Program-made: the position numbers and the translations under genes
DNA from: Rhynchopus sp. YZ270_cl-10
Lineage: Eukaryota
Direction of reading: 5' to 3'
NCBI GenBank assembly: GCA_964035575.1
Contig: OZ037836.1
Span: 124,001-188,000, forward strand
DNA: 64,000 bases
Shown here: piece after piece, positions 1-64,000 of the stretch
Position numbering within the stretch: position 1 is the stretch's first letter
Layout of the letters: every line of letters starts with the position of its first letter
The notes under the pieces: generated by a model
The model's database searches: none
Seen by the model: only the letters and a program-made list of their open reading frames with translations
What the model was told of the DNA's origin: nothing

Positions 1-348
1 TGAGGCTGCTATAGCCGTCGAGAAACCAACCATTAATGTCTGTAACATTACTGAGTGGTGACAAATCCAGCGCTGTGAGGCCGCTGCAGTCCTCAAGAAA
101 GCTTTCGGCAATTTGCGTAAGGGTGATAAGTCCAGCTCTGTGAGGCCCCAGCAGTTGGCAAGAAAGCTTCCGTCTATTTGTGTAACGTTGCTGAGTGGCG
201 ACAAGTCTAATACTGTGAGGCTGCTGCAGCCGTGAAGAAACCAATTACCTATTTTTGTAACATTGCTGAGTGATGTCAAGTCTAGCCCTGAGAGGCCGCT
301 GCAGTGGTTCAGAAAGAATGCGCCGATGTGTGAAACTGTTTCGAGTGG
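1..348 (-). pseudogene. LRR gene fragment (25-aa BspA-like repeats), frameshifted, runs off the window edge
   Basis: Manual translation of the minus strand gives VSHIGAFFLNHCSGLSGLDLTSLSNVTKIGNWFLHGCSSLTVLDLSPLSNVTQIDGSFLANCWGLTELDLSP. A frameshift near 118 is followed by TQIAESFLEDCSGLTALDLSPLSNV. No UBL or in-frame ATG upstream. Confidence 0.75.
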
Positions 349-1054
349 TATCCTATACAAGGACCGTGTCGGGACAAATGGGTGGTTGGGGTGTATCAGA
401 CATAGTGTGTGCGTAGAGCGAGAAATGTGTTTCATAATGCAAAGTAAAAAGAGGGGAGAGGGATCACTCAGAGGGATGACTTCTTTTTGTTTGTGGTTTT
501 GTGTTGTTTTTGTTGAAAACCTGACTGCAGTAGTGACATCTGAGGATAACGTCTAGTGTGCAAATGCTTTTCAGTTGTTTGAAAACATGGAAAAATCACG
601 TGTCGCAACAGAATATATCCACGCCACGCCCTCCGCCAGCTTACTTCCATTTCGCGGTCTACGGTGAGATGTCCTACTCCCGCTACCGCTCGTCAGTCAA
701 CGAAACGGGTATAATTGGAACACAAGGGAGCAAATCCTTGTGCGAAGTAAGTGACTCGGTTGTTTCTTTGATTTGTATTTTTTGGGGTGATCTGGGGTCT
801 TTTTTTTCAAGATTATTCACTAGCCATTCACAAAAATTCACAAAAATTCACGAAAACCCACACACCCGCGTATCACGTGTGTTTCCGCCTCGTTGTGAAT
901 TTTTGTGATTTTTTTTTGGTTTTTGGTGTGGTACATAACCGATTACCCGTGTTTCAACCAGTTTAAACGACGGCATTTGCATTTCCGGAATCCACCCGGC
1001 CAGTGGTGGGGTCAATTTGCCGAAATGGACAAGTTCTCGTTTTTGGTCAATTTC

Positions 1055-1514
1055 ACAGTACAGTATACACAGTATACACAGTATACACAGTATACACAGT
1101 ATACACAGTATACACAGTATACACAGTATACACAGTATACACAGTATACACAGTTTTCACAGTATACACAGTACAGTACAGTACAGTACAGTACAGTACA
1201 GTACAGTACAGTACAGTACAGTACAGTACAGTACAGTACAGTACAGTACAGTACAGTACAGTACAGTACAGTACAGTACAGTACAGTACAGTACAGTACA
1301 GTACAGTACAGTACAGTACAGTACAGTACAGTACAGTACAGTACAGTACAGTACAGTACAGTACAGTACAGTACAGTACAGTACAGTACAGTACAGTACA
1401 GTACAGTACAGTACAGTACAGTACAGTACAGTACAGTACAGTACAGTACAGTACAGTACAGTACAGTACAGTACAGTACAGTACAGTACAGTACAGTACA
1501 GTACAGTACAGTAC
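1055..1514. repeat. Compound satellite: (CAGTATACA)n 9-mers followed by about 69 copies of (GTACA)n
   Basis: Directly visible: 9-mer units about 1061-1169 (one CAGTTTTCA variant), then a perfect pentamer to 1514. Confidence 0.98.
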
Positions 1515-1792
1515 GCAAGTCGCACCCCCGTTATCGCACCGTCAGCTACAATGTGTCGTAGCGTTCCTGCCTCGTAATCTGTCAAAGTTTTGCTTCGGGT
1601 GAGAGCAAGGGTTTTCTCCCTATCCACCCCCGCTTCAATTCCCTTCAGGTTAGCTCTGCCTTTGCCATTGGCTTCGCAGTCGTCTTCGTACGTGAGAGTC
1701 GAATGAAGAACATCCGTTCTCGCACAACGTGGCCCAGTCTACCCAAGCTTACCGTCTTCACATCAACGATGCTCCCATCGTGCGTTTTCACC

Positions 1793-2015
1793 TTAGTCGT
1801 GTCTATCCACGTCCACGCAATTCTTAATTTTCGTGAGGATGATTGTGTCTCCAGCACTCAGCTGCGTGATGTCGTCTCCTTCGTCCTTCCCTCCGAAGCC
1901 CATGTGGAAGCTGTCCTCAGCCAACCCCACTGCAGACGCCACCTTCTGCCGCATCGTCTCCGTTGTGTCATCCACACCCACCTCGATCATGAACAAGTTG
2001 TCGTCATACCCTTGA
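1793..2015 (-). pseudogene. Isolated UBL-domain fragment of the UBL-LRR family
   Basis: IEVGVDDTTETMRQKVASAVGLAEDSFHMGFGGKDEGDDITQLSAGDTIILTK matches the N-terminal domain of the UBL-LRR genes; it stops shortly after with no LRRs. Confidence 0.7.
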
Positions 2016-2301
2016 TGGTTACGTCTATTTTGTCTTCTTATTTGTGTTGCTCTGTTGTGTGGTGGGGCTGTGGGAGTAGGAGAGGACATCAGAACACTGA
2101 AGGAGGCAATCATGGTGGGAAGAAGGCACGGAGTGCGTGGAAGTTAACTCTTGTGAGAAGGAGCAATCCACCGCCGAAGCACTGAAGAGGTTTGACTGCA
2201 GCAAGAATCTACTGAAGCAGGGGTTCCGAAGGAAGAAGTGCAGGAGTAGGCATCCCGAAGCATGCCTGAAGTAGGAGTAGTAAGTGTGGCAAATGCACTG
2301 C

Positions 2302-5081
2302 TTTTATTTTGCCTTCCTTCAAAACTACACACACAACGCTTTTTTGGTTTTTGGGAGACACACAAGGTGCCAGGTTCTATGATAAGCACGGAACCACCCT
2401 GCACCTGTTTGTCATATTGTTTCCCGTGCAATACATGGAGAAACGTTTCGCACTCGAAACAAGGGAAACCATGACAACACAGGTGCAGGGGTTTTTTAAA
2501 GTTTGCTGCATTTGCATATTTTTCTGCTTTATGACAAAGAACAAGAGATACGTAAGAGCAGACACGCCGCTAGGCTGTGTATTGACAGAGCAAATAGAAA
2601 CATGTATACATGTTCCAGAGAGGGAACAGAGAAGCGTCACAAGAAAGCGCTACGACGAGCGTAGCAGAAAAAATCGTAAGAAAGTCACAAGAGATGTTAG
2701 CAAGCATCCAGCACTCAATCCACTAAAGGACTACATGAGCACTATGTAAGAGAAAAAACAACACTAACATTCATGGAGCCAAGGGAGCGAAGGGTGCACA
2801 CGGCACCGAGAAAGAAACACGAAGGATACCCGAGTATCCCGCACTCTGTCCTACGAGAGACCACCAGCTCTCTTCCCCGGACAGGCGAGCCCACAAGTGC
2901 TCTGTCCAATCCACGAGATCAACCAGGATCTTAACTTAAATACAGGTACAGACTCATATGACTTTCATGCAGCGAAAAAGAATGGCAAACCAGAGTGCAA
3001 ACAGCACCGGGAGAGAGCATCAAAAAACATCCGAGAAGCTAATACTCAAGTCAAGCAAGAGATCCCGAGAACTCATCACTAGGCTCCAACAAGAACTTAA
3101 TCTCTAACCTAGCTCAACCAAGAACTCTACCCAAGCAAGACCAATCCATACGAGAGATCACAAGAACTCATCACTAGGCTCCAACAAGAAACTTAATCTC
3201 TACCCTAGCTCAACCAAGAACTTCACTCAAGCAGGACCCCCATACGAGACGTCACAAGAACTCGTCACCTGGCTCAACCAAGAACTTAATCTCTCACCAG
3301 GCTCATCCAAGAACTGTACTCACGCAGGGTTACCAAGTATAAAACTCATCAATGTATGTGATGCAGAAGAAACAAAACAGAGTGCAAAAGGCACAGAAAA
3401 ACGAAAAACCATCGAGCAAAATACTCAAGTCAAGCAAGAGATCCCGAGAACTCATCACTAGGCTCCAACAAGAACTTAATCTCTAACCTAGCTCAACCAA
3501 GAACTCTACCCAAGCAAGACCAATCCATACGAGAGATCACAAGAACTCATCACTAGGCTCCAACAAGAAACTTAATCTCTAACCTAGCTCAACCAAGAAC
3601 TTCACTCAAGCAGGACCCCCATACGAGACGTCACAAGAACTCGTCACCTGGCTCAACCAAGAACTTAATCTCTCACCAGGCTCATCCAAGAACTGTACTC
3701 ACGCAGGGTTACCAAGTATAAAACTCATCAGTGTTCGCGGCGCAAAAGAAACAAACAAAGTGCAAACAGCACATAGAGAAAACGTAAAACATGACACATA
3801 TCCGAACATCAAATACTCGATCCACACAAGAGATCCCAAGAACTCATCACCCATGAGAGACTAGCCCCCTCGGCACTCAGTCTCACACTAGGGCTCAACC
3901 AAGGACTTTTCTCCAGCAGGACCACCAAGTGTATACTCATCCGCATTCATGTAACAGGAAAGGAAGACAGAGCAAACAGACACAAAAAACATCCGAGCAT
4001 AAATACAACGGTAATTCATGAGACCACAGAGCTCTACCCCTGGAGAGACAAGCCCAACTGGCGCACATCTCCTATCACCCGGGATCAACAAGCCTACAAG
4101 TGTCATCGAGACCTCTAACCCTGGAAAGACGAGCCCATACGGCACTCAGTCTCTTTATCACCCGGGATCAACAAGATCTCTACGCAAGCAGAACCAACCC
4201 ATGCGAGAAGCCACAAGAACTCTAACCCTGGAGTCACCCGGGATCATCAAGAACTCTGCTCAAGCAGGGTTACTCAGTATTAGCTCATCCGCTTTTGTGC
4301 CACAGGAAGAAACAAAACAGTGTACAAGTAACATAACAGAACACAAACACCACAGAGAGAGCGAAAAATCCCCCGAGCAAGAACTCTAACCCATGAAAGA
4401 CGAGCCCATCCGGCCCTCAGTCTTATCACCCGGGATCATCAAGAACTCTGCTCAGGCAGGGCCATATAAACTCATCAGTGTTCTTGTAACAGGACAGAAA
4501 AAACAGTGCAAGCAGACACGAAAAACATCCGAGCATAGATACAACAGTAATGCATGAGACCACAGAGCTCTACCCCTGGAGAGACAAGCCCAACTGGCGC
4601 TCATCTCTTATCACCCGGGATCAACAAGCCTACAGTGGCATCGAGACCTCTAACCCTGGAAAGACGAGCCCATACGGCACTCAGTCTCTTTATCACCGGG
4701 GATCAACAAGATCTCTACGCAAGCAGAACCAACCCATGCGAGAAGCCACAAGAACTCTAACCCTGGAGTTACCCGGGATCATCAAGAACTCTGCTCAAGC
4801 AGGGTTACCCAGTATTAGCTCATCCGTATTCATGTAACAGAGCAAGCTGATCAAGCAGGTTAGCCAATGAGGCACTATTTTTAGAAGAAGAAAACAGGGA
4901 GCGGGGGGAGGGAAAGCTTTTTGATAAAAATTAGCGAAATACAAAAACCAGCGCGTGTGGAAGAAAAAAGGAGAGGAAAATATTTTTTCTGATTCAAAGT
5001 GGTGTTTACGTTTTGGGTACGGGGCGGAGAATAAAATCTGTTCGATAAAAGAAACGCGAGCTTATTGTTTTATCTTGTTCA
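2302..5081. mobile_element. Non-autonomous element, long copy (terminus A ... internal tandem array ... terminus B)
   Basis: Starts TTTTATTTTGCCTTCCTTCAAAACTACAC and ends TTTTATCTTGTTCA. Collinear and homologous with 41045-42516; the same termini are joined almost directly at 13079-13417. Confidence 0.75.
2880..4837. repeat. Hierarchical internal minisatellite rich in the CAAGAACT motif
   Basis: About 380-bp direct duplication (3041-3350 vs 3420-3729) and about 540-bp-period duplication (about 3980-4290 vs 4515-4825), built from shorter CAAGAACT-containing subunits. Related sequence at 21470-21580 and 41620-41890. Confidence 0.85.
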
Positions 5082-5243
5082 TTTTATTTTTCCTTCCTTC
5101 AAAACTACACACACAACGCTTTTTTGGTTTTTGGGAGACACACAAGGTGCCAGGTTCTATGATAAGCACGGAACCACCCTGCACCTGTTTGTCATATTGT
5201 TTCCCGTGCAATACATGGAGAAACGTTTCGCACTCGAAACAAG
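5082..5243. mobile_element. Terminus A of the same family, head-to-tail after the previous copy
   Basis: Near-identical to 2302-2463 and 13079-13241; begins at the base immediately after CTTGTTCA. Confidence 0.85.
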
Positions 5244-5945
5244 GGAATAGAAACAACTCCCCCCCTCCCCTTTTCAACCCATCCCTGCCGCACAAGGGAC
5301 CACAGCGTTGCCGCAGTAGGGAAGGGGTGGACGAGCCGCCGATAACATTAAAGAGAAAAAACAGTTTTCTTTCCTTACGTCAAAAACTCTCTCTTTTTTA
5401 ATTGATTTGGTTTTGGTTGAGACACATCAATGGTGTAGGTTCTGCGGAATCACTGAACCACCCATATCCTGTATCACATCGTTGATTGTTCTTTCCCTGC
5501 GTTGACTGCAGGAAAGTTCGCGAAAACTATCGCGACCAGTTTACAATAAAAGACTCCAGCGTCGGTTTTCTTTTACACAGAAATAACAAGAAACGATAAC
5601 CTGAGCTGACACCTGGGCGTTCACGCCAAACCCAGAGTGCCGTACAAACCCAGAGTGCCGTACATAGAGGCACAAATAATATAACCTACATTCTTGAACT
5701 CTTCTACTATTGGACGCATCCTTCGTCCCGACCAAGACCTTCTCCGAAGACCTGATGCCTGACAACAACCTAACCACCAGCGGGTCCACCCCTGTAGGTG
5801 GGAGGAGGAGACCTGACACCCAGCTCTCGCTTGTGTTTGCGGAGGACGGCACTCACAGTGGTGCTCAAGCCGAGGTGCATGAGGTGTCCATCCGGGAAGT
5901 TCTCCACAAAGCAAGATCCGAAGGTCGCAACCCTGCCACGTCGCG

Positions 5946-7700
5946 TCAGTCTCCTGGGCAGTAAGCGCACAACGTGTTGCCACATCCGCCGTGATATCGT
6001 GAATCCCACCTCAACCAAGGGGTGCGACTCCAGGGACCACGCGTAGCTCCTGACTCCCGATTACTATCCAGAGGTACGGAGGGTGTCGACCTCCTTGTGG
6101 CGTTACACAACCAGCATGTCCCCCACGCCGCACCCATCAACGCCAAGTGCTGCAGGGCCCCTCGCTTCCAGGAGTGGTCGCGAACCTCCGGGAAGTACAG
6201 AGAGGTTTCCCGTCCCAGGCTGTGAACGTCTGACATACTGAACGCCACTCCGCGTTGCTTCCAGTAGCGGACGACGGGGAACATGTACTAGGGGAGGGTG
6301 TACAGCAGCTCGGCTGGGTCCCCTCGCAGCTTGGCCACCTTCCGAGCCGCACTGCTCATGATGTGACCTTTGGATGAAGAAACAAGAGGATTAAAAAACA
6401 CAAGTACACGTGCACGCAGTGATCAGCTGCTTGTGTTCATTGGCATTCAGCTGGACATGACGGCGAAGACCGTGTGCCAGACGAGAACTGGAGGCGTAAG
6501 CTGCTCGTGTCGCCGTTCCCCCGGGTCCTCACGTCATGCAGAGCGGTGGCACCACCACATCGGGTGTTACGGATGGACACTTGGTCATGCGCATGCCGAT
6601 CGCCGGATTCGCTCTGATTGCTGCCTCTCTCATCAGATTAGCTGCCACTGCGCTACAGCCGTAGACTGGGACAGGACTATGACCCTATTCGACGCTACTC
6701 CTACTAAAGGACTTTCGTCGTGCGGAGGTGAGGGCCTCGATGTGTGTTGATGGAGGCGCCTGTCTGCCATATCTGGTCGAGCGCCAGCGACGGTGCCTCC
6801 TTTGTCTTGTTGGGCCCTACGACAATGAAAGGTGAAAACGCGTGTGAACTGGACGCTGCGACACCGTCGAACGCTTCTCCTGCATCTTGATCTGCGCAAA
6901 CTTGTGCGCATCCAGCAGCAGCTTCGACAGCGCCACAATCTGGTTCGGGCGGAAGGTTGCGCGACTGCTAGATCAGACGCATCACGAACATGTCGCGCTG
7001 CCCCTCCGCCAGATGCTTCCACGGCACCACGTGGTGATCGGCGACGGCGGCATCGGCGTCACGTCAAACCCGAGGGCCGCTGCAGCACCCGAGTTTGTCT
7101 TCTCCCCGGCCGCCATGTCCGCAACCCCCTCAAGCGAGGAGTCCTTCTTCGACGGGTTCACTGTCCCAACAAAGGCAATGTTCTCGCGGTGGGTATTCGT
7201 CGAAAAGTTCTTCAGATTCGTAGGAAACTCTCCTGCCGACGCGCGTACCCGTCAATTCGCATTGAGGAGCTGTTCACTGCCCTCATCGCCATGGCTGCAG
7301 CTGACTCTGTTGCCCCGCGAGATTACGGCCTGGTGGCTTCCCACGACAACTCCACGGCGGAGTCACGTACCACGAAGGATCTTCACTGCCTTTTCCTGTG
7401 CGGAGACTGATGGATCACTTCGCACTTCGCAGGCATACTAAGGCATCGCGGCCCCGACATCCCCTAGAGAATCTACGCAACAGAGAAGGTTGTGGGTGAG
7501 CGCTCGATGTCGTGCAGTTGTGGTGTGAGGGAGAACCGGTTTAGACTCTTGTCGTATAGGGGGTGGCATCTGAGCATGGTACCCCTATGTCGTATTCCCT
7601 CGCATCGATCAGAAGGCGAGCCAATCGGTCTTCTGCGCGATCTTGAAGGTGGGGCAGCCTTGCGGATGGGGACAATACTGGTGATACGGATCACCCTCTA
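5946..7700. mobile_element. Degenerate tyrosine-recombinase retroelement remnants (DIRS/VIPER/TATE-like)
   Basis: Minus strand about 6070-6290: DHSWKRGALQHL then, after a frameshift, RHKEVDTLR/YL (YR H-x-x-R, H, Y-type motifs). Plus strand: LVFIGIQLD (RT-like), IRIEELFTALIA...HDNSTA (DIRS-type RNase H-like E and DN motifs), FRLL...RDLEG...LRMG (RT-like). Many stops and frameshifts. Confidence 0.45.
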
Positions 7701-8339
7701 TTCCTTCAGGGCGGCGCTACACATCAACGTCACCTCCACAGCCATGCAGACTAGGATGTAGTACCTCTGGTACTTCCACGTGCGCTCACTCGCCCACACA
7801 CCGCAATCCTGCAGCTCCATGTTCCGCGTCATCGCAACGGAGCGTGAACAGCGTCCCATAAAAAACAACGCCTCCTCAGCAGGGAAGCCGATCCGGATCC
7901 CAGGTACATCCGTAAACGTCATACAGGCTCAGTGGGCTCGTCGTCGTCACATTGCAGGGAAAACTACGCAAGCAACGGGCACTAGTGTCGTGTAGGTTCC
8001 GTCCGACACAACCTCCACGTCTGGAAGCTGGCGCCGAGCACCTGCAGCATACGTCCTTCGTTCCCGTCACCGGAGTGTACGAAAACTCCCGCTACACCAC
8101 TGGCAACCACTGCCCACTCTTGCGCGGTCGTTGCTGTCGGCGGGTGCTACGGTGTCCTGCTCAAACGCTCTGCTGGTACCTGCCGTCCAACGTGCGTGTG
8201 AGTGACACAAGATTGTGGAGGCACGTCGTTCTGCTTCTTCCGCAGATGGCCTCCCAGCGTCGTTTGTCGCCAACCCGAAGCGTCGTGGTGGACACACAGA
8301 TCGCAGCCTGTGCACGGGATCGCTCCTGCAGGTTCAGCG

Positions 8340-8487
8340 TCTAGGCCAGGACGGTTGTGTCACCAGTACTCAACCGCGTGAGTCCGCACCTTCGGGCATC
8401 ACCTTCCCTCATAGCTCATGTCAAAGCCGTCTTCGCACAGCGCTGCTGCAGACGCCATCGTACGCCATACGTCCGCAGTTGTATCAT
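8340..8487 (-). pseudogene. Decayed UBL-domain fragment
   Basis: Reverse complement reads DTTADVWRTMASAAALCEDGFDMSY...TRLSTGDTTVL, homologous to the CaaX-subfamily UBL, with a stop and frameshift. Confidence 0.65.
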
Positions 8488-8492
8488 GTAAA

Positions 8493-8662
8493 GAAAGCTT
8501 TTTGATAAAAATTAGCGAAATACAAAAACCAGCGCGTGTGGAAGAAAAAAGGAGAGGAAAATATTTTTTCTGATTCAAAGTGGTGTTTACGTTTTGGGTA
8601 CGGGGCGGAGAATAAAATCTGTTCGATAAAAGAAACGCGAGCTTATTGTTTTATCTTGTTCA
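8493..8662. mobile_element. Terminus B of the non-autonomous family
   Basis: Essentially identical to 4912-5081 and 13249-13417, ending CTTGTTCA. Confidence 0.85.
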
Positions 8663-9514
8663 AGAAAAGCTTCAGTTGTATTTTGCTGTTTTAAACGTCA
8701 GTTTTGTATTTCCATGACTTTTCAGTTTCTATCCTCTGCGATATGACGCGCAAACACGCCGTTTTCAATTTGATTCGCAGACCGATACTGACTCACGAAG
8801 TTGCTGTGTCAAAAAACACCTTCCTCTGCGAGGCGGGATACCACAGCGACAACGTCTATCACTCATGCGCCTATGAGTCGCTCAATGGCGTCATCGCTTT
8901 TATCATGACTACAGGGGTCCAACCCTGCACATTCTCTCACAACACGAATCATTCACACAACACAAACCAAGAGGAAAATGATGTTTTGTTTCACAGTTTT
9001 GAACCAACTAAACGTGACCCCAGCATATAGAGCACGGGGTGCAAAGAAGCAGAAGGCGAGCAAGAAACCATTATATTTTTCATCCCTTCAAAACGTCACA
9101 CACAACGTTTTTGGCATTCGGGAAACACACAAGGTGCCAGGTTCTATGATAGGAGAAACGTTTCGCACTCGAAACAAGGGAACGCTTTGTGAAAATAATA
9201 AAAACTCCTTTCATCATTTGTTTAGTTGGCACGCTACCCACGTCATACACAAAAACCAGCGCGTGTGGAAGAAAAAAGAAGAAGAAAATAATTATTATGA
9301 TTGAAAGTGGTTGTTTACGTTATGGGTACGGAAAATCTGTTCGATAAAATACACGAAAGCTTTTTGTTGTATTTTGTTCACTAAAAAAGTCGTATAATAA
9401 TTCCTTTTGTGGAAAAGTGCAATTCAAAAAATGAAAACTGGAAAAGCAAAACATCAAAAAGTTGTCGCTTGAACAGGCCAATGAGCAGCTAGACTCTCGA
9501 AACATGCACATGCC

Positions 9515-10960
9515 TCACATGCACACACAATCGCGCTTGTTCTTCTTCTTGAGTCCAAGGCTGTCCACGACACTGCTCGATCCGGTGACGTTGATGCTGC
9601 ATTTACGTAAGTTGCATTCGTTGAGTGCTCCTCGCCCAATATGCGTCGCACTCGCCCACCCAGATAAGTCCAGTGTTCGCAACGAGCTGCAATAGGTGAT
9701 GAAGTCGTATCCAACGTGGGTTACATTGTTCCACCCAGACAAGTTGAGCTTTTTCAGTGAGCTGCAGCCGAAGATGAAGCTGTTGCCGATATGCGTCACA
9801 CCCTTCCACGCGGAGAGGTCCAACTCGGTCAATGCACGGCAGCTGGAGAGGAAGTCAGATCCAACGTGCGTCACGTTGCTCCACCCAGATACATCCAGCT
9901 TCGTTAATGAGCTGCACTTGTGGAGGAAGTAGTCCGTAATTTGCGTCACCTTGCTCCACCCAGATACGTCCAGTGTGGTCAACGAGCTGCAGTTGGAGAG
10001 GAAGGAGCTGCCAACCTGCGTCACGTTGCTCCACCCAGACAAGTTAAGTGTTCGCAATGCGCTGCAGTCGGAGAGGAAGCTATCCTCAATTTGCGTGACG
10101 TTGTTCCACGCAGGCAAGTCAAGTGTGGTCAACGAGCTGCACTCCTTCAGGAAGGCACTCCCAACATGTACCACATTCTTCCACCCAGATAAGTCCAGTG
10201 CGGTCAGGGCACGGCAGTTGTAGAGGAAGGAGCGGTCAATGTGTGTTACATTGCTGCACCCAGCGATGTCAAGTGTGTGCAATGCGCTGCAGTCGGAGAG
10301 GAACCCTCCACCAATGTGCGTCACATTGGTCCAACTAGATAAGTCAAGTGTCTGCAACGATCCGCAGTTGAAGAGGAACGAGGTTTCAATGTGCGTCACA
10401 CTGGTCCAACCAGACAAGTCAAGTCTCGTCAACCTGGTGCAGCAGTCGAGAAAGGAGCTTCCAATGTGCGTCACATTGCTCCACCCAGATAAGTCAAGAA
10501 CGCGCAATGAGTTGCAGCTGGAGAAGACGTAGTCGCGTATTGTGGTAACACCTGACACACCACTCAGATCAAGTTCCCTAAAATAAGCCCTCAAATCTTC
10601 CAATAAATCATGTGTAATCTCAGTAACAACCTCCGCCTGCAGAAACAAATGAACCAGCTTGGGATCTGCAAGGAGTTCGAACCTCTCTGACGTCAGCCTT
10701 GTCTCACCCAAGTCACGAAGAGCTGCAATGGCGTCGTCCTTCTGCGACTTCGTCTTCGTCAGCACAACTGTGTCCCCAGCACTCAGCTGCGTCGTGTCGT
10801 CTCCTTCGGCCAGCAGCTTCCCACCGAAGCTCATGTCAAAGCCGTCTTCGCACAACTCTGCTGCAGTCGCCACCTTCCGCCGTATGTCCGCAGTTGTATC
10901 ATCCACACCCACCTCGACTGTGTACTTCTCTCCGTCAAAGCTCTCCACACATATTTCCAT
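9515..10960 (-). CDS. UBL + 13 LRR (25-aa BspA-like) protein with polybasic CaaX tail (KKKNKRDCVCM), 481 aa
   Basis: Intact ORF. The start was chosen at MEICVESF, shared by paralogues. Ubiquitin-like N-terminus (YTVEVGVDDTTADIRRKV...MSFGGKLL...LSAGDTVVL); repeats LDLSGWxNVTxIGxxFLxxCxxLxx. Confidence 0.9.
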   Translation of the reverse strand: MEICVESFDGEKYTVEVGVDDTTADIRRKVATAAELCEDGFDMSFGGKLLAEGDDTTQLSAGDTVVLTKTKSQKDDAIAALRDLGETRLTSERFELLADPKLVHLFLQAEVVTEITHDLLEDLRAYFRELDLSGVSGVTTIRDYVFSSCNSLRVLDLSGWSNVTHIGSSFLDCCTRLTRLDLSGWTSVTHIETSFLFNCGSLQTLDLSSWTNVTHIGGGFLSDCSALHTLDIAGCSNVTHIDRSFLYNCRALTALDLSGWKNVVHVGSAFLKECSSLTTLDLPAWNNVTQIEDSFLSDCSALRTLNLSGWSNVTQVGSSFLSNCSSLTTLDVSGWSKVTQITDYFLHKCSSLTKLDVSGWSNVTHVGSDFLSSCRALTELDLSAWKGVTHIGNSFIFGCSSLKKLNLSGWNNVTHVGYDFITYCSSLRTLDLSGWASATHIGRGALNECNLRKCSINVTGSSSVVDSLGLKKKNKRDCVCM

Positions 10961-11847
10961 GGTTTTGTGTCTCTCTGTTTTGTGCAGGTGTTTTGGGTGG
11001 GGCAAGAAGAAACACAACTCGCAGAACGGGAAGGAGACAAGAAGAAGGCAGACATGTTGCCACTGAGACGATAGAGGTGTAAGACAAAGGGGACACCTCT
11101 GTGTGCAGAACTGTATGCTGCAAGGCTGTGATGGGATGGGAGGGATGTCTCTCTCTCTGTGGGGGTGGACAAGTGTCAAAAGGGGAAGTGGTAGGGAGTG
11201 TGTGTGTGGTGTGCAAGAGACAGCAAACAGTTAAACAGTTACAAGGGGAGAGGTCTTTTGATTTGCTTTATAACATTCGCTGTATTACGGGTGGGTCCAG
11301 ATGGGCTGCACTATGTGTTTGGTCCGGTTGGGTGGGTGAAAAAACGGACACGGTTCGAGGTTTTATTTGCTCGCATTGTTTGATCGCATCCCACAGGCGC
11401 AACTCTCGGGGAGGTGGGGTGGGGTAGAATGCACCTGAAAGTGCTGTAGGGAAAAAACAGGGAATAGTATTCTGGGAATTATTACATTTTCAAGTAATCC
11501 CGATCCCAATCCACTAGACCTGATTATTCCCACAAAAAAAGCCTTTTTACCCAAACCCCCCTCATGATACAGTACACGGTTCGGAAAAGTACTTTGCCCA
11601 AAAGTAAAGTACTTTCCAAAAACAAAAAAAAGTACCTTTATTGGTGTGACCACCCAAACCGATTCTCCGAGGTTCTTCCGTGGTTCTTCCGTAGGTACTC
11701 CGGTAAGGGGGGTATACTTTTTTTTTGTTGTTTTCGGTATTCGCCACCCGGGGGGCTTCGAGACCACCACCTGCACGCGGGTGCCACAAACATCCAGACC
11801 GGGAAAGCTTCCAAGGCGGTCATGGCATATATAGTTGCGTATTACAC

Positions 11848-12529
11848 ACAGTACAGTACAGTACAGTACAGTACAGTACAGTACAGTACAGTACAGTACA
11901 GTACAGTACAGTACAGTACAGTACAGTACAGTACAGTACAGTACAGTACAGTACAGTACAGTACAGTACAGTACAGTACAGTACAGTACAGTACAGTACA
12001 GTACAGTACAGTACAGTACAGTACAGTACAGTACAGTACAGTACAGTACAGTACAGTACAGTACAGTACAGTACAGTACAGTACAGTACAGTACAGTACA
12101 GTACAGTACAGTACAGTACAGTACAGTACAGTACAGTACAGTACAGTACAGTACAGTACAGTACAGTACAGTACAGTACAGTACAGTACAGTACAGTACA
12201 GTACAGTACAGTACAGTACAGTACAGTACAGTACAGTACAGTACAGTACAGTACAGTACAGTACAGTACAGTACAGTACAGTACAGTACAGTACAGTACA
12301 GTACAGTACAGTACAGTACAGTACAGTACAGTACAGTACAGTATAGTACAGTACAGTACAGTACAGTACAGTACAGTACAGTACAGTACAGTACAGTACA
12401 GTACAGTACAGTACAGTACAGTACAGTACAGTACAGTACAGTACAGTACAGTACAGTACAGTACAGTACAGTACAGTACAGTACAGTACAGTACAGTACA
12501 GTACAGTACAGTACAGTACAGTACAGTAC
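11848..12529. repeat. (GTACA)n pentamer satellite, about 136 copies
   Basis: Directly visible; single GTATA variant at 12341-12345. Confidence 0.98.
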
Positions 12530-13078
12530 GGTTCATTTTTTTCAAGGGATTTTTTCCCCGCCGTTATTTTTTCGCGCGAAAATGCCATTTTTGGCACGTT
12601 TCAACCAATACAAACCCGTGGTGACCTCTCTCAGTCAAATTTGTGGTCATTTTCCCCTTGTGACAGAAACTGAGAACAATAAAAAAAAAAGTATACCCCC
12701 TAGCAGTTCTCCGAGGTTCCTCCGTGGTTCTTCCGTGGGTTCTCCATACCCCCTGAATCACACCATTTATTATGTTCTGTACAAAAATGTATGAAGGAAA
12801 AATAATAATAACCCCTTTCATCTTTTGTTTAGTTGGTACGCTACCCACGTCATACGCGTGAAGTACATTCACACAGGCACCGACGATACCTCCCGAAAAA
12901 GCGTGGCGGTGCCGTTAACATGGAACAGCTTTGTGCTGCTTTACTTGTGGAGGAAGTTGGTACCGTGTGTGGGTTTGGTTCTTTTCGCAAAAGGGGAAAA
13001 GAGGGAACTCGCAAGAAAATGGGAGAAGTTGACAAACAGAACATAGTAAGCGGCTCAAGTTTAAAACTCAGGAAACAG

Positions 13079-13417
13079 TTTTATTTTTCCTTCCTTCAAA
13101 ACTACACACACAACGCTTTTTTGGTTTTTGGGAGACACACAAGGTGCCAGGTTCTATGATAAGCACGGAACCACCCTGCACCTGTTTGTCATATTGTTTC
13201 CCGTGCAATACATGGAGAAACGTTTCGCACTCGAAACAAGGTTTTTGAAAAGCTTTTTGATAAAAATTAGCGAAATACAAAAACCAGCGCGTGTGGAAGA
13301 AAAAAGGAGAGGAAAATATTTTTTCTGATTCAAAGTGGTGTTTACGTTTTGGGTACGGGGCGGAGAATAAAATCTGTTCGATAAAAGAAACGCGAGCTTA
13401 TTGTTTTATCTTGTTCA
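13079..13417. mobile_element. Minimal 339-bp non-autonomous element (terminus A joined to terminus B)
   Basis: TTTTATTTTTCCTTCC...TCGAAACAAGG-TTTTTG-AAAAGCTTTTTGATAAA...CTTGTTCA; both halves match the ends of 2302-5081. Confidence 0.85.
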
Positions 13418-14575
13418 TGTAAAAAACCCCGTTCGTATTTTGTTTAGCGACGTCACACTTGACAGCTGTCCATGATAATGGTTGACGCCATGTTCTCTCC
13501 TTGCCTCGTCCAGGCTGTGGCATGTAGTTATCCACGACAGAGTGCTCTACACGCGACGAAGCAGCCTGCTGTCGGTTGTTGCCTTAGCATTCAAAGTGCT
13601 GTGCAAGATACAAAAGGTGCATGCATGAAGCATACACGCTGAACAGTATTGGGAAAGGGGCGTGTCAAAAGGGTCGTGTGTGAGAAGAACACAAAAGTAG
13701 ATGGGAAAACATCCCGTATTTAGCCGTTGTTTGATGTACGAACACATGCATGCCCCAAACCTCCGGAATCCCCAATTGCAGTTTTGATTTATTTCCAGAG
13801 TACCAATGTATACCGCTGGTTTAGTTTGCTCTCGGGGGTATCCATCATATTTCCTATTGGGCCTTTTGCTCATATATTGTTTTATTGACTCAGTAACCTA
13901 CTAGCAACTCTGAGTTCATTAAAACACAAATCGAGAAGAAAGTCGCAGTAGAACAGATACAATGAATTGTTTCATATGCTAACTATTCTACTGAATAGAA
14001 GGTATAATAGGGTGCACTAAATGTACCCAAACTTTGTTTTATTTTACGTTGATAAATGATAAACTGATGACGTGTAGACACCTCGCTTTGTTCTCGTGTG
14101 AACTCCACGCAGCCTTTCCTCGCCTATCTCTCGTTTCGTGGATACTGCTGCTACTTTATGTGGATTGTTTGTTTCTGATAGACAATGAAGATAAGCCTAG
14201 CAGGTTACCTTTTGGGTGGGGGGTTGTTGGGCTGTGCCAGTTTAGTATTCATCGTATTGGTTACCCTTGGGGGGAAAGTACAAAAATGAAAAATACAAAT
14301 TCATATACTTTCAAATAAAATTTGAAAGCATCAGGGAAGTGTATAAAAAACTTTTTTTTTTGAAAAACACCAAACGCTGTTCACAATAATGAACGAAAAA
14401 TTGACAATTTTCCTGATGAAGATGTAATGTATGTGCGAGAGATGGGGAGCACGGGAGGGAAAAAACGACTCGTGGATACTGAAAAATTTCACTAGAAATG
14501 CACGCATGTCTTATAATAATAAAACATAGTTGTTTGAAGCAATGAGCGCCAAGCCTCTCGAAAGAAGCACATGCC

Positions 14576-15658
14576 TCACATGCACACACATTTGCACTCG
14601 ACCATTTCCACGTCGCGGCTATGCACTACGTATTCTGACACAACACTGCTCGATCCGGTGACGTTGACGCCTTTTGTACGTATTTTGCATCCTTTTAGGA
14701 ATCCTGAATGTATATAGCGCACATTGTTCCATCCAGACAAGTCAAGTCTGGTCAATGACTTGCAGTTACTGAGAAACTCGTAGAGGATGGACGTCACATT
14801 GCTCCACCCAGACAAGTCAAGTGTGGTCAACTCATCACATTCGGAGAAGAAGTCGTTGGGAATTGTAGTAACTTTGTTCCACCCAGACAAGTCAGCGGTT
14901 CGCAATGCGCTGCATTCCGTGATGAAGCCCGAGCCCAAATGCGTCACATTCGTCCAACCAGACAAGTCAAGTGTGGTCAATGCTCTGCAGTACTTGAGGA
15001 ACTCGCACCCAACGTGCGTCACATTGGTCCAACTAGATAAGTCAAGTGTGCGCAAAGATCCGCAGTTGAAGAGGAAGTTGATTCCCACGTGCGTCACATT
15101 GCTCCACCCAGATAAGTCAAGTCGCGTCAAGCTTTTGCAGTTGAAGAGGAAGTTGTTCCCCACGTGCGTCAAATTGCTCCACCCAGATAAATCAACAGTG
15201 TGCAATGATCTGCATTTGGAGAAGACGTCGTTGCGTATTGTGGTAACACCTGACACACCACTCAGATCCACTAAACAGCCGTTCAACCTGCCACCAGGTT
15301 TAAAAAAGCTATTGGGGATCTCAGTAACAACCTCCGCCTGCAGAAACAAATGAACCAGCTTGAGATCTTCCAGACCTTCGAACCTCTCTGACGTCAGCCT
15401 TGTCTCACCCAAGTCACGAAGAGCTGCAATGGCGTTGTACTTCTGTGAGTTATTCTTCAGGACGATTGTATCCCCAGCACTCAGCTGCGTGATGTAGTCT
15501 CCTTCGGCCAGCAGCTTCCCTCCGAAGCTCATGTCAAAGCCGTCTTCGCACAACTCTGCTGCAGTCGCCACCTTCCGCCGTATGTCCGCAGTTGTATCAT
15601 CCACACCCACCTCGACTGTGTACTTCTCTCCGTCAAAGCTCTCCACACATATTTCCAT
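14576..15658 (-). CDS. UBL + 8 LRR protein with CaaX tail (ECKCVCM), 360 aa
   Basis: Intact ORF, paralogue of 9515-10960. Confidence 0.9.
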   Translation of the reverse strand: MEICVESFDGEKYTVEVGVDDTTADIRRKVATAAELCEDGFDMSFGGKLLAEGDYITQLSAGDTIVLKNNSQKYNAIAALRDLGETRLTSERFEGLEDLKLVHLFLQAEVVTEIPNSFFKPGGRLNGCLVDLSGVSGVTTIRNDVFSKCRSLHTVDLSGWSNLTHVGNNFLFNCKSLTRLDLSGWSNVTHVGINFLFNCGSLRTLDLSSWTNVTHVGCEFLKYCRALTTLDLSGWTNVTHLGSGFITECSALRTADLSGWNKVTTIPNDFFSECDELTTLDLSGWSNVTSILYEFLSNCKSLTRLDLSGWNNVRYIHSGFLKGCKIRTKGVNVTGSSSVVSEYVVHSRDVEMVECKCVCM

Positions 15659-16737
15659 GGTTTTGTATCTCTCTGTTTTGTGTGGGGTGAAGGTGTTTTG
15701 GGTGGGGCAAGAAGAAACACACCACTTGCAGAACGGGAGTGGAAGGAGACAAGAAGAAGGCAGACATGTTGCCACTGAGACGATAGAGGTGTAAGACAAA
15801 GGGGACACCTCTGTGTGCAGAACTGTATGCTGCAAGGCTGTGATGGGACGGGAGGGATGTCTCTCTCTCTGGGGGTGGGCAAGCGTCAAAAGGGAAGTGG
15901 TAGGGAGTGTGTGTGTGGTGTGCAAGAGACAGCAAACAGTTAAACTGTTACAAGGGGAGAGGTCCTTTGTTTTGCTTTTTTACATTCGTTGTCTTAGTGT
16001 GGACACCCGAGGATGTGCACCACTGTGTGTTCCTTTTGAACTTGACCACCTTCCTTTTTCGTTCATTTGCCTTGATGAGGCATCATCAGTTTTGTATTTT
16101 CACGACTTTTCAGTTTCTCTATCCTCTGCGATATGAAGCGCAAACACGCCGTTTTCAATTTGATTCGCAGACCGATACTGACTCACGAAGTTGCTGTGTC
16201 AAAAAACACCTTCCTCTGCGAGGCGGGATACCACAGCGACAACGTCTATCACTCATGCGCCTATGAGTCGCTCAATGGCGTCATGGCTTTTATCATGACT
16301 ACAGGGGCCCAACCCTGCACATTGCTCTCACAACACGAATCATTCACACAGCACAAACCAAGAGGAAAATGATGTTTTGTTTCACAGTTTTGAACCAACT
16401 AAACGTGACCGCTTCGCACACGAAAACTAGGGAAAGCAGTTTGATAAAAATTAGCGAACACAAAAAACAAGCGCGTGTGGAAGAAAAAAGGAGAGAAGAC
16501 TACTTTCTCTGATTGAAAGTGGGTGTATACGTTATGGGTACGGGGCGGAGAATAAAATCTGTTCGATAAAATACACGAAAGCTTTTTGTTGTATTTTGTT
16601 CAATAAAAAAGTCGTATAATAATTCCTCTTGTGGAAAAGTGCAATTTTAAAAAATGAAAACTGGAAAAGCAAAACATCAAAAAGTTGTTGTTTGAACAGG
16701 CCAATGAGCAGCTAGCCTGTCGAAAGATGCACATGCC

Positions 16738-18177
16738 TCACATGCACACACAATCGCGCTTGTTCTTCTTCTTGAGTCCAAGGCTGTCCACGACACTGCT
16801 CGATCCGGTGACGTTGATGCTGCATTTACGTAAGTTGCATTCGTTGAGTGCTCCTCGCCCAATATGCGTCACACTCGCCCACCCAGATAAGTCCAGTGTT
16901 CGCAACGAGCTGCAATAGGTGATGAAGTCGTATCCAACGTGGGTCACATTGTTCCACCCAGACAAGTTGAGCTTTTTCAGTGAGCTGCAGCCGAAGATGA
17001 AGCTGTTGCCGATATGCGTCACACCCTTCCACGCGGAGAGGTCCAACTCGGTCAATGCACGGCAGCTGGAGAGGAAGTCAGATCCAACGTGCGTTACGTT
17101 GCTCCACCCAGATACATCCAGCTTCGTTAATGAGCTGCACTCGAGGAGGAAGTAGTTCGTAATTTGCGTCACCTTGCTCCACCCAGATACGTCCAGTGTG
17201 GTCAACGAGCTGCAGTTGGAGAGGAAGGAGCTGCCAACCTGCGTCACGTTGCTCCACCCAGACAAGTCAAGTGTTCGCAATGCGCTGCAGTCGGAGAGGA
17301 AGCTATCCTCAATTTGCGTGACGTTGTTCCACCCAGAAATATCAAGTGTGGTCAACGAGCTGCATTCCTTCAGGAAGGCACTCCCAACATGTACCACATT
17401 CTTCCACCCAGATAAGTCCAGTGCTGTCAAGGCACGGCAGTTGTAGAGGAAGGAGCGGTCAATGTGTGTTACATTGCTGCACCCAGTGATGTCAAGTGTG
17501 TGCAATGCGCTGCAGTCGGAGAGGAAGTTGTTCTCAATGTGCGTCACCTTGTTCCACCCAGATAAGTCCAGTGCGGTCAAGGCACGGCATTTGTAGAGGA
17601 AGGCAAATGGGATATGTGTCACATTGTTCCACCCAGACACGTCAAGGGTTCGCAATGCGCTGCAGTCGGAGAGGAAGGAGAACCCGGTGTGGGCCACATT
17701 GCTCCACCCAGATAAATCAGCTGTGTGCAATGAGTTGCAGTCGTTCAAGAATTTGCCGCGTATTTTGGTCACACCTGACACACCGCTGAGTTGAAGTTCT
17801 GCGAACGTGCCTCCTTTGAAGGAGCCTTCGGGAATCTCAGTAACAACCTCCGCCTGCAGAAACAAATGAATCAGCTTGGGATCTGCAAGACGCTTGAACC
17901 TTTCTGACGTCAGCCTTGTCTCACCCAAGTCACGAAGAGCTGCAATGGCGTCGTCCTTCCGCGACGTCTTCTTCTTCAGCACAACTGTGTCCCCAGCACT
18001 CAGCTGCGTCGTGTCGTCTCCTGCGGCCAGAAGCTTCTCTCCGAAGCTCATGTCAAAGCCGTCTTCGCACAACTCTGCTGCAGTCGCCACCTTCCGCCGT
18101 ATGTCCGCAGTTGTATCATCCACACCCACCTCGACTGTGTACTTCTCTCCGTCAAAGCTCTCCACACATATTTCCAT
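16738..18177 (-). CDS. UBL + 13 LRR protein with polybasic CaaX tail, 479 aa
   Basis: Intact ORF; the 3' two-thirds is near-identical to 9515-10960. Confidence 0.9.
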   Translation of the reverse strand: MEICVESFDGEKYTVEVGVDDTTADIRRKVATAAELCEDGFDMSFGEKLLAAGDDTTQLSAGDTVVLKKKTSRKDDAIAALRDLGETRLTSERFKRLADPKLIHLFLQAEVVTEIPEGSFKGGTFAELQLSGVSGVTKIRGKFLNDCNSLHTADLSGWSNVAHTGFSFLSDCSALRTLDVSGWNNVTHIPFAFLYKCRALTALDLSGWNKVTHIENNFLSDCSALHTLDITGCSNVTHIDRSFLYNCRALTALDLSGWKNVVHVGSAFLKECSSLTTLDISGWNNVTQIEDSFLSDCSALRTLDLSGWSNVTQVGSSFLSNCSSLTTLDVSGWSKVTQITNYFLLECSSLTKLDVSGWSNVTHVGSDFLSSCRALTELDLSAWKGVTHIGNSFIFGCSSLKKLNLSGWNNVTHVGYDFITYCSSLRTLDLSGWASVTHIGRGALNECNLRKCSINVTGSSSVVDSLGLKKKNKRDCVCM

Positions 18178-18765
18178 GGTTCTGTGTCTCTCTGTTTCAG
18201 GTGTTTTGGGGGCAAGAAAAAACAACAAAACAGGTACGGGATACGTGGACAACACCTCCACATTGGCCTCATGCGGGAGGTGGGGAAGGCCCTCTTGACG
18301 TGGGACACTCTGACAGACTAATGACTTTGTGGATGCCATCATTATGCCTGACACCGTACATGAGATCACCCCCAGCAAGGCAAGACTATGTTTGTCGTTA
18401 GCTGGTTTCTGTATTGCACAATGCCATCAACTGCACATCGCCTTATACTAGGGTGGTCAACGTTGTACATAACGTAGCAACACACATATTGAATATACTA
18501 TCGAACAATAAGAAATTGTCCTACAAGACAGCCATGAAGGAGACCTTCGCACTTAAAAGGGGGGCGGTAGAAAGTATGTGTGTGGCTGTGGTGTGCCAGA
18601 GACAAACAGTCGGGGGAGAGGTGTATTGTTTTGTTTCTTGTTGCTTGTTCGCATTGTAGTGTAGCAGGAGGAAAAGTGGAGGAAAAAACATCAATTAAAT
18701 GAGAGGGGGTATTGAACATGTGATGTGTATAGGTTATGGCACATTCAAGTCAGTCACAGAAGTGC

Positions 18766-20505
18766 TCACTGCTTCGCCACGTCCTCGTACACAGGAACCT
18801 TCAGAACAACTCTCGCACACACCGCAACGGTCAGTGGCGTGTCTGCACAGTCACCCTTCGCTGCCTCCGCCGCCACCTGCTCTGCAGTCGCAGCACCCCT
18901 CAGGTACCCACGCACCGCTGTGTTGTACGCATCCCAACGCTTCTCACCGCCAATAACGTACATCCACTCATCGTCGTCAACAATGTCAGCCTCGTTGTCA
19001 GACAACACAAGCTCTGCAACGATTTCAGCTTCGCAGTCCTGCGACACTTCCACCTTGCACGGAAGCAGACGCAGGTCGTGTTCGCACTCAGCATCGCTGA
19101 AGCAAATACGGTTGCACAGCACGCCGCAGCCAAACACACGTCCTGCACGTTCAATGAGGTGCACGTCACGCACCAGTGTGCCCACCATGCTGAAGCGGCG
19201 CATCACTTCACACCCCATGTCACCACGCAGCAGCTTCCCAGTCGCTATCCCGACGTTGAACGCTGCTGACATGTGTTCCCCACCCGTCCGCCGCAGCACT
19301 GTTGCTGCGTGCAGTGCTGAGGTGGCGTGGTTTGCACACTTCCGCGACGCGTTGAACGAGCAGTGCACCCTGTCCCCGACAAACACGTCCACCATCCCGT
19401 GCCTTGTTGCCGTGGCGTTCAACGCGTTCAGCAGCACTGCCGTGAACAGCTCAGAGAAGCGTGTACCGTCCTCCGACACGAGACGCAGTGTGTCCTTCAC
19501 GTTCACTGTGAACAGTGTTGCCTTTGTAAACGTGAGGCCCAGGACACGCGCCACCGCGTCTTGTTTCACATCGATGCTGCTTCCTGTGTGCGTGCTGCTA
19601 GCACTTCCTCCTGAAAAAGAACTTGAAGTACTGCTCACCTGTGTCACAGACGTGTCGGTGTCCTCCTCCTCTGCAAACGGTAGACACGTGGCCGGCAGGT
19701 ACGCCTTGTACACACGCAGGTTCTGCTCCAACCTCCGCAGTGCCACTGTCATCCCCACAGGCAGGTCTGCACCGTGCTGCTCCAGCAACGCCGCCACCTG
19801 CTCCACGTCGTAGCCTGCCAGCAGTGTTGCGATCTCCTGCACAGTGTCAATCGTCCGCTCCATTGTTGCCTGCTCCTTCAGCACGTCTCGTGCAAAGCCT
19901 CTGGTTGCGATGAAGTCAACGATGAAGACCATTATCGACATCATCAGCGGCGTGGTCTGCGTATTAGCACACGGCGGCGACGCGCAGGAACACATTTTCT
20001 CCAACTCCCTGAACCTCACGTCCTGCGGGTACAAGCCCGGCACATCGAACACACCTCCACGGTAACGTGCTTCCACCTGCATCACGACGAGCCACACCAC
20101 CGTCACCACCACAAGCCCAATGCTGTACCGCTGATGCACCTGCAAGACAAGAAGCAGGTCCACTATAATGACAACCAGTATCCACATGAACCCGATGCTG
20201 ACCGTACGCGCGTTCACATCCGACACAAAGACGCCTAGCGCATAGGTATAGCACGTCGTGACGATAACTGCAGTGGACAGCGGCCGCTTCGCAAGCACGT
20301 ATACCACACACAGGATGGCGACGAACAGGGCTAGTGCCGACGGGAATAATTGCCCAAAGCGCAGCGGTGAGAGTGATGAAGGCACCACGAAGCACATGAA
20401 CATAATCACCGTCACGTTGATCGTCAAGAAGAGCCGCCGGCGCTGAGCCTCCTTAGCATCAACACTGCCGTCCAGCGAGAATACATTCTGCAGCGCGCGA
20501 CGCAT
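18766..20505 (-). CDS. Multi-TM class III adenylate/guanylate cyclase-like protein (degenerate active site), 579 aa
   Basis: About 6 hydrophobic segments, then ATLFTVNV, HGMVDVFVGDRVHCSFN, NVGIATGKLLRGDMG, FSMVGTLV...IE in cyclase motif order. Start set at MRRALQNVF by alignment with the paralogue. Confidence 0.8.
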   Translation of the reverse strand: MRRALQNVFSLDGSVDAKEAQRRRLFLTINVTVIMFMCFVVPSSLSPLRFGQLFPSALALFVAILCVVYVLAKRPLSTAVIVTTCYTYALGVFVSDVNARTVSIGFMWILVVIIVDLLLVLQVHQRYSIGLVVVTVVWLVVMQVEARYRGGVFDVPGLYPQDVRFRELEKMCSCASPPCANTQTTPLMMSIMVFIVDFIATRGFARDVLKEQATMERTIDTVQEIATLLAGYDVEQVAALLEQHGADLPVGMTVALRRLEQNLRVYKAYLPATCLPFAEEEDTDTSVTQVSSTSSSFSGGSASSTHTGSSIDVKQDAVARVLGLTFTKATLFTVNVKDTLRLVSEDGTRFSELFTAVLLNALNATATRHGMVDVFVGDRVHCSFNASRKCANHATSALHAATVLRRTGGEHMSAAFNVGIATGKLLRGDMGCEVMRRFSMVGTLVRDVHLIERAGRVFGCGVLCNRICFSDAECEHDLRLLPCKVEVSQDCEAEIVAELVLSDNEADIVDDDEWMYVIGGEKRWDAYNTAVRGYLRGAATAEQVAAEAAKGDCADTPLTVAVCARVVLKVPVYEDVAKQ

Positions 20506-20932
20506 GCTGGTTGGACACTGAAGGGGTCTCGGCAGATGAAGGGTGAGAGGCAGCAACCACAACGTGGCGTACAAGGGTGACCGGGGAGGCCCTGAGGGGT
20601 ATAGGGAGATGGGGAGAGTGTTGTGATATTGTGAAAAGGAATTAATGTACCATTATCTCAGGATGTCAGTAGTTATGTGTGTGGGCGAAATTGGGAAAAA
20701 ATGCCGTAAAGGTACTACATGGAGGTGCGTGCCCGTCGCTAGTGAAGAGGTCGGCTGTCATGAGATAGGGACAAGGCATTCCATGAAATATGCTGCGAAT
20801 CCAATTAAATGCCTGCAACGATGCTTTGCAAGTAACAGCCAGAAAGCCGAATTTAAAGAGATGCAGTAAGAGCAAGCCCTCTTTGTGAAAAAGTTTTGCA
20901 CATGTGAAATGTAAAAAAAAAGGGAGGGGTAA

Positions 20933-21420
20933 CAGTCTGCAGACTAAGGATTGGGGGTCTGGTAATTAATTAATTAAATGCTAGTCTGCACGGGGTTTCG
21001 TAACAAACAATGCAGGCGAAAACGCCGTTATTTGCATTTTTGGGCCGATCCCAGTCAGTGGTGGGGTCAATCTAAAATGGATAAAATTTTAATGACTTAA
21101 ATTTTGGACAATATGAGCCCGGTCACTAATAGCTGGGGCCCATTTTCGGCCAAAAATTTCCTCAAAATCCGGGTTTGTAATATTGACTTCACTTTCGGTT
21201 ACCCTACAGGTGGGGTGAAGGAAGGTTGTGGAAAAGGGTCCTTATTTGCATTTTTGGGATCCGCCCGTGCAGTGGTGGGGTCAATCTCGAAAATTGGACA
21301 ATTTTTTGACCACTTAAAATTTGAGAAATATGAGCCCGGTTACTTATACGTGGGGCCCATTTTCAAAAAAAATCGGGTGGGTATTGTAATTAATTAAATG
21401 ATTTCTTAGTCTGCAGTCTG
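20933..21420. mobile_element. hAT-type MITE, 488 bp
   Basis: TIRs CAGTCTGCAGACTAAG / CTTAGTCTGCAGTCTG (1 mismatch); perfect 8-bp TSD AGGGGTAA at 20925-20932 and 21421-21428. Confidence 0.85.
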
Positions 21421-21965
21421 AGGGGTAATTTAGAGAATGAAAACACGAACGACCTGAGCATCCCCTGCAAGAGACCACAAGAACTGTGCCTCTGCGAAGA
21501 CGAGCCCATACTGCACTCAGTCTCATCACTAGGGATCAACCAAGATCTTGACTCAAGCAGGACCACCAAGTATACATTCACGAGAACGCGCACACGTGAA
21601 GACAAAACAGACAGCTTCCGGACAACAAAAGGAAAAAGTGTGTAGAGGGAAAACAGACAAGAACGAGAAGGGAGCTCGGTAAGATTACTAAGTTAGCCAC
21701 AATAACAAAACCACAACTAAACAAAGGGTCGTGTATGGTGTACGTGTAGAGAATATAAAACAATTGCACATAACAGGCACTTCCAGGTAATAGGGTGCTT
21801 GCGTGCCTGGTAGTGTAGCAGGGGGAAAAGTGGAGAAAAAAACATCAATAAATGAGAGGAAGTATTGAACATGTGATGTGTAAAGGTTATGGCACATTCA
21901 AGTCAGTCGCGGAGCCAGTGTGCAGAATATCCATCCAGGAGATCAAAGTAGGCCCAGTCAGATGC

Positions 21966-23738
21966 TCACTGCTTCGCCACGTCCTCGTACACAGGAACCT
22001 TCAGAACAACTCTCGCACACACCGCAACGGTCAGTGGCGTGTCTGCACAGTCACCCTTCGCTGCCTCCGCCGCCACCTGCTCTGCAGTCGCAGCACCCCT
22101 CAGGTACCCACGCACCGCTGTGTTGTACGCATCCCAACGCTTCTCACCGCCAATAACGTACATCCACTCATCGTCGTCAACAATGTCAGCCTCGTTGTCA
22201 GACAACACAAGCTCCGCAACGATCTCAGCTTCGCAGTTCTGCGACACTTCCACCTTGCACGGAAGCAGACGCAGGTCGTGTTCGCACTCAGCATCGCTGA
22301 AGCAAATACGGTTGCACAGCACGCCGCAGCCAAACACACGTCCTGCACGTTCAATGAGGTGCACGTCACGCACCAGTGTGCCCACCATGCTGAAGCGGCG
22401 CATCACTTCACACCCCATGTCACCACGCAGCAGCTTCCCAGTCGCTATCCCGACGTTGAACGCTGCTGACATGTGTTCCCCACCCGTCCGCCGCAGCACT
22501 GTTGCTGCGTGCAGTGCTGAGGTGGCGTGGTTTGCACACTTCCGCGACGCGTTGAACGAGCAGTGCACCCTGTCCCCGACAAACACGTCCACCATCCCGT
22601 GCCTTGTTGCCGTGGCGTTCAACGCGTTCAGCAGCACTGCCGTGAACAGCTCAGAGAAGCGTGTACCGTCCTCCGACACAAGACGCAGCGTGTCCTTCAC
22701 GTTCACTGTGAACAGTGTTGCCTTTGTAAATGTGAGGCCCAGGACACGCGCCACCGCGTCTTGTTTCATATCGATGCTGCGCGTCTGCTTCCTCCCGTGT
22801 GCGTGCTGCTGACACTTCCTCCTGAAAAAGAACTTGAAGTACTGCTCACCTGTGTCACAGATGTGTCGGTGTCCTCCTCCTCTGCAAACGGCAGACACGT
22901 GGCCGGCAGGTACGCCTTGTACACACGCAGGTTCTGCTCCAGCCTCCACAGTGCCACTGTCATCCCCACAGGCAGCTCGTGTTCGTGCTGCTCCAGAAGC
23001 GCCGCCACCTGCTCCACGTCGTAGCCTGCCAGCAGTGTTGCGATCTCCTGCACGGCGTTGATGGTGCGTTCCATGGACGCCTGCTCCTTCAGCACGTCAC
23101 GTGCAAAGCCTCTGGTTGCGATGAAGTCAATGATGAAGACGGATGTGGCGATGAGAAAGAGACGCAACGACGCACCCACTGGCAGTGGGCACGGTAGATC
23201 CGTGCAGTGCGACCTGACATCCAAGTACTCCCGCCTGCTGCCGTCGCCCTCCTGCGGCACGAGCCCGGGTACGTCCAAGAGCCCAAACCTGAACACATCC
23301 TCCGCAGCAAGCAGCAGCAGCCAGCACGTCATCACTACGACAAGCACGGAGACGACACGTTCCTGCACCTGCATCACGAGGAGGAAGTCCACAAGCAGCA
23401 CGACCATTGGCCACACTGTGTTGGAAGTGCTGCGCGCTGAAAGGTCCTGAAGCAGACAGCCAACAAAAAGAATGACGGCTATAGGCACAATCAGGGTTTC
23501 TGTTAAGGCACGTTTACACAGGATGCAGCAAGTTGCGAAGAAGCACGTGAACAGGATGATGAACAACGCCAGCACAGCGACCGCACGGTCTGCAACCTCC
23601 TGACCGGCATACGACAGGATCGACACAGCGGAGAACAAACAGCACACAACGTTGAACACACAAGAAGAGCGTCCGCCGTTTGCGTTCCTTGCTTCCCACA
23701 GTGCCGTCCAGCGACAGTGCAGACTCCAGACAGCGCAT
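21966..23738 (-). pseudogene. Frameshifted paralogue of the TM cyclase-like gene
   Basis: MRCLESALSLDGTVGSKERKRRTLFL aligns with MRRALQNVFSLDGSVDAKEAQRRRLFL. Frameshifts near 23660 (TG run) and near 22780 (11 extra nt vs the paralogue). Cyclase region near-identical to 18766-19925. Confidence 0.8.
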
Positions 23739-24363
23739 ATTTGCTTAAAAAACACCTGGTGGAAGAAAAGAAGTGGATACTGACATGATAGATGCCCACA
23801 TCGACACATGGAGGGTGTATGAGGTTATACCAAGACCTTTGCATAAGTAAGATCACCAAGTGTTCATTACTTGGATACGTCCCGCTGCTATTCCTTTGCA
23901 ACCTATGGAGTCTGCTGAGTGTTTAGTGCACCCGAAGGGCATCCAAAAGCAGCTAGACAAGAGTGCCATGGCTCTGTCATGAGCGCAGTTTTGGGCGAAA
24001 AATACACAGACCATCCGGCAAAAAAAAAGGATAAAAGAAGCGTTGCTGGGTACAACATGGACGCATACAACAACCCTCTCGTATGACAAAGTGTACTTTG
24101 GTACAATGACCGGTGCTCCGTGGGTGGACCCCCTACATCCATTTCGAGGTGAACATAATAATGTGATAATAAAGGGATAAAAAAAGCAACAGGGGGAGAC
24201 TTACCGGGGGTGGTGTGTGGTGGGCCTTTTATTCACTCTAACGTCGGTTAAGATATTGTCTTCATGCATGAAGAAGAAGAGCATGCTGTACCCTCGAATT
24301 TTGTATTTTTAAAAAAAAATCGTTTTTTTTTGGTGTCTCACAATCGCGTGTCTTTATAATACC

Positions 24364-24575
24364 GTATCTATTGTCTATAAAAATGTTGGACCAAAAAAAA
24401 AGTGGGACTTTTTGAGAATTTTGAGAATTGGGAGCCTTTTTCCGGTCAGGAGTAGAACTAGCACTTCGGAGTTCTGTCCTTACTTCAAAAACTCTAAAAA
24501 GTGTGGAATTTAAAGGATTTTTGCACCATATTCAATTGGGACTTTTTTCCCGGGTCCAACATTTTTTATAGATAC
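24364..24575. mobile_element. Probable small MITE
   Basis: Inverted repeats TCTATAAAAATGTTGGACC (24374-24392) and GGTCCAACATTTTTTATAGA (24553-24572); TSD not clear. Confidence 0.45.
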
Positions 24576-25265
24576 TGGCGTGGGCCGAAAAAAAAAACAA
24601 AGTGTCACTTTGCTGTACTTTCGTTTGTACCCCTAGTCTAGGCTAGAAGTACTGTTTTAGGGCTGTTTCCACGCCACACCAGATACAGTAAATTTATGAA
24701 CATCACGCGCGCGAGTGTTGGCAGAGAGTGAGCAAAGGGGATTGTGTGGAGGGGGAGAGGGGAGGGGTTTTTTCGATGCGCGTACCCCCATCCGGTGATA
24801 GGTGATACAATACATGGTCTTGTGGAGGGGGAGAGGACAAACCAGAAGAGAGCGGTTCCTTTAACAAAGATGCATGTGGGAATGTGCTGAAGCGAGCAGC
24901 GTACATATCATCTTGTAAAATGACAACTCAAAGGAAGTAAAAGAAAAACGTCAGCTACTCCCTTTTCTCTCCTTAAAAAAAAATATCTGAAAAAGAGCTA
25001 TTAAAAAAAGGGGATAATAGTTGCAACAGTTGTTTTGTGGTTTTGGTGTTGCAACACGAGATGCGGGCCAACGCCAAATGTATGGATCACTCAAATTCAC
25101 TAAGATGGAAAAAGAAGAAGCAGTAAGGGGGAATATCATTATCGAACTTATTCCACATTACGCAACAATCCCACAACGAAAAAGAAAAAAATGCACAAAA
25201 ACAATACTCTTGCAAGAAGCCTTCTAAAGGTTGATTTATTTCGTAAAAATGTCTCCTATTCTTTT

Positions 25266-25955
25266 TCAGAGCTTCGCCTGCTTCGCCTGCTGCGCCTGGT
25301 ACTTCTTGAATCCTGGAAGAAGTTTGGGGAGCATCTTATTGAAGTCTGAGTGCGTCTCTGTGTACATCGGGAGCTGCTTGCAGTCGCCGACCCAACGCAT
25401 CACATTGGGGTACGCATCAAGGCTGTGGAGGTTGAAGAACTCCGGCAGGCACTGCGACACCTCCGCGAAGGCGCAGATGTCTGCCACAGTCACCACATCC
25501 CCGACCAGCCACTTTGACTCACCAAGCATCTTGTTCAACGTCTTCAGTGACTGCACAGCGCGCACCTCCTGCATCTTCGTGAACTCAGCACCACCACCAA
25601 GGTCCGGACGCACTGCAGGCGCAAACCATGCCATCGTGATAGCGCGAGTGTTGACGTGGTGCCAGTGAAGGTACTCCTCGATGCGTGCACGGACCTGAGG
25701 GTCCTTCGGGTATAGAGCCCAGTTGTGTTTGTCTGCAAGGTACGTGAGGATCGCGTGCGACTCATTCAGAACAAAGCCGCCGTCGTCGATGCGGGGAAGT
25801 GTATGGAATCGGCCGTACTGTGTCATGCCGGGCTGGCGGTTCTGCTTTCCGGGGAAGACGCTGACACGCTTGTACTCTGTGCGCTCCATGCGAAGACACC
25901 ACTCCACAGCGCGCGCAGGCTGGGAGATGGCAAAGGTGTACAGAGTGAGCGACAT
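25266..25955 (-). CDS. Glutathione S-transferase, theta-like, with C-terminal PTS1 (AKL), 229 aa
   Basis: SQPARAV (catalytic Ser motif), TLPRIDDGGFVLNESHAILTYL, LYPKDPQVRARIEEYLHW, WLVGDVVTVADI; ends AKL*. Confidence 0.92.
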   Translation of the reverse strand: MSLTLYTFAISQPARAVEWCLRMERTEYKRVSVFPGKQNRQPGMTQYGRFHTLPRIDDGGFVLNESHAILTYLADKHNWALYPKDPQVRARIEEYLHWHHVNTRAITMAWFAPAVRPDLGGGAEFTKMQEVRAVQSLKTLNKMLGESKWLVGDVVTVADICAFAEVSQCLPEFFNLHSLDAYPNVMRWVGDCKQLPMYTETHSDFNKMLPKLLPGFKKYQAQQAKQAKL

Positions 25956-26847
25956 TGTGTTGTGTTGTCTTTTGATGTCCTGTAGCAAATAGGATAAGTG
26001 ATAAGTGGTGCTGCAAGGAACCCCAGGCTACAGAAGAGTTAACAATGAAGGAAAAAGAAGGACACTAACTTCGGAAACCTAGGAAGGGTTTCGCCTTTTG
26101 GGAGACACACAAAGTGCCAGGTTCTCTGATATGCACGGAACCACCCTGCACCTCTTTGTCATCTTGCTTCCCGTGCAATAGGTGGGGAAACGTTTCGCAG
26201 TCGAAACTAGGTTTTATAGTCCCTATTGAAAACCACATTGTTTTGTTCTTCCTTTTTTTTGCTTTCAACATTTTTGATTTATTTTATTTTTTGTTTGGGA
26301 GACACGGTCCACGAGTCGGTTCTGTGGAAAAAACGGCACGGAACCACCTGTGTGCTACACTTGTTACACTTTTCATGTCTATCCATGGAAACTGTATCAC
26401 AAGTGACACCATCGGGGGGGAAATATTTTTAACTGCGGAAGACCCAAAACAAACTCACGAAAAAAAGAGTTTTTCTCGCGAAGTGTGGTGGTGGTGGGGG
26501 AGAATAAAATATTACGAAAATCATGCACTCTTCAAACCCTCCTTTTCCGTTTTCTCCTCACAGGGAAAAAAATACATGCCAACAAGACAACACCACGTTG
26601 ACTGCTGCTTACATCACACAAACAAGCACAAAACACAAACACACTGAAAAAGGCCAGATACAGAAAGGCAATACACGCTTGAAACAAAATACAAACACGA
26701 AGGAGAAAAGCCGACAACATGATCAAGACACATCAACATACGCCAGCCGCCTACATTTTCTGCAAATACATCAGAACACTGGGAAATATCCTTCAAATTG
26801 GGTGGACACACACAGGAACCCCTCCATAAACCTGACTGAGTTGACGC

Positions 26848-28752
26848 TCATGCGTTAACAACGAGCAGCGAGCTTGCACCGTCTCCGTAGAAGAGCGACC
26901 CGCTGAAGGGGTTCCCTGGCGCAGCACCGTGGTACGCGAAGGACTGAAGGACGGACCCACTGCACAGCCCCAGCGTGGCCCTTCTCGTGCCCGACACTAT
27001 AGACGACGTGTTGACTGCAGGTTGGTCCACACAGAGGCTTTGGTTCGCGAACACCCTCAGCGTGGCGTCCTTCCTGTGGATGAACTGCTGGCTCGCCACG
27101 TTGTTGTGGGCAGGGTCAGTGGTGCATGGGGTGACGGTCAGGTTTTGGCCAAGGGTCATGCTCCCCCCGTCAAGGCAGAAGTCTACCTTATCGATCTGCA
27201 CCGACAGCGTGTTCATCGTTGTGCCCTGCGCCTCGTTGATGTACCACGCACTGGTGACACCTGCCTGAGGGGAAACAACCACGTTGTAAGCAGCCTCCCT
27301 GACGTCTCTGTGCTTTTGGTAGTGAGTGAGCAGCCACTCGGAGACGTGCTTCTGTGCTGTCACGGTATTCGGGTAGTCTACGTCCGCCATGTGTGCGTGC
27401 ACGGTCATGATGTGTGTCTGGAGTGAGTTAGGCGTCAGCTCGGCCTCGATAGCGAGACCGTCCTTCTGTGGCGGGACTGCCGCGGGGAGGTGCAGCGGGC
27501 AGTCTGTCCTGGGTGTGTCGAGCGTGTCGAAGAGGTGCTCGAACGTCGCCGCCCATGCGTCCCGCTTCGTCAGCGGTGTCGTGTCCATGCCGAGCAGCTT
27601 CCTCGTGGTCGCCATGATCGACGTCAGGTCGTACTCCGAATCTTTCGCAGGCTTCTGCGTATCAGGCGGGCCCGACTCGATACCACCCTTCGGCAGCCAA
27701 GGGGAGATCAGCACAGTGGGAAGACGAACACCCAAACGGTCGAAGTTGAACGCGTCTGGGAAGCTCTCTTGCCCGTCGCCTGGGTGCGGTGCCGAGAGCG
27801 GTGTGGGCACGTGGTCGTAGTACCCACCGTGCTCGTCGTATGTGATGATGAAGAGCGTCTCCTCCCACTGAGGCGAGCTGCGCAGTGCTTCGTACACATC
27901 CTTGTAGTAGGCCTCCCCAGCAGCCATGTCGTGGTCGGGGTGCTGGTCGCTCGAGCCCACACCGGTGGTCATGTTGATTCCGGACCTCGGGTTGATCCAT
28001 GAGTACGTCGGCAGCGTGCCCTCCTTCGCGTCCTTCCAGAACTCCTCCATCGACGCAGTGTTCTTAGGGTTGTGCGCAATCGTGCTCATGAAAAGCTCCC
28101 ACGGCGTGTCGTTGTAGTAGTTCTTCCACGTGCCCCCGTTCTCCGTGACCTGGTCAAAGAAGCTCTTCTGTGTGAACAGCGCGCCCTTCTTGTTTTTGTA
28201 CCACGGGCCCGTCTCAGTCAGACCCTGTGAGGTGGCGGAGACTGCGAACATCCTGTTCGGCCACGTAGGCCCTGGCACGGAAGCAAAGAAACGGTCCATG
28301 ATGACAAACTCGTCGGCAAGCGCAGTGATGATGGGAACGGTCTCGGGGGTCTGCATGTCCATGACCTGGCAGTAGTTGGAAGACTCCTGCGCGGCTTGCC
28401 CCTGCACAAAGCCACCCATCGAGGCCACCGTCAAGTTGCCCTTCGCCACTTCAGTCTTGGTGAAGATCTTATCTGTGGTGCCCGGTGTGGTGTGGTCTGG
28501 GTCGCACAGCGACACCTGCGTCGCATTCTTCGATACGTAAACACGTTTCGAGGTGGGGTCAGAAGGGTCCACAAGGTTGCTCTCGTTTCCCGTCAGCCCG
28601 TTGACCTTGCCCTGACGGTAGAAGCCAAAGACGTGGTCAAACGAGCGGTTCTCCTCCATCAAAACAACGACTCTTTTGATCTTCCCGTCCCCAAACTTTG
28701 CGTCAGCCAAAGTGATGGCGGCCAGCACAGCTGCGGTGCGTGCCCACATCAT
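26848..28752 (-). CDS. Secreted phosphoesterase / non-specific phospholipase C with C-terminal ricin-B-like domain, 634 aa
   Basis: Signal-peptide-like N-terminus; VVVLMEENRSFDH, FASVPGPTWPNR, ITYDEHGGYYDHV, LGVRLP; tail with CLD...PC...SQQF and CVD...LC...QSF repeats. Confidence 0.9.
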   Translation of the reverse strand: MMWARTAAVLAAITLADAKFGDGKIKRVVVLMEENRSFDHVFGFYRQGKVNGLTGNESNLVDPSDPTSKRVYVSKNATQVSLCDPDHTTPGTTDKIFTKTEVAKGNLTVASMGGFVQGQAAQESSNYCQVMDMQTPETVPIITALADEFVIMDRFFASVPGPTWPNRMFAVSATSQGLTETGPWYKNKKGALFTQKSFFDQVTENGGTWKNYYNDTPWELFMSTIAHNPKNTASMEEFWKDAKEGTLPTYSWINPRSGINMTTGVGSSDQHPDHDMAAGEAYYKDVYEALRSSPQWEETLFIITYDEHGGYYDHVPTPLSAPHPGDGQESFPDAFNFDRLGVRLPTVLISPWLPKGGIESGPPDTQKPAKDSEYDLTSIMATTRKLLGMDTTPLTKRDAWAATFEHLFDTLDTPRTDCPLHLPAAVPPQKDGLAIEAELTPNSLQTHIMTVHAHMADVDYPNTVTAQKHVSEWLLTHYQKHRDVREAAYNVVVSPQAGVTSAWYINEAQGTTMNTLSVQIDKVDFCLDGGSMTLGQNLTVTPCTTDPAHNNVASQQFIHRKDATLRVFANQSLCVDQPAVNTSSIVSGTRRATLGLCSGSVLQSFAYHGAAPGNPFSGSLFYGDGASSLLVVNA

Positions 28753-29299
28753 GTTACGTAAGCAGTGGTATTTCGTCTGTGTGGTTTGTGGTGGTGTGTA
28801 GTGGGAAGGGTAGTGGCAGTGGATTAGGAAATGAAGAAAAAGAGGGTGGGTGGGGTTCGCGGATTCGCGTATTCAGCCGGAAAATACCAACGTCACGACG
28901 TTTGTGACAAGAAACCATATGTGAAAGAACCTCCCTTATTCCCTTTACCCAACAAACACAACTGTCTAAAAGCCACACTTAGTGGGCAAGAATGACCCTA
29001 TACACACCACACTGAATAAACATCAGAGCACGTACCTGCAGATCCACAGTTGTTTAACATACAGTGCACACACCCGACAACGCAAAGAGGAAAAACATTT
29101 TACACAGCCCAAATCTTCATCTTTGTGATCAAGATCTTGACAATTCCCACAAAAACGTGGACCACATTACAAACCGATGCTACCCTCATCAACATTAAAC
29201 ACATATTTGCCAACTGATGTGTCCTCACTAAACTGCCACCATGTCTGCTTTCGCTGGAAGAGCGACTTCAGGAAGCCCGTTATGCAGCACACCTCATTG

Positions 29300-30220
29300 T
29301 CATTGTGCGTGTCTCTGCCGTTTGTGTGCTTGCTGGGGGGATTCGTCTCTGCTGCGTTTCGGGCGTGCTTCAACCACAAGCTTGCTCAGCTTCTTGTTTT
29401 CCCTTTCCCTCAGCGCGCACTCCTTTACCAGGGCAGACACAACACTGCTGCAGCCGGTAAGGTAAATACTCTTCAACGAAGTGCACCTATGAACAAAACC
29501 CCAAGAACAGCAATACATAACCCTGCTGAGTGGTGACAGATCTAGGGTGGTTAAGCCTTCGCAGCCGTTGAGAAAGTCGCTACTGATTTCTGTCAAGTTG
29601 CTAAGGGGCGAGAGATCCAGAGTGATTAAGCCTTTGCAGCCGAAGAGAAAGCAGGCACCGATTTTTGTCAAGCTGTTGAGTGGTCTCAAATCCAAACTGG
29701 TTAAGCCTTCGCAATTGGTCAGAAAGTGTTTGCCAACCTCCGTGACATTGATAAACCCAGAGAGGTCGATGCTTGTTAACGAGGTGCAGTCGCAAAGAAA
29801 TTCTTCGCCAATTTGAGTCACAAAGGACACAGCACTCAGATCAAGTGTTGTTAACGATGTCACCATCAAGAACCCATCAGGAATGACAGTCGCAACCTCC
29901 GCCTGCAGAAGCAAACACGCCACCTCAGGATCATCCACATCCTCCAACGCCTCTGCCGTGATGTCTGTCACACCCAACGCATGAAGCTCTGCAATGGCTT
30001 CGTGCTTCTGTGTTTTTGTGAGGATGATTGTGTCACCAGCACTCAGCTGCGTCATGTCCGCTCCTTCCCCCATCGCTTCGTCTCCGAAACTCATGCAAAA
30101 GCTGTCTTCAGGCAACCCCATTGAAGACGCCACCTTCCGCCGCAAGTCCTCCACTGTGTCATCTGCACCCACCTCGACTGTGTGCTGATTCGCTCTGAAA
30201 TCCTCGAAGTGCACGTCCAT
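29300..30220 (-). CDS. UBL + LRR protein with bipartite NLS-like tail, 306 aa
   Basis: MDVHFEDF UBL, 25-aa LRRs, tail RPKRSRDESPQQAHKRQRHAQ. Confidence 0.9.
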   Translation of the reverse strand: MDVHFEDFRANQHTVEVGADDTVEDLRRKVASSMGLPEDSFCMSFGDEAMGEGADMTQLSAGDTIILTKTQKHEAIAELHALGVTDITAEALEDVDDPEVACLLLQAEVATVIPDGFLMVTSLTTLDLSAVSFVTQIGEEFLCDCTSLTSIDLSGFINVTEVGKHFLTNCEGLTSLDLRPLNSLTKIGACFLFGCKGLITLDLSPLSNLTEISSDFLNGCEGLTTLDLSPLSRVMYCCSWGFVHRCTSLKSIYLTGCSSVVSALVKECALRERENKKLSKLVVEARPKRSRDESPQQAHKRQRHAQ

Positions 30221-31138
30221 TTGTTTGTTGTGGTTTTGTGTTCTGAACTCTGTGTGTGGGGTGTGGTGGTAGGGGTGGATAGCAACGATAATTCCTTAAC
30301 AAACATCTGCCCGTAGTAGTGTCTGTATTATTTGTACTATTTTGCTACACTTGGCAATCAGCGATGTTTCTTTTTCCCCACAACAGGGGAAGGGATGCGG
30401 TCGAATGAAAATCACATCGGTAGAAAAGGCAGAGAATGTGGGGTTTTATTCTTTATGCAGAACACGATGATCGCTCCTGTGTGGCACATGACACACGTTT
30501 CTGTTTTACCTTTTTTTTTAAATTATTCATTTCGTTTCGTTCTCAGAGGGCTAAATATTGGCCGAAAAGCCTTTTTGCATTTGTGTCCACCGAAAAGCGG
30601 AGGCGGATCATACGTCTGTCTACGACATGTCCTTCTTGAAGACCCTCCTCGAGCAAATCTGTATCCAAAGACCTCGCAAAACAGCAGGATTTAGTTCCCC
30701 AGGTCGCCACATGGAAATGCAGCGCACCCACGTCCCCCGGCACAACCCACGTTTCCTTTCATTCGATAAATTATTGTACACAACAGACGAAGCGGTACGC
30801 GTACGGTTGTAAGGAAATAATACAAGCCGAAATGTTTGGGTGTCTTCGGCTCGAATGATTGGAATTGTGTGTGAAACTCAGACATAAATACTGGCTCTTC
30901 TGCGGATGCGTCCAATGAAAATCATTTCGTATAGAAGAGCTCAAGAATGTAGGTTTTATTATTTTGACAGATTGTAAGATAGGATGATACGTATCCGGCT
31001 GACCCACTAGTACGATGCCAGCCCGCAGAGCAAAGCACAACGTACCCTCTGCACAGAGAGGATGTGAACGCAGAACGATAGAACGGAAATTGAACACCTT
31101 TTCTGCAAGACTACTTTGGTCGTATTTAGTCAAACAAA

Positions 31139-31308
31139 TGAACAAGATAAAAACAAAAAAGCTCGCGTTTCTTTTATCGAACAGATATTATTCTCCGCCC
31201 CGTACCCAAAACGTAAACACCACTTTGAATCAGAAAAAATATTTTCCTCTCCTTTTTTCTTCCACACGCGCTGGTTTTTGTGTTCGCTCATTTTTATCAA
31301 AAAGCTTT
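31139..31308 (-). mobile_element. Terminus B of the non-autonomous family, inverted orientation
   Basis: Reverse complement of 8493-8662 (begins TGAACAAGATAAAAC). Confidence 0.8.
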
Positions 31309-31595
31309 ACCCTTACACGCTAGTTTCCAGTTTGTGGTCACGAGACTATTCTTCCCTCCACAGTACAGGTATGTTGTTTTGTTTTTGCACCGCATATTCC
31401 TTGAAGTCAGAAGAGAAAAACAACGACCCAAAAAGATACGTCGCGCACAACACATATATGACCAACGAACTGAATTTGAACATGTCCCTTGCACTGTCAC
31501 ACCTCATGGAAATGAGGTATCGTTAAAGACCCTAATGTATACCCTTCGTGCATGAGTGGACATCATGTGACCACCTTTGTCAACGATCAGCCACA

Positions 31596-34500
31596 TCATG
31601 ACACGACACGTGTGAGGCCCGACTGACATCGCCGCGGACGTGACGTGAAAACGTGTTGTACATCCTGGTGCACAGCAGCGCTGTGTGCACTGTGCACGAC
31701 AGAGGTGTCTGCTCTGCGCAACGTCCCACCGGCTTCTCGCATAGACTCGGCCACACCTACATGCCTGCCCGGTGCAACGTAGCTACTAACCTGCAGTGTA
31801 CTGCCTGCTTCATCACCTATGTCAGTCATGCGTCTGCTCGCGATACTGCTGCTGCTGCACATAGTGTATCCCAGTAGACCAGCAGAGCTGCGTGTTGACG
31901 CAGAGGAAAGGCGCGAAGGTGAACGTAGGTAGTGTGCATGGGGCGAGCCGGTGACGCCCAGCTCAGACACCTCGCAGCTCCTGTCGAGGGCGCTGGAGAG
32001 GAGTGTGTGGTCGTCTGTGTCGGAGTCGTGGGTGCTGGTGTTGGTGTTCTCGGCAATGGCACGGTAATAGAGAATGTTGCGTCTGTCCGTGACGCTCAGG
32101 TACAGCTCCGTGCACACATCGCACACAGCCTTGCATGCGAGCAGTACCGAGCACGCAATAAAGACCTTCGCAGCAGTGCCAAACGTCCAGTGCCCCGTGT
32201 CCTCAGCGTAGTAGCCCGCAGCCATCAGCCCCAGGCCTGCAGCCTGAAGGATCTGGAACGCAGGCAGCATGTACCCGTCGCGTGCGCGTGCGTGCGGCCA
32301 CGTCGCAACCTCTGCACACAGCAGCACAACAAAGATCAGCGCACTGCTCAGCTTCTGGTGTCCGCACCCAACAAGCGTGTGCGCCGTCGAGCTGTTCACC
32401 GCCGAAACAGTCAGACTCGCAGCCATCTCGACGAAGGAAAAGCACGCCCACTCCTCACAGTACGGGCGAATCACAGCTGCGTACCGCAGGTGCCACAGCT
32501 CTGCCTCGCAGCGGCTCACCCACTCGCCTGGGCCCACCACCGCACTCAGCCACGTCCTCCCCCCCCTCATGTCCGTGTCGTGCAGGTAGTACCCCTTGCG
32601 GGGCACACCCACACGCACAGAGTACAGCACAAAGAACGGCACACCACAGCAGAACGCAAGCGCTGCAAAGCCAAGCAGAAACAGCGCCGTCGACGGTGGG
32701 TAAAACACAAGCGCAATCGCCCCGAGTGCCGTGCCCTGCAGCAGGAACTGGAACACAAACAGTGGTGCTGAGGGGAACCGGCACATCCCCACAGCGTCAA
32801 TCGCCTTGAAGTAGCCTGTGCACGTCACCACCTGCACAACAACGCTCATCACCACCCAGAACGACACAGTCACCAGGAAGTTCCCCACCACAAGCCCTGC
32901 CGCCTGCGAGCCAAAGAGCGTCCACTGTGTGGGGTGCAGCACAAAGGGGTACGTGCGCTGTGCCATCGGCTCACCAAGCTTGCAGAGCTGCCCCACAACC
33001 GCAAGGCGCAGTGCCGAGCCAGCAGACGCACCCGACACCAGCGACGCAACACTCGACGCATCTGCGACACCTGCGGTGGCTGCGCTTGCACGCCCCATGT
33101 CCTCCACCACGGCACCGCTGTGGTGTGCACGCACGTAGTCCTCTGTGCTTCCGTCTCCTTCTTCCTTGCCAGTCACCGACTCTTCTATTGTGGATACATG
33201 TGGTAAAGGTGTACGTGTCGGTGTCGGCTTGTGTGGAGAGGGCGTCTGGGGTGGGGCCAGTGTCGTACCCACTGCAGGTGCAAGTGTCGCTGGCAGAAGT
33301 GTAGTTGGTGCAGTACGTGGCGGCAAGGTCAGTGGCTGCAGTGTTGCTGGTGCGTGTGTGTCTGGTGCTGATGTCGCAGGCGGGTTTGTTGGTGCCTGTG
33401 TAGCAGGTGTCGTAGTGCTTGGTGAAAACGTCTCGCCAACAGGGAGTGCCGTTGGTGTCAATGTGTCTGGTGCGTGTGTGTCTGGTGCTGGCGTGGCTGG
33501 TGCAGGTGTGTCCGGGACAGCTGTGCGTGGTGCTGGTGTTGGGGGTGCAACTGTGTCACCAAGAGGGAGTGACGTTGGAACAGTTGGGGACAGTGTGTCT
33601 GGTGCTGAGGTTGGTGGGGATGGTGTAGCAGGTACGATCGTGAGTGGTGCAGGTGTGGATGGTGGCAAAGTTTGTGGTGATGGTGTGGCTGGCGATGACG
33701 TTGGCGGGGAAGGTGTTGCTGGTGCGGGCGTCGGTGGCGACTGTGTTGGTGGCGCTGGTGTTAGAGGAGACGACGTTTGTGGTGCTGGCGTCGTAGGTGC
33801 TGACGTGGGTGGCGATGGTGTCACCGGCACTGTCGTTGGCGGCACTGGAGTGTCTGGCGAATGTGTCGGTGGCGAAGGTGTTTCTGGGGATGGTGTAAGT
33901 GGCGCTGGCGTAGGTGGCGAAGGTGTTGGTGGCACTGACGTGGGTGGCGATGGTGTCACCGGCACTGTAGTTGGCGGCGCTGGAGTGTCTGGCGACTGTG
34001 TCGGTGGCGAAGGTGTTACTGGGGATGGTGTAAGTGGCGCTGGTGTAGGTGGCGATGGTGTTTCTGGTGCGGGCGTCAGTGGAACTGGGGTCACTGGCGA
34101 CAGCGTAGGTGGCGCTGGAGTTAGAGGAGACGACGTTGGCGGCACAGGGGTGGCTGGTGACTGTGTCGGTGGAGAAGGTGTTTCTGGGGATGGTGTAAGT
34201 GGCGCTGGCGTCGTTCGTGCTGGTGTTGGTGGCGCTGACGTGGGTGGCGCTGGAGTGCCTGGTGACTGTGTCGGTGGCGAAGGTGTTACTGGGGATGGTG
34301 TAAGTGGCGCTGGTGTTGGTGGCGAAGGTGTTGCTAAAGGATAAGTAGGTACCACCGTCTCTGGCACTGCTGCTGGCGTCGTCGGAGGCAACGTCGGCAC
34401 TCCCACGGGTGGCACGGTTTGCGGCGCAGGTGTATCTGGCACCGCTACTGGCATCCAATACACATGCAGGCCTGACGTACCGTACAGCACATACCAAGGC

Positions 34501-35468
34501 GCGCTCACAACAAGCCCGCTCATGGGACCCTTGTCGCCCACTTCCCAGTAGTCATACCCTGGCATGACGTTTTCCACGTTGCCCGGTTCAACGAAGTGGA
34601 GGTACATATAGCTTGCATCCTGAAGGTAGGTGTAGATGTACGAGTCGTCGAAGGCCACGATACGTTTCTCTGCGTCTGCGAAGGTCTGGTCCTGCGGGAG
34701 GGTCGAAGTGTCGCCAAACACCTGCAGGGCAGGCATGTCGTTGTAGTCGTTCCCGAGCAGCATCAGCATGCGCGACGTCAAGGAGAAGTGCATGCCCACG
34801 ACCTCCGCCACCTCTAGCGTCCTTGCTATTGGCTGCTGCGGGAGCAGCCCTGCGTCGTACGACAGGACACGCTCATTAGTTGATATGTACAACATCTCAT
34901 TCCCAGCGTCGTACGCCATATGCGTGCACCCTCCTTCCAAGGCCACATCCGTGAACACCCACGGATCCACCATGTGGTCAATGGTGTGCAACGTCATGCC
35001 GCAGCACACAAACACCAGCCCATCAGACCACGTGCTCTGCACAATCGCTGCGCACGGTGCGCCCACGCTGTTCACAATATCCTTCGCGTCGTCCGTACCA
35101 GAAAAGCTTGCGACCGGCAGCTCCGCCACCAACTTTGCGTACCTCTGCACGCCAGAAGTATGCTTGAAGACCACATGAAGCACATTACTGTCCATGTTGT
35201 CCGTCACTGACAGGAGATAACTGCTGCCAGGTAGTGCCGCTTCTCCAGCGGACACAAACCCACCACCCCCAGAGAGACAACGTTGGTAGATCTTCGACGC
35301 CTCCGCGAATCGTATGCAGTCACCCAGCAAGGAGACCCCGCTAACGGGGCTGCCAAGCGTCTCGATAGTCTGAAAGAACACAGGCGGTTCAGGCTGCGCG
35401 TAGCACAACAGAGGCAGAATCAGCAGAAGTGTGCACACAAACACAGATAACCTCGTTCGTGAGCTCAT
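31596..35468 (-). CDS. Surface protein: signal peptide, globular N-domain, TPAP/TPSP mucin-like stalk, about 7-TM C-terminal module, 1290 aa
   Basis: Intact ORF; start at MSSRTRLSVFVCTLLLILPLLCYA (signal peptide); long Pro/Thr repeat region; seven hydrophobic segments. Confidence 0.88.
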   Translation of the reverse strand: MSSRTRLSVFVCTLLLILPLLCYAQPEPPVFFQTIETLGSPVSGVSLLGDCIRFAEASKIYQRCLSGGGGFVSAGEAALPGSSYLLSVTDNMDSNVLHVVFKHTSGVQRYAKLVAELPVASFSGTDDAKDIVNSVGAPCAAIVQSTWSDGLVFVCCGMTLHTIDHMVDPWVFTDVALEGGCTHMAYDAGNEMLYISTNERVLSYDAGLLPQQPIARTLEVAEVVGMHFSLTSRMLMLLGNDYNDMPALQVFGDTSTLPQDQTFADAEKRIVAFDDSYIYTYLQDASYMYLHFVEPGNVENVMPGYDYWEVGDKGPMSGLVVSAPWYVLYGTSGLHVYWMPVAVPDTPAPQTVPPVGVPTLPPTTPAAVPETVVPTYPLATPSPPTPAPLTPSPVTPSPPTQSPGTPAPPTSAPPTPARTTPAPLTPSPETPSPPTQSPATPVPPTSSPLTPAPPTLSPVTPVPLTPAPETPSPPTPAPLTPSPVTPSPPTQSPDTPAPPTTVPVTPSPPTSVPPTPSPPTPAPLTPSPETPSPPTHSPDTPVPPTTVPVTPSPPTSAPTTPAPQTSSPLTPAPPTQSPPTPAPATPSPPTSSPATPSPQTLPPSTPAPLTIVPATPSPPTSAPDTLSPTVPTSLPLGDTVAPPTPAPRTAVPDTPAPATPAPDTHAPDTLTPTALPVGETFSPSTTTPATQAPTNPPATSAPDTHAPATLQPLTLPPRTAPTTLLPATLAPAVGTTLAPPQTPSPHKPTPTRTPLPHVSTIEESVTGKEEGDGSTEDYVRAHHSGAVVEDMGRASAATAGVADASSVASLVSGASAGSALRLAVVGQLCKLGEPMAQRTYPFVLHPTQWTLFGSQAAGLVVGNFLVTVSFWVVMSVVVQVVTCTGYFKAIDAVGMCRFPSAPLFVFQFLLQGTALGAIALVFYPPSTALFLLGFAALAFCCGVPFFVLYSVRVGVPRKGYYLHDTDMRGGRTWLSAVVGPGEWVSRCEAELWHLRYAAVIRPYCEEWACFSFVEMAASLTVSAVNSSTAHTLVGCGHQKLSSALIFVVLLCAEVATWPHARARDGYMLPAFQILQAAGLGLMAAGYYAEDTGHWTFGTAAKVFIACSVLLACKAVCDVCTELYLSVTDRRNILYYRAIAENTNTSTHDSDTDDHTLLSSALDRSCEVSELGVTGSPHAHYLRSPSRLSSASTRSSAGLLGYTMCSSSSIASRRMTDIGDEAGSTLQVSSYVAPGRHVGVAESMREAGGTLRRADTSVVHSAHSAAVHQDVQHVFTSRPRRCQSGLTRVVS

Positions 35469-35762
35469 ATGACCCCCCACGAAACACACAAGCCCTTCCT
35501 GTTGGGAAGTGGGGGTGGGGGTGAGATAAGTGGTCTGCGAAGAAGTGGGGTTCAAAAGAGATGGAGCAAGTTTTGCAGGTAGACTCAGAACAGTGCGCAA
35601 TCAGGCTGGGGGGGAAAAGTCTGGAGAAAAAGATGGCAAAACTACAAAAAGGGGGGAGACGGGGTACTTTTTTTCTTCTTCTTCTGTTGCAGTATTTTTC
35701 ACCGTCATCCTTTTACTCGTGGTTCTTCGGTGAGGCTGCAACCACCACAGCACACCTCATCG

Positions 35763-36720
35763 TCATTGTGCGTGTCTCTGCCGTTTGTGTGCTTGCTTGG
35801 GGGATTCGTCTCTGCTGCGTTTCGGACGTGCTTCAACCACAAGCTTGCTCAGCTCTCCGTTTCACTTCGTCGGACACAGCACTGCTGCAGCCGGTAAGGT
35901 AAATACTCTTCAACGACGCGAAGTCAACGAATGGAGAACCAACTAACGTAACCCTGCTGAGTCGTGACAGATCTAGGGTGGTTAAACCTACGCAGTCCCA
36001 GAGAAAGTAGCCACCGATTTCTGTCAAGCTGCTAAGGGGTGAAAGATCCAGAGTGGTAAATTTGCAGCTGGCGAGAAAGCAATGACCCAACACGGTCACG
36101 TTGCTAAGTGGCGAGAGATCGAGGGTGGTAAACATGCAGCCGGCGAGAAAGGAGTCACCAACCACCGTCACACTGCGCAACCCAAAGATGTCGATGCTTG
36201 TCAACGATGTGCACTCACGCAGAAAGTTGTCACCAACCACCGTCACATTCCTCAACCCACAAAGGTCGATGCTTGTTAACGAGGTGCAGTCGTAGAGAAA
36301 CTCATCGCCAATGCGTGTCACAAAGGACACAGCACTCAGATCAAGTGTTGTTAACGATGAACCCGACAAGAACCCATCAGGAATGACAGTCGCAACCTCC
36401 GCCTGCAGAAGCAAACACGCCACCTCAGGATCCTCCACAGTGGCCAGCGCCTCTGCCGTGATGTCTGTCACACCCAACGCATGAAGTGCTGCTATGGATT
36501 CGTGCTTCTGCGTTTTTGTGAGGATGATTGTGTCACCAACACTCAGCTGAGTCATGTCCGCTCCTTCTCCCATCGCTTCGTCTCCGAAACTCATGCAAAA
36601 GCTGTCTTCAGGCAACCCCATTGCAGACGCCACCTTCCGCCGCAAGTCCTCCACTGTGTCATCTGCACCCACCTCGACTGTGTGCTGATTCGCTCTGAAA
36701 TCCTCGAAGTGCACGTCCAT
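35763..36720 (-). pseudogene. UBL-LRR copy with a 2-nt deletion near 35861 that removes the NLS tail (stop at 35833)
   Basis: CCGTTTCACT here vs CCGTTCCTCACT in paralogues; the out-of-frame NLS-coding tail is still present to 35763. Confidence 0.8.
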
Positions 36721-37599
36721 TTGTTTGTTGTGGTTTTGTGTTCTGAGCTCTGTGTGTGGTGGTGGGGTGCGGAGGACAACAAACCCTTGTGGTCCTTCTG
36801 AAAGAACCTTGCTTATGTTTACAGTGTTCCGACACCACTGATCGAGTGTACAATCAGCCTGGAGCAAATGTGGCAAAACTACTAAACTAAAAGGGGGGGA
36901 GACGGGGTGGACGTTTGAGTTGTATTCTGTTTTAGTATTTACACCGCCATCCTTTTCCTTGTGGCTCATTATTTGCTTTCTTTATGTTTGTGGACAGCCT
37001 CCCAGTGAAGCGTGTGACCCATGCTCTAGGTATGGGATGTGCTTGCTTTATGCTTATTATTACTCCAAAGCTTATTTGATAAAAATGGGTGAAAACAGTT
37101 AGAGCGATCGTAGCATTTCCCCTGTCAACTGCGTTTGAACTAGAAGCAAAAGAGAAAAATCCAGCACGTGTGGAAGAAGAAAAGCAGAGGAAAATATTTG
37201 TTTGAACTTTCTGATTCAAAGTGATGTTTACTTTTTGGGCACGGGGCGGAGAATGAAACCTGTTCGATAAAAGAAACGGGAGCTTCTTGTTATATCTCGT
37301 TCAAGACGATTGGGGAACAATCAAATGTGTGGGAAATAATAAAAACCGCGTTTGCCTTCAGTTTAGTTGGTACGCTACTCACGTCATACGCACAAACAAA
37401 AAAGTCCCACACGTATGAATCATTACCACCACAAAGTATTTGTCCTGATAAAGAAAATAGCGTGAGATAATCTGAACGTACACGCTGTGTGCTGTGCTAC
37501 ATTGCAGGCTTCCTCAAACACAAATGACACGTGAGCCACCACTTGGTACCGCGAACCTCGCCAATTCTGAGGCTGAAACCACCACAGCACACCTCATCG

Positions 37600-38732
37600 T
37601 CATTGTGCGGGTCTCTGTCGTTTGTGTGCCTGCTCGGGGGATTCGTCTCTGCTGCGTTTCGGACGTGCTTCAACCACAAGCTTACTCAGCTCTCCGTTCC
37701 TCACTTCGTCGGACACAGCACTGCTGCAGCCGGTAAGGTAAATACTCTTCAATGACGGCAACGAAGTGCAACATTCAACAAATGGATGAACAACATCAGC
37801 AACCCTGCTGAGTGGTGACAGATCTAGGGTGGTTAAACCTTCGCAGTGCCAGAGAAAGAAGCCACCGACTTCTGCCAAGTTTCGAAGTGGTGAGAGATCC
37901 AGAGTGGTTATAGCTTTGCAGTCCTCAAGAAAGTAATGACCAAGCACGGTCACGTTGCTAAGTGGCGAGAGATCGAGGGTCGTAAATTTGCAGCCGGAGA
38001 GAAAGCAGTCACCAACCACCGTCACACTGCTCAACCCAAAGATGTCGATGCTTGTTAACGATGTGCACTCGGACAGAAAGTTGTCACCAACCTGTGTCAC
38101 ATTGCACAACCCAGAAAGGTCGATGCTTGTTAACGAGGTGCAGTAGCAGAGAAACTCATCTCCAATGCGTGTCACAAAGGACACAGCACTCAGATCAAGT
38201 GTTGTTAACGATGAACCCGACAAGAACTCGTCCGGAATAACAGTCGCAACCTCCGCCTGAAGAAGCAAACACGCCACCTCAGGATCCTCCACAGTGGCCA
38301 ACGCCTCTGCCGTGATGTTTGTCTCACCCAACGCATGAAGTGCTGCTATGGCTTCGTACTTCTGTGTTTTTGTGAGGTGGGGGCCCGTTTTCGATGCATG
38401 CACCCCTATCCGAGATAGGTGATACAATACATCGTGGGGGTGATGTTACATAAGTCCATCACCGCCCCTGCTGTGCCCATCCTTCTGCTTCGTCTGCTTC
38501 TTCTTGAAGAAGCCTCCTTCTGTGTTTTTGTGAGGATGATTGTGTCACCAGCACTCAGCTGAGTCATGTCCGCTCCTTCTCCCATCGCTTCGTCTCCGAA
38601 ACTCATGCAAAAGCTGTCTTCAGGCAACCCCATTGAAGACGCCACCTTCCGCCGCAAGTCCTCCACTGTGTCATCTGCACCCACCTCGACTGTGTGCTGA
38701 TTCGCTCTGAAATCCTCGAAGTGCACGTCCAT
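37600..38732 (-). pseudogene. UBL-LRR-NLS copy split by a 139-bp insertion
   Basis: UBL (38732-38517) and LRR/NLS (38377-37600) halves are separated by a TSD-flanked insert that introduces a stop. Confidence 0.85.
38378..38516 (-). mobile_element. 139-bp retroposed insertion with 19-bp TSD (5'-truncated LINE end or SINE)
   Basis: CTTCTGTGTTTTTGTGAGG duplicated at 38359-38377 and 38517-38535; related sequence at about 24770-24815. Strand inferred from an ORF-end-like reading GFFKKKQTKQKDGHSRGGDGLM*. Confidence 0.8.
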
Positions 38733-38932
38733 TTGTTTGTTGTGGTCTGATATCTGTGGTGGGGTGTGGAGGACAACAAACCCTTGTGGTCCTTCTGAAA
38801 GAACCTTGCTTATGTTCAGTGTTCCGACACCACTGATCGAGTGTACAATCAGCCTGGAGCAAATGTGGCAAAACTACTAAACTAAAAGGGGGGGAGACGG
38901 GGTGGACGTTTGATTGCTTGATTGTTTGATTA

Positions 38933-40781
38933 CTGAGGGGGGGCTAATAAAGTATACGGGGGTAATAAAGTATACGGCGCGGAAACCCATTTTGAGCGTG
39001 GAAATCTGTGAAATAAAGTATAGTCCTACTATACGGGTTTTGTGTACATTTTTCTTACTAAAAATTTTTTACAGCATTTTTTGCACAAAAAATCGAAATT
39101 TTTTTTTTTTGATTTCGGTGGTCCGGATTCTGTGCGTGCTGTGATGGGGTCACTTTGCGCTAAGAAATGAGTATTTTTGACCTAAAACGCGTGTATAAGT
39201 TTTCACACGATTGGTGCCTGATGGGGTTCAGATTTGTGAAAATTTAAGTCACCAAAAAGTTGTTCATTTTTCCACATTGACCCCACCACTGACTGGGATT
39301 GGCCCAAAAATGTCAATGGTGGTGTTTTCGCGAGGTTTCGGCCACTAGAAACCCCAAAATAACAGTGATTTTTTTTTTTTTTTCCCTGCAGGCAGGGTCC
39401 TAGCTTGGTTTTGAAAAAAAATACCAAATCTGGGTCAGAATTTTTTTTTTGGGTCAGCAGAGGTTTTGGGCCTTGGGGGGCTTGTCTTGGCTTTTTTGGG
39501 TTTTCCGAGCTCTACCCTCACTGTGGTGGGGTCATTTCAGAAAAATGGACAAGTTCTTGACTGATACAATTTTTGGCCACTACGACTAGTGAGTTGCTCA
39601 CAACGTTAAATGGAACGCTACTATAACCATAAAAATCACTTCCCGTTCATAGATCACCCAACACAAAATATATAAAATGGCGCCGCAGGCGAAAAAAATT
39701 AGGGTACGGTGTAAAAATGTAGCTTTTTACACCACAGAGTCAGTCTACGAACCCTTTTTTGCGGAGCAAAAAAGGAAAAATGGCGCCGCAGGCAAAAAAA
39801 ATTGGGTCCAGCCCTGGACGGTGCCGGATTTTTTTGTCGATATTTTTTTCTTACCCCAGAAAAGGTGGTGGGCCCCCAAAGAGGGGAAAAAATCAGAATT
39901 TCCCAATTTCCAAATTAATTAATTCCCTTTTTTTTTTTTTTCCGTGGGTCGCGACCCAGGCACTTGGGTCAGCTTGACCCACTGACCCAGGCAAGCTAGG
40001 ACTCTGCTGCAGGGTTTCCGCCAGGATTTGGGGTTTCAGGAATTGGGGGGGACTATCAAAAAGACCCCTCAAAAAAAATTTTTCTCCCCGCAAAAGCGGT
40101 CGTCGCGCGCTTCGCGCGCGCCTCCCTGCAGGCCACAGAGTGGAGAGGCGAAGGGCAGGTTTGATAGCAGCCATGTCAAGCTTCACAGCTGTGTTGTCTG
40201 GTAGAGGTGGTTTGTTTGGAGGTCGGGGGTGGAAGCTTAACAAGGTAAGGGGTCCTGTGAGAGTGGAGGGTAATGGTGTTTGCTTTTTCTATTGTATGGT
40301 GCTACAGTCATTACAGTGCTGCAGTGGGAACATGTAATAACTACCCGTCGCTTGCACCGAAGCCTCCTTAGAAAAAGGGGCAATGCACGGAAGTATCGAT
40401 GGAAGTATATCAATATCACATAGCTAGCAACACAGCGCCGCAGGCGCACGGTACGCTACTTTTACCCTTTTTTTAAAAGATTGCACCACCCCCTTTTTCT
40501 TCCACTTCTTCTGGCACAGCGAGCCAAATGCTCTGCACGGTGGGGTCGCATGACCACGGGGGATCATCTACAACCTCCAAAACCCCATTTTTCTTGGGGG
40601 GGACCATGGTCCCCCCCAAACCCCTGTAAAAATCCGGATTTTTCTGGGAAAAATATTGGGGGGGTCCATGGTCCCCCCCGGTCCCCCTTGGCGGAAACCC
40701 TGTCCCTTTTCGTTTTTTGGCCATTTAAGCAGTAATTCCCGCCGAATAAAGTATACGTATACTTTAATAGCTCCCCCCCAG
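38933..40781. mobile_element. Non-autonomous TIR element with TA TSD (Tc1/mariner-IS630-like), 1849 bp
   Basis: Left CTGAGGGGGGGCTAATAAAGTATACG; right end reverse complement CTGGGGGGGAGCTATTAAAGTATACG (3 mismatches); TA on both sides; no transposase ORF. Confidence 0.75.
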
Positions 40782-41044
40782 TAATACAATTACAGCACAC
40801 AGATGCAGCAAAATGGCTCGCTTTTGCGGGTGGCGAAATGCCATCTCTTTGTTCTTCGACACGGCTGCTTTAAGCGGGTTGTTTTACGGATCGAGGAGCA
40901 GGAGCTCAGCTATATTGAATTGAATTGGAGAAGAGGATGCGTCCAATGAAAATCACGTCAGTAGAAAAGTTCGAGAATGTAGGTTTTATTATTTTTGCAT
41001 GTCCCTAAAAGATATAAAAAACCTTTGCTTTTTGTGTAGCACAA

Positions 41045-42516
41045 TTTTACTTTTCCTTCCTTCAAAACTTCACACACACTTTTGGTTTTGGAAGACACAA
41101 CAAGGTGCCAGGTTCTGTGATAAGCACGGAACCGCCCTGCACCTGTTTGTCATATTGCTTCCCGTGCAATGCATGGGGAAACGTTTCGCTGTCGAAACTA
41201 GGGGAGAGATGACAATACAGGCAACAGGGTTTTTAATTTGAGACGTTTGCATAATATTATACTTCTGATATATGACCCAAGACAAGAGAAACGTAAGAAG
41301 AGCAGCACGCCGGTTGGCTGTGTACTGACAGAGCAAAAAGAAGCATGTATTCATGCTCCCAAGGGAGGGATCAGAGAAACGTCACAAGAACGCCACATCG
41401 AGGTGGCAGAAATATCGTAAGAAAAGACACATGAAAACGCATATCAGTACCGACCACAAGATCACTTCCCAGGACGGGACAAATCAACACAAGATCTTAC
41501 GTCAAGCATTACAGGTACAAAATTCATATGTCTTCGGCAGTAGAAAAGATAGCAAATAGTGTGCAAGCAGCACAGAGAGAGACAACACGACACATCCAAG
41601 CAAAGATTCACATTAATGCAAGAGACTACAGAGCTCTACCCCTGGAGAGACAAGCCCATCTGGCGCTCCGTCTCCTATCACCCGGGATCAACAAGCATAC
41701 AAGTGGAATCGAGAACTCCCTGGAAAGACGAGCCCATACGGTACTCAGTCTCTTTATCACCCGGGATCAACAAGATCTCTACGCAAGCAGAACCAACCCA
41801 TGCGAGAAGCCACAAGAACTCTACTCCTGGAATCACCCGGGATCATCAAGAACTCAGATCAAGCAGGGTTACCCAGTATTAGCTCATCGACCTTCGTGCA
41901 ACAGGAAGACATAAAACAGTTTGAAAAAAGCAACAGAGAGAAACAACATGAAAAAAACATGTAACGCGAGGGAAAACAAACAATGCGCGAACAGAGATAG
42001 AGCTAATCAAGCAAGCAAGCCAATGAGGCACAACTTTTGAAGAAGAAATCAGGGAGTGGAGGGAGAGAAAGCTTTTTGATAAAAATCAATGAACATAAAG
42101 GGGGGGGAGGGATAATTGTAGTGGGGGATAACTGTAGAATGGCGGATAAAATAAAAAATATCGCCAGTTTTTTCTTCTCAAAAAATGGGGGATAGTTGTA
42201 GTGGGGGATAAAAAAAAATATCTCTCTTTTTTCCCACCTGAATATCCCCATCCCCAAGGAAAATCCACACCAAAAACGCGGTGTGGGAAGTGGGGGATAA
42301 CTGTAGTGGGGGATAAAATAAAATAAAATGGGAGAGAAAAAACGGGGGATAATTGTTTTATCCCCCACCCCCCTTTAAAAAACCAGCGCGTGTGGAAAAA
42401 GAAATAATGGAAAATATTATTTCTGATTCAAAGTGGTGTTTACGTTTTGGGTACGGGGTGGAGAATTAAATCTGTTCGATAAAAGAAACGCAAGCTCTTT
42501 TACTTTATCTTGTTCA
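41045..42516. mobile_element. Non-autonomous A-internal-B element inserted without TSD
   Basis: Homologous to 2302-5081. The flanks join to TGTGTAGCACAA|ACAAAA, the uninterrupted sequence seen at about 53258-53275 and 51771-51790. Confidence 0.85.
42098..42375. mobile_element. Nested 278-bp MITE with TA TSD
   Basis: TIRs AAGGGGGGGGAGGGATAA / TTATCCCCCACCCCCCTT (2 mismatches), TA at 42096-42097 and 42376-42377; interrupts terminus B; internal GGGGATAACTGTAGT repeats. Confidence 0.8.
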
Positions 42517-43108
42517 ACAAAACATCCCACATGTTTGAATCATTACCCACTACAAAGTATTTGTCCTGATAAAAATATATAGCGTGAGATAATCTGAACG
42601 TACACGCTGTGTGCTGTGCTACATAGCGGGCTTCCTCAAATACAAATGGCACGTGAGACACCACTTGGCACCACGAACCTCGCCAATTCTGAGGCTGAAC
42701 CCACCACAGCACACCTCATCGTCATTGTGCGTGTTTCTGCCGTTTGTGTGCTTGCTGGGGGGATTCGTCTCTGCTGCGTTTCGGACGTGCTTTAACAACC
42801 ACAAGCTCGCGCAGCTCTACATTCCCCATTGCGTCGGACACAGCACTGCTGCAGCCGGTAAGGTAAACACTCCTCAACGAAGTGCAATACTCAATAAATG
42901 GATTACCAACATTAGTAACCCTGCTGAGTGGTGACAAATCTAGGGTGGTTAAACCTTCGCAGGCCCAGAGAACGTGGCTACCAATTTCTGTCAAGTTGCT
43001 GAGTGGTGAGAGATCCAGAGTGGTTAAAGCTTAAACTTGTTGACGTGACCCATCCCCACCTTCCCAGATGAACTGAGAGGTGAGAAAGGCGCCACGTGAC
43101 CACCTTCG

Positions 43109-46100
43109 TTATCGCGGGGCAAACCCGAGACGCCCCTGGGACGTGTCGTGGTGCCCTTTCCCGCAACAGGCCTGAGGAGACGCCAGCATCGGCAATCCGT
43201 CCTTCTTCCTCTTCCGTCCCGCCTGTACACATGCACCGCAAGCACCCCTCCCGTGGGCCACACAGTTGTGGTGTTTCTGACAGCACTGCTTCATCGACAC
43301 GTTCCCCGCACCCGCACACTGTCCGCACATCGAGAAGTTATGCACCTCACACGCCTCACGCGCCTCCACACAGTCACCCAAAATAAGCTCATCACAATGG
43401 TGCGTCGCACAGCACGCCGTGATGGAGATGTTGTTGTGCTCGCAGTCCCCGCATCGCATCTTGGTGTGTATGTCACACACCCGCATGGTCCCCACCTTCC
43501 TCCTTACGTCCACACGCACAGCCGGTGTCTGCCGCCTGCGTGCCACCTGCCGTCGAATCTGCGCTGCCGCAACTGCAGCTAGCGCAGCTCTACTACGCAC
43601 CTCCTCTGCCTGCTTCTGCTCTTCCTTCGTTTCCTTCCAGCGTTCGTTCTTTGCGGAGCGTTCTTCTGGAGTGGAAGTGTGAGCTACATCCGCGTCGTCA
43701 CCCCACCTCGCCTTCGTCTTTTCTTTTTGTCGGGAGAGTGCTCTCCGCGACGTCGCTTTCTCCTGCAACTCCTTCAGGTACCCTTCAACCCCCGCCGCAT
43801 GCGTCAGCACAGGTCGCACAGAATACCCCGTCATGATCCCCGCACCCAGTTCCTGTAAGTGGTGCACCTCCCTCTTCTCCACTCCTTTCCATACGTCCCT
43901 TCCATGCGCCATCGTTTTCGCCGTCCGCATCATGGCACCAAAAGATTCGGCCCTCTTCAACACCGTCTCACCCGGTACGTCCAACCCCGAGAAGATCTCA
44001 AAGTCCAGCATGAGCTCGAGCTGCGTGATGGGGGGCGTTGTGCCATCAGGCCAACGCAATGCAGCGAGCCATGCCTTCAGCGCCCAGAAGTGGTCTTCCG
44101 TCCAGCGTGGACTCTTCTTCATGTATTTGCTCCCCCACAGTACGTTCTCCAGCGGGTTGTAGCTCTCAAGCACTGCACCCTCCTGAGGATTCCAGCCCCA
44201 AGGAAAAAGGGATTGGCCCACCACCGCCTGCTTCTTCTTCTTCTGCGAAAACCCATGTTCCACGTCGTACTTCTGCCTTGCCAGCGCGATGCTGACCAGC
44301 ATCAGTTGCACACGACGCACCGTCTGCTCTCTCTCCGCAACACTCAGCTCCTGCAAGAATATCGTCGGCACCAGGCCAAAGTCCAAGAAGCACGGGGGTG
44401 CGTCTTTGAGCAAAACCCTGAGTTTTCCGATGTCCTCTCCACGAATTTCGTCCCACTGCGGGCACCACCACCAAGCGTGTCTCCGGTCCTCTATCGCCTC
44501 ACCACAGTATCGGCACAACGAAGACTCCACCTCCTTGTTCCTCAGTAGCTGCACCCCCACCAACTGAGAACCCGACAAGGCTCCGCGTATCGCGCCCGCC
44601 AGGTATCTGTCGGTCGTGCGGTCCTTCCACACTGCGTTCGTCGCCTGGCGATCCACACCTCCCTCAATGCCCTGCATCGACGGCCTCGTCGTCACTGTCA
44701 GGCGGTACGCGTGTGCACGGATGCCCTCTCTCAGCTCATGCAGCCATTTGCCCTTGTCCCACAGACGAACGTGCACCCTCAACCCGATGTGTGTCGTCCA
44801 GAAGTCGAAGCTGCTCCACCGCCATCCGTATCGCTCCAGGTCGTCCCACAACAACTCTATCACACCCTTCTTGTGCACTTCAGTTTCCCTTGGGTTGGCA
44901 ACCCCAGGGTTCTCGCGCCGGAGACGTGCCAGATCTGAAGCCCTGTCACGCCGCCTCACCTCCCGCTCCGCTCTTCGGTCATGTGCCAGCCTCCACACTT
45001 CTTCTGCTTCTCTCCGCATGCCGTCATCTTCTGTCAGTCGAAGAAAGGCCGCCATCCTCCTCTGTACAATCTCCGCTGGCGCATCAATCCCGACCGGAGA
45101 CAACACATGCCACACAATGTTCAGCGTGCGCTGCTTCCTGCCCTGCCCCCAGATTGCTAGTGCAGCCCCTTGCCTCAGCGTCTCGATGGTCTGCTTCGAG
45201 AAGTCTGTCACTTCACACCCATGCAACGCTGCCATCATTGGTCCCCTTGCGCCAATAAGTGCCTTCTCAGTGAAGGATAATGGCACACTCGAAACCCTCG
45301 TAAACACACGGTGCGCAGTAACCGCACGCTCACGCGCGATGGGCCCGAAGTTCCCCTTTCCAGCCAAAATGTCTGCTCCAACCGCCCCGAACTGCTTCTT
45401 GTCGGGGAAGAACCCGTCGCCAAGTCCAAACTTCGTCTTTGTTCCCTCCTTCGAGGTAAACCCTACGCACTTCTCTGCTTTGACCTCCATGTCCGCAGCA
45501 GTGATGAACTCCTTCGTCACCCTCGCAGCACCATGCACCTCCGCTTCCGTGTTCGCCACAGCGTACACGTCGTCAGCGTACCCCATGGCGATTGCTCCGG
45601 TCCTTCTCGTCACTGCAGATCCCCACACCGCCATCAGCGCGTTCAACAGCACGACAGAAAGTGGGCATCCTTGCAGGATACCATTTGTCGTGCGGAAAGC
45701 GCCTCCCACACCTACGTCTCCCAACTTGAAGCGGCGTTCCATGGCAGTGTACGCCGCCCTCAGTGGTCCAAGAATACGCCAGTGCGCGCCCCACTCCTCC
45801 GCCAGCGATAGCACAATCTCATGAGGCACACGATCGAAACATTTGGCGTAGTCGATCGTGAAACCCCATACCTGGTCTGTGTCGTCACCCGACAGCACCG
45901 CCTTCTCCAGCTTGAGCGACAAATGCCAGTACAGGTGTGCAGTGCTGTGTCCTGCTCTGAAGCCGTGCTGTTGCTCACCAATCCAGCTTTCCTGCCACTT
46001 TATCAGTCTTCGCAACCTCGCTGCCGCCCACAGCCTGTACACACACGATGTGATCGTGATAGGCCGCTGCTTCAGCGGAGTGTCGTCTTCCCCTTTGGGG

Positions 46101-47875
46101 ATGAGCGCAATGAGTGCTCTCATCAAAGAAGGCGGCCACTCCCCCGTACACTCAATCGCATCAAACACATCTGCCAGCCTGTCGAGCAGCACCAGAGGAA
46201 GCGCCTTCAGCTCTGCCATGCGCCAACCCTCCACCCCAGCAGAAGTTTGTGTCTTCATCCTCCCCAGAGTTTGCTGCAACTCCTTCCCCGTCAGCCTGTC
46301 CATCTGCATCGCTTGCCCCTTGCCTGCGATGTCTTCTGCAAACTTCTCCCTGAACGCACCCCAGTCGGGCTCTGGCTTTTCCGCATATCGGCGAAGAATC
46401 GGCATCCACGCCTCATGCAGGAGGGTGTCCATCTCCTCAGCGTTGGCGGTGAACTTCCCATCCTCGTTCTTCAGGGCAGTCATCTTCCTGTACTGCTCGT
46501 CCTTGCAGTATTTGAAGATCGCCTTGGGAGCATTGTGCCATGCATCCCGTAGGCGCTGCCGCCAGTCCTCCAGTCGCTTCCGCTTCACTCGGTCCGCAAG
46601 CGTTGACACCTTCACTCGCACAGCTCTGCACAGATCCACCAAAGCCTCCTCGCTAGGCATATCCTGTTGCAGTGAGTCGTCGTCCAGCAGAACGCGCAGT
46701 TCCTTCCGCGCCTTGCTCCAACAATTGCACACGTCATGTGGCGGCACACCACCGTTGCTCCTCACGTACCACAGCCGACATTCTTCCAGCCTGCCCACGT
46801 TCTTCGTCAGCCTTCTTTGGCTCACTGTCAGAGCGTCCCCTTCCTTGCTCTGCTTCGCAGTCCGGTGCTTCGGCTTCGGGTCAAACGTTTTGCCTCTTCC
46901 GCAATACGCCTTCGTCGGGCCCTCAATCTCGCCTTCGCACGCCTGCAGCAAGAAGTCCTCTGCCCACTTATTCCACTGTATCCACCTATCCTGAGGGTGT
47001 TGAAGCGCCCCCCACTGCAGCTCCTTGCTCGCAAACGCCTTTTGTGCATTCTTCACGCCTTGTCCACACTTCTCCAAAGGGAACTGCTTCGGCAGAGTGT
47101 ACGCGAGCACGATCTGTCTGTACGCACCTACATCCAGCGCTATCTCTACCGGTCTGTGCTGCGGGAGCCCAGAGTCGTGGACAACCTTCACAGACGACAG
47201 CCCTGTGCACGCAGCTCGGTTCAGCAGAACGTAATCGAGCCTCTTGCGGATCTCCTTGCCCTCCTTCACTGAGAAGTAGGTGTTGTCCGGGGTCGTCCCA
47301 AGCACCCTTGCGTGCTCTTCGGCAGTGTCCTTCCACCATCCTGTGTCCAGTGTAGCAGCCAGCACACCTGATTTCCCTGGACCTGCGTTGAAATCCCCAC
47401 CAATCACCCCAGGAATATCACCAAGCTCTGCAGCAGCCTCCATCACCTCGCCAAGTATTTTCTCCCTAGCCTCCGGGTCCGCCGACGGCGCGTAGACGGA
47501 GGTCACGTCGATCCACTCGTTGCCTTTGCCGTACGCCACCTTCGCCTTCACCCATCGCGTTGAGTCCCAGAGGTTCTTTTCCAAGGTTGAGGAGGGCGGG
47601 CTCGTGAGCACAGGTATTCCCTCTTGCACCAGAATCGCAACACCACCAGATTTCGCTTCTTCGGCCGACCTCCATTCCGGCAACTCCTTACCCCACACCA
47701 CCTGCCAACCCTGCTCGCGGTACTCGATGGAGAGGCGCTTCTGCGTCGTCACGGTGCACTTTGTCTCTTGTACCAGAACAACGTGAGCATCCTCCGCAAC
47801 CTTCAGCAGAGAGCTCCCGCCTGTCTGCAGCGCCGTCACATTGCTGCACACTATCTTTAGTGGGGCAAGGCCCAC
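43109..47875 (-). CDS. LINE ORF2: APE endonuclease, reverse transcriptase, CCHC-like zinc knuckle, C-terminal triple Cys/His repeat
   Basis: APE motifs SNV, VQET, SVYAP, GGDFNA, RLDYV, QHRP; RT motifs QRPI, QHGFR, DYAKCFDRV, GILQGCPLS, YADD (45569-45580); CRYCGEAIEDRRHAWWWC. Start codon uncertain (no AUG). Confidence 0.93.
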   Translation of the reverse strand: MGLAPLKIVCSNVTALQTGGSSLLKVAEDAHVVLVQETKCTVTTQKRLSIEYREQGWQVVWGKELPEWRSAEEAKSGGVAILVQEGIPVLTSPPSSTLEKNLWDSTRWVKAKVAYGKGNEWIDVTSVYAPSADPEAREKILGEVMEAAAELGDIPGVIGGDFNAGPGKSGVLAATLDTGWWKDTAEEHARVLGTTPDNTYFSVKEGKEIRKRLDYVLLNRAACTGLSSVKVVHDSGLPQHRPVEIALDVGAYRQIVLAYTLPKQFPLEKCGQGVKNAQKAFASKELQWGALQHPQDRWIQWNKWAEDFLLQACEGEIEGPTKAYCGRGKTFDPKPKHRTAKQSKEGDALTVSQRRLTKNVGRLEECRLWYVRSNGGVPPHDVCNCWSKARKELRVLLDDDSLQQDMPSEEALVDLCRAVRVKVSTLADRVKRKRLEDWRQRLRDAWHNAPKAIFKYCKDEQYRKMTALKNEDGKFTANAEEMDTLLHEAWMPILRRYAEKPEPDWGAFREKFAEDIAGKGQAMQMDRLTGKELQQTLGRMKTQTSAGVEGWRMAELKALPLVLLDRLADVFDAIECTGEWPPSLMRALIALIPKGEDDTPLKQRPITITSCVYRLWAAARLRRLIKWQESWIGEQQHGFRAGHSTAHLYWHLSLKLEKAVLSGDDTDQVWGFTIDYAKCFDRVPHEIVLSLAEEWGAHWRILGPLRAAYTAMERRFKLGDVGVGGAFRTTNGILQGCPLSVVLLNALMAVWGSAVTRRTGAIAMGYADDVYAVANTEAEVHGAARVTKEFITAADMEVKAEKCVGFTSKEGTKTKFGLGDGFFPDKKQFGAVGADILAGKGNFGPIARERAVTAHRVFTRVSSVPLSFTEKALIGARGPMMAALHGCEVTDFSKQTIETLRQGAALAIWGQGRKQRTLNIVWHVLSPVGIDAPAEIVQRRMAAFLRLTEDDGMRREAEEVWRLAHDRRAEREVRRRDRASDLARLRRENPGVANPRETEVHKKGVIELLWDDLERYGWRWSSFDFWTTHIGLRVHVRLWDKGKWLHELREGIRAHAYRLTVTTRPSMQGIEGGVDRQATNAVWKDRTTDRYLAGAIRGALSGSQLVGVQLLRNKEVESSLCRYCGEAIEDRRHAWWWCPQWDEIRGEDIGKLRVLLKDAPPCFLDFGLVPTIFLQELSVAEREQTVRRVQLMLVSIALARQKYDVEHGFSQKKKKQAVVGQSLFPWGWNPQEGAVLESYNPLENVLWGSKYMKKSPRWTEDHFWALKAWLAALRWPDGTTPPITQLELMLDFEIFSGLDVPGETVLKRAESFGAMMRTAKTMAHGRDVWKGVEKREVHHLQELGAGIMTGYSVRPVLTHAAGVEGYLKELQEKATSRRALSRQKEKTKARWGDDADVAHTSTPEERSAKNERWKETKEEQKQAEEVRSRAALAAVAAAQIRRQVARRRQTPAVRVDVRRKVGTMRVCDIHTKMRCGDCEHNNISITACCATHHCDELILGDCVEAREACEVHNFSMCGQCAGAGNVSMKQCCQKHHNCVAHGRGACGACVQAGRKRKKDGLPMLASPQACCGKGHHDTSQGRLGFAPR

Positions 47876-47883
47876 GGTCGTGA

Positions 47884-50529
47884 TTAATACGACCTTTCTC
47901 GGTTATTGTCCGTGTCGCGGGGGCGGCTGTTCTCGTCCGTCGTCGTATCTTTCTTCTTCTCCTCACCGCCACGATCTTGAGCATCCCTGGCCTTGTCCTT
48001 GGCCTCGCGAGCTGCCTTCTTCAGCGCCTCGTTCTCCTCCGTGAGCCGCTTGCTCTCCGCTGCCAGCTGCACGTTCTGGTCCTTGCACTGCTGCACCGTC
48101 TCCTTCATCTCAGCACATTCTGCTCTGAGCTGTTCCATGTCGAGAGGCTGCGGCGGTTGCGCGACTGGTGCCGACTGCTGCGGCTGCCCCATCATCCGCT
48201 TCTGTGCCTCCAACATCTCCTTCTGCTGCTCCATGACGCCCTTCATCATCTCCCGCAATTCCTTCATCTCCTGCTTCATCATCTCTATCTCTACCTGCGC
48301 TGCTGATGAAGCTGCGGGAGGTGCCGGAGCCGCCGGTGCCCCTGTTGCAGGGTGGGGTCGAGCTGCAGGTGGTGCGTATCCCCTCGCCTTAGCCGCCCAC
48401 GTGCCAGCGCCGCTCTCTGCTGCTCCTTGCCTCGGTACTGGGAACTGCGCCAGAGGGAAACCCCACGGATTCGCACCCACCTTCTGCACACGACGCCCTT
48501 CCTTCACCGCACACACCGTCAGCACCAATCCACCCACCTCCAGCACCCCTTCTGTGCTCGGGCACGTCACATCCGACGTAACGGTCCACTTGTGCCCTCG
48601 CGACAGCACCTTCACCGTCCAGCTCGCCTCTCTCGCCAGCCCCTCACACAACAGCTGGAACGACGTGTTCGCCGGAATTCCCCCAATCTCGTACCTGTGT
48701 CCCTGCACGACGACGTCCTCCTGCACAAGAAGCCTCTTCGCAGCCTCCAAGTCCCCCTTCATCACCCGCACCGCGTAGCCCCCTTCCCCTACGGCGAGTC
48801 CGCGCACGCTATCCTCCATGTTCTCCTCGACAAGGTCCAGCCGTGCCAGAGCAGACTCCAGCGGTTCCGCCTTCCACAACAACCCACAGTCCCCGTACTC
48901 CTTTGCCTGGAAGAGGTGCCGCACAAACACCCCTTCCCGTCCGCTTCTCCTCAGCATGGCGCACACCATGTCCTCCGTCACGTCCACAGACATCTCCATC
49001 CATCCTCCTCTCTCCAAGCCGCGTCCACACCGCACCCCCTGCAACCCGTACCACCGACGCATGCGTTGCTCTCCCTTTGTGCGTCCCTCCCCCTGGAGCA
49101 ACATCGTTCTGCCCATCAGCGTAATCAGCTTGCTCGAGAACGTGCTCTCCACCGGCTTCACCACGTCGTCCAAGTTAGTTGTCATGGACGACAGCCACAC
49201 TTCTTCCACCTTTGCTCCCCGCTCCGTCCTCACCGCCACCTTCGCCTTCTTCGTGCGCGCTGCACCCGTACACTTCGAACGGGACACAATCACCATCTGC
49301 GGAAGTTGGTGCAGCAACTGTAACCCCTGCAGAAGTTCGCTCGCCTTCCACGCAACTGCCGCCACCTGCGTCACCCCTTCCACATTGCTGGGCACTGCAT
49401 CCCACACCGGGATTTTCCATCCCTGGGTCGCCAGGTTCAGTGCATCCTCCGCTGCGCTCTGGGTCACCGCCGTCGCCTTCTTCTTCCCCTTCACAGCTGT
49501 AGCCGGTACGTGCAGTTGCGGTTGTCCCACTGCGCACAGAAGTTCCTCCCCCACCTTCAACCCTGCCGATTCCACAGCACCGTAGTGGACCCCCTCGAAC
49601 CCCAGGACTACGTCAGACTCCGAGAAGATGAGGTTAGCCTTCTCCGGTGTTCCTTCTGCCAGCTGCCCGTCGGACTGCCCGTCGATCAGCGTAGCCCGTA
49701 GCGCGTTCTCCGGTCCAACGTCAAGCACAACAATGCGGACCTTCATCACCTTGGCGATCGCATGGAGACACAAATGGTCCCCCCATGTCCCCAGCTGCGC
49801 CATGCCTGCCAGGTATGCATCAATGCACCCCTCGTCCACAAATGGGCTGTAGTGTGCCTTCTGCTCCTTCATCACCTCAACTGCGAGCCTGCGGAAGCCT
49901 GCGTGACCATTCGGGGACCGCTCCACAGACCACGCCACCGACCGGAACAGACAGTCCCCCTTGCCCCCACATTCCTCCCATCGCAACCCCCATCTTTCCA
50001 GGTGTCCCTTGACACCTGGCTGCACGGCAGCTGCCAGCGTCTCCGTCCTGCATCCCCTTGCGGCGTACCCCCCTCCTGCAACCAGCTGGGCGTTGCTCTC
50101 TGCCTCCTTCATCCCCTTCCCCGCATTCGCGCAGTGCTGCAGCGATACCCTTATCCCCCTCTTCTTCAACTCGCCCAGCAGCGCCTTCACCTTCTCCAGC
50201 CTCGGCTTCAGCAACGACGAGTCGCAGGCGTGCCCCTCAGCCACCTGCCTCCAGACCACCAAGTGTGTGACCCACACGCGCGCGTGGGTGCCCTTCGGGT
50301 ACGACCCGTCGGCCACCCCTTGCAGTCCGAGCAGGATGCCCTCGTACGCGGCTTCCGCCTTGGTGATGTTGGCCAGGCGGCGGGTCACTTCCCAGTGCGT
50401 TGCTGGTTCCTCCTCCGTCGCATCACGCGCCAGCGCACACAGTCCCGTCGTGTCCTGCACCTTCACCCCAGGAAATACTCCGATGAAGAGGTCCGGATCC
50501 TTCCTCTCCTCCCCAGCACTGCGCTTCAT
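47884..50529 (-). CDS. LINE ORF1: degenerate RNase H-like fold + OTU cysteine protease + C-terminal coiled coil
   Basis: TKAEAAYEGILLGL...HLVVWRQV...LLKPRLEKVKALL (RNase HI-like pattern); GGKGDCLFRSVA...YLAGMAQLGTWGDHLCLHAIA...GVHYGAV (OTU); E/M/K/Q-rich heptads. The upstream ATG at 50748 lies inside the ribozyme, so the ATG at 50529 (MKRS) is preferred. Confidence 0.85.
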   Translation of the reverse strand: MKRSAGEERKDPDLFIGVFPGVKVQDTTGLCALARDATEEEPATHWEVTRRLANITKAEAAYEGILLGLQGVADGSYPKGTHARVWVTHLVVWRQVAEGHACDSSLLKPRLEKVKALLGELKKRGIRVSLQHCANAGKGMKEAESNAQLVAGGGYAARGCRTETLAAAVQPGVKGHLERWGLRWEECGGKGDCLFRSVAWSVERSPNGHAGFRRLAVEVMKEQKAHYSPFVDEGCIDAYLAGMAQLGTWGDHLCLHAIAKVMKVRIVVLDVGPENALRATLIDGQSDGQLAEGTPEKANLIFSESDVVLGFEGVHYGAVESAGLKVGEELLCAVGQPQLHVPATAVKGKKKATAVTQSAAEDALNLATQGWKIPVWDAVPSNVEGVTQVAAVAWKASELLQGLQLLHQLPQMVIVSRSKCTGAARTKKAKVAVRTERGAKVEEVWLSSMTTNLDDVVKPVESTFSSKLITLMGRTMLLQGEGRTKGEQRMRRWYGLQGVRCGRGLERGGWMEMSVDVTEDMVCAMLRRSGREGVFVRHLFQAKEYGDCGLLWKAEPLESALARLDLVEENMEDSVRGLAVGEGGYAVRVMKGDLEAAKRLLVQEDVVVQGHRYEIGGIPANTSFQLLCEGLAREASWTVKVLSRGHKWTVTSDVTCPSTEGVLEVGGLVLTVCAVKEGRRVQKVGANPWGFPLAQFPVPRQGAAESGAGTWAAKARGYAPPAARPHPATGAPAAPAPPAASSAAQVEIEMMKQEMKELREMMKGVMEQQKEMLEAQKRMMGQPQQSAPVAQPPQPLDMEQLRAECAEMKETVQQCKDQNVQLAAESKRLTEENEALKKAAREAKDKARDAQDRGGEEKKKDTTTDENSRPRDTDNNRERSY

Positions 50530-50658
50530 GCCGCCTGCCCCCGGGTACGTCTGCTGCCGTAGCCCCTCAGCCCAGTGCACCTGCTCCGCCGCCGACGTCA
50601 CCTCATCACTGCAACAGCAGTTCCACGACCTGCAGCACACAGGCGCCGGCGGGTGTGG

Positions 50659-50788
50659 CGTCCACTTGGCCGATCCGTGTGACGGATCGTTGCCCGGGAT
50701 ACTCCGCGTGGAGGCTGGACGTGACTTCGACACCATGTACGAAAACATTGTTTATATTCTTTCTTTTTGTGTACGTTGTGTGTATCCC
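50659..50788 (-). ncRNA. HDV-like self-cleaving ribozyme at the exact 5' end of the LINE
   Basis: P1 GGGAUAC/GUAUCCC; P2 CGUCCA/UGGACG; P3 GCC/GGA around L3 UCCACGC; P1.1 CC/GG; GCAA linker; P4 CGAUCCGU/ACGGAUCG; J4/2 GCCAAG with candidate catalytic C at 50669. Confidence 0.85.
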
Positions 50789-51986
50789 TCCAGAGTGGTT
50801 AAAGCTTTGCAGCCGTCAAGAAAGCAATGACCCAACACAGTCACGTTGCTAAGTGGCGAGAGATCGAGGGTGGTAAATTTGCAGCCGGAGAGAAAGTAGT
50901 TACCAACCACCGTCACACTGCTCAACCCAAAGATGTCGATACTTGTTAACGATGTGCACTCGGACAGAAAGTAGTCACCTACCTGCGTCACATTCCTCAA
51001 CCCAGAAAGGTCCATGCTTGTTAACGAGGTGCAGTTGTAGAGAAAGTAGTCGCCAATGCGTGTCACAAAGGACACAGCACTCAGATCAAGTGTTGTTAAC
51101 GATGAACCCGACAAGAATGCTTTCGGAATGACAGTCGCAACCTCCGCCTGCAGAAGCAAACACGCCACCTCAGGATCCTCCACCTCCTCCAACCGCTCTG
51201 CCGTGATGTTTCTCTCACCCAACGCATGAAGTGCTGCTATGGATTCGTACTTCTGTGTTTTTGTGAGGATAATTGTGTCACCAGCACTCAGCTGCGTCAT
51301 GTCCGCTCCTTCTCCCATCGCTTCGTCTCCGAAACTCATGCAAAAGCTGTCTTCAGGCAACCCCATTGCAGACGCCACCTTCCGCCGCAAGTCCTCCACT
51401 GTGTCATCTGCACCCACCTCGACTGTGTGCTGATTCGCTCTGAAATCCTCGAAGTGCACGTCCATTTGTTTGTTGTGGTTTTGTGTTCTGAGCTCTGTGT
51501 GTGTGGTGGTGGGGAGTGGAGGACAACAAACCCTTGTGGTCCTTCTGAAAGAACCTTGCTTATGTTTACAGTGTTCCGACACCACTGATCGAGTGAACAA
51601 TCAGCCTGGAGCAAATGTGGCAAAACTACCAAACAAAAAGGGGTGGACGTTTGATTTTTCATCACCTGTTTGTCATATTCCACAAGCCCGTACAAATTCA
51701 ATCACGACAGAAACATTCTTTTTGAATGTCGGATGCTGTACCTAAAGGTATAAAAACCCTGTTTGCCTTTTGTGTAGCACAAACGAAAAGTCCCACTTGT
51801 TTGAATCATTACCCACCACAAAGTATTTGTCCTGATAAAAATATATAGCGTGAGATAATCTAAACGTACACGCTGTGTGCTGTGCTACATAGCGGGCTTC
51901 CTCAAACACAAATGGCATGTGAGCCACCACTTGGTACCGCGAACCTCGCCAATATGAGGCTGAAACCACCACAGCACACCTCATCG

Positions 51987-52952
51987 TCATTGTGCGGCTC
52001 TCTGCCGTTTGTGTGCCTGCTCGGGGGATTCGTCTCTGCTGCGTTTCGGACGTGCTTCAACCACAAGCTTGCTCAGTTCCCCGTTCCTCACTTCGTTGGA
52101 CACAGCACTGCTGCAGCCGGTAAGGTAAACACTCTTCAACGAAGTGCGGCTCGCAACAAAACGCCGACCAACACATGTAACCCTGCTGAGTCGCGACAAA
52201 TCTAGGGTGGTTAAACCTTCGCAGGCCCAGAGAACGTGGCTACCAATTTCTGTCAAGTTGATGAGTGGTGAGAGATCCAGAGTGGTTAAAGCTTTGCAGC
52301 CGTCAAGAAAGTAACTACCAAACACGGTCACGTTGCTGAGTGGCGAGAGATCGAGGGTGGTAAATCTGCAGCCGGAGAGAAAGCAGTCACCAACATCCGT
52401 CACACTGCTCAACCCAGAAAGGTCGATGCTTGTCAACGATCTGCACTCTTGTAGAAAGTTGTCACCAACCACCGTCACATTCCTCAACCCAGAAAGGCCC
52501 ATGCTTGTTAACGAGGTGCAGTTGCAGAGAAATTCACCTCCAATGTCAGTCACAAAGGACACAGCACTCAGATCAAGTGTTGTTAACGATGACTCCCTCA
52601 AGAACCCATCAGGAATGACAGTCGCAACCTCCGCCTGCAGAAGCAAACACGCCACCTCAGGATCCTCCTCAGTGGCCAACGCCTCTGCCGTGATGTCTGT
52701 CACACCCAACGCATGAAGTGCTGCTATGGATTCGTGCTTCTGCGTTTTCGCGAGGATGATTGTGTCACCAGCACTCAGCTGCGTCATGTCCGCTCCTTCT
52801 CCCATCGCTTCGTCTCCGAAACTCATGCAAAAGCTGTCTTCAGGCAACCCCATTGCAGACGCCACCTTCCGCCGCAAATCCTCCACTGTGTCATCTGCAC
52901 CCACCTCGACTGTGTGCTGATTCGCTCTGAAATCCTCGAAGTGCACGTCCAT
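51987..52952 (-). CDS. UBL + LRR protein with bipartite NLS-like tail, 321 aa
   Basis: Intact ORF; tandem unit of about 1.49 kb. Confidence 0.92.
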   Translation of the reverse strand: MDVHFEDFRANQHTVEVGADDTVEDLRRKVASAMGLPEDSFCMSFGDEAMGEGADMTQLSAGDTIILAKTQKHESIAALHALGVTDITAEALATEEDPEVACLLLQAEVATVIPDGFLRESSLTTLDLSAVSFVTDIGGEFLCNCTSLTSMGLSGLRNVTVVGDNFLQECRSLTSIDLSGLSSVTDVGDCFLSGCRFTTLDLSPLSNVTVFGSYFLDGCKALTTLDLSPLINLTEIGSHVLWACEGLTTLDLSRLSRVTCVGRRFVASRTSLKSVYLTGCSSAVSNEVRNGELSKLVVEARPKRSRDESPEQAHKRQRAAQ

Positions 52953-53473
52953 TTGTTTGTTGTGGTTTTGTGTTCTGAGCTCTGTGTGTGGTGGTGGGGT
53001 GCGGAGGACAACAAACCCTTTGTGGTCCTTCTGAAAGAACCTTGCTTATGTTTACAGTGTTCCGACACCACTGATCGAGTGTACAATCAGCCTGGAGCAA
53101 ATGTGGCAAAACTACCAAACAAAAAGGGGTGGAGACGGGGTGGACGTTTGATTTTATTCATTTATTTGTCATATTCCACAAGCCTATACAAATTCAATCA
53201 CGACAGAAACAGTCTTTTTGCATGTCCCTAAAGATATAAAAACCCCGTTTGCCTTTTGTGTAGCACAAACAAAAAGACTCATACGTATGAATCATTACCC
53301 ACCACAAAGTATTTGTCCTGATAAAAATATATAGCGTGAGATAATCTGAACGTACACGCTGTGTGCTGTGCTACATAGCGGGCTTCCTCAAATACAAATG
53401 GCACGTGAGACACCACTTGGCACCACGAACCTCGCCAATTCTGAGGCTGAACCCACCACAGCACACCTCATCG

Positions 53474-54442
53474 TCATTGTGCGTGTTTCTGCCGTTTGTG
53501 TGCTTGCTGGGGGGATTCGTCTCTGCTGCGTTTCGGACGTGCTTTAACAACCACAAGCTCGCGCAGCTCTACATTCCCCATTGCGTCGGACACAGCACTG
53601 CTGCAGCCGGTAAGGTAAACACTCCTCAACGAAGTGCAATACTCAATAAATGGATTACCAACATTAGTAACCCTGCTGAGTGGTGACAAATCTAGGGTGG
53701 TTAAACCTTCGCAGGCCCAGAGAACGTGGCTACCAATTTCTGTCAAGTTGCTGAGTGGTGAGAGATCCAGAGTGGTTAAAGCTTTGCAGCCGTCAAGAAA
53801 GCAATGACCCAACACAGTCACGTTGCTAAGTGGCGAGAGATCGAGGGTGGTAAATTTGCAGCCGGAGAGAAAGTAGTTACCAACCACCGTCACACTGCTC
53901 AACCCAAAGATGTCGATACTTGTTAACGATGTGCACTCGGACAGAAAGTAGTCACCTACCTGCGTCACATTCCTCAACCCAGAAAGGTCCATGCTTGTTA
54001 ACGAGGTGCAGTTGTAGAGAAAGTAGTCGCCAATGCGTGTCACAAAGGACACAGCACTCAGATCAAGTGTTGTTAACGATGAACCCGACAAGAATGCTTT
54101 CGGAATGACAGTCGCAACCTCCGCCTGCAGAAGCAAACACGCCACCTCAGGATCCTCCACCTCCTCCAACCGCTCTGCCGTGATGTTTCTCTCACCCAAC
54201 GCATGAAGTGCTGCTATGGATTCGTACTTCTGTGTTTTTGTGAGGATAATTGTGTCACCAGCACTCAGCTGCGTCATGTCCGCTCCTTCTCCCATCGCTT
54301 CGTCTCCGAAACTCATGCAAAAGCTGTCTTCAGGCAACCCCATTGCAGACGCCACCTTCCGCCGCAAGTCCTCCACTGTGTCATCTGCACCCACCTCGAC
54401 TGTGTGCTGGTTCGCTCTGAAATCCTCGAAGTGCACGTCCAT
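53474..54442 (-). CDS. UBL + LRR protein with bipartite NLS-like tail, 322 aa
   Basis: Intact ORF; the uninterrupted twin of the LINE-disrupted copy. Confidence 0.92.
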   Translation of the reverse strand: MDVHFEDFRANQHTVEVGADDTVEDLRRKVASAMGLPEDSFCMSFGDEAMGEGADMTQLSAGDTIILTKTQKYESIAALHALGERNITAERLEEVEDPEVACLLLQAEVATVIPKAFLSGSSLTTLDLSAVSFVTRIGDYFLYNCTSLTSMDLSGLRNVTQVGDYFLSECTSLTSIDIFGLSSVTVVGNYFLSGCKFTTLDLSPLSNVTVLGHCFLDGCKALTTLDLSPLSNLTEIGSHVLWACEGLTTLDLSPLSRVTNVGNPFIEYCTSLRSVYLTGCSSAVSDAMGNVELRELVVVKARPKRSRDESPQQAHKRQKHAQ

Positions 54443-55799
54443 TTGTTTGTTGTGGTTTTGTGTTCTGAGCTCTGTGTGTGGTGGTGGGGTGCGGAGGACA
54501 ACAAACCCTTTGTGGTCCTTCTGAAAGAACCTTGCTTATGTTTACAGTGTTCCGACACCACTGATCGAGTGTGCAATCAGCCTGGAGCAAATGTGGAAAA
54601 ACTACTAAACTAAAAGGGGGGGAGACGGGGTGGACGTTTACATTTTGTTGTGTTATATACTATACTTGTTGTCCGTACATTTCAATAATGCTGATTAGGT
54701 AGTCGATGGATGGATTATGAAGTATACTTTTTTTTTCTTTGCTGTGCTCTTGTATTGATTTGCTGTATTCTTGTTTTATTTTGGGTGTTTTGCTTTTAGA
54801 CGAAAAGGGGTTTGGGGGGAAGAGTTTAATTCTTGAACGCATCCCCACACTCAGTCACACGATCAAAAAGAATTTTACTTGAAATACAAAAAAAGACCTT
54901 TCGTGAACTCTGGTACCTAACAGGGTCCCTGTACCAGCGTGGACACCCAAGAATCGATTATGTGGTTTACATCTAGAAAAAGAGACACAGCCATACCATT
55001 GGTATTAAGGGAACAATACGATGAATATACTACAGTGTCAGTAGCTATCTTCACCCACACAGGAAAAACGGGAAACGGAAACGGAAACAGGGGGGAGAGT
55101 TTTGTTAGTTTGTACGCTTCCACCTCAGCGAAAATAAAATAAAATAAAAAACCCCCCCCGTCGTTTGTTGAGTTGGTACGCTCTCCTCAGCATCGATGAG
55201 GAAAAACATCTCAAAAAAAAACCCTTTCAAACTTCGCAGATGGGGTCCAGTTTGTATAATATGAAAACACGAGCAATGAATACAAAACCGCAAAAACGTT
55301 TCACCACCCTCAGCCTACAAACTCAGAGACCCACAACGGGCAACCTCGAATGTGAGGGCGGGCATATAGGCCGGGGAAGGACCGGAAAGATTTGTCAAAA
55401 AGTGAAGTTATTGCTGCACTTCCCGCTGACCACGTACAATTCCTAGCCCAGCTCGATGAAAGCACAAAGTACCCTGCAGCCAACAACAGATGTAAGGAAA
55501 CATGGTCAAAAAAAATAAAAGTCTCTAAATTGGTGCGCCTGAAGAGGGTTTCTTGATTCGCACTTTTTTTTGTTCCCTCATTCAGTCATACCATAAATTG
55601 AAAAAAAGTTGAAACACAAAAAGCGCTTCGGGGCGAGCAACGGGAAAACACATGAGAGAGCTTGCCGTTCCCTTAGGCTGCACAGCGCGTCTTGCGTCCA
55701 ACAACAGAATATGTGAAAAAAGACGAATCCCCAAATGAGTGGCTACTGTATACCGGTTTCAAAAATGGGGAAGGGGTGTCGTACTAACTAAGGGGGGAG

Positions 55800-55930
55800 T
55801 AGGGGCGTCAGCCTATAGATACGACGATATAAATACGACTATTTTAGTGGGTTTCTTGACCTAAAACTCAAAAAAAAAATGCTTTTGTGACAAGTTTTCT
55901 TAAGGATTTCCTTAAGGGCTGACGCCCCTA
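55800..55930. mobile_element. Possible 131-bp MITE
   Basis: 14-bp inverted ends TAGGGGCGTCAGCC / GGCTGACGCCCCTA; similar AAG(n)AG on both flanks; a related inverted copy at about 63484-63578. Confidence 0.45.
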
Positions 55931-57019
55931 AAGGGGGGGAGTGGAAACAAAAAAAGAGAAAAGAGAATAGTAGATGATGAATGTCACCTAAAAAATGTGT
56001 TGAACAACAGAATGGTGTCAGCACCCTCTACGGTAATCAGCATGAATGCAGCGTGCACCACCTGCCGAAGAACTAGAGGGGATGAACTAAGTGTTGCAAA
56101 ACTCTTGAAAAAATGCTTCGAGAGACTCATTACTCTTTGCTTGTTGCTCAAAAGGATATGAAATATTTTGATTATAGACTTACTATCACTATATAAGCAG
56201 CCACGGTATTTCTTCACAGGATCCTTAAAAGGGAACAAAATAGAAGGGGTTTGAAAGTTTGTTTTGTTTTGTTTTGTTTTTGCTTTTGCTACTTTATTTT
56301 GTACTTTTTTGCTTATTTGTTTGTTTACTTTTGCAGCATGACCAGGGGTCGTTAAGACAAATAGAAGGGGACCATGAAAGAGGGGGAAAAGGTTGTTTTG
56401 TTGTTCGCTTCCGGGGATTTTTTATAAATTTCTTTTGAATAGATAAAAGAAATAAATTCCTTTTTATTTAAAAAAACAAAAGGCATTCCGTATCCGAAGG
56501 GGGGATGTCTGGGGACAAAAACAGATTTCTGTATTGGGGGTCGCTTCCGGGGAGGGGAAACAAGCCGGGGTAGGGGATACACAGATGTGCGACTTTTCAA
56601 GAGCGTCTCGAGCATTTTGCCAAATACGATATGTTCACAAAAATAATAATGCTCGAGAAACTCATTTCTAGGCTCAAAAAGACTATAAATGGGGAGTGGG
56701 GAAATAAAAGATTGTTCGTTATTAGCTTCCACACTACTTCTGTACTCAGATTCAAGTCTTTTTGGCTGTCCTTGCAAGCGCCTGCCAAAACGCTCGCCTC
56801 GTGGGTGTGGACTTTTTCCTTTTTTTGAAAACTGGGTTGTATTAGTGTAGCCACCCTAGAGTGTTCTCCACTATTTTTTTTTTCCTTTTTCCCTTTTTCT
56901 TATTCGACTTGATAAGTTGATCATAACAGTAAACAATTATGCATACTTACTGTATGAATGAGTTTGCCTGAAGTACAGAAAAGTGTCGTGGAGCACAGGG
57001 GGGGAAAGAGATCGGGGGG

Positions 57020-57154
57020 AAAATAAGAGGGGAGTTTGAATGGGTTTTTATGAAGTTTTTGTTATGTTTGCTTTGTGCTCAAAATAAGAGGGGAGTTTGA
57101 ATGGGTTTTTATGAAGTTTTTGTTATGTTTGCTTTGTGCTCAAAATAAGAGGGG
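57020..57154. repeat. 61-bp tandem duplication (about 2.2 copies)
   Basis: AAAATAAGAGGGGAGTTTGAATGGG... at 57020, 57081 and partially 57142. Confidence 0.9.
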
Positions 57155-59648
57155 AAGGGGACAACGCAGAACGCGCAATTTTTCACGAGGGTCTCAAGCA
57201 TTTTTGTCAAATACTATGTGTTAACTAATAAGGGAAGATTATTCCTTCTTCTAAGGTGGCTGCTACCACACTTTCTCTTACCTCACTAAATATATACTCG
57301 GAATTTTTCACCGATTTTTTGTTTTAATGAACTCAGAAACTTAACTCTGAGTTCATTTTAAAAAAAAATCTTATAAAATAACAGAATACTAATTACTAGG
57401 ATGTTAGAAAGCTTAGAAGTTAAGATCTGCCCGGGGGTATTTATGGACAGACCCATGTATAACAATAACCTCTTGTCCAACGCACAGCTTTTGACTAAAG
57501 CATGCTGTACGTCGTGTTAGGCTAAATTGCTGATTCACAAAAAAAAGAGTAGTTGAAACGTGCTAAAAAACATCTCAGCCGAGCTCATGCAAAAGGGTGG
57601 GGGACGTGAGGTGTTCCGTACCGTAAAGAGAACGGAGGCGGTTCACGACCGCTCGGCGAATCACACGATTGTGCTGAGTGCTTATCTTATCTAGAATTGA
57701 TATCGTACGGGATGTTACAAGTTTTCGTTCTTAAAAGAGGGAAAAAAACAGAAAACAAGAAGAAAAGACAAGAAAAAAACAGAGATTGGACCCAACAAAG
57801 AGGGGAACAGACTATAAAGAATTATATCAAAAGAAGGGGAAAAGGTACCGAGGGTGGCCTCAGACTCGCACTACTTGGCTCGCCTCGAAAAGAAGAATAC
57901 ATCTCAATACATAAAAAATACGTTGGACAAAAAAATTTTTTGGGGTTGAGGAATTAGACAGGAACGTGCTGCTCCTGCTACTGCTTTCTTGAAAAATGGG
58001 GGGCTAAAAATTAATCAGTATTTTTTTCCACAATAACGCGTTTTTTTTTATGAGGACAAATACTTTGTGGTGGGAAATGATTAAAACATCTGAGACTCGT
58101 CGTTTATTCCTTTCCCCTATTATTGTGCACTCACCTCATTTCTGTACTTCAGGCTAAGGGTTTTTTCCCCTTTTGACATCCTTTTCTGGACGTTTTGGGG
58201 GGTAGAAAAAAAAACTTATTCCCGTAGCCAGAATTTAGCAAGACGGTGCCCACGCTATATCACTTCAGCAGCGCCATGCATGGCATCCAATGCAGGCTAG
58301 GGAAGTGGTCAAAAACACACTGTCATGACGCACAGCGGAGAAGGCTTGCCCTATTAGGGACTAACATTTCGTGTTTTTGTGGGTACCTGCGGCTTGATAT
58401 TTGGGTATCAAAACGGGAGGATGAAAAATCGCAAATACGGAAAAATGGGGGAGAGTGGGGGTGGAGGTTACCCGGGGAGGAGGTATGAACGACGTTGACG
58501 GCGATTCCTCACACCAGATGACGCCCAACGTAGAGTGCTTGAGCAAGAACAGACTGGGAAGGGACCTCAAAAACACACTGTTTTATTTTGTTTATGATTA
58601 CAGTCATCCAACCAGGTTGGTGGGGTAAAAACCCACCAAAATTTTCCGAGCCCCAAATCCACCAACGTTTTTACCCCACCAACCTTTGTTGGATGACTGT
58701 ACATGCAATGCTAAAAGGAAATTGAACACCGTACCCTCCCACCCTTTTTCCATTTTTATAATCCGGGGCGGGTTGGAGTAGAGCCACATTTCACCGACAG
58801 GTCGAGGTGTGTGCGTTTCACCACAACCTATCCCTTTTGTATTTATTGCTTTATTGTTGGGGGGTGGGGGAAAACATAAAAAGGAAAAGTAGGAGTACGG
58901 TTTCAATTTTTTGACAACACAGCAAAAAGGGGGTTTTTGTTCCAGGAAGATGTCAAACAAATGTTGATGACTCTATCTTCACACATGCCACAAGGAAGGG
59001 GAAAACGGAAAAAAATAGTCGAAACCAAAAACCAACCACACTACCGAGTCATAGTGTTTCCAGCGCTTTGAGTCAAGCCGAGTTGGGTGGAATGAGGGGC
59101 AGTGAACACTGCTTCGCTGGGAAGCTGCACTAACCCCTGCATTGGCCAATACAAGGAGAGGGGTGGAAAATAACCCCCTCCACGTACATACGTTGTTTCG
59201 CCACGTACGTGACAGTTAAAGAGGGAGAGAAAAAAAAGGAAAATATTTCAAGACACCCTCGCGCGGTAACTAGTTACTAAAGAAGAAACGAAACATATAA
59301 GACAAGCCAGGCTTTCACACAAGGCTTTCCAGTATCAAGAATCAAGAAGGAAAAATGAAAAAAACAAACGTTTTTTTTTCGGGTCAAAATGCAAGACGTG
59401 TTGTAAACAAAAAGGACAATGGGTGGGGATAATAGGTGTTGATGCAGGCAATTCTCGACTGACCCCACTGTCGATGCCAGCCATCCGGATCAAAAGAACA
59501 AAAAATTGTTTTTGAGTTGTGGTATTTATTAGTACGACTCTCGTGCTTGGTCATCTTAATAAAAAGGACCTGGCACGACAACCGCTCTGGGCTTAAAGAC
59601 AAGCTCAAAAGCAAAAGCGCCGAAGAAGCTCTCTCACTCCCTCATTCT

Positions 59649-62600
59649 TCACATCATCGTCCTCTGTCCTTGCACAGATCGTGTTCTTTTGTACTGTCTT
59701 GTGTCAAGGGGGTCTTGTGTTGCATCAATGGTGCTCCAACCATACGCACCTGCACTTGAAGAGTGTGCTGCAGTCTTGAGTGGTGTGCCACGCCCGGAGT
59801 GTCTGAAGGTTGCGTCTGGTTCAACGGTGTACACAGACGGTGCGGCGGCAATGGTGTCCTTGCGTGAGCTCGGAAGGGAGAACTGCGAAGCGGAGCATGA
59901 CAGTGTGGAGTCATGTGCCACGTGGTGTGGAGGGAGAGGGAGGGGAAGGTCCGGACGTATGTGGTCCACGTCTGCTGCACTGAATGCGCTTGTGGCCGGT
60001 GTGTAGTGGAGTTCTTGTGTGTCCGTAAGAGCTTCCTGGCCGTACGCATAGGCCTGCAGACGCATCCTGCGCTTGGTAGCAAAGAGGTACAGCTCCGTGC
60101 ACACATCGCACACAGCCTTGCATGCGAGCAGTACCGAGCACGCAATAAAGACCTTCGCAGCAGTGCCAAACGTCCAGTGCCCCGTGTCCTCAGCGTAGTA
60201 GCCCGCAGCCATCAGCCCCAGGCCTGCAGCCTGAAGGATCTGGAACGCAGGCAGCATGTACCCGTCGCGTGCGCGTGCGTGCGGCCACGTCGCAACCTCT
60301 GCACACAGCAGCACAACAAAGATCAGTGCACTGCTCAGCTTCTGGTGTCCGCACCCAATAAGCGTGTGCGCCGTCGAGCTGTTCACAGCAGAAACAGTCA
60401 GACTCGCAGCCATCTCGACGAAGGAAAAGCACACCCACTCCTCATGGTACGGGCGGATCACAGCTGCGTACCGCAGGTGCCACAGCTCTGCCTCGCAGCG
60501 GCTCACCCACTCGCCTGGGCCCACCACCGCACTCAGCCACGTCCTCCCCCCCCTCATGTCCGTGTCGTGCAGGTAGTACCCCTTGCGGGGCACACCCACA
60601 CGCACAGAGTACAGCACAAAGAACGGCACACCACAGCAGAACGCAAGCGCTGCAAAGCCAAGCAGAAACAGCGACGTCGACGGTGGGTAGAACACAAGCG
60701 CAATCGCCCCGAGTGCCGTGCCCTGCAGCAGGAACTGGAACACAAACAGCGGTGCTGAGGGGAACCGGCACATCCCCACAGCGTCAATCGCCTTGAAGTA
60801 GCCTGTGCACATCACCACCTGCACAACAACGCTCATCACCACCCAGAACGACACAGTCACCAGGAAGTTCCCCACCACAAGCCCTGCCGCCTGCGAGCCA
60901 AAGAGCGTCCACTGTGTGGGGTGCAGCACAAAGGGGTACGTGCGCTGTGCCATCGGCTCACCAAGCTTGCAGAGCTGCCCCACAACCGCAAGGCGCAGTG
61001 CCGAGCCAGCAGACGCACCCGACACCAGCGACGCAACACTCGACGCATCTGCGACACCTGCGGTGGCTGCGCTTGCACGCCCCATGTCCTCCACCACGGC
61101 ACCGCTGTGGTGTGCACGCACGTAGTCCTCTGTGCTTCCGTCTGACGAACTTTCTACGTCTCCCACAACGTACGTATCAGGTACGTCGCTTACCTGCGCA
61201 CCAGGCGCAGTCGTCGCAGGGGACACTGACGGAGGCTGCTGTGTAGGTGGCAGTGCCGTCGGTGTGGGGGACTGTGGGGATGCAGTGTCCTGTGCCTGTG
61301 TAGCTGGTGTCGCAGTGTCAGGTGCGTGCGTTTCGTCAACAGGGAGGGACGTGGGAACGGTGGTGTCTGGTGCTAATGTCGCAGGCGGGTTTGTTGGTGC
61401 CTGTGTAGCAGGTGTCGTAGTGCTTGGTGCAAACGTCTCGCCAACAGGGAGTGCCGTTGGTGTCAATGTGTCTGGTGCAGGTGTGTCCGGGACAGCTGTG
61501 CGTGGTGCCGGTGTTGGGGGTGCAACTGTGTCACCAAGAGGGAGTGACGTTGGAACAGTTGGGGACAGTGTGTCTGGTGCTGAGGTTGGTGGGGATGGTG
61601 TAGCAGGTGACAGTGTGGGTGGGAATGGGGTCGGAGGTGCGATCGTGAGTGGTGCAGGTGTGGCTGGTGGCAAAGTTTGTGGTGATGGTGTGGCTGGCGA
61701 TGACGTTGGCGGGGAAGGTGTTGCTGGTGCGGGCGTCGGTGGCGACTGTGTTGGTGGCGCTGGTGTTAGAGGAGACGACGTTTGCGGTGCTGGCGTCGTT
61801 GGTGCTGGCGTAGGTGGCGATGGTGTCACCGGCACTGTCGTTGGCGGCACTGGAGTGTCTGGTGACTGTGTCGGTGGCGAAGGTGTTTCTGGGGATGGTG
61901 TAAGTGGCGCTGGTGTAGGTGGCGAAGGTGTTGGTGGCGCTGACGTGGGTGGCGATGGTGTCACCGGCACTGTAGTTGGCGGCGCTGGAGTGGCTGGCGA
62001 CTGTGTTGGAGGCGACGGTGTTACTGGGGATGGTGTAAGTGGAGCTGGTGTAGGTGGCGATGGTGTTTCTGGGGCTGGTGTGAGTGGTGCTGGTGTCGGT
62101 GGCGTTACCGTGGGTGGCGACGGTGTTTCTGGGGATGGTGTAAGTGGTGCTGGTGTCGCTGGCGACGGTGTCACGACCCCCATCTTATACACATGCACAG
62201 TGTCGCCCTTGTACGTTATGTACCATGGCTTGCAGACGTACAGCCCTGTCATGTAACCTTTGTCTGTAGTCGCCCAGGGCGTGCTTGCTGTGCTGAAGAG
62301 GAAGGACGACGTCGCGCGGAAGTAATGCATGTTGTTGGGCGACGAGAAGAGCTCGTACGTGTAGATGTTGTTGGCTTCGAAGGTGGCCAAGGCGAAGGCG
62401 GTGGGGAGCTCTGATTTGACTGTGGTCGTGAAGTCGTCGAAGACCTGCACCTTGTCGTCTGCTAACATCATCAGCACACGCTCTGTCGCGTCGTAGCTCA
62501 TGGCATCCGTGTCCGGCACCGCCAGCTCGCGCGCAGGCACGACAACCTGCGGAAGAACAGAGGCGTCGTACGCCACGATCTTGTCGTCGCTCGCAATGTA

Positions 62601-63182
62601 CAGCAGATCGTTCCCCGCATCATACGCCATCTCCGTGCAACTCACCGCTAGCGACACAGTCGTGAACACCCACGGATCCGCATCAGGGTCCACCGTATGC
62701 AGCTTTGTGGAACAACACATAAACACAAACCCGGTCAGCGTGCTTTGCAGGATCCTGGCGCATGGCACCTGCCTGCTGAGCGGGATGCCGTCAGCGTCGG
62801 CGGCGCCGTTGAAGCTTGCGAGCGGCATTTCTGTGGACACCTTTGCGTAGTTCTGCCCACCCCTGTAGACGTACACGATGTGGAGGATCAGGTTGTCCGT
62901 ATGGTCCGTCACAGAGCGCAGGTCGCTGCTGTCGGGAAGCGATGCGGCACCTCCCGGCTCAAACCGTTGTGTGCTGCTGTCGTAGCAGTACTGCATGATC
63001 TGCTCCGTCACGCCAAATCGTATACAATCGTTCTGTGAAGACACACCAGACACGGTGCCTGAAGCAGCAGCAACGAAGCTGTGCTGAAACACTGGTGGGT
63101 CCTGTGCGGCGCACAGACGTAGCCCACTCCATTGAAGACAAAGTAAGAGTGTGCAGACGTTGAAAAGACGTCTGTACGCCAT
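59649..63182 (-). CDS. Paralogous mucin-stalk, about 7-TM surface protein, 1177 aa
   Basis: Intact ORF with signal peptide; TM module 60085-61143 near-identical to 32098-33156. Confidence 0.9.
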
Positions 63183-64000
63183 ACGGTACGCAGGGGTGTG
63201 GGGGTAGGGTCCTGTGGTATGTTTGTTGGAAGTTGGGTAAAAAAAAATGGTAAAGTGTATGAAGAAGAAGGGGAGAGTGCCTCAGGGGGGGTGGTTTGCT
63301 GTTTGTGTCATCATGTGGACAAAGCTGTCTTTTGAGGGCCATCTTGGAAAAGACGCACCCAGATCATGTGTGCAGACTTTGCGCACAATATAGGCAGGGA
63401 GAGGTACATTCCCGGCGCCAAAAATGCTCGAGAGACTCGTTCCTCTTTGCTTGTTGCTCAAAAGACTATAAACAGGGGGGGGGTAGGGGGGTCCACGTAG
63501 AAGGAATTCCTTAAGGATTTGCTGTCCCAAACCCATTTTTTTGAAATTTAGGTGAAGAAACCCACTAAAAAGGTCGTACCTGGCCGCAAATCGCCCTGGG
63601 GATCACGAAAATATCCCATTAAACCACCTGACAACCTCTACAGAGACTTTCCTGATTAAAAAAAATCGGTTTTTTGTGAAAAATCTCCAAAAATAGCGTC
63701 ATCAAATCGTCATCAACATGGGCCAAAATGCAACACTTACCAAAAAAATTCTCCAATCAGACAAAAATCCTTCTAAACACCCGAAAAACACCCCAGTCCA
63801 CATCCGGTGGGGTCCCAGGGTGGAAATATATAGTTTTTACAGCTTTTAGGGGTCCTGTGTGAGTACCAGATGCATTTTGCAGTGGGTGTGTGTGCCCCAA
63901 ACGCTTAAAAGTACCCTTTTTATAGTCACTTTTTTGACTTTTTTTGTACCTGAAAACCCCCAAAAAAGTGCCAAGGTAGTCGGAATGGTGTCCAAACACC

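What the first reader, a model, noticed from the sequence alone, without database searches (positions are those of the whole stretch)
9515..54442. Expanded UBL-LRR family with two alternative address tags: membrane (CaaX) vs nucleus (bipartite NLS)
Seen: nine full-length-type copies plus three fragments share a UBL (no di-Gly, so not conjugatable), a helical linker (LLQAEV) and 25-aa LRRs. Three end in CVCM, preceded either by a polybasic run (KKKNKRD) or an extra Cys (ECK). Six carry KR-x10-KRQ(R/K), one of them out of frame. Known: CaaX plus polybasic or palmitoyl-Cys are the two Ras-type membrane signals; KR-x10-basic is the classical bipartite NLS; integral UBLs can bind the proteasome; BspA-like LRR proteins with CaaX tails occur in Entamoeba. 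Inference: a repertoire of intracellular sensors or adaptors in which variable LRRs bind targets and the UBL couples them to degradation, deployed to two compartments. This is a candidate protist cell-autonomous immunity or effector system.
Basis: partly seen in the sequence, partly recalled or inferred. Interest (0 to 1): 0.82.

Follow-up and report, generated by a model that had tools for sequence, protein, structure and literature searches.

The report
Address-tagged ubiquitin-head LRR binder library
This eukaryote, likely a diplonemid flagellate, carries hundreds of copies of a protein with a constant ubiquitin-like head and a fast-changing leucine-rich-repeat body, most ending in a predicted membrane tag or a predicted nuclear tag, and they likely form a library of intracellular binders, possibly defensive, that may hand different targets to one shared partner; expression, location and targets are untested.

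Summary
The window has nine UBL-helical cap-BspA/TpLRR genes. Six are intact; three are broken (frameshift, 139-bp insert, 7.8-kb LINE). Three fragments lie upstream of the stated range. The family is genome-wide: 267 retrieved proteins carry the full N-terminal module, about 90 on this contig, and no named homologue has the architecture. The UBL fold is confirmed (TM 0.81-0.86 to ubiquitin); the repeats match TpLRR best (Z 17.9). Tails follow clades: 84 bipartite NLS, 74 CVCM-type (65 ending in Met), 9 CSVS nested inside the NLS clade, and a few hydrophobic tails. The UBL is under purifying selection (omega 0.15-0.27). An exposed LRR stripe away from the concave sheet shows omega about 2 (p 0.003; weaker in stricter tests). 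The proteasome-shuttle step is doubtful: the Ile44 position is Ser/Gly/Arg and the domain is strongly acidic. B-box-coiled-coil (TRIM-like) relatives exist, and an OTU-bearing LINE inserts repeatedly at one LRR register, like trypanosome RHS hot spots. Best reading: a birth-and-death repertoire of intracellular binders with a constant docking head and compartment tags, probably conflict-driven. Function is untested.

The parts
9515..10960 (-). A1: intact gene, 481 aa, UBL (1-68) + helical cap + about 14 LRRs + polybasic KKKNKRD-CVCM tail
14576..15658 (-). A2: intact gene, 360 aa, UBL + cap + about 9 LRRs + ECK-CVCM tail (upstream Cys)
16738..18177 (-). A3: intact gene, 479 aa, near-copy of A1 in its 3' two-thirds, KKKNKRD-CVCM tail
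29300..30220 (-). B1: intact gene, 306 aa, UBL + cap + LRRs + bipartite-NLS tail
35763..36720 (-). B2: LRRs intact; a 2-nt deletion just before the tail puts the NLS out of frame (ORF ends at 35833, 295 aa)
37600..38732 (-). B3: gene split at the end of the UBL by a 139-bp insert (38378-38516) flanked by a 19-bp duplication; NLS tail on the 3' piece
42722..43032 (-). 3' piece of B5 (last LRRs + NLS tail), 99.8% identical to B7
43033..50788 (-). 7,756-bp non-LTR retrotransposon inserted in B5 at the conserved Leu-Asp of an LRR, with a 19-bp target-site duplication; ORF1 47884-50742 has an OTU domain with Cys and His motifs, ORF2 43109-47902 has an APE endonuclease and reverse transcriptase
50789..51465 (-). 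5' piece of B5 (UBL + cap + about 5 LRRs), reading through into the LINE 5' end
51987..52952 (-). B6: intact gene, 321 aa, bipartite-NLS tail
53474..54442 (-). B7: intact gene, 322 aa, 7 LRR strands, bipartite-NLS tail; AF2 model pLDDT 92
1..420 (-). degenerate LRR-only fragment with a frameshift, running off the window
1829..2014 (-). UBL-only fragment without a start codon, broken at the end of the UBL
8355..8509 (-). degenerate UBL fragment

Best explanation
These genes belong to a lineage-restricted family of hundreds of proteins with a constant acidic ubiquitin-fold head, a three-helix cap and a variable number of BspA/TpLRR repeats, and they likely act as intracellular adaptors: the fast-changing LRR stripe would bind different, probably foreign or fast-evolving, targets, the head would dock on one shared host partner, and the tail is predicted to place each protein on a membrane (farnesylated CVCM plus a basic run or extra Cys) or in the nucleus (bipartite NLS). 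Shown: architecture, fold of the models, family size, tail classes, clade structure, selection pattern, frequent pseudogenes. Inferred: prenylation, nuclear import, target binding by the variable stripe, a common partner for the head, and conflict with symbionts, viruses or mobile elements as the driver. The shared partner is probably not a canonical Ile44-patch proteasome receptor.
For: UBL fold: TMt 0.81-0.86, rmsd 1.4-1.7 A to ubiquitin; Z 12-13 to ubiquitin and type II UBLs. LRR best match TpLRR, Z 17.9; the linker is aligned over by LRR proteins with helical N-caps (YopM, InlC2, SspH1, IpaH; model range starting at 70-74). 267 of 369 retrieved proteins have the full N-module. The head is conserved (many columns at 97-100%) with omega 0.15 (B) and 0.27 (A). 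LRR positions 14, 17, 18, 21, 22, 24 have 2.6-3.7 bits of entropy, against 0.1-2.2 at concave positions. Omega is 1.9-2.35 for the seven variable positions against 0.26 concave and 0.3-0.46 framework, p 0.002-0.004; intact B genes alone give 2.09, p 0.0035; other exposed positions give 0.38. Tails: 84 bipartite NLS, 74 CVCM-type, 65 of 74 with X = Met, which matches the Met/Gln preference of T. brucei farnesyltransferase (PMC3206815, passages). A second Cys-tail group (CSVS) is nested in the NLS clade; AU rejects joining it to CVCM, p 5e-6. B-box-B-box-coiled-coil-UBL-LRR relatives exist.
Against: No target, partner or localisation was tested. Selection is weaker in stricter tests: variable codons alone omega 1.95, p 0.06; A genes 1.4, p 0.095. 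The linker is near neutral (0.9-1.4) in these small sets. The codon model ignores gene conversion and multi-base changes, and the site class came from family entropy. The variable stripe is not the concave sheet, and such positions may be loosely constrained in any TpLRR. 3 of 9 genes here are broken; 20 of 104 NLS-type tails have lost a basic cluster; 61 of 267 members carry neither tag. CSVS ends in Ser, a poor substrate for T. brucei farnesyltransferase.
Confidence: 0.53

Rival explanations
1. One reading: ubiquitin-independent degradation adaptors whose UBL binds the proteasome (Rpn1/Rpn10/Rpn13) or Cdc48 directly, as Rad23/Dsk2-type shuttles do.
For: The N-terminal UBL is structurally as close to the Dsk2, Rad23, BAT3 and midnolin UBLs as to others (Z 11-12). 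No di-Gly. Phe at the Leu8 position in 77% of members.
Against: In the ungapped alignment to ubiquitin the Ile44 position is Ser 81%, Gly 12%, Arg 4%, the Arg42 position is Asp/Cys, and the net charge is about -9. That this patch drives receptor binding is recalled knowledge. The conserved surface is acidic (D20-D21, E38-D39, D63).
Confidence: 0.2
2. Mostly passive expansion: tandem duplication in a transposon-rich region, with most copies dead or redundant and the LRR variation neutral.
For: 3 of 9 genes broken plus 3 fragments; 13 of 267 members read into LINEs; 35 further proteins break inside the head, mostly at two hot spots; near-identical recent duplicates.
Against: Purifying selection on the UBL and framework, omega above 1 at the stripe, and retention of tags over deep divergence with an independent gain of a Cys tail.
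Confidence: 0.1
3. Housekeeping signalling or regulatory scaffolds (as SHOC2 or SDS22 are, recalled), diversified for endogenous partners such as the expanded receptor-like proteins nearby, with no role in conflict.
For: Conserved concave face suggests one constant ligand; Ras-like membrane tails; SDS22 and Rsu1 among fold neighbours.
Against: Birth-and-death turnover, restriction to one lineage in the searched libraries and omega of about 2 fit an arms race better than stable scaffolding.
Confidence: 0.1
4. Exported effectors that act inside prey or host cells and use the recipient's prenylation and nuclear import, as some bacterial effectors do.
For: CaaX and NLS tags, LRRs with helical caps like YopM/IpaH, rapid diversification.
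Against: The N-terminus is the UBL itself with no hydrophobic leader (by inspection); X = Met fits the organism's own likely farnesyltransferase; no delivery system is evident.
Confidence: 0.07

Closest known systems
Entamoeba and Trichomonas BspA-like (TpLRR) expansions (PMC2843621 and PMC8136499, passages)
   Same: TpLRR/LRR_5 repeats, very large paralogue families (911 in T. vaginalis; 111-1,320 in Entamoeba), CaaX tails in several E. histolytica members
   Different: Those are treated as surface adhesins of parasites, and 'ubiquitin' does not occur in the Trichomonas paper's main text. Here there is a constant N-terminal UBL + cap, a large NLS-tailed class, and no secretion leader.
Type II UBL proteins: Rad23/Dsk2 shuttles; also TBCE/TBCEL and MUB/UBL3 (recalled)
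   Same: Integral, non-conjugatable beta-grasp domain; MUB/UBL3 also pair a ubiquitin fold with CaaX
   Different: Ile44 position polar; no UBA detected; the UBL precedes the LRRs (opposite order to TBCE/TBCEL); multi-domain and present in hundreds of copies
Ubiquitin + DUF285 (PARCEL repeat) clusters in the ESM Atlas
   Same: Ubiquitin-like domain joined to a 25-26-aa LRR-like solenoid; A1 scores 118 bits on PARCEL model TIGR02167, cut-off 30
   Different: Scores 0.81-0.83 are leads only, taxa mostly unrecorded; no sequence match to the UBL-cap module among the 150 hits listed; probably a parallel architecture
Trypanosome RHS (retrotransposon hot spot) family (PMC7563717, passages)
   Same: Lineage-specific family of hundreds, constant N-terminus with variable C-terminus, many pseudogenes, nuclear members, fixed LINE insertion site
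   Different: [quoted passage not shown]
Variable-LRR immune repertoires and adaptors (plant NLR, VLR, F-box-LRR, TRIM; recalled)
   Same: Constant effector or docking module plus diversifying repeats, gene clusters, birth and death; some relatives have two B-boxes and a coiled coil
   Different: No NB-ARC/NACHT, F-box or RING; variation lies off the concave sheet; compartment tags on the tail

Membership tests
Integral (type II) ubiquitin-like domain | beta-grasp fold | tested here: met
   TMt 0.81-0.86, rmsd 1.4-1.7 A to ubiquitin; Z 13.2, rmsd 1.2 A over 71 residues; Pfam ubiquitin E 4e-5 to 6e-5, just under the cut-off
Integral (type II) ubiquitin-like domain | no di-Gly after the fold | tested here: met
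   0 of 226 members have GG at residues 65-82
Rad23/Dsk2 UBL-UBA proteasome shuttles | hydrophobic Ile44 patch on the UBL (feature recalled) | tested here: not met
   position 44 is Ser 81%, Gly 12%, Arg 4%; net charge -9
Rad23/Dsk2 UBL-UBA proteasome shuttles | UBA domain | tested here: inconclusive
   the linker has three helices but was not folded and searched alone; LRR proteins with helical N-caps align over it
Rad23/Dsk2 UBL-UBA proteasome shuttles | binding to proteasome receptors | not testable with these tools
   no eukaryotic proteasome subunit was available as a partner
BspA/TpLRR proteins | LRR_5 repeats and TpLRR fold | tested here: met
   PF13306 51-178 bits against cut-off 27.7; best fold match 6mlx TpLRR, Z 17.9, rmsd 2.8 A, 187 aligned
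BspA/TpLRR proteins | cell-surface exposure | not testable with these tools
   no leader by inspection, but one CaaX-bearing Entamoeba BspA was reported at the surface
Farnesyltransferase substrates (CaaX) | terminal Cys-a-a-X with X = Met/Gln (T. brucei specificity) | tested here: met
   CVCM in A1-A3; 65 of 74 CVCM-type tails end in Met; specificity from PMC3206815 passages. Not met by the 9 CSVS tails
Farnesyltransferase substrates (CaaX) | actual prenylation and membrane binding | not testable with these tools
   needs labelling and imaging
Classical bipartite NLS proteins | KR-x(10-12)-K(K/R)x(K/R) pattern (recalled) | tested here: met
   84 of 104 NLS-type tails keep both clusters, 80 with a 10-residue spacer; the pattern itself selected the 84
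Classical bipartite NLS proteins | importin-dependent nuclear import | not testable with these tools
   needs imaging
TRIM proteins | RING + B-box(es) + coiled coil | tested here: not met
   window copies have none; relatives P0279, P0291, P0321, P0370, P0371 have two B-box matches (best 24.6 bits, cut-off 24.1) and a helical segment, but no RING at E 0.1
NLR / VLR immune receptors | nucleotide-binding domain; hypervariable concave beta-sheet (recalled) | tested here: not met
   no NB domain in Pfam; concave positions conserved, omega 0.21-0.26 in B genes
RHS family | ATP/GTP-binding RHS domain | tested here: not met
   no such match in Pfam
RHS family | fixed retroelement insertion site within the gene family | tested here: met
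   9 of 9 family read-throughs into this LINE sit at the same repeat register within 1 nt

The most novel reading that the evidence does not exclude
A cell-autonomous immune repertoire in a free-living protist: hundreds of LRR sensors under diversifying selection, each fused to one constant ubiquitin-fold head that recruits a shared effector, posted by swappable tails to membranes (vacuoles holding symbionts or prey) or to the nucleus (viruses, retroelements), derived from or feeding into TRIM-like B-box proteins, and opposed by a retrotransposon that carries its own OTU deubiquitinase and preferentially inserts into the sensor genes.
Probability: 0.27. Interest if true: 0.88.

Novelty: new variant of a known kind. 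Interest (0 to 1): 0.68.

Why it matters
How free-living protists recognise intracellular invaders is largely open. This family gives a concrete, testable candidate with a simple logic: constant head, diversifying binder, compartment tag. One pull-down with the conserved head would name the effector pathway, and tail swaps would test the addressing. It also extends BspA/TpLRR expansions beyond mucosal parasites into what is likely a free-living euglenozoan. Finally it provides a second case, after trypanosome RHS, of a LINE with a hot spot inside a protein-coding family, here an element with an OTU protease in ORF1.

Tried and rejected
No genome is held for the window, so family size rests on protein searches seeded with B7 and A2; tail proportions are not a census. 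Expression: no RNA holder was listed; the four runs laid on 50650-54750 are contigs, cover genes and intergenic DNA alike, and the 24 loose ends shown (96 more not shown) include nothing I recognised as a leader, so they say nothing on expression. Relatives elsewhere: none confirmed in metagenome, viral or prokaryotic contigs (0 of 238, 0 of 69, 0 of 147 pattern matches); no viral model among the 50 rows shown covers both domains (best TMq 0.39). UBA, F-box or BC-box for the linker: no such Pfam match at E 10 for 8 linkers, no PDB sequence match; the fold search of the N-module was filled by UBLs; the Atlas query on the linker did not complete. One-clade test of all Cys tails on the 115-column head alone did not reject (p 0.124); on whole proteins it gave p 0.037, where two NLS rows kept part of their tail and the groups were named after seeing earlier trees. 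Intron reading of the B3 insert was rejected because it starts GA, not GT, and is flanked by a 19-bp duplication; introns cannot be excluded for breaks at the same place in other members. Paper searches that found no description of this family; of an OTU domain in a non-LTR ORF1: 0 papers; 2 papers; passages of PMC11943222 do not describe one, PMC2836005 seen as a listing only. Supplements of the D. papillatum genome paper were not read and may list such families. Earlier scan notes: nothing relevant. No complex prediction was run, as no defensible partner was available.
Full report
OBSERVATION. Six-frame translation and tblastn find nine minus-strand genes between 9515 and 54442 with one plan: a 68-residue ubiquitin-like head, a 45-residue helical linker ending in LQAEV, 24-25-residue repeats, a capping helix and a short tail. 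Three (A1, A2, A3) end in CVCM. Six (B1, B2, B3, B5, B6, B7) have a KR-x10-KRQ(R/K) tail. Only six are intact. Three decayed fragments lie at about 1-420, 1829-2014 and 8355-8509. Of 214 long ORFs in the window, CxxM ends (3) and bipartite basic ends (5) occur only in family copies.

ORGANISM. It is not given, and no genome is held. The window is eukaryotic: LINEs, microsatellites and long runs of co-oriented, apparently intronless genes. The only named close relative of the head is a Rhynchopus euleeides protein without LRRs (P0350). A diplonemid is therefore likely but inferred. D. papillatum has co-transcribed gene clusters and about 52% repeats, and its genome paper has no 'ubiquitin' or LRR passage in the main text (PMC10161547, passages).

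FAMILY SIZE. B7 gives 794 hits (best 120 seen) and the A2 head 278 (best 120 seen). By hand count 92 of these 229 distinct proteins lie on the same 2.16-Mb contig as the window; the rest are on dozens of others. A full HMMER pass over 1.84 billion representatives lists, among its best 150, further divergent members, polyubiquitin-like proteins and P0350. Of 28 proteins looked up, 27 are unnamed ENA entries. In all, 267 of 369 retrieved proteins hold the whole head + linker. No relative was confirmed in prokaryotic, viral or metagenome contigs. The family looks lineage-restricted; I cannot prove that all ENA entries come from one assembly.

STRUCTURE. The AF2 model of B7 (90-row alignment, pLDDT 92, pTM 0.83) has a beta-grasp head matching ubiquitin at TMt 0.81-0.86, three helices, and a solenoid whose best match is Treponema TpLRR (Z 17.9). 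Pfam LRR_5 passes its cut-off, and A1 also passes the PARCEL model. LRR proteins with helical N-caps align across the linker, so it is most simply a cap; a UBA reading is unsupported but not excluded. The tail is low-confidence (pLDDT 53-66), as expected for a targeting peptide.

THE HEAD. It is the conserved part: omega 0.15 in B and 0.27 in A genes, with many near-invariant columns across 226 members. In the ungapped alignment to ubiquitin the Ile44 position is Ser 81%, Gly 12%, Arg 4%; the median net charge is -9; no di-Gly follows. The conserved surface is acidic (D20, D21, E38, D39, D63, and the QLSAGD segment). A shared partner is likely; a canonical proteasome receptor is less so (role of the Ile44 patch recalled).

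THE REPEATS. Over 294 A-type and 302 B-type units, the concave strand is conserved, while positions 14, 17, 18, 21, 22 and 24 (the x-I-G-x-x-F-L-x-x-C-x side) reach 2.6-3.7 bits. A fixed-class codon model on B genes gives omega 1.9-2.35 at seven variable positions against 0.26 concave and 0.3-0.46 framework (p 0.002-0.004 on four trees). Intact B genes alone give 2.09 (p 0.0035), and a control set of other exposed positions 0.38. Diversifying selection is likely, not proven.

THE TAILS. Of 267 members: 84 bipartite NLS, 20 NLS-type with a cluster lost, 74 CVCM-type, 9 CSVS, 6 other Cys-a-a-X, 13 LINE read-throughs, 61 other or truncated. A few of the last end in a hydrophobic, transmembrane-like segment (P0252, P0256, P0321; by eye). 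65 of 74 CVCM-type tails end in Met; T. brucei farnesyltransferase prefers Met/Gln and not Ser (PMC3206815, passages). The second signal is either-or: upstream Cys 29, basic run 31, both 3, neither 17. Tails track clades. The CSVS group sits inside the NLS clade (SH-aLRT 96), its tail begins like the NLS tail, and AU rejects grouping it with CVCM (p 5e-6; all Cys tails together p 0.037; 38 rows sampled from 267). On the head alone the test did not reject (p 0.124). So the tag has changed at least once more, but tags are not shuffled freely.

RELATIVES WITH MORE DOMAINS. P0279, P0291, P0321, P0370 and P0371 carry two B-box matches and a long helical segment before the head: TRIM-like, without a RING.

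RETROELEMENT HOT SPOTS. The LINE in B5 has ORF1 with an OTU domain (Cys and His motifs present) and ORF2 with APE and RT. Read-through into its 5' end occurs in nine family proteins, A and B types at different repeat numbers, always after C-x-x-L-x-x-L and within one base of the same register. An unbiased search with the LINE's 5' read-through peptide returned 6 chimeras, 5 in this family and 1 in an unrelated gene. Six more members break at the same register into other sequences. Of 35 proteins broken inside the head, 15 break at profile positions 71-74 and 8 at 93-94; two continue into LINE ORFs. This parallels trypanosome RHS genes (PMC7563717, passages). It may reflect only a short target motif that recurs in every repeat, plus tolerance of loss in a redundant family.

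MECHANISM. Shown: architecture, modelled fold, scale, tags, selection pattern, turnover. Inferred: A-type proteins are farnesylated and sit on the cytosolic face of membranes, and B-type proteins enter the nucleus; each binds its target through the variable stripe and brings it, through the constant head (perhaps with the conserved concave face), to one shared partner. Birth and death with omega above 1 points to conflict. I give this 0.53, direct proteasome shuttling 0.2, passive expansion 0.1, housekeeping scaffolds 0.1 and exported effectors 0.07. Kinetoplastids do have lineage-specific LRR-only cullin adaptors (PMC12816148, passages), so a ubiquitin-ligase partner is one candidate.

COMPARISON AND NOVELTY. 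It works like constant-head, variable-repeat adaptor repertoires, and its repeats are BspA/TpLRR, expanded with some CaaX tails in Entamoeba and without them in Trichomonas (PMC2843621 and PMC8136499, passages). It is not a Rad23/Dsk2 shuttle, an NLR, a TRIM or an RHS by the features tested. Ubiquitin + DUF285 clusters in the Atlas are a parallel architecture at lead level only; DUF285 is multi-copy and unexplained in phytoplankton (bioRxiv 10.1101/2024.06.08.598090, passages). Six paper searches found no description of UBL-cap-TpLRR proteins with CaaX or NLS tails; supplements were not read.

Noticed in passing
window 43033-50788 (-): Apparently intact LINE with an OTU cysteine-protease domain in ORF1 (PF02338, E 2.5e-12); a different OTU-bearing ORF1 is fused behind the UBL in P0308. 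Two paper searches found no account of OTU in non-LTR ORF1.
   Followed up: partly
proteins P0238, P0242, P0202, P0316 and P0244, P0267, P0277, P0358: Two other recurring read-through peptides mark further mobile elements inserted at linker position 93-94 in several paralogues.
   Followed up: no
window 18766-20652 and 21966-23824 (-): Two paralogous multi-pass membrane proteins with a cytosolic domain that looks like a degenerate nucleotide cyclase (label recalled; no Pfam or NCBIfam match for the first); the second copy is frameshifted near 22800.
   Followed up: no
window 31596-35600 and 59649-63281 (-): Two paralogous proteins with a leader, a long Pro/Thr-rich stalk and several transmembrane segments; no Pfam match.
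   Followed up: no
window 25266-25955 and 26848-28752 (-): A glutathione S-transferase and a phosphoesterase (phospholipase C-like) with a weak ricin-B-lectin match sit between the A and B clusters.
   Followed up: no
window 1168-1514 and 11848-12529: Perfect (ACAGT)n arrays of 69 and 136 units, each next to similar unique sequence; possibly part of a mobile element.
   Followed up: no
window 4912-5081, 8493-8668, 13249-13424, 16432-16608, 31136-31313: A dispersed repeat of about 170 bp, 87-100% identical, one copy inverted, next to a second 165-bp repeat (2302-2467, 5082-5247, 13079-13241): SINE- or MITE-like.
   Followed up: no
proteins P0293/P0372, P0304, P0322: The family UBL is fused to unrelated C-terminal parts (a P-loop NTPase-like region; a DUF3876-like repeat; an RNI-like segment), suggesting domain shuffling of the head.
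   Followed up: no

Follow-up and report, generated by a model that had tools for sequence, protein, structure and literature searches.

A young, full-length LINE from Rhynchopus sp. with an OTU protease domain in its ORF1 protein, inserted in a UBL-LRR host gene

Analysis of a 64,000-nt stretch of contig OZ037836.1 from Rhynchopus sp. YZ270_cl-10 (hereafter, the window) revealed a young, full-length LINE of the diplonemid type whose ORF1 protein contains an OTU-family protease domain. Judging from sequence conservation, structural models and analogy with other systems, this domain may well be a deubiquitinase (DUB) guarding the ribonucleoprotein (RNP) of the element from ubiquitin-dependent breakdown, a reading that we consider evenly balanced, and it possibly cuts its own ORF1 leader as well; its substrate is purely our inference. 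The placement of the OTU in ORF1 and a likely preference of the element for one host gene family appear to be undescribed.

Results

Borders, insertion and copy number

The element (43033..50788, minus strand; 7,756 bp) is an APE-RT non-LTR retrotransposon with the same orientation as the gene it interrupts (Table 1). A 19-nt sequence is the sole exact repeat of at least 10 nt common to both junction regions and, as a target site duplication (TSD), sets the borders of the element. The TSD, the absence of LTRs and the intact motifs of APE and RT are those of an APE-type non-LTR element. The initial annotation of a 7.76-kb element with a perfect TSD and two uninterrupted ORFs was thus accurate, as was its view of a recent insertion: the host gene without the element codes for a protein identical to that of the intact twin, the two CDSs differing by a single synonymous change.

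Near-identical copies are numerous, 20 of them near-full-length; two subfamilies are distinguished, and 9 of 20 ORF1 variants sit on the contig of the studied element. These 20 copies, the Pfam match and the fold rule out an assembly artefact or a chance motif, and the TSD and the many copies rule out a domesticated host gene. A contig with an apparent empty site was discarded as evidence of insertion polymorphism, since it was indistinguishable from the intact twin gene. Searches for related loci outside yielded one weak metagenome locus, without match to 128 LINE proteins, and none in viral contigs.

Table 1. Features of the LINE and of the neighbouring UBL-LRR genes (window coordinates).
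Feature	Position	Strand	Details
Intact twin UBL-LRR gene	53474..54442	-	322 aa; BspA-type LRR_5; ubiquitin-like N-terminus
Interrupted host UBL-LRR gene, 5' half	50808..51465	-	
TSD, 5' copy	50789..50807	-	19 bp, perfect
Predicted HDV-like ribozyme	50659..50788	-	Descriptor match, MFE fold
ORF1	47884..50748	-	954 aa
YPGAGG motif	50530..50547	-	aa 68-73; putative Gly-Gly cleavage site
RNase H-like domain	50098..50499	-	aa 84-217; archaeal type, without the catalytic carboxylates
OTU protease domain	49561..50031	-	aa 240-396; C266/H388 dyad
RRM-like domain	48487..48714	-	aa 679-754; weak structural match
Coiled coil	47974..48303	-	aa 816-925; helices 816-850 and 871-925 in model
ORF2 frame, stop-to-stop	43109..47902	-	1,597 aa, no internal stop
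APE endonuclease	47147..47860	-	QETK, GDFN, RLDY, HRPV intact; Pfam PF03372, E 3.3e-9
Reverse transcriptase core	45449..46102	-	YADD; Pfam PF00078, E 3.1e-22
CCHC-type zinc knuckle, after RT	44462..44515	-	Sequence; relatives match zf-RVT weakly
Three Cys/His repeats, ORF2 C-terminus	43130..43477	-	CxxHxxxxCxxC...CCxxHH
3' end	43033..43097	-	Predicted long hairpin, then short CAACAAGTTT tail, without poly(A)
TSD, 3' copy	43014..43032	-	19 bp, perfect
Interrupted host UBL-LRR gene, 3' half	42719..43013	-	
Remnant of a second LINE family	1514..1822	-	Directly behind host UBL 2014-1820; tblastn 77-84% to P0033 aa 626-738

Element ends

The ribozyme of the initial annotation stands as a predicted HDV-like structure whose G1 is the first base of the element. 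It comprises a 7-bp P1, a long J1/2 hairpin, a 6-bp P2, a P3 with one G.A mismatch, a 7-bp P4 and J4/2 GCCAAG. The prediction includes the P1, P2, P3, P1.1 and P4 pairings, the J4/2 cytosine and a cleavage site coinciding with the element 5' end, as expected of this class. A descriptor, composed after the sequence had been seen, matched a single site in the window (50788) and none in 30 shuffled windows, and the MFE structure of the region contains P1 (z -2.67). The Rfam HDV score was 19.8 bits (E 4.2), under the gathering threshold of 44, with a model that lacks the long J1/2. The ORF1 AUG lies inside the J1/2 hairpin and the opening codons traverse the ribozyme core; in three ORF1 families an HDV core is codon-compatible, in the same frame, at residue 12-13. 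The relative P0180 failed the strict test and passed only a one-base-shorter version (background 2 in 269,408 residues). At the opposite end, the predicted fold of 43115-43033 has -35.8 kcal/mol.

The OTU domain and the rest of ORF1

The OTU assignment, suggested initially from short motifs, is well sustained by Pfam (PF02338; aa 262-343, E 2.5e-12, 47.8 bits against a cut-off of 23.3) and by the predicted fold (domain model pLDDT 89), which has OTUD3 (4bou) as its closest structure (VIA Z 19.3, rmsd 2.5-2.9 A over 139 residues; Foldseek E 1.2e-9). The catalytic codons are where they had been placed, C266 being TGT at 49953-49951 and H388 CAC at 49587-49585. The Cys and His boxes are nevertheless non-canonical, as K263 at Cys-3 (KGDC) and G390 at His+2 (HYG) replace the usual Asp and Asp/Asn, which sets the domain apart from the OTUD type: Asp at Cys-3 is present in 130/137 other OTUs, and OTUD3, the closest fold, retains the Asp of DGNC. 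The eight sequences of this OTU clade all lack the two acidic helper residues. An acidic residue at Cys-7 was dismissed as a substitute third catalytic residue, because it is also common in ordinary OTUs (65/137).

C266 and H388 are invariant in seven of seven aligned ORF1s (20-81% identity), although relatives were gathered with an OTU-containing query, which biases the set toward conserved catalytic motifs; both are also retained in the 20 near-full-length copies. Comparison of the two subfamilies shows the OTU to be no better conserved than adjacent regions (39/149 differences vs 40/134 in the RNase H-like domain).

The dead RNase H of the initial annotation matched 4e19 and 3u3g in predicted structure (VIA Z 9.7, rmsd 3.0-3.5 A, 102-108 residues), and alignment with the intact RVT_3 domain of P0074 confirmed the loss of its catalytic carboxylates. 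It is closely preceded by YPGAGG; in the collected protein set (290,306 residues), Y[PA]GAGG occurs in 21 proteins, every one of this ORF1 family. The RRM-like domain shows VIA Z of 7.4, 7.0 and 6.7 to RRM chains, values within the range of a common arrangement, and structural matches for aa 460-678 do not exceed Z 7.5. The coiled coil was also recovered, as predicted helices.

ORF2

Both APE and RT, as initially annotated, were matched by Pfam. ORF2 lies in the -1 frame and shares its first 19 nt with the 3' end of ORF1, with no evident -1 slippery site at the overlap. No AUG exists upstream of the endonuclease, the first ATG (47443) being within APE; a candidate GUG start at 47875 (ACC-GTG-G), 8 nt past the ORF1 stop, is the start in 11 of the 15 family ORF2 calls listed. 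Pfam found no RNase H in ORF2, NPGP is absent ahead of APE, and a general Pfam scan gave no match to Josephin or RLE in the element. The full C-terminal Cys/His pattern is present in 20/121 RT relatives. The 37 ORF2 differences (of 196 differences) comprise 30 synonymous and 7 nonsynonymous, against 23% synonymous expected, a purifying pattern.

Relatives

The RT groups among LINEs of diplonemids and dinoflagellates; it also matches human L1 ORF2p (phmmer E 2.8e-13) and an R2 protein (1.9e-12), and no ingi/L1Tc appears by name in the best 120 of 197 RT matches. Among its relatives, the slot ahead of the endonuclease variously holds an OTU, a Josephin-like domain, a ubiquitin-like domain (UBL) or a 2A-like peptide. 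The OTU is present in 9/122 RT-type proteins, one of them (P0199) found by OTU query. P0068 and P0072 carry before APE a Josephin-like Cys/His/Asp domain (Pfam E 0.012, under the cut-off), followed in P0068 by a 2A-like peptide. Of 27 leaders, 6 have clear 2A-like motifs and 7 looser ones, and P0107 has in this slot a UBL with a terminal LRLRGG.

The ORF1 of Diplonema papillatum shares the design of that from Rhynchopus, and transcriptome-derived sets from Diplonema ambulator and Flectonema neradi contain related elements. D. papillatum P0291 and P0294 are complete ORF1s with the common core and neither OTU nor RNase H, indicating that the OTU is dispensable in this group.

The proposal of an undescribed LINE lineage is only partly upheld. 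We found no description of this ORF1 architecture in the literature searched; conversely, a single OTU-defined RT clade was rejected by the AU test and OTU-bearing RTs are scattered, so the architecture does not define one new lineage by RT. A single origin of all LINE OTUs is conceivable: they formed a clade of 16-17 in one tree, but the neighbours of the dyad clade shifted when one row was added.

Discussion

Comparison with known systems

In the L1 clade, ORF1 has a coiled coil followed by an RRM and the element ends in poly(A); here the RRM-like domain precedes the coiled coil and there is no poly(A). NeSL, Utopia-1_TSP (Ulp1-like), Ginger1 and Helitrons (OTU or Ulp1) likewise carry accessory ubiquitin/SUMO proteases, with a proposed role in transposition or repair, but they are RLE-type LINEs or DNA transposons with other domain contexts.

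Josephin DUB domains of Dualen and one Symbiodinium ORF2p with an N-terminal OTU are already in print (PMC13405545), so a deubiquitinase in a LINE is not new in kind. The protease of Dualen/RandI is also of a deubiquitinase family and has been suggested to interfere with protein degradation (bioRxiv 2021.04.23.441226, which cites Kojima and Fujiwara 2005); unlike ours, it is a Josephin, is sited on ORF2p and accompanies both APE and RLE (PMC4640811). The Symbiodinium necroappetens LINE, a protist APE-type element, probably belongs to the same broad RT group, given Polarella among the best 120 of the 197 RT matches, yet it is described with the OTU on ORF2p plus a 2A-like peptide (PMC13405545) instead of in ORF1 behind a dead RNase H.

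L1Tc/ingi are euglenozoan APE-RT elements whose HDV-like ribozyme cleaves at base +1 and which have an insertion hot spot in the RHS multigene family (PMC5814959, PMC7563717), recalling the probable preference of our element for UBL-LRR genes. L1Tc has one ORF with 2A, a poly(A) tail and an active RNase H that follows the RT; the Rhynchopus element has two ORFs, a dead RNase H in ORF1, no 2A, although 2A-like peptides occur among its relatives, and no poly(A), and thus departs from the single-ORF design of ingi/L1Tc.

Proposed role of the OTU

We propose that read-through of the host same-strand gene cluster would transcribe a copy, whose RNA would be freed at base 1 by the ribozyme; translation of ORF1 from this uncapped RNA would begin at the AUG that lies within the ribozyme, and ORF2 would dispense with an AUG, ribosomes likely re-initiating at the GUG. 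ORF1p would package the RNA via the RRM-like domain and the coiled coil, the dead RNase H being likely a binding module only, while the OTU would strip ubiquitin from ORF1p, ORF2p or associated ribosome/repair proteins, comparable to the action of the TYMV protease on the viral polymerase. APE and RT would then insert the copy by target-primed reverse transcription, likely favouring UBL-LRR arrays as an abundant, transcribed safe haven comparable to the trypanosome RHS genes.

The initial suggestion that the element encodes its own deubiquitinase holds for the OTU fold and the conserved Cys and His, with activity predicted and the site reduced to a dyad. A DUB is favoured by the invariance of C266 and H388 next to an RNase H that lost its catalytic residues, by the presence, ahead of APE in members of this RT group, of two unrelated deubiquitinase folds (OTU and Josephin-like), and by the related elements in transcriptome-derived sets and the synonymous excess of ORF2. 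TYMV PRO, which also has a reduced Cys-His site, is described as lacking a third residue and a full oxyanion hole while still being a DUB that opposes polymerase turnover (PMC3968130); as it is absent from the top structural matches, the likeness is in active-site make-up only. The loss of both acidic helpers, the dispensability of the OTU and its conservation, no higher than that of its neighbours, weaken the argument.

A less probable alternative is that the OTU is mainly a processing endopeptidase, cutting ORF1p after YPGAGG to remove the ribozyme-coded leader, or maturing an ORF1-ORF2 fusion, in the manner of the OTU-fold proteases of tymoviruses and arteriviruses; such a role is compatible with DUB activity. 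The confinement of Y[PA]GAGG to this family, including D. papillatum copies with an otherwise much shorter leader, agrees with it, as do the resemblance of the dyad site to that of TYMV PRO, a polyprotein protease, and the other release devices in the same slot of relatives (2A-like, the UBL LRLRGG, and LRGG/IRGG/QRGG after the Josephin-like domain). However, [RQ]GG follows the OTU only in P0035/P0036, one family among the eight OTU-ORF2 leaders listed; YPGAGG could be structural or act at the RNA level, and has variants ending in GA (P0144); and the overlap lacks an evident slippery site for a fusion. Moreover, P0068 carries a protease plus 2A between it and APE, and in our element APE-RT is a separate ORF, so a protease is not needed for freeing the endonuclease.

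It is also conceivable, if rather speculative, that diplonemid LINEs are under strong ubiquitin-dependent restriction and captured DUBs twice (OTU and Josephin), that by moving a transposon-specialised Cys-His OTU into ORF1p this branch gave rise to an RNP chaperone combining self-processing at YPGAGG with deubiquitination, the first such protein known, and that the UBL-LRR family is an insertion hot spot.

We find it unlikely that the OTU has little or no catalytic activity and that its function on the RNP is to bind ubiquitin or act as a scaffold. The loss of the acidic helpers throughout its clade and the adjacent dead RNase H fold would fit, and non-catalytic OTUs are described, including some whose inactivity has causes other than the catalytic Cys (PMC4654579); against this, families sharing 20-29% identity all preserve the Cys and His, whereas the catalytic residues of the dead RNase H have gone.

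Transposon ubiquitin/SUMO proteases are known in several groups, with a role that is only proposed in the literature surveyed. The close relatives offer a natural comparison of an OTU in ORF1, an OTU or Josephin-like domain on ORF2, a UBL, a 2A-like peptide or nothing, and intact multi-copy members exist in D. papillatum, a model diplonemid. A soluble domain of 160 residues with a confident model makes directly testable why retroelements carry deubiquitinases.

Probable target preference for UBL-LRR genes

The location in a UBL-LRR gene had been considered suggestive or due to chance. UBL genes, which take up 21% of the non-element sequence, harbour the two LINE pieces of the window. The sister LINE family adjoins UBL genes immediately behind the UBL, in the window as well as in P0071, and probably P0180 too. 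With the clustering of copies on one contig, this single UBL spot of the sister family suggests that the element probably prefers UBL-LRR genes as targets, likelier than chance, with no tie to counter-defence by the OTU. Within the protein clusters, the only chimeric host protein found was the studied locus.

That the OTU counters a ubiquitin-linked host surveillance built from the UBL-LRR family, the insertion being part of the same conflict, could account for these same locations and for the clustered ORF1 variants, but seems quite improbable: the host UBL lacks a C-terminal Gly-Gly and is thus not an ordinary DUB substrate, target preference requires no protease, and one D. papillatum copy (P0319) is instead fused to a patched-like gene model. 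The UBL-LRR hot spot, if true, would be the second euglenozoan case after RHS.

Structure of the Element and Its Host Gene

The element is real, intact and unusual (coordinates of this and other features are listed in the table). As the initial annotation had it, a perfect 19-bp TSD, seen as two identical 19-mers, flanks a LINE with two uninterrupted ORFs: ORF1, of 954 aa, and an ORF2 frame of 1,597 aa without stops. Pfam profiles matched an OTU domain in ORF1 (E 2.5e-12), with its Cys and His codons where they had been placed, as well as an APE-type endonuclease and RVT_1, bearing out the APE-RT assignment; the top sequence match of ORF1 among solved structures is OTUD3. The near-identity of the host gene to an intact twin also stood, since removal of the element restores a UBL-LRR protein identical to that of the twin, with one synonymous difference in the CDS. 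This identity points to a recent event, although this could be the insertion, as first proposed, or the gene duplication.

Features of the window
Feature	Position	Strand
LINE	43033-50788	-
OTU Cys codon (C266)	49951-49953	-
OTU His codon (H388)	49585-49587	-
C..W.CxC motif, ORF1 leader	~50610-50640	-
CxxHxxxxCxxC...CCxxHH repeat, ORF2 C-terminus	43130-43477	-
Intact UBL-LRR twin	53474-54442	
UBL joined to P0033-like ORF2 fragment	1514-2014	-
UBL gene departing from LRR frame	38508-38732	-
(TACTG)n-type satellite	~1050-1510	
(TACTG)n-type satellite	~3000-5000	
(TACTG)n-type satellite	~11800-12550	
Other host gene	18766-20505	-
Other host gene	21966-23809	-
Other host gene	25266-28752	-
Other host gene	31596-35468	-
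Other host gene	59649-63182	-

ORF1 Domains and the OTU Active Site

AlphaFold modelled the whole ORF1 protein with modest confidence (mean pLDDT 55; 7 rows) and the OTU alone with a pLDDT of 89 (61 rows). Structure searches with predicted models located the OTU at aa 240-396 (Z 19.3, rmsd 2.5 Å, 139 residues), an archaeal-type RNase H at aa 84-217 (Z 9.7) and, weakly, an RRM-like domain at aa 679-754 (Z ~7). The RNase H had been called dead, in agreement with our reading of an alignment with the intact RNase H-like domain of protein P0074, in which three of four carboxylates, at what we take to be the corresponding residue numbers, are replaced.

The OTU keeps C266 and H388, but its Cys-3 position is Lys and its His+2 position Gly; other OTU matches carry Asp at Cys-3 in 130/137 cases and Asp or Asn at His+2 in 88/128, in a regex census that includes P0157, which later turned out to be a LINE ORF1. 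Every ORF1-type OTU (seven in all) has this reduced site, as does one of ORF2 type (P0199), and the eight form a clade (FastTree 0.95). The tymovirus protease TYMV PRO, reported to be both a DUB and a polyprotein protease, likewise has neither the third residue nor a complete oxyanion hole (PMC3968130), and loss of activity has been reported for OTUs (PMC4654579). The same reduced Cys box, GGxGDC, also occurs in six non-LINE matches (including P0155, P0217, P0251 and P0279), four of them with a 2A-like peptide ahead. These may represent a 2A-OTU cassette belonging to other mobile elements, perhaps of Helitron origin.

RNA Ends and Translation Starts

The previously noted ribozyme is predicted as HDV-like: element bases 1-7 pair with a 7-mer located 86 bases further downstream, after which come GG-GCAA, P4, J4/2 and P2. 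The predicted cleavage position coincides with the first base of the element, as reported for the trypanosome LINE L1Tc (PMC5814959). A descriptor composed after the sequence had been viewed matched the window at this site alone and had no match in 30 shuffles, and Rfam matched HDV on the core, below threshold. In two further ORF1 families, the codons at residue 12-13 are compatible with this core in the same frame, so ORF1 likely begins within the predicted ribozyme; core-plus-J4/2 had no matches in 269,408 background residues. No in-frame AUG precedes APE in ORF2; 8 nt past the ORF1 stop is a GUG with a favorable context. The element ends in a predicted hairpin and short tail, without poly(A). 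The C..W.CxC leader motif, common to three families and missing from P0317 of Diplonema papillatum, could have a protein-level or RNA-level role.

Family Members and Related LINEs

Among the matches listed, the closest named RTs are from D. papillatum, EukProt transcriptomes and Polarella; the D. papillatum genome paper counts ~2,500 gene models of retroelements and leaves classifying them to later work (PMC10161547). Near-full-length ORF1 variants number 20 in the protein collection (P0128 being that of the window) and fall into two subfamilies (98% and 81% identical); ORF2 has 33 members there, full length in 10 of 15 listed. Among the 37 listed ORF2 differences that were classed, out of 196 to the read sets, 30 were synonymous and 7 nonsynonymous (23% synonymous expected). 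The second subfamily diverges by ~27-30% in the N-terminal domains versus 6% in aa 538-754, which suggests that the N-terminal module may have been exchanged.

The same ORF1 design occurs in D. papillatum (P0142 cluster, 11 members), where P0317 contains the leader, the YPGAGG motif, the RNase H-like region and the OTU; this species also has complete ORF1s without OTU (P0291, P0294). An OTU precedes APE in 9/122 RT-type proteins. The idea that the OTU defines a single RT lineage failed: one clade was rejected in a 47-row tree (p-AU 7e-62), where the eight OTU-bearing rows require six changes, gain and loss being indistinguishable and unlabelled rows possibly hiding an ORF1 OTU. L1 and R2 proteins scored similarly against the element RT, which assigns it to no named clade. 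The CxxHxxxxCxxC...CCxxHH repeat, found in 20/121 relatives without a Pfam match, is likely a clade-specific zinc-binding module.

P0068 (Flectonema neradi) and P0072 have a Josephin-like leader with Cys/His/Asp ahead of APE, followed by LRGG/IRGG/QRGG; it would represent a second DUB capture in the RT group. In P0068, a 2A-like peptide follows this leader; among 27 leaders ahead of APE, 6 contain clear and 7 contain loose matches to the 2A consensus. P0069 is from D. ambulator. P0107, a LINE ORF2, has an N-terminal UBL ending in LRLRGG ahead of APE, whose removal by host DUBs would be expected.

Three points lead us to favor a DUB function for the OTU: the RT group has recruited two distinct DUB folds, the P0068 protease is already freed via its 2A-like peptide, and APE-RT is already a separate ORF in the element. 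Its main rival is self-processing of ORF1 at YPGAGG (aa 68-73), a candidate Gly-Gly cleavage site, and both may hold.

OTU and Ulp1 are reported in Ginger1 and Helitrons (PMC2836005), Ulp1 in NeSL/Utopia (PMC4640811), Josephin in Dualen (bioRxiv 2021.04.23.441226), and OTU in one Symbiodinium ORF2p (PMC13405545, whose Figure 9 and Table S7 may list more). The element belongs with the DUB-bearing retrotransposons, as a variation on a kind already in print. The full-text literature searched contained no account of an OTU carried by ORF1 or of diplonemid LINE architecture; such an account may be in print elsewhere. The element offers a testable enzyme and a possible insertion hot spot.

Insertion into UBL-LRR Genes

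Several observations argue against a chance insertion site. The 2,160,207-base contig of the window accounts for nine of the 20 recorded ORF1 variants, with both subfamilies represented, and a 190-kb contig for three (p ~3e-5 even assuming a 30-Mb genome), although array duplication or local hopping could produce this clustering. One low-depth contig from read run X7 spans this 5' junction and continues into UBL-LRR sequence (81 differences), and a collapsed contig from run X3 extends 5 bases beyond the 5' end; low-depth contigs mix copies. The sole other LINE remnant in the window (128 query proteins) is likewise inside a UBL gene, UBL/LRR coding sequence making up 21% of the window outside the element: a host UBL is joined directly to an ORF2 fragment of a second, sister family, P0033-like, cut off by (TACTG)n satellite. 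P0071 has this family right after a paralogous UBL, at the same position with a different truncation point, and P0180 resembles a full-length copy at nearly the same place. A counterpoint is that the UBL family is itself large. We lean slightly toward a real preference for UBL-LRR genes, to which the RHS genes of trypanosomes (PMC7563717) would offer a parallel. With no Gly-Gly at the end of the host UBL, nothing ties this site to the OTU.

Other Window Features

Window genes form same-strand, intron-free arrays; taken with the closest named RTs, this makes a diplonemid host likely. The UBL gene whose frame departs from LRR sequence directly after the UBL resembles a pseudogene produced by an internal deletion. 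The long satellite tracts create spurious ORFs. The other host genes were labelled by eye as adenylate-cyclase-like membrane proteins (one split), GST-like, phosphoesterase-like and two Pro/Thr-rich membrane proteins.
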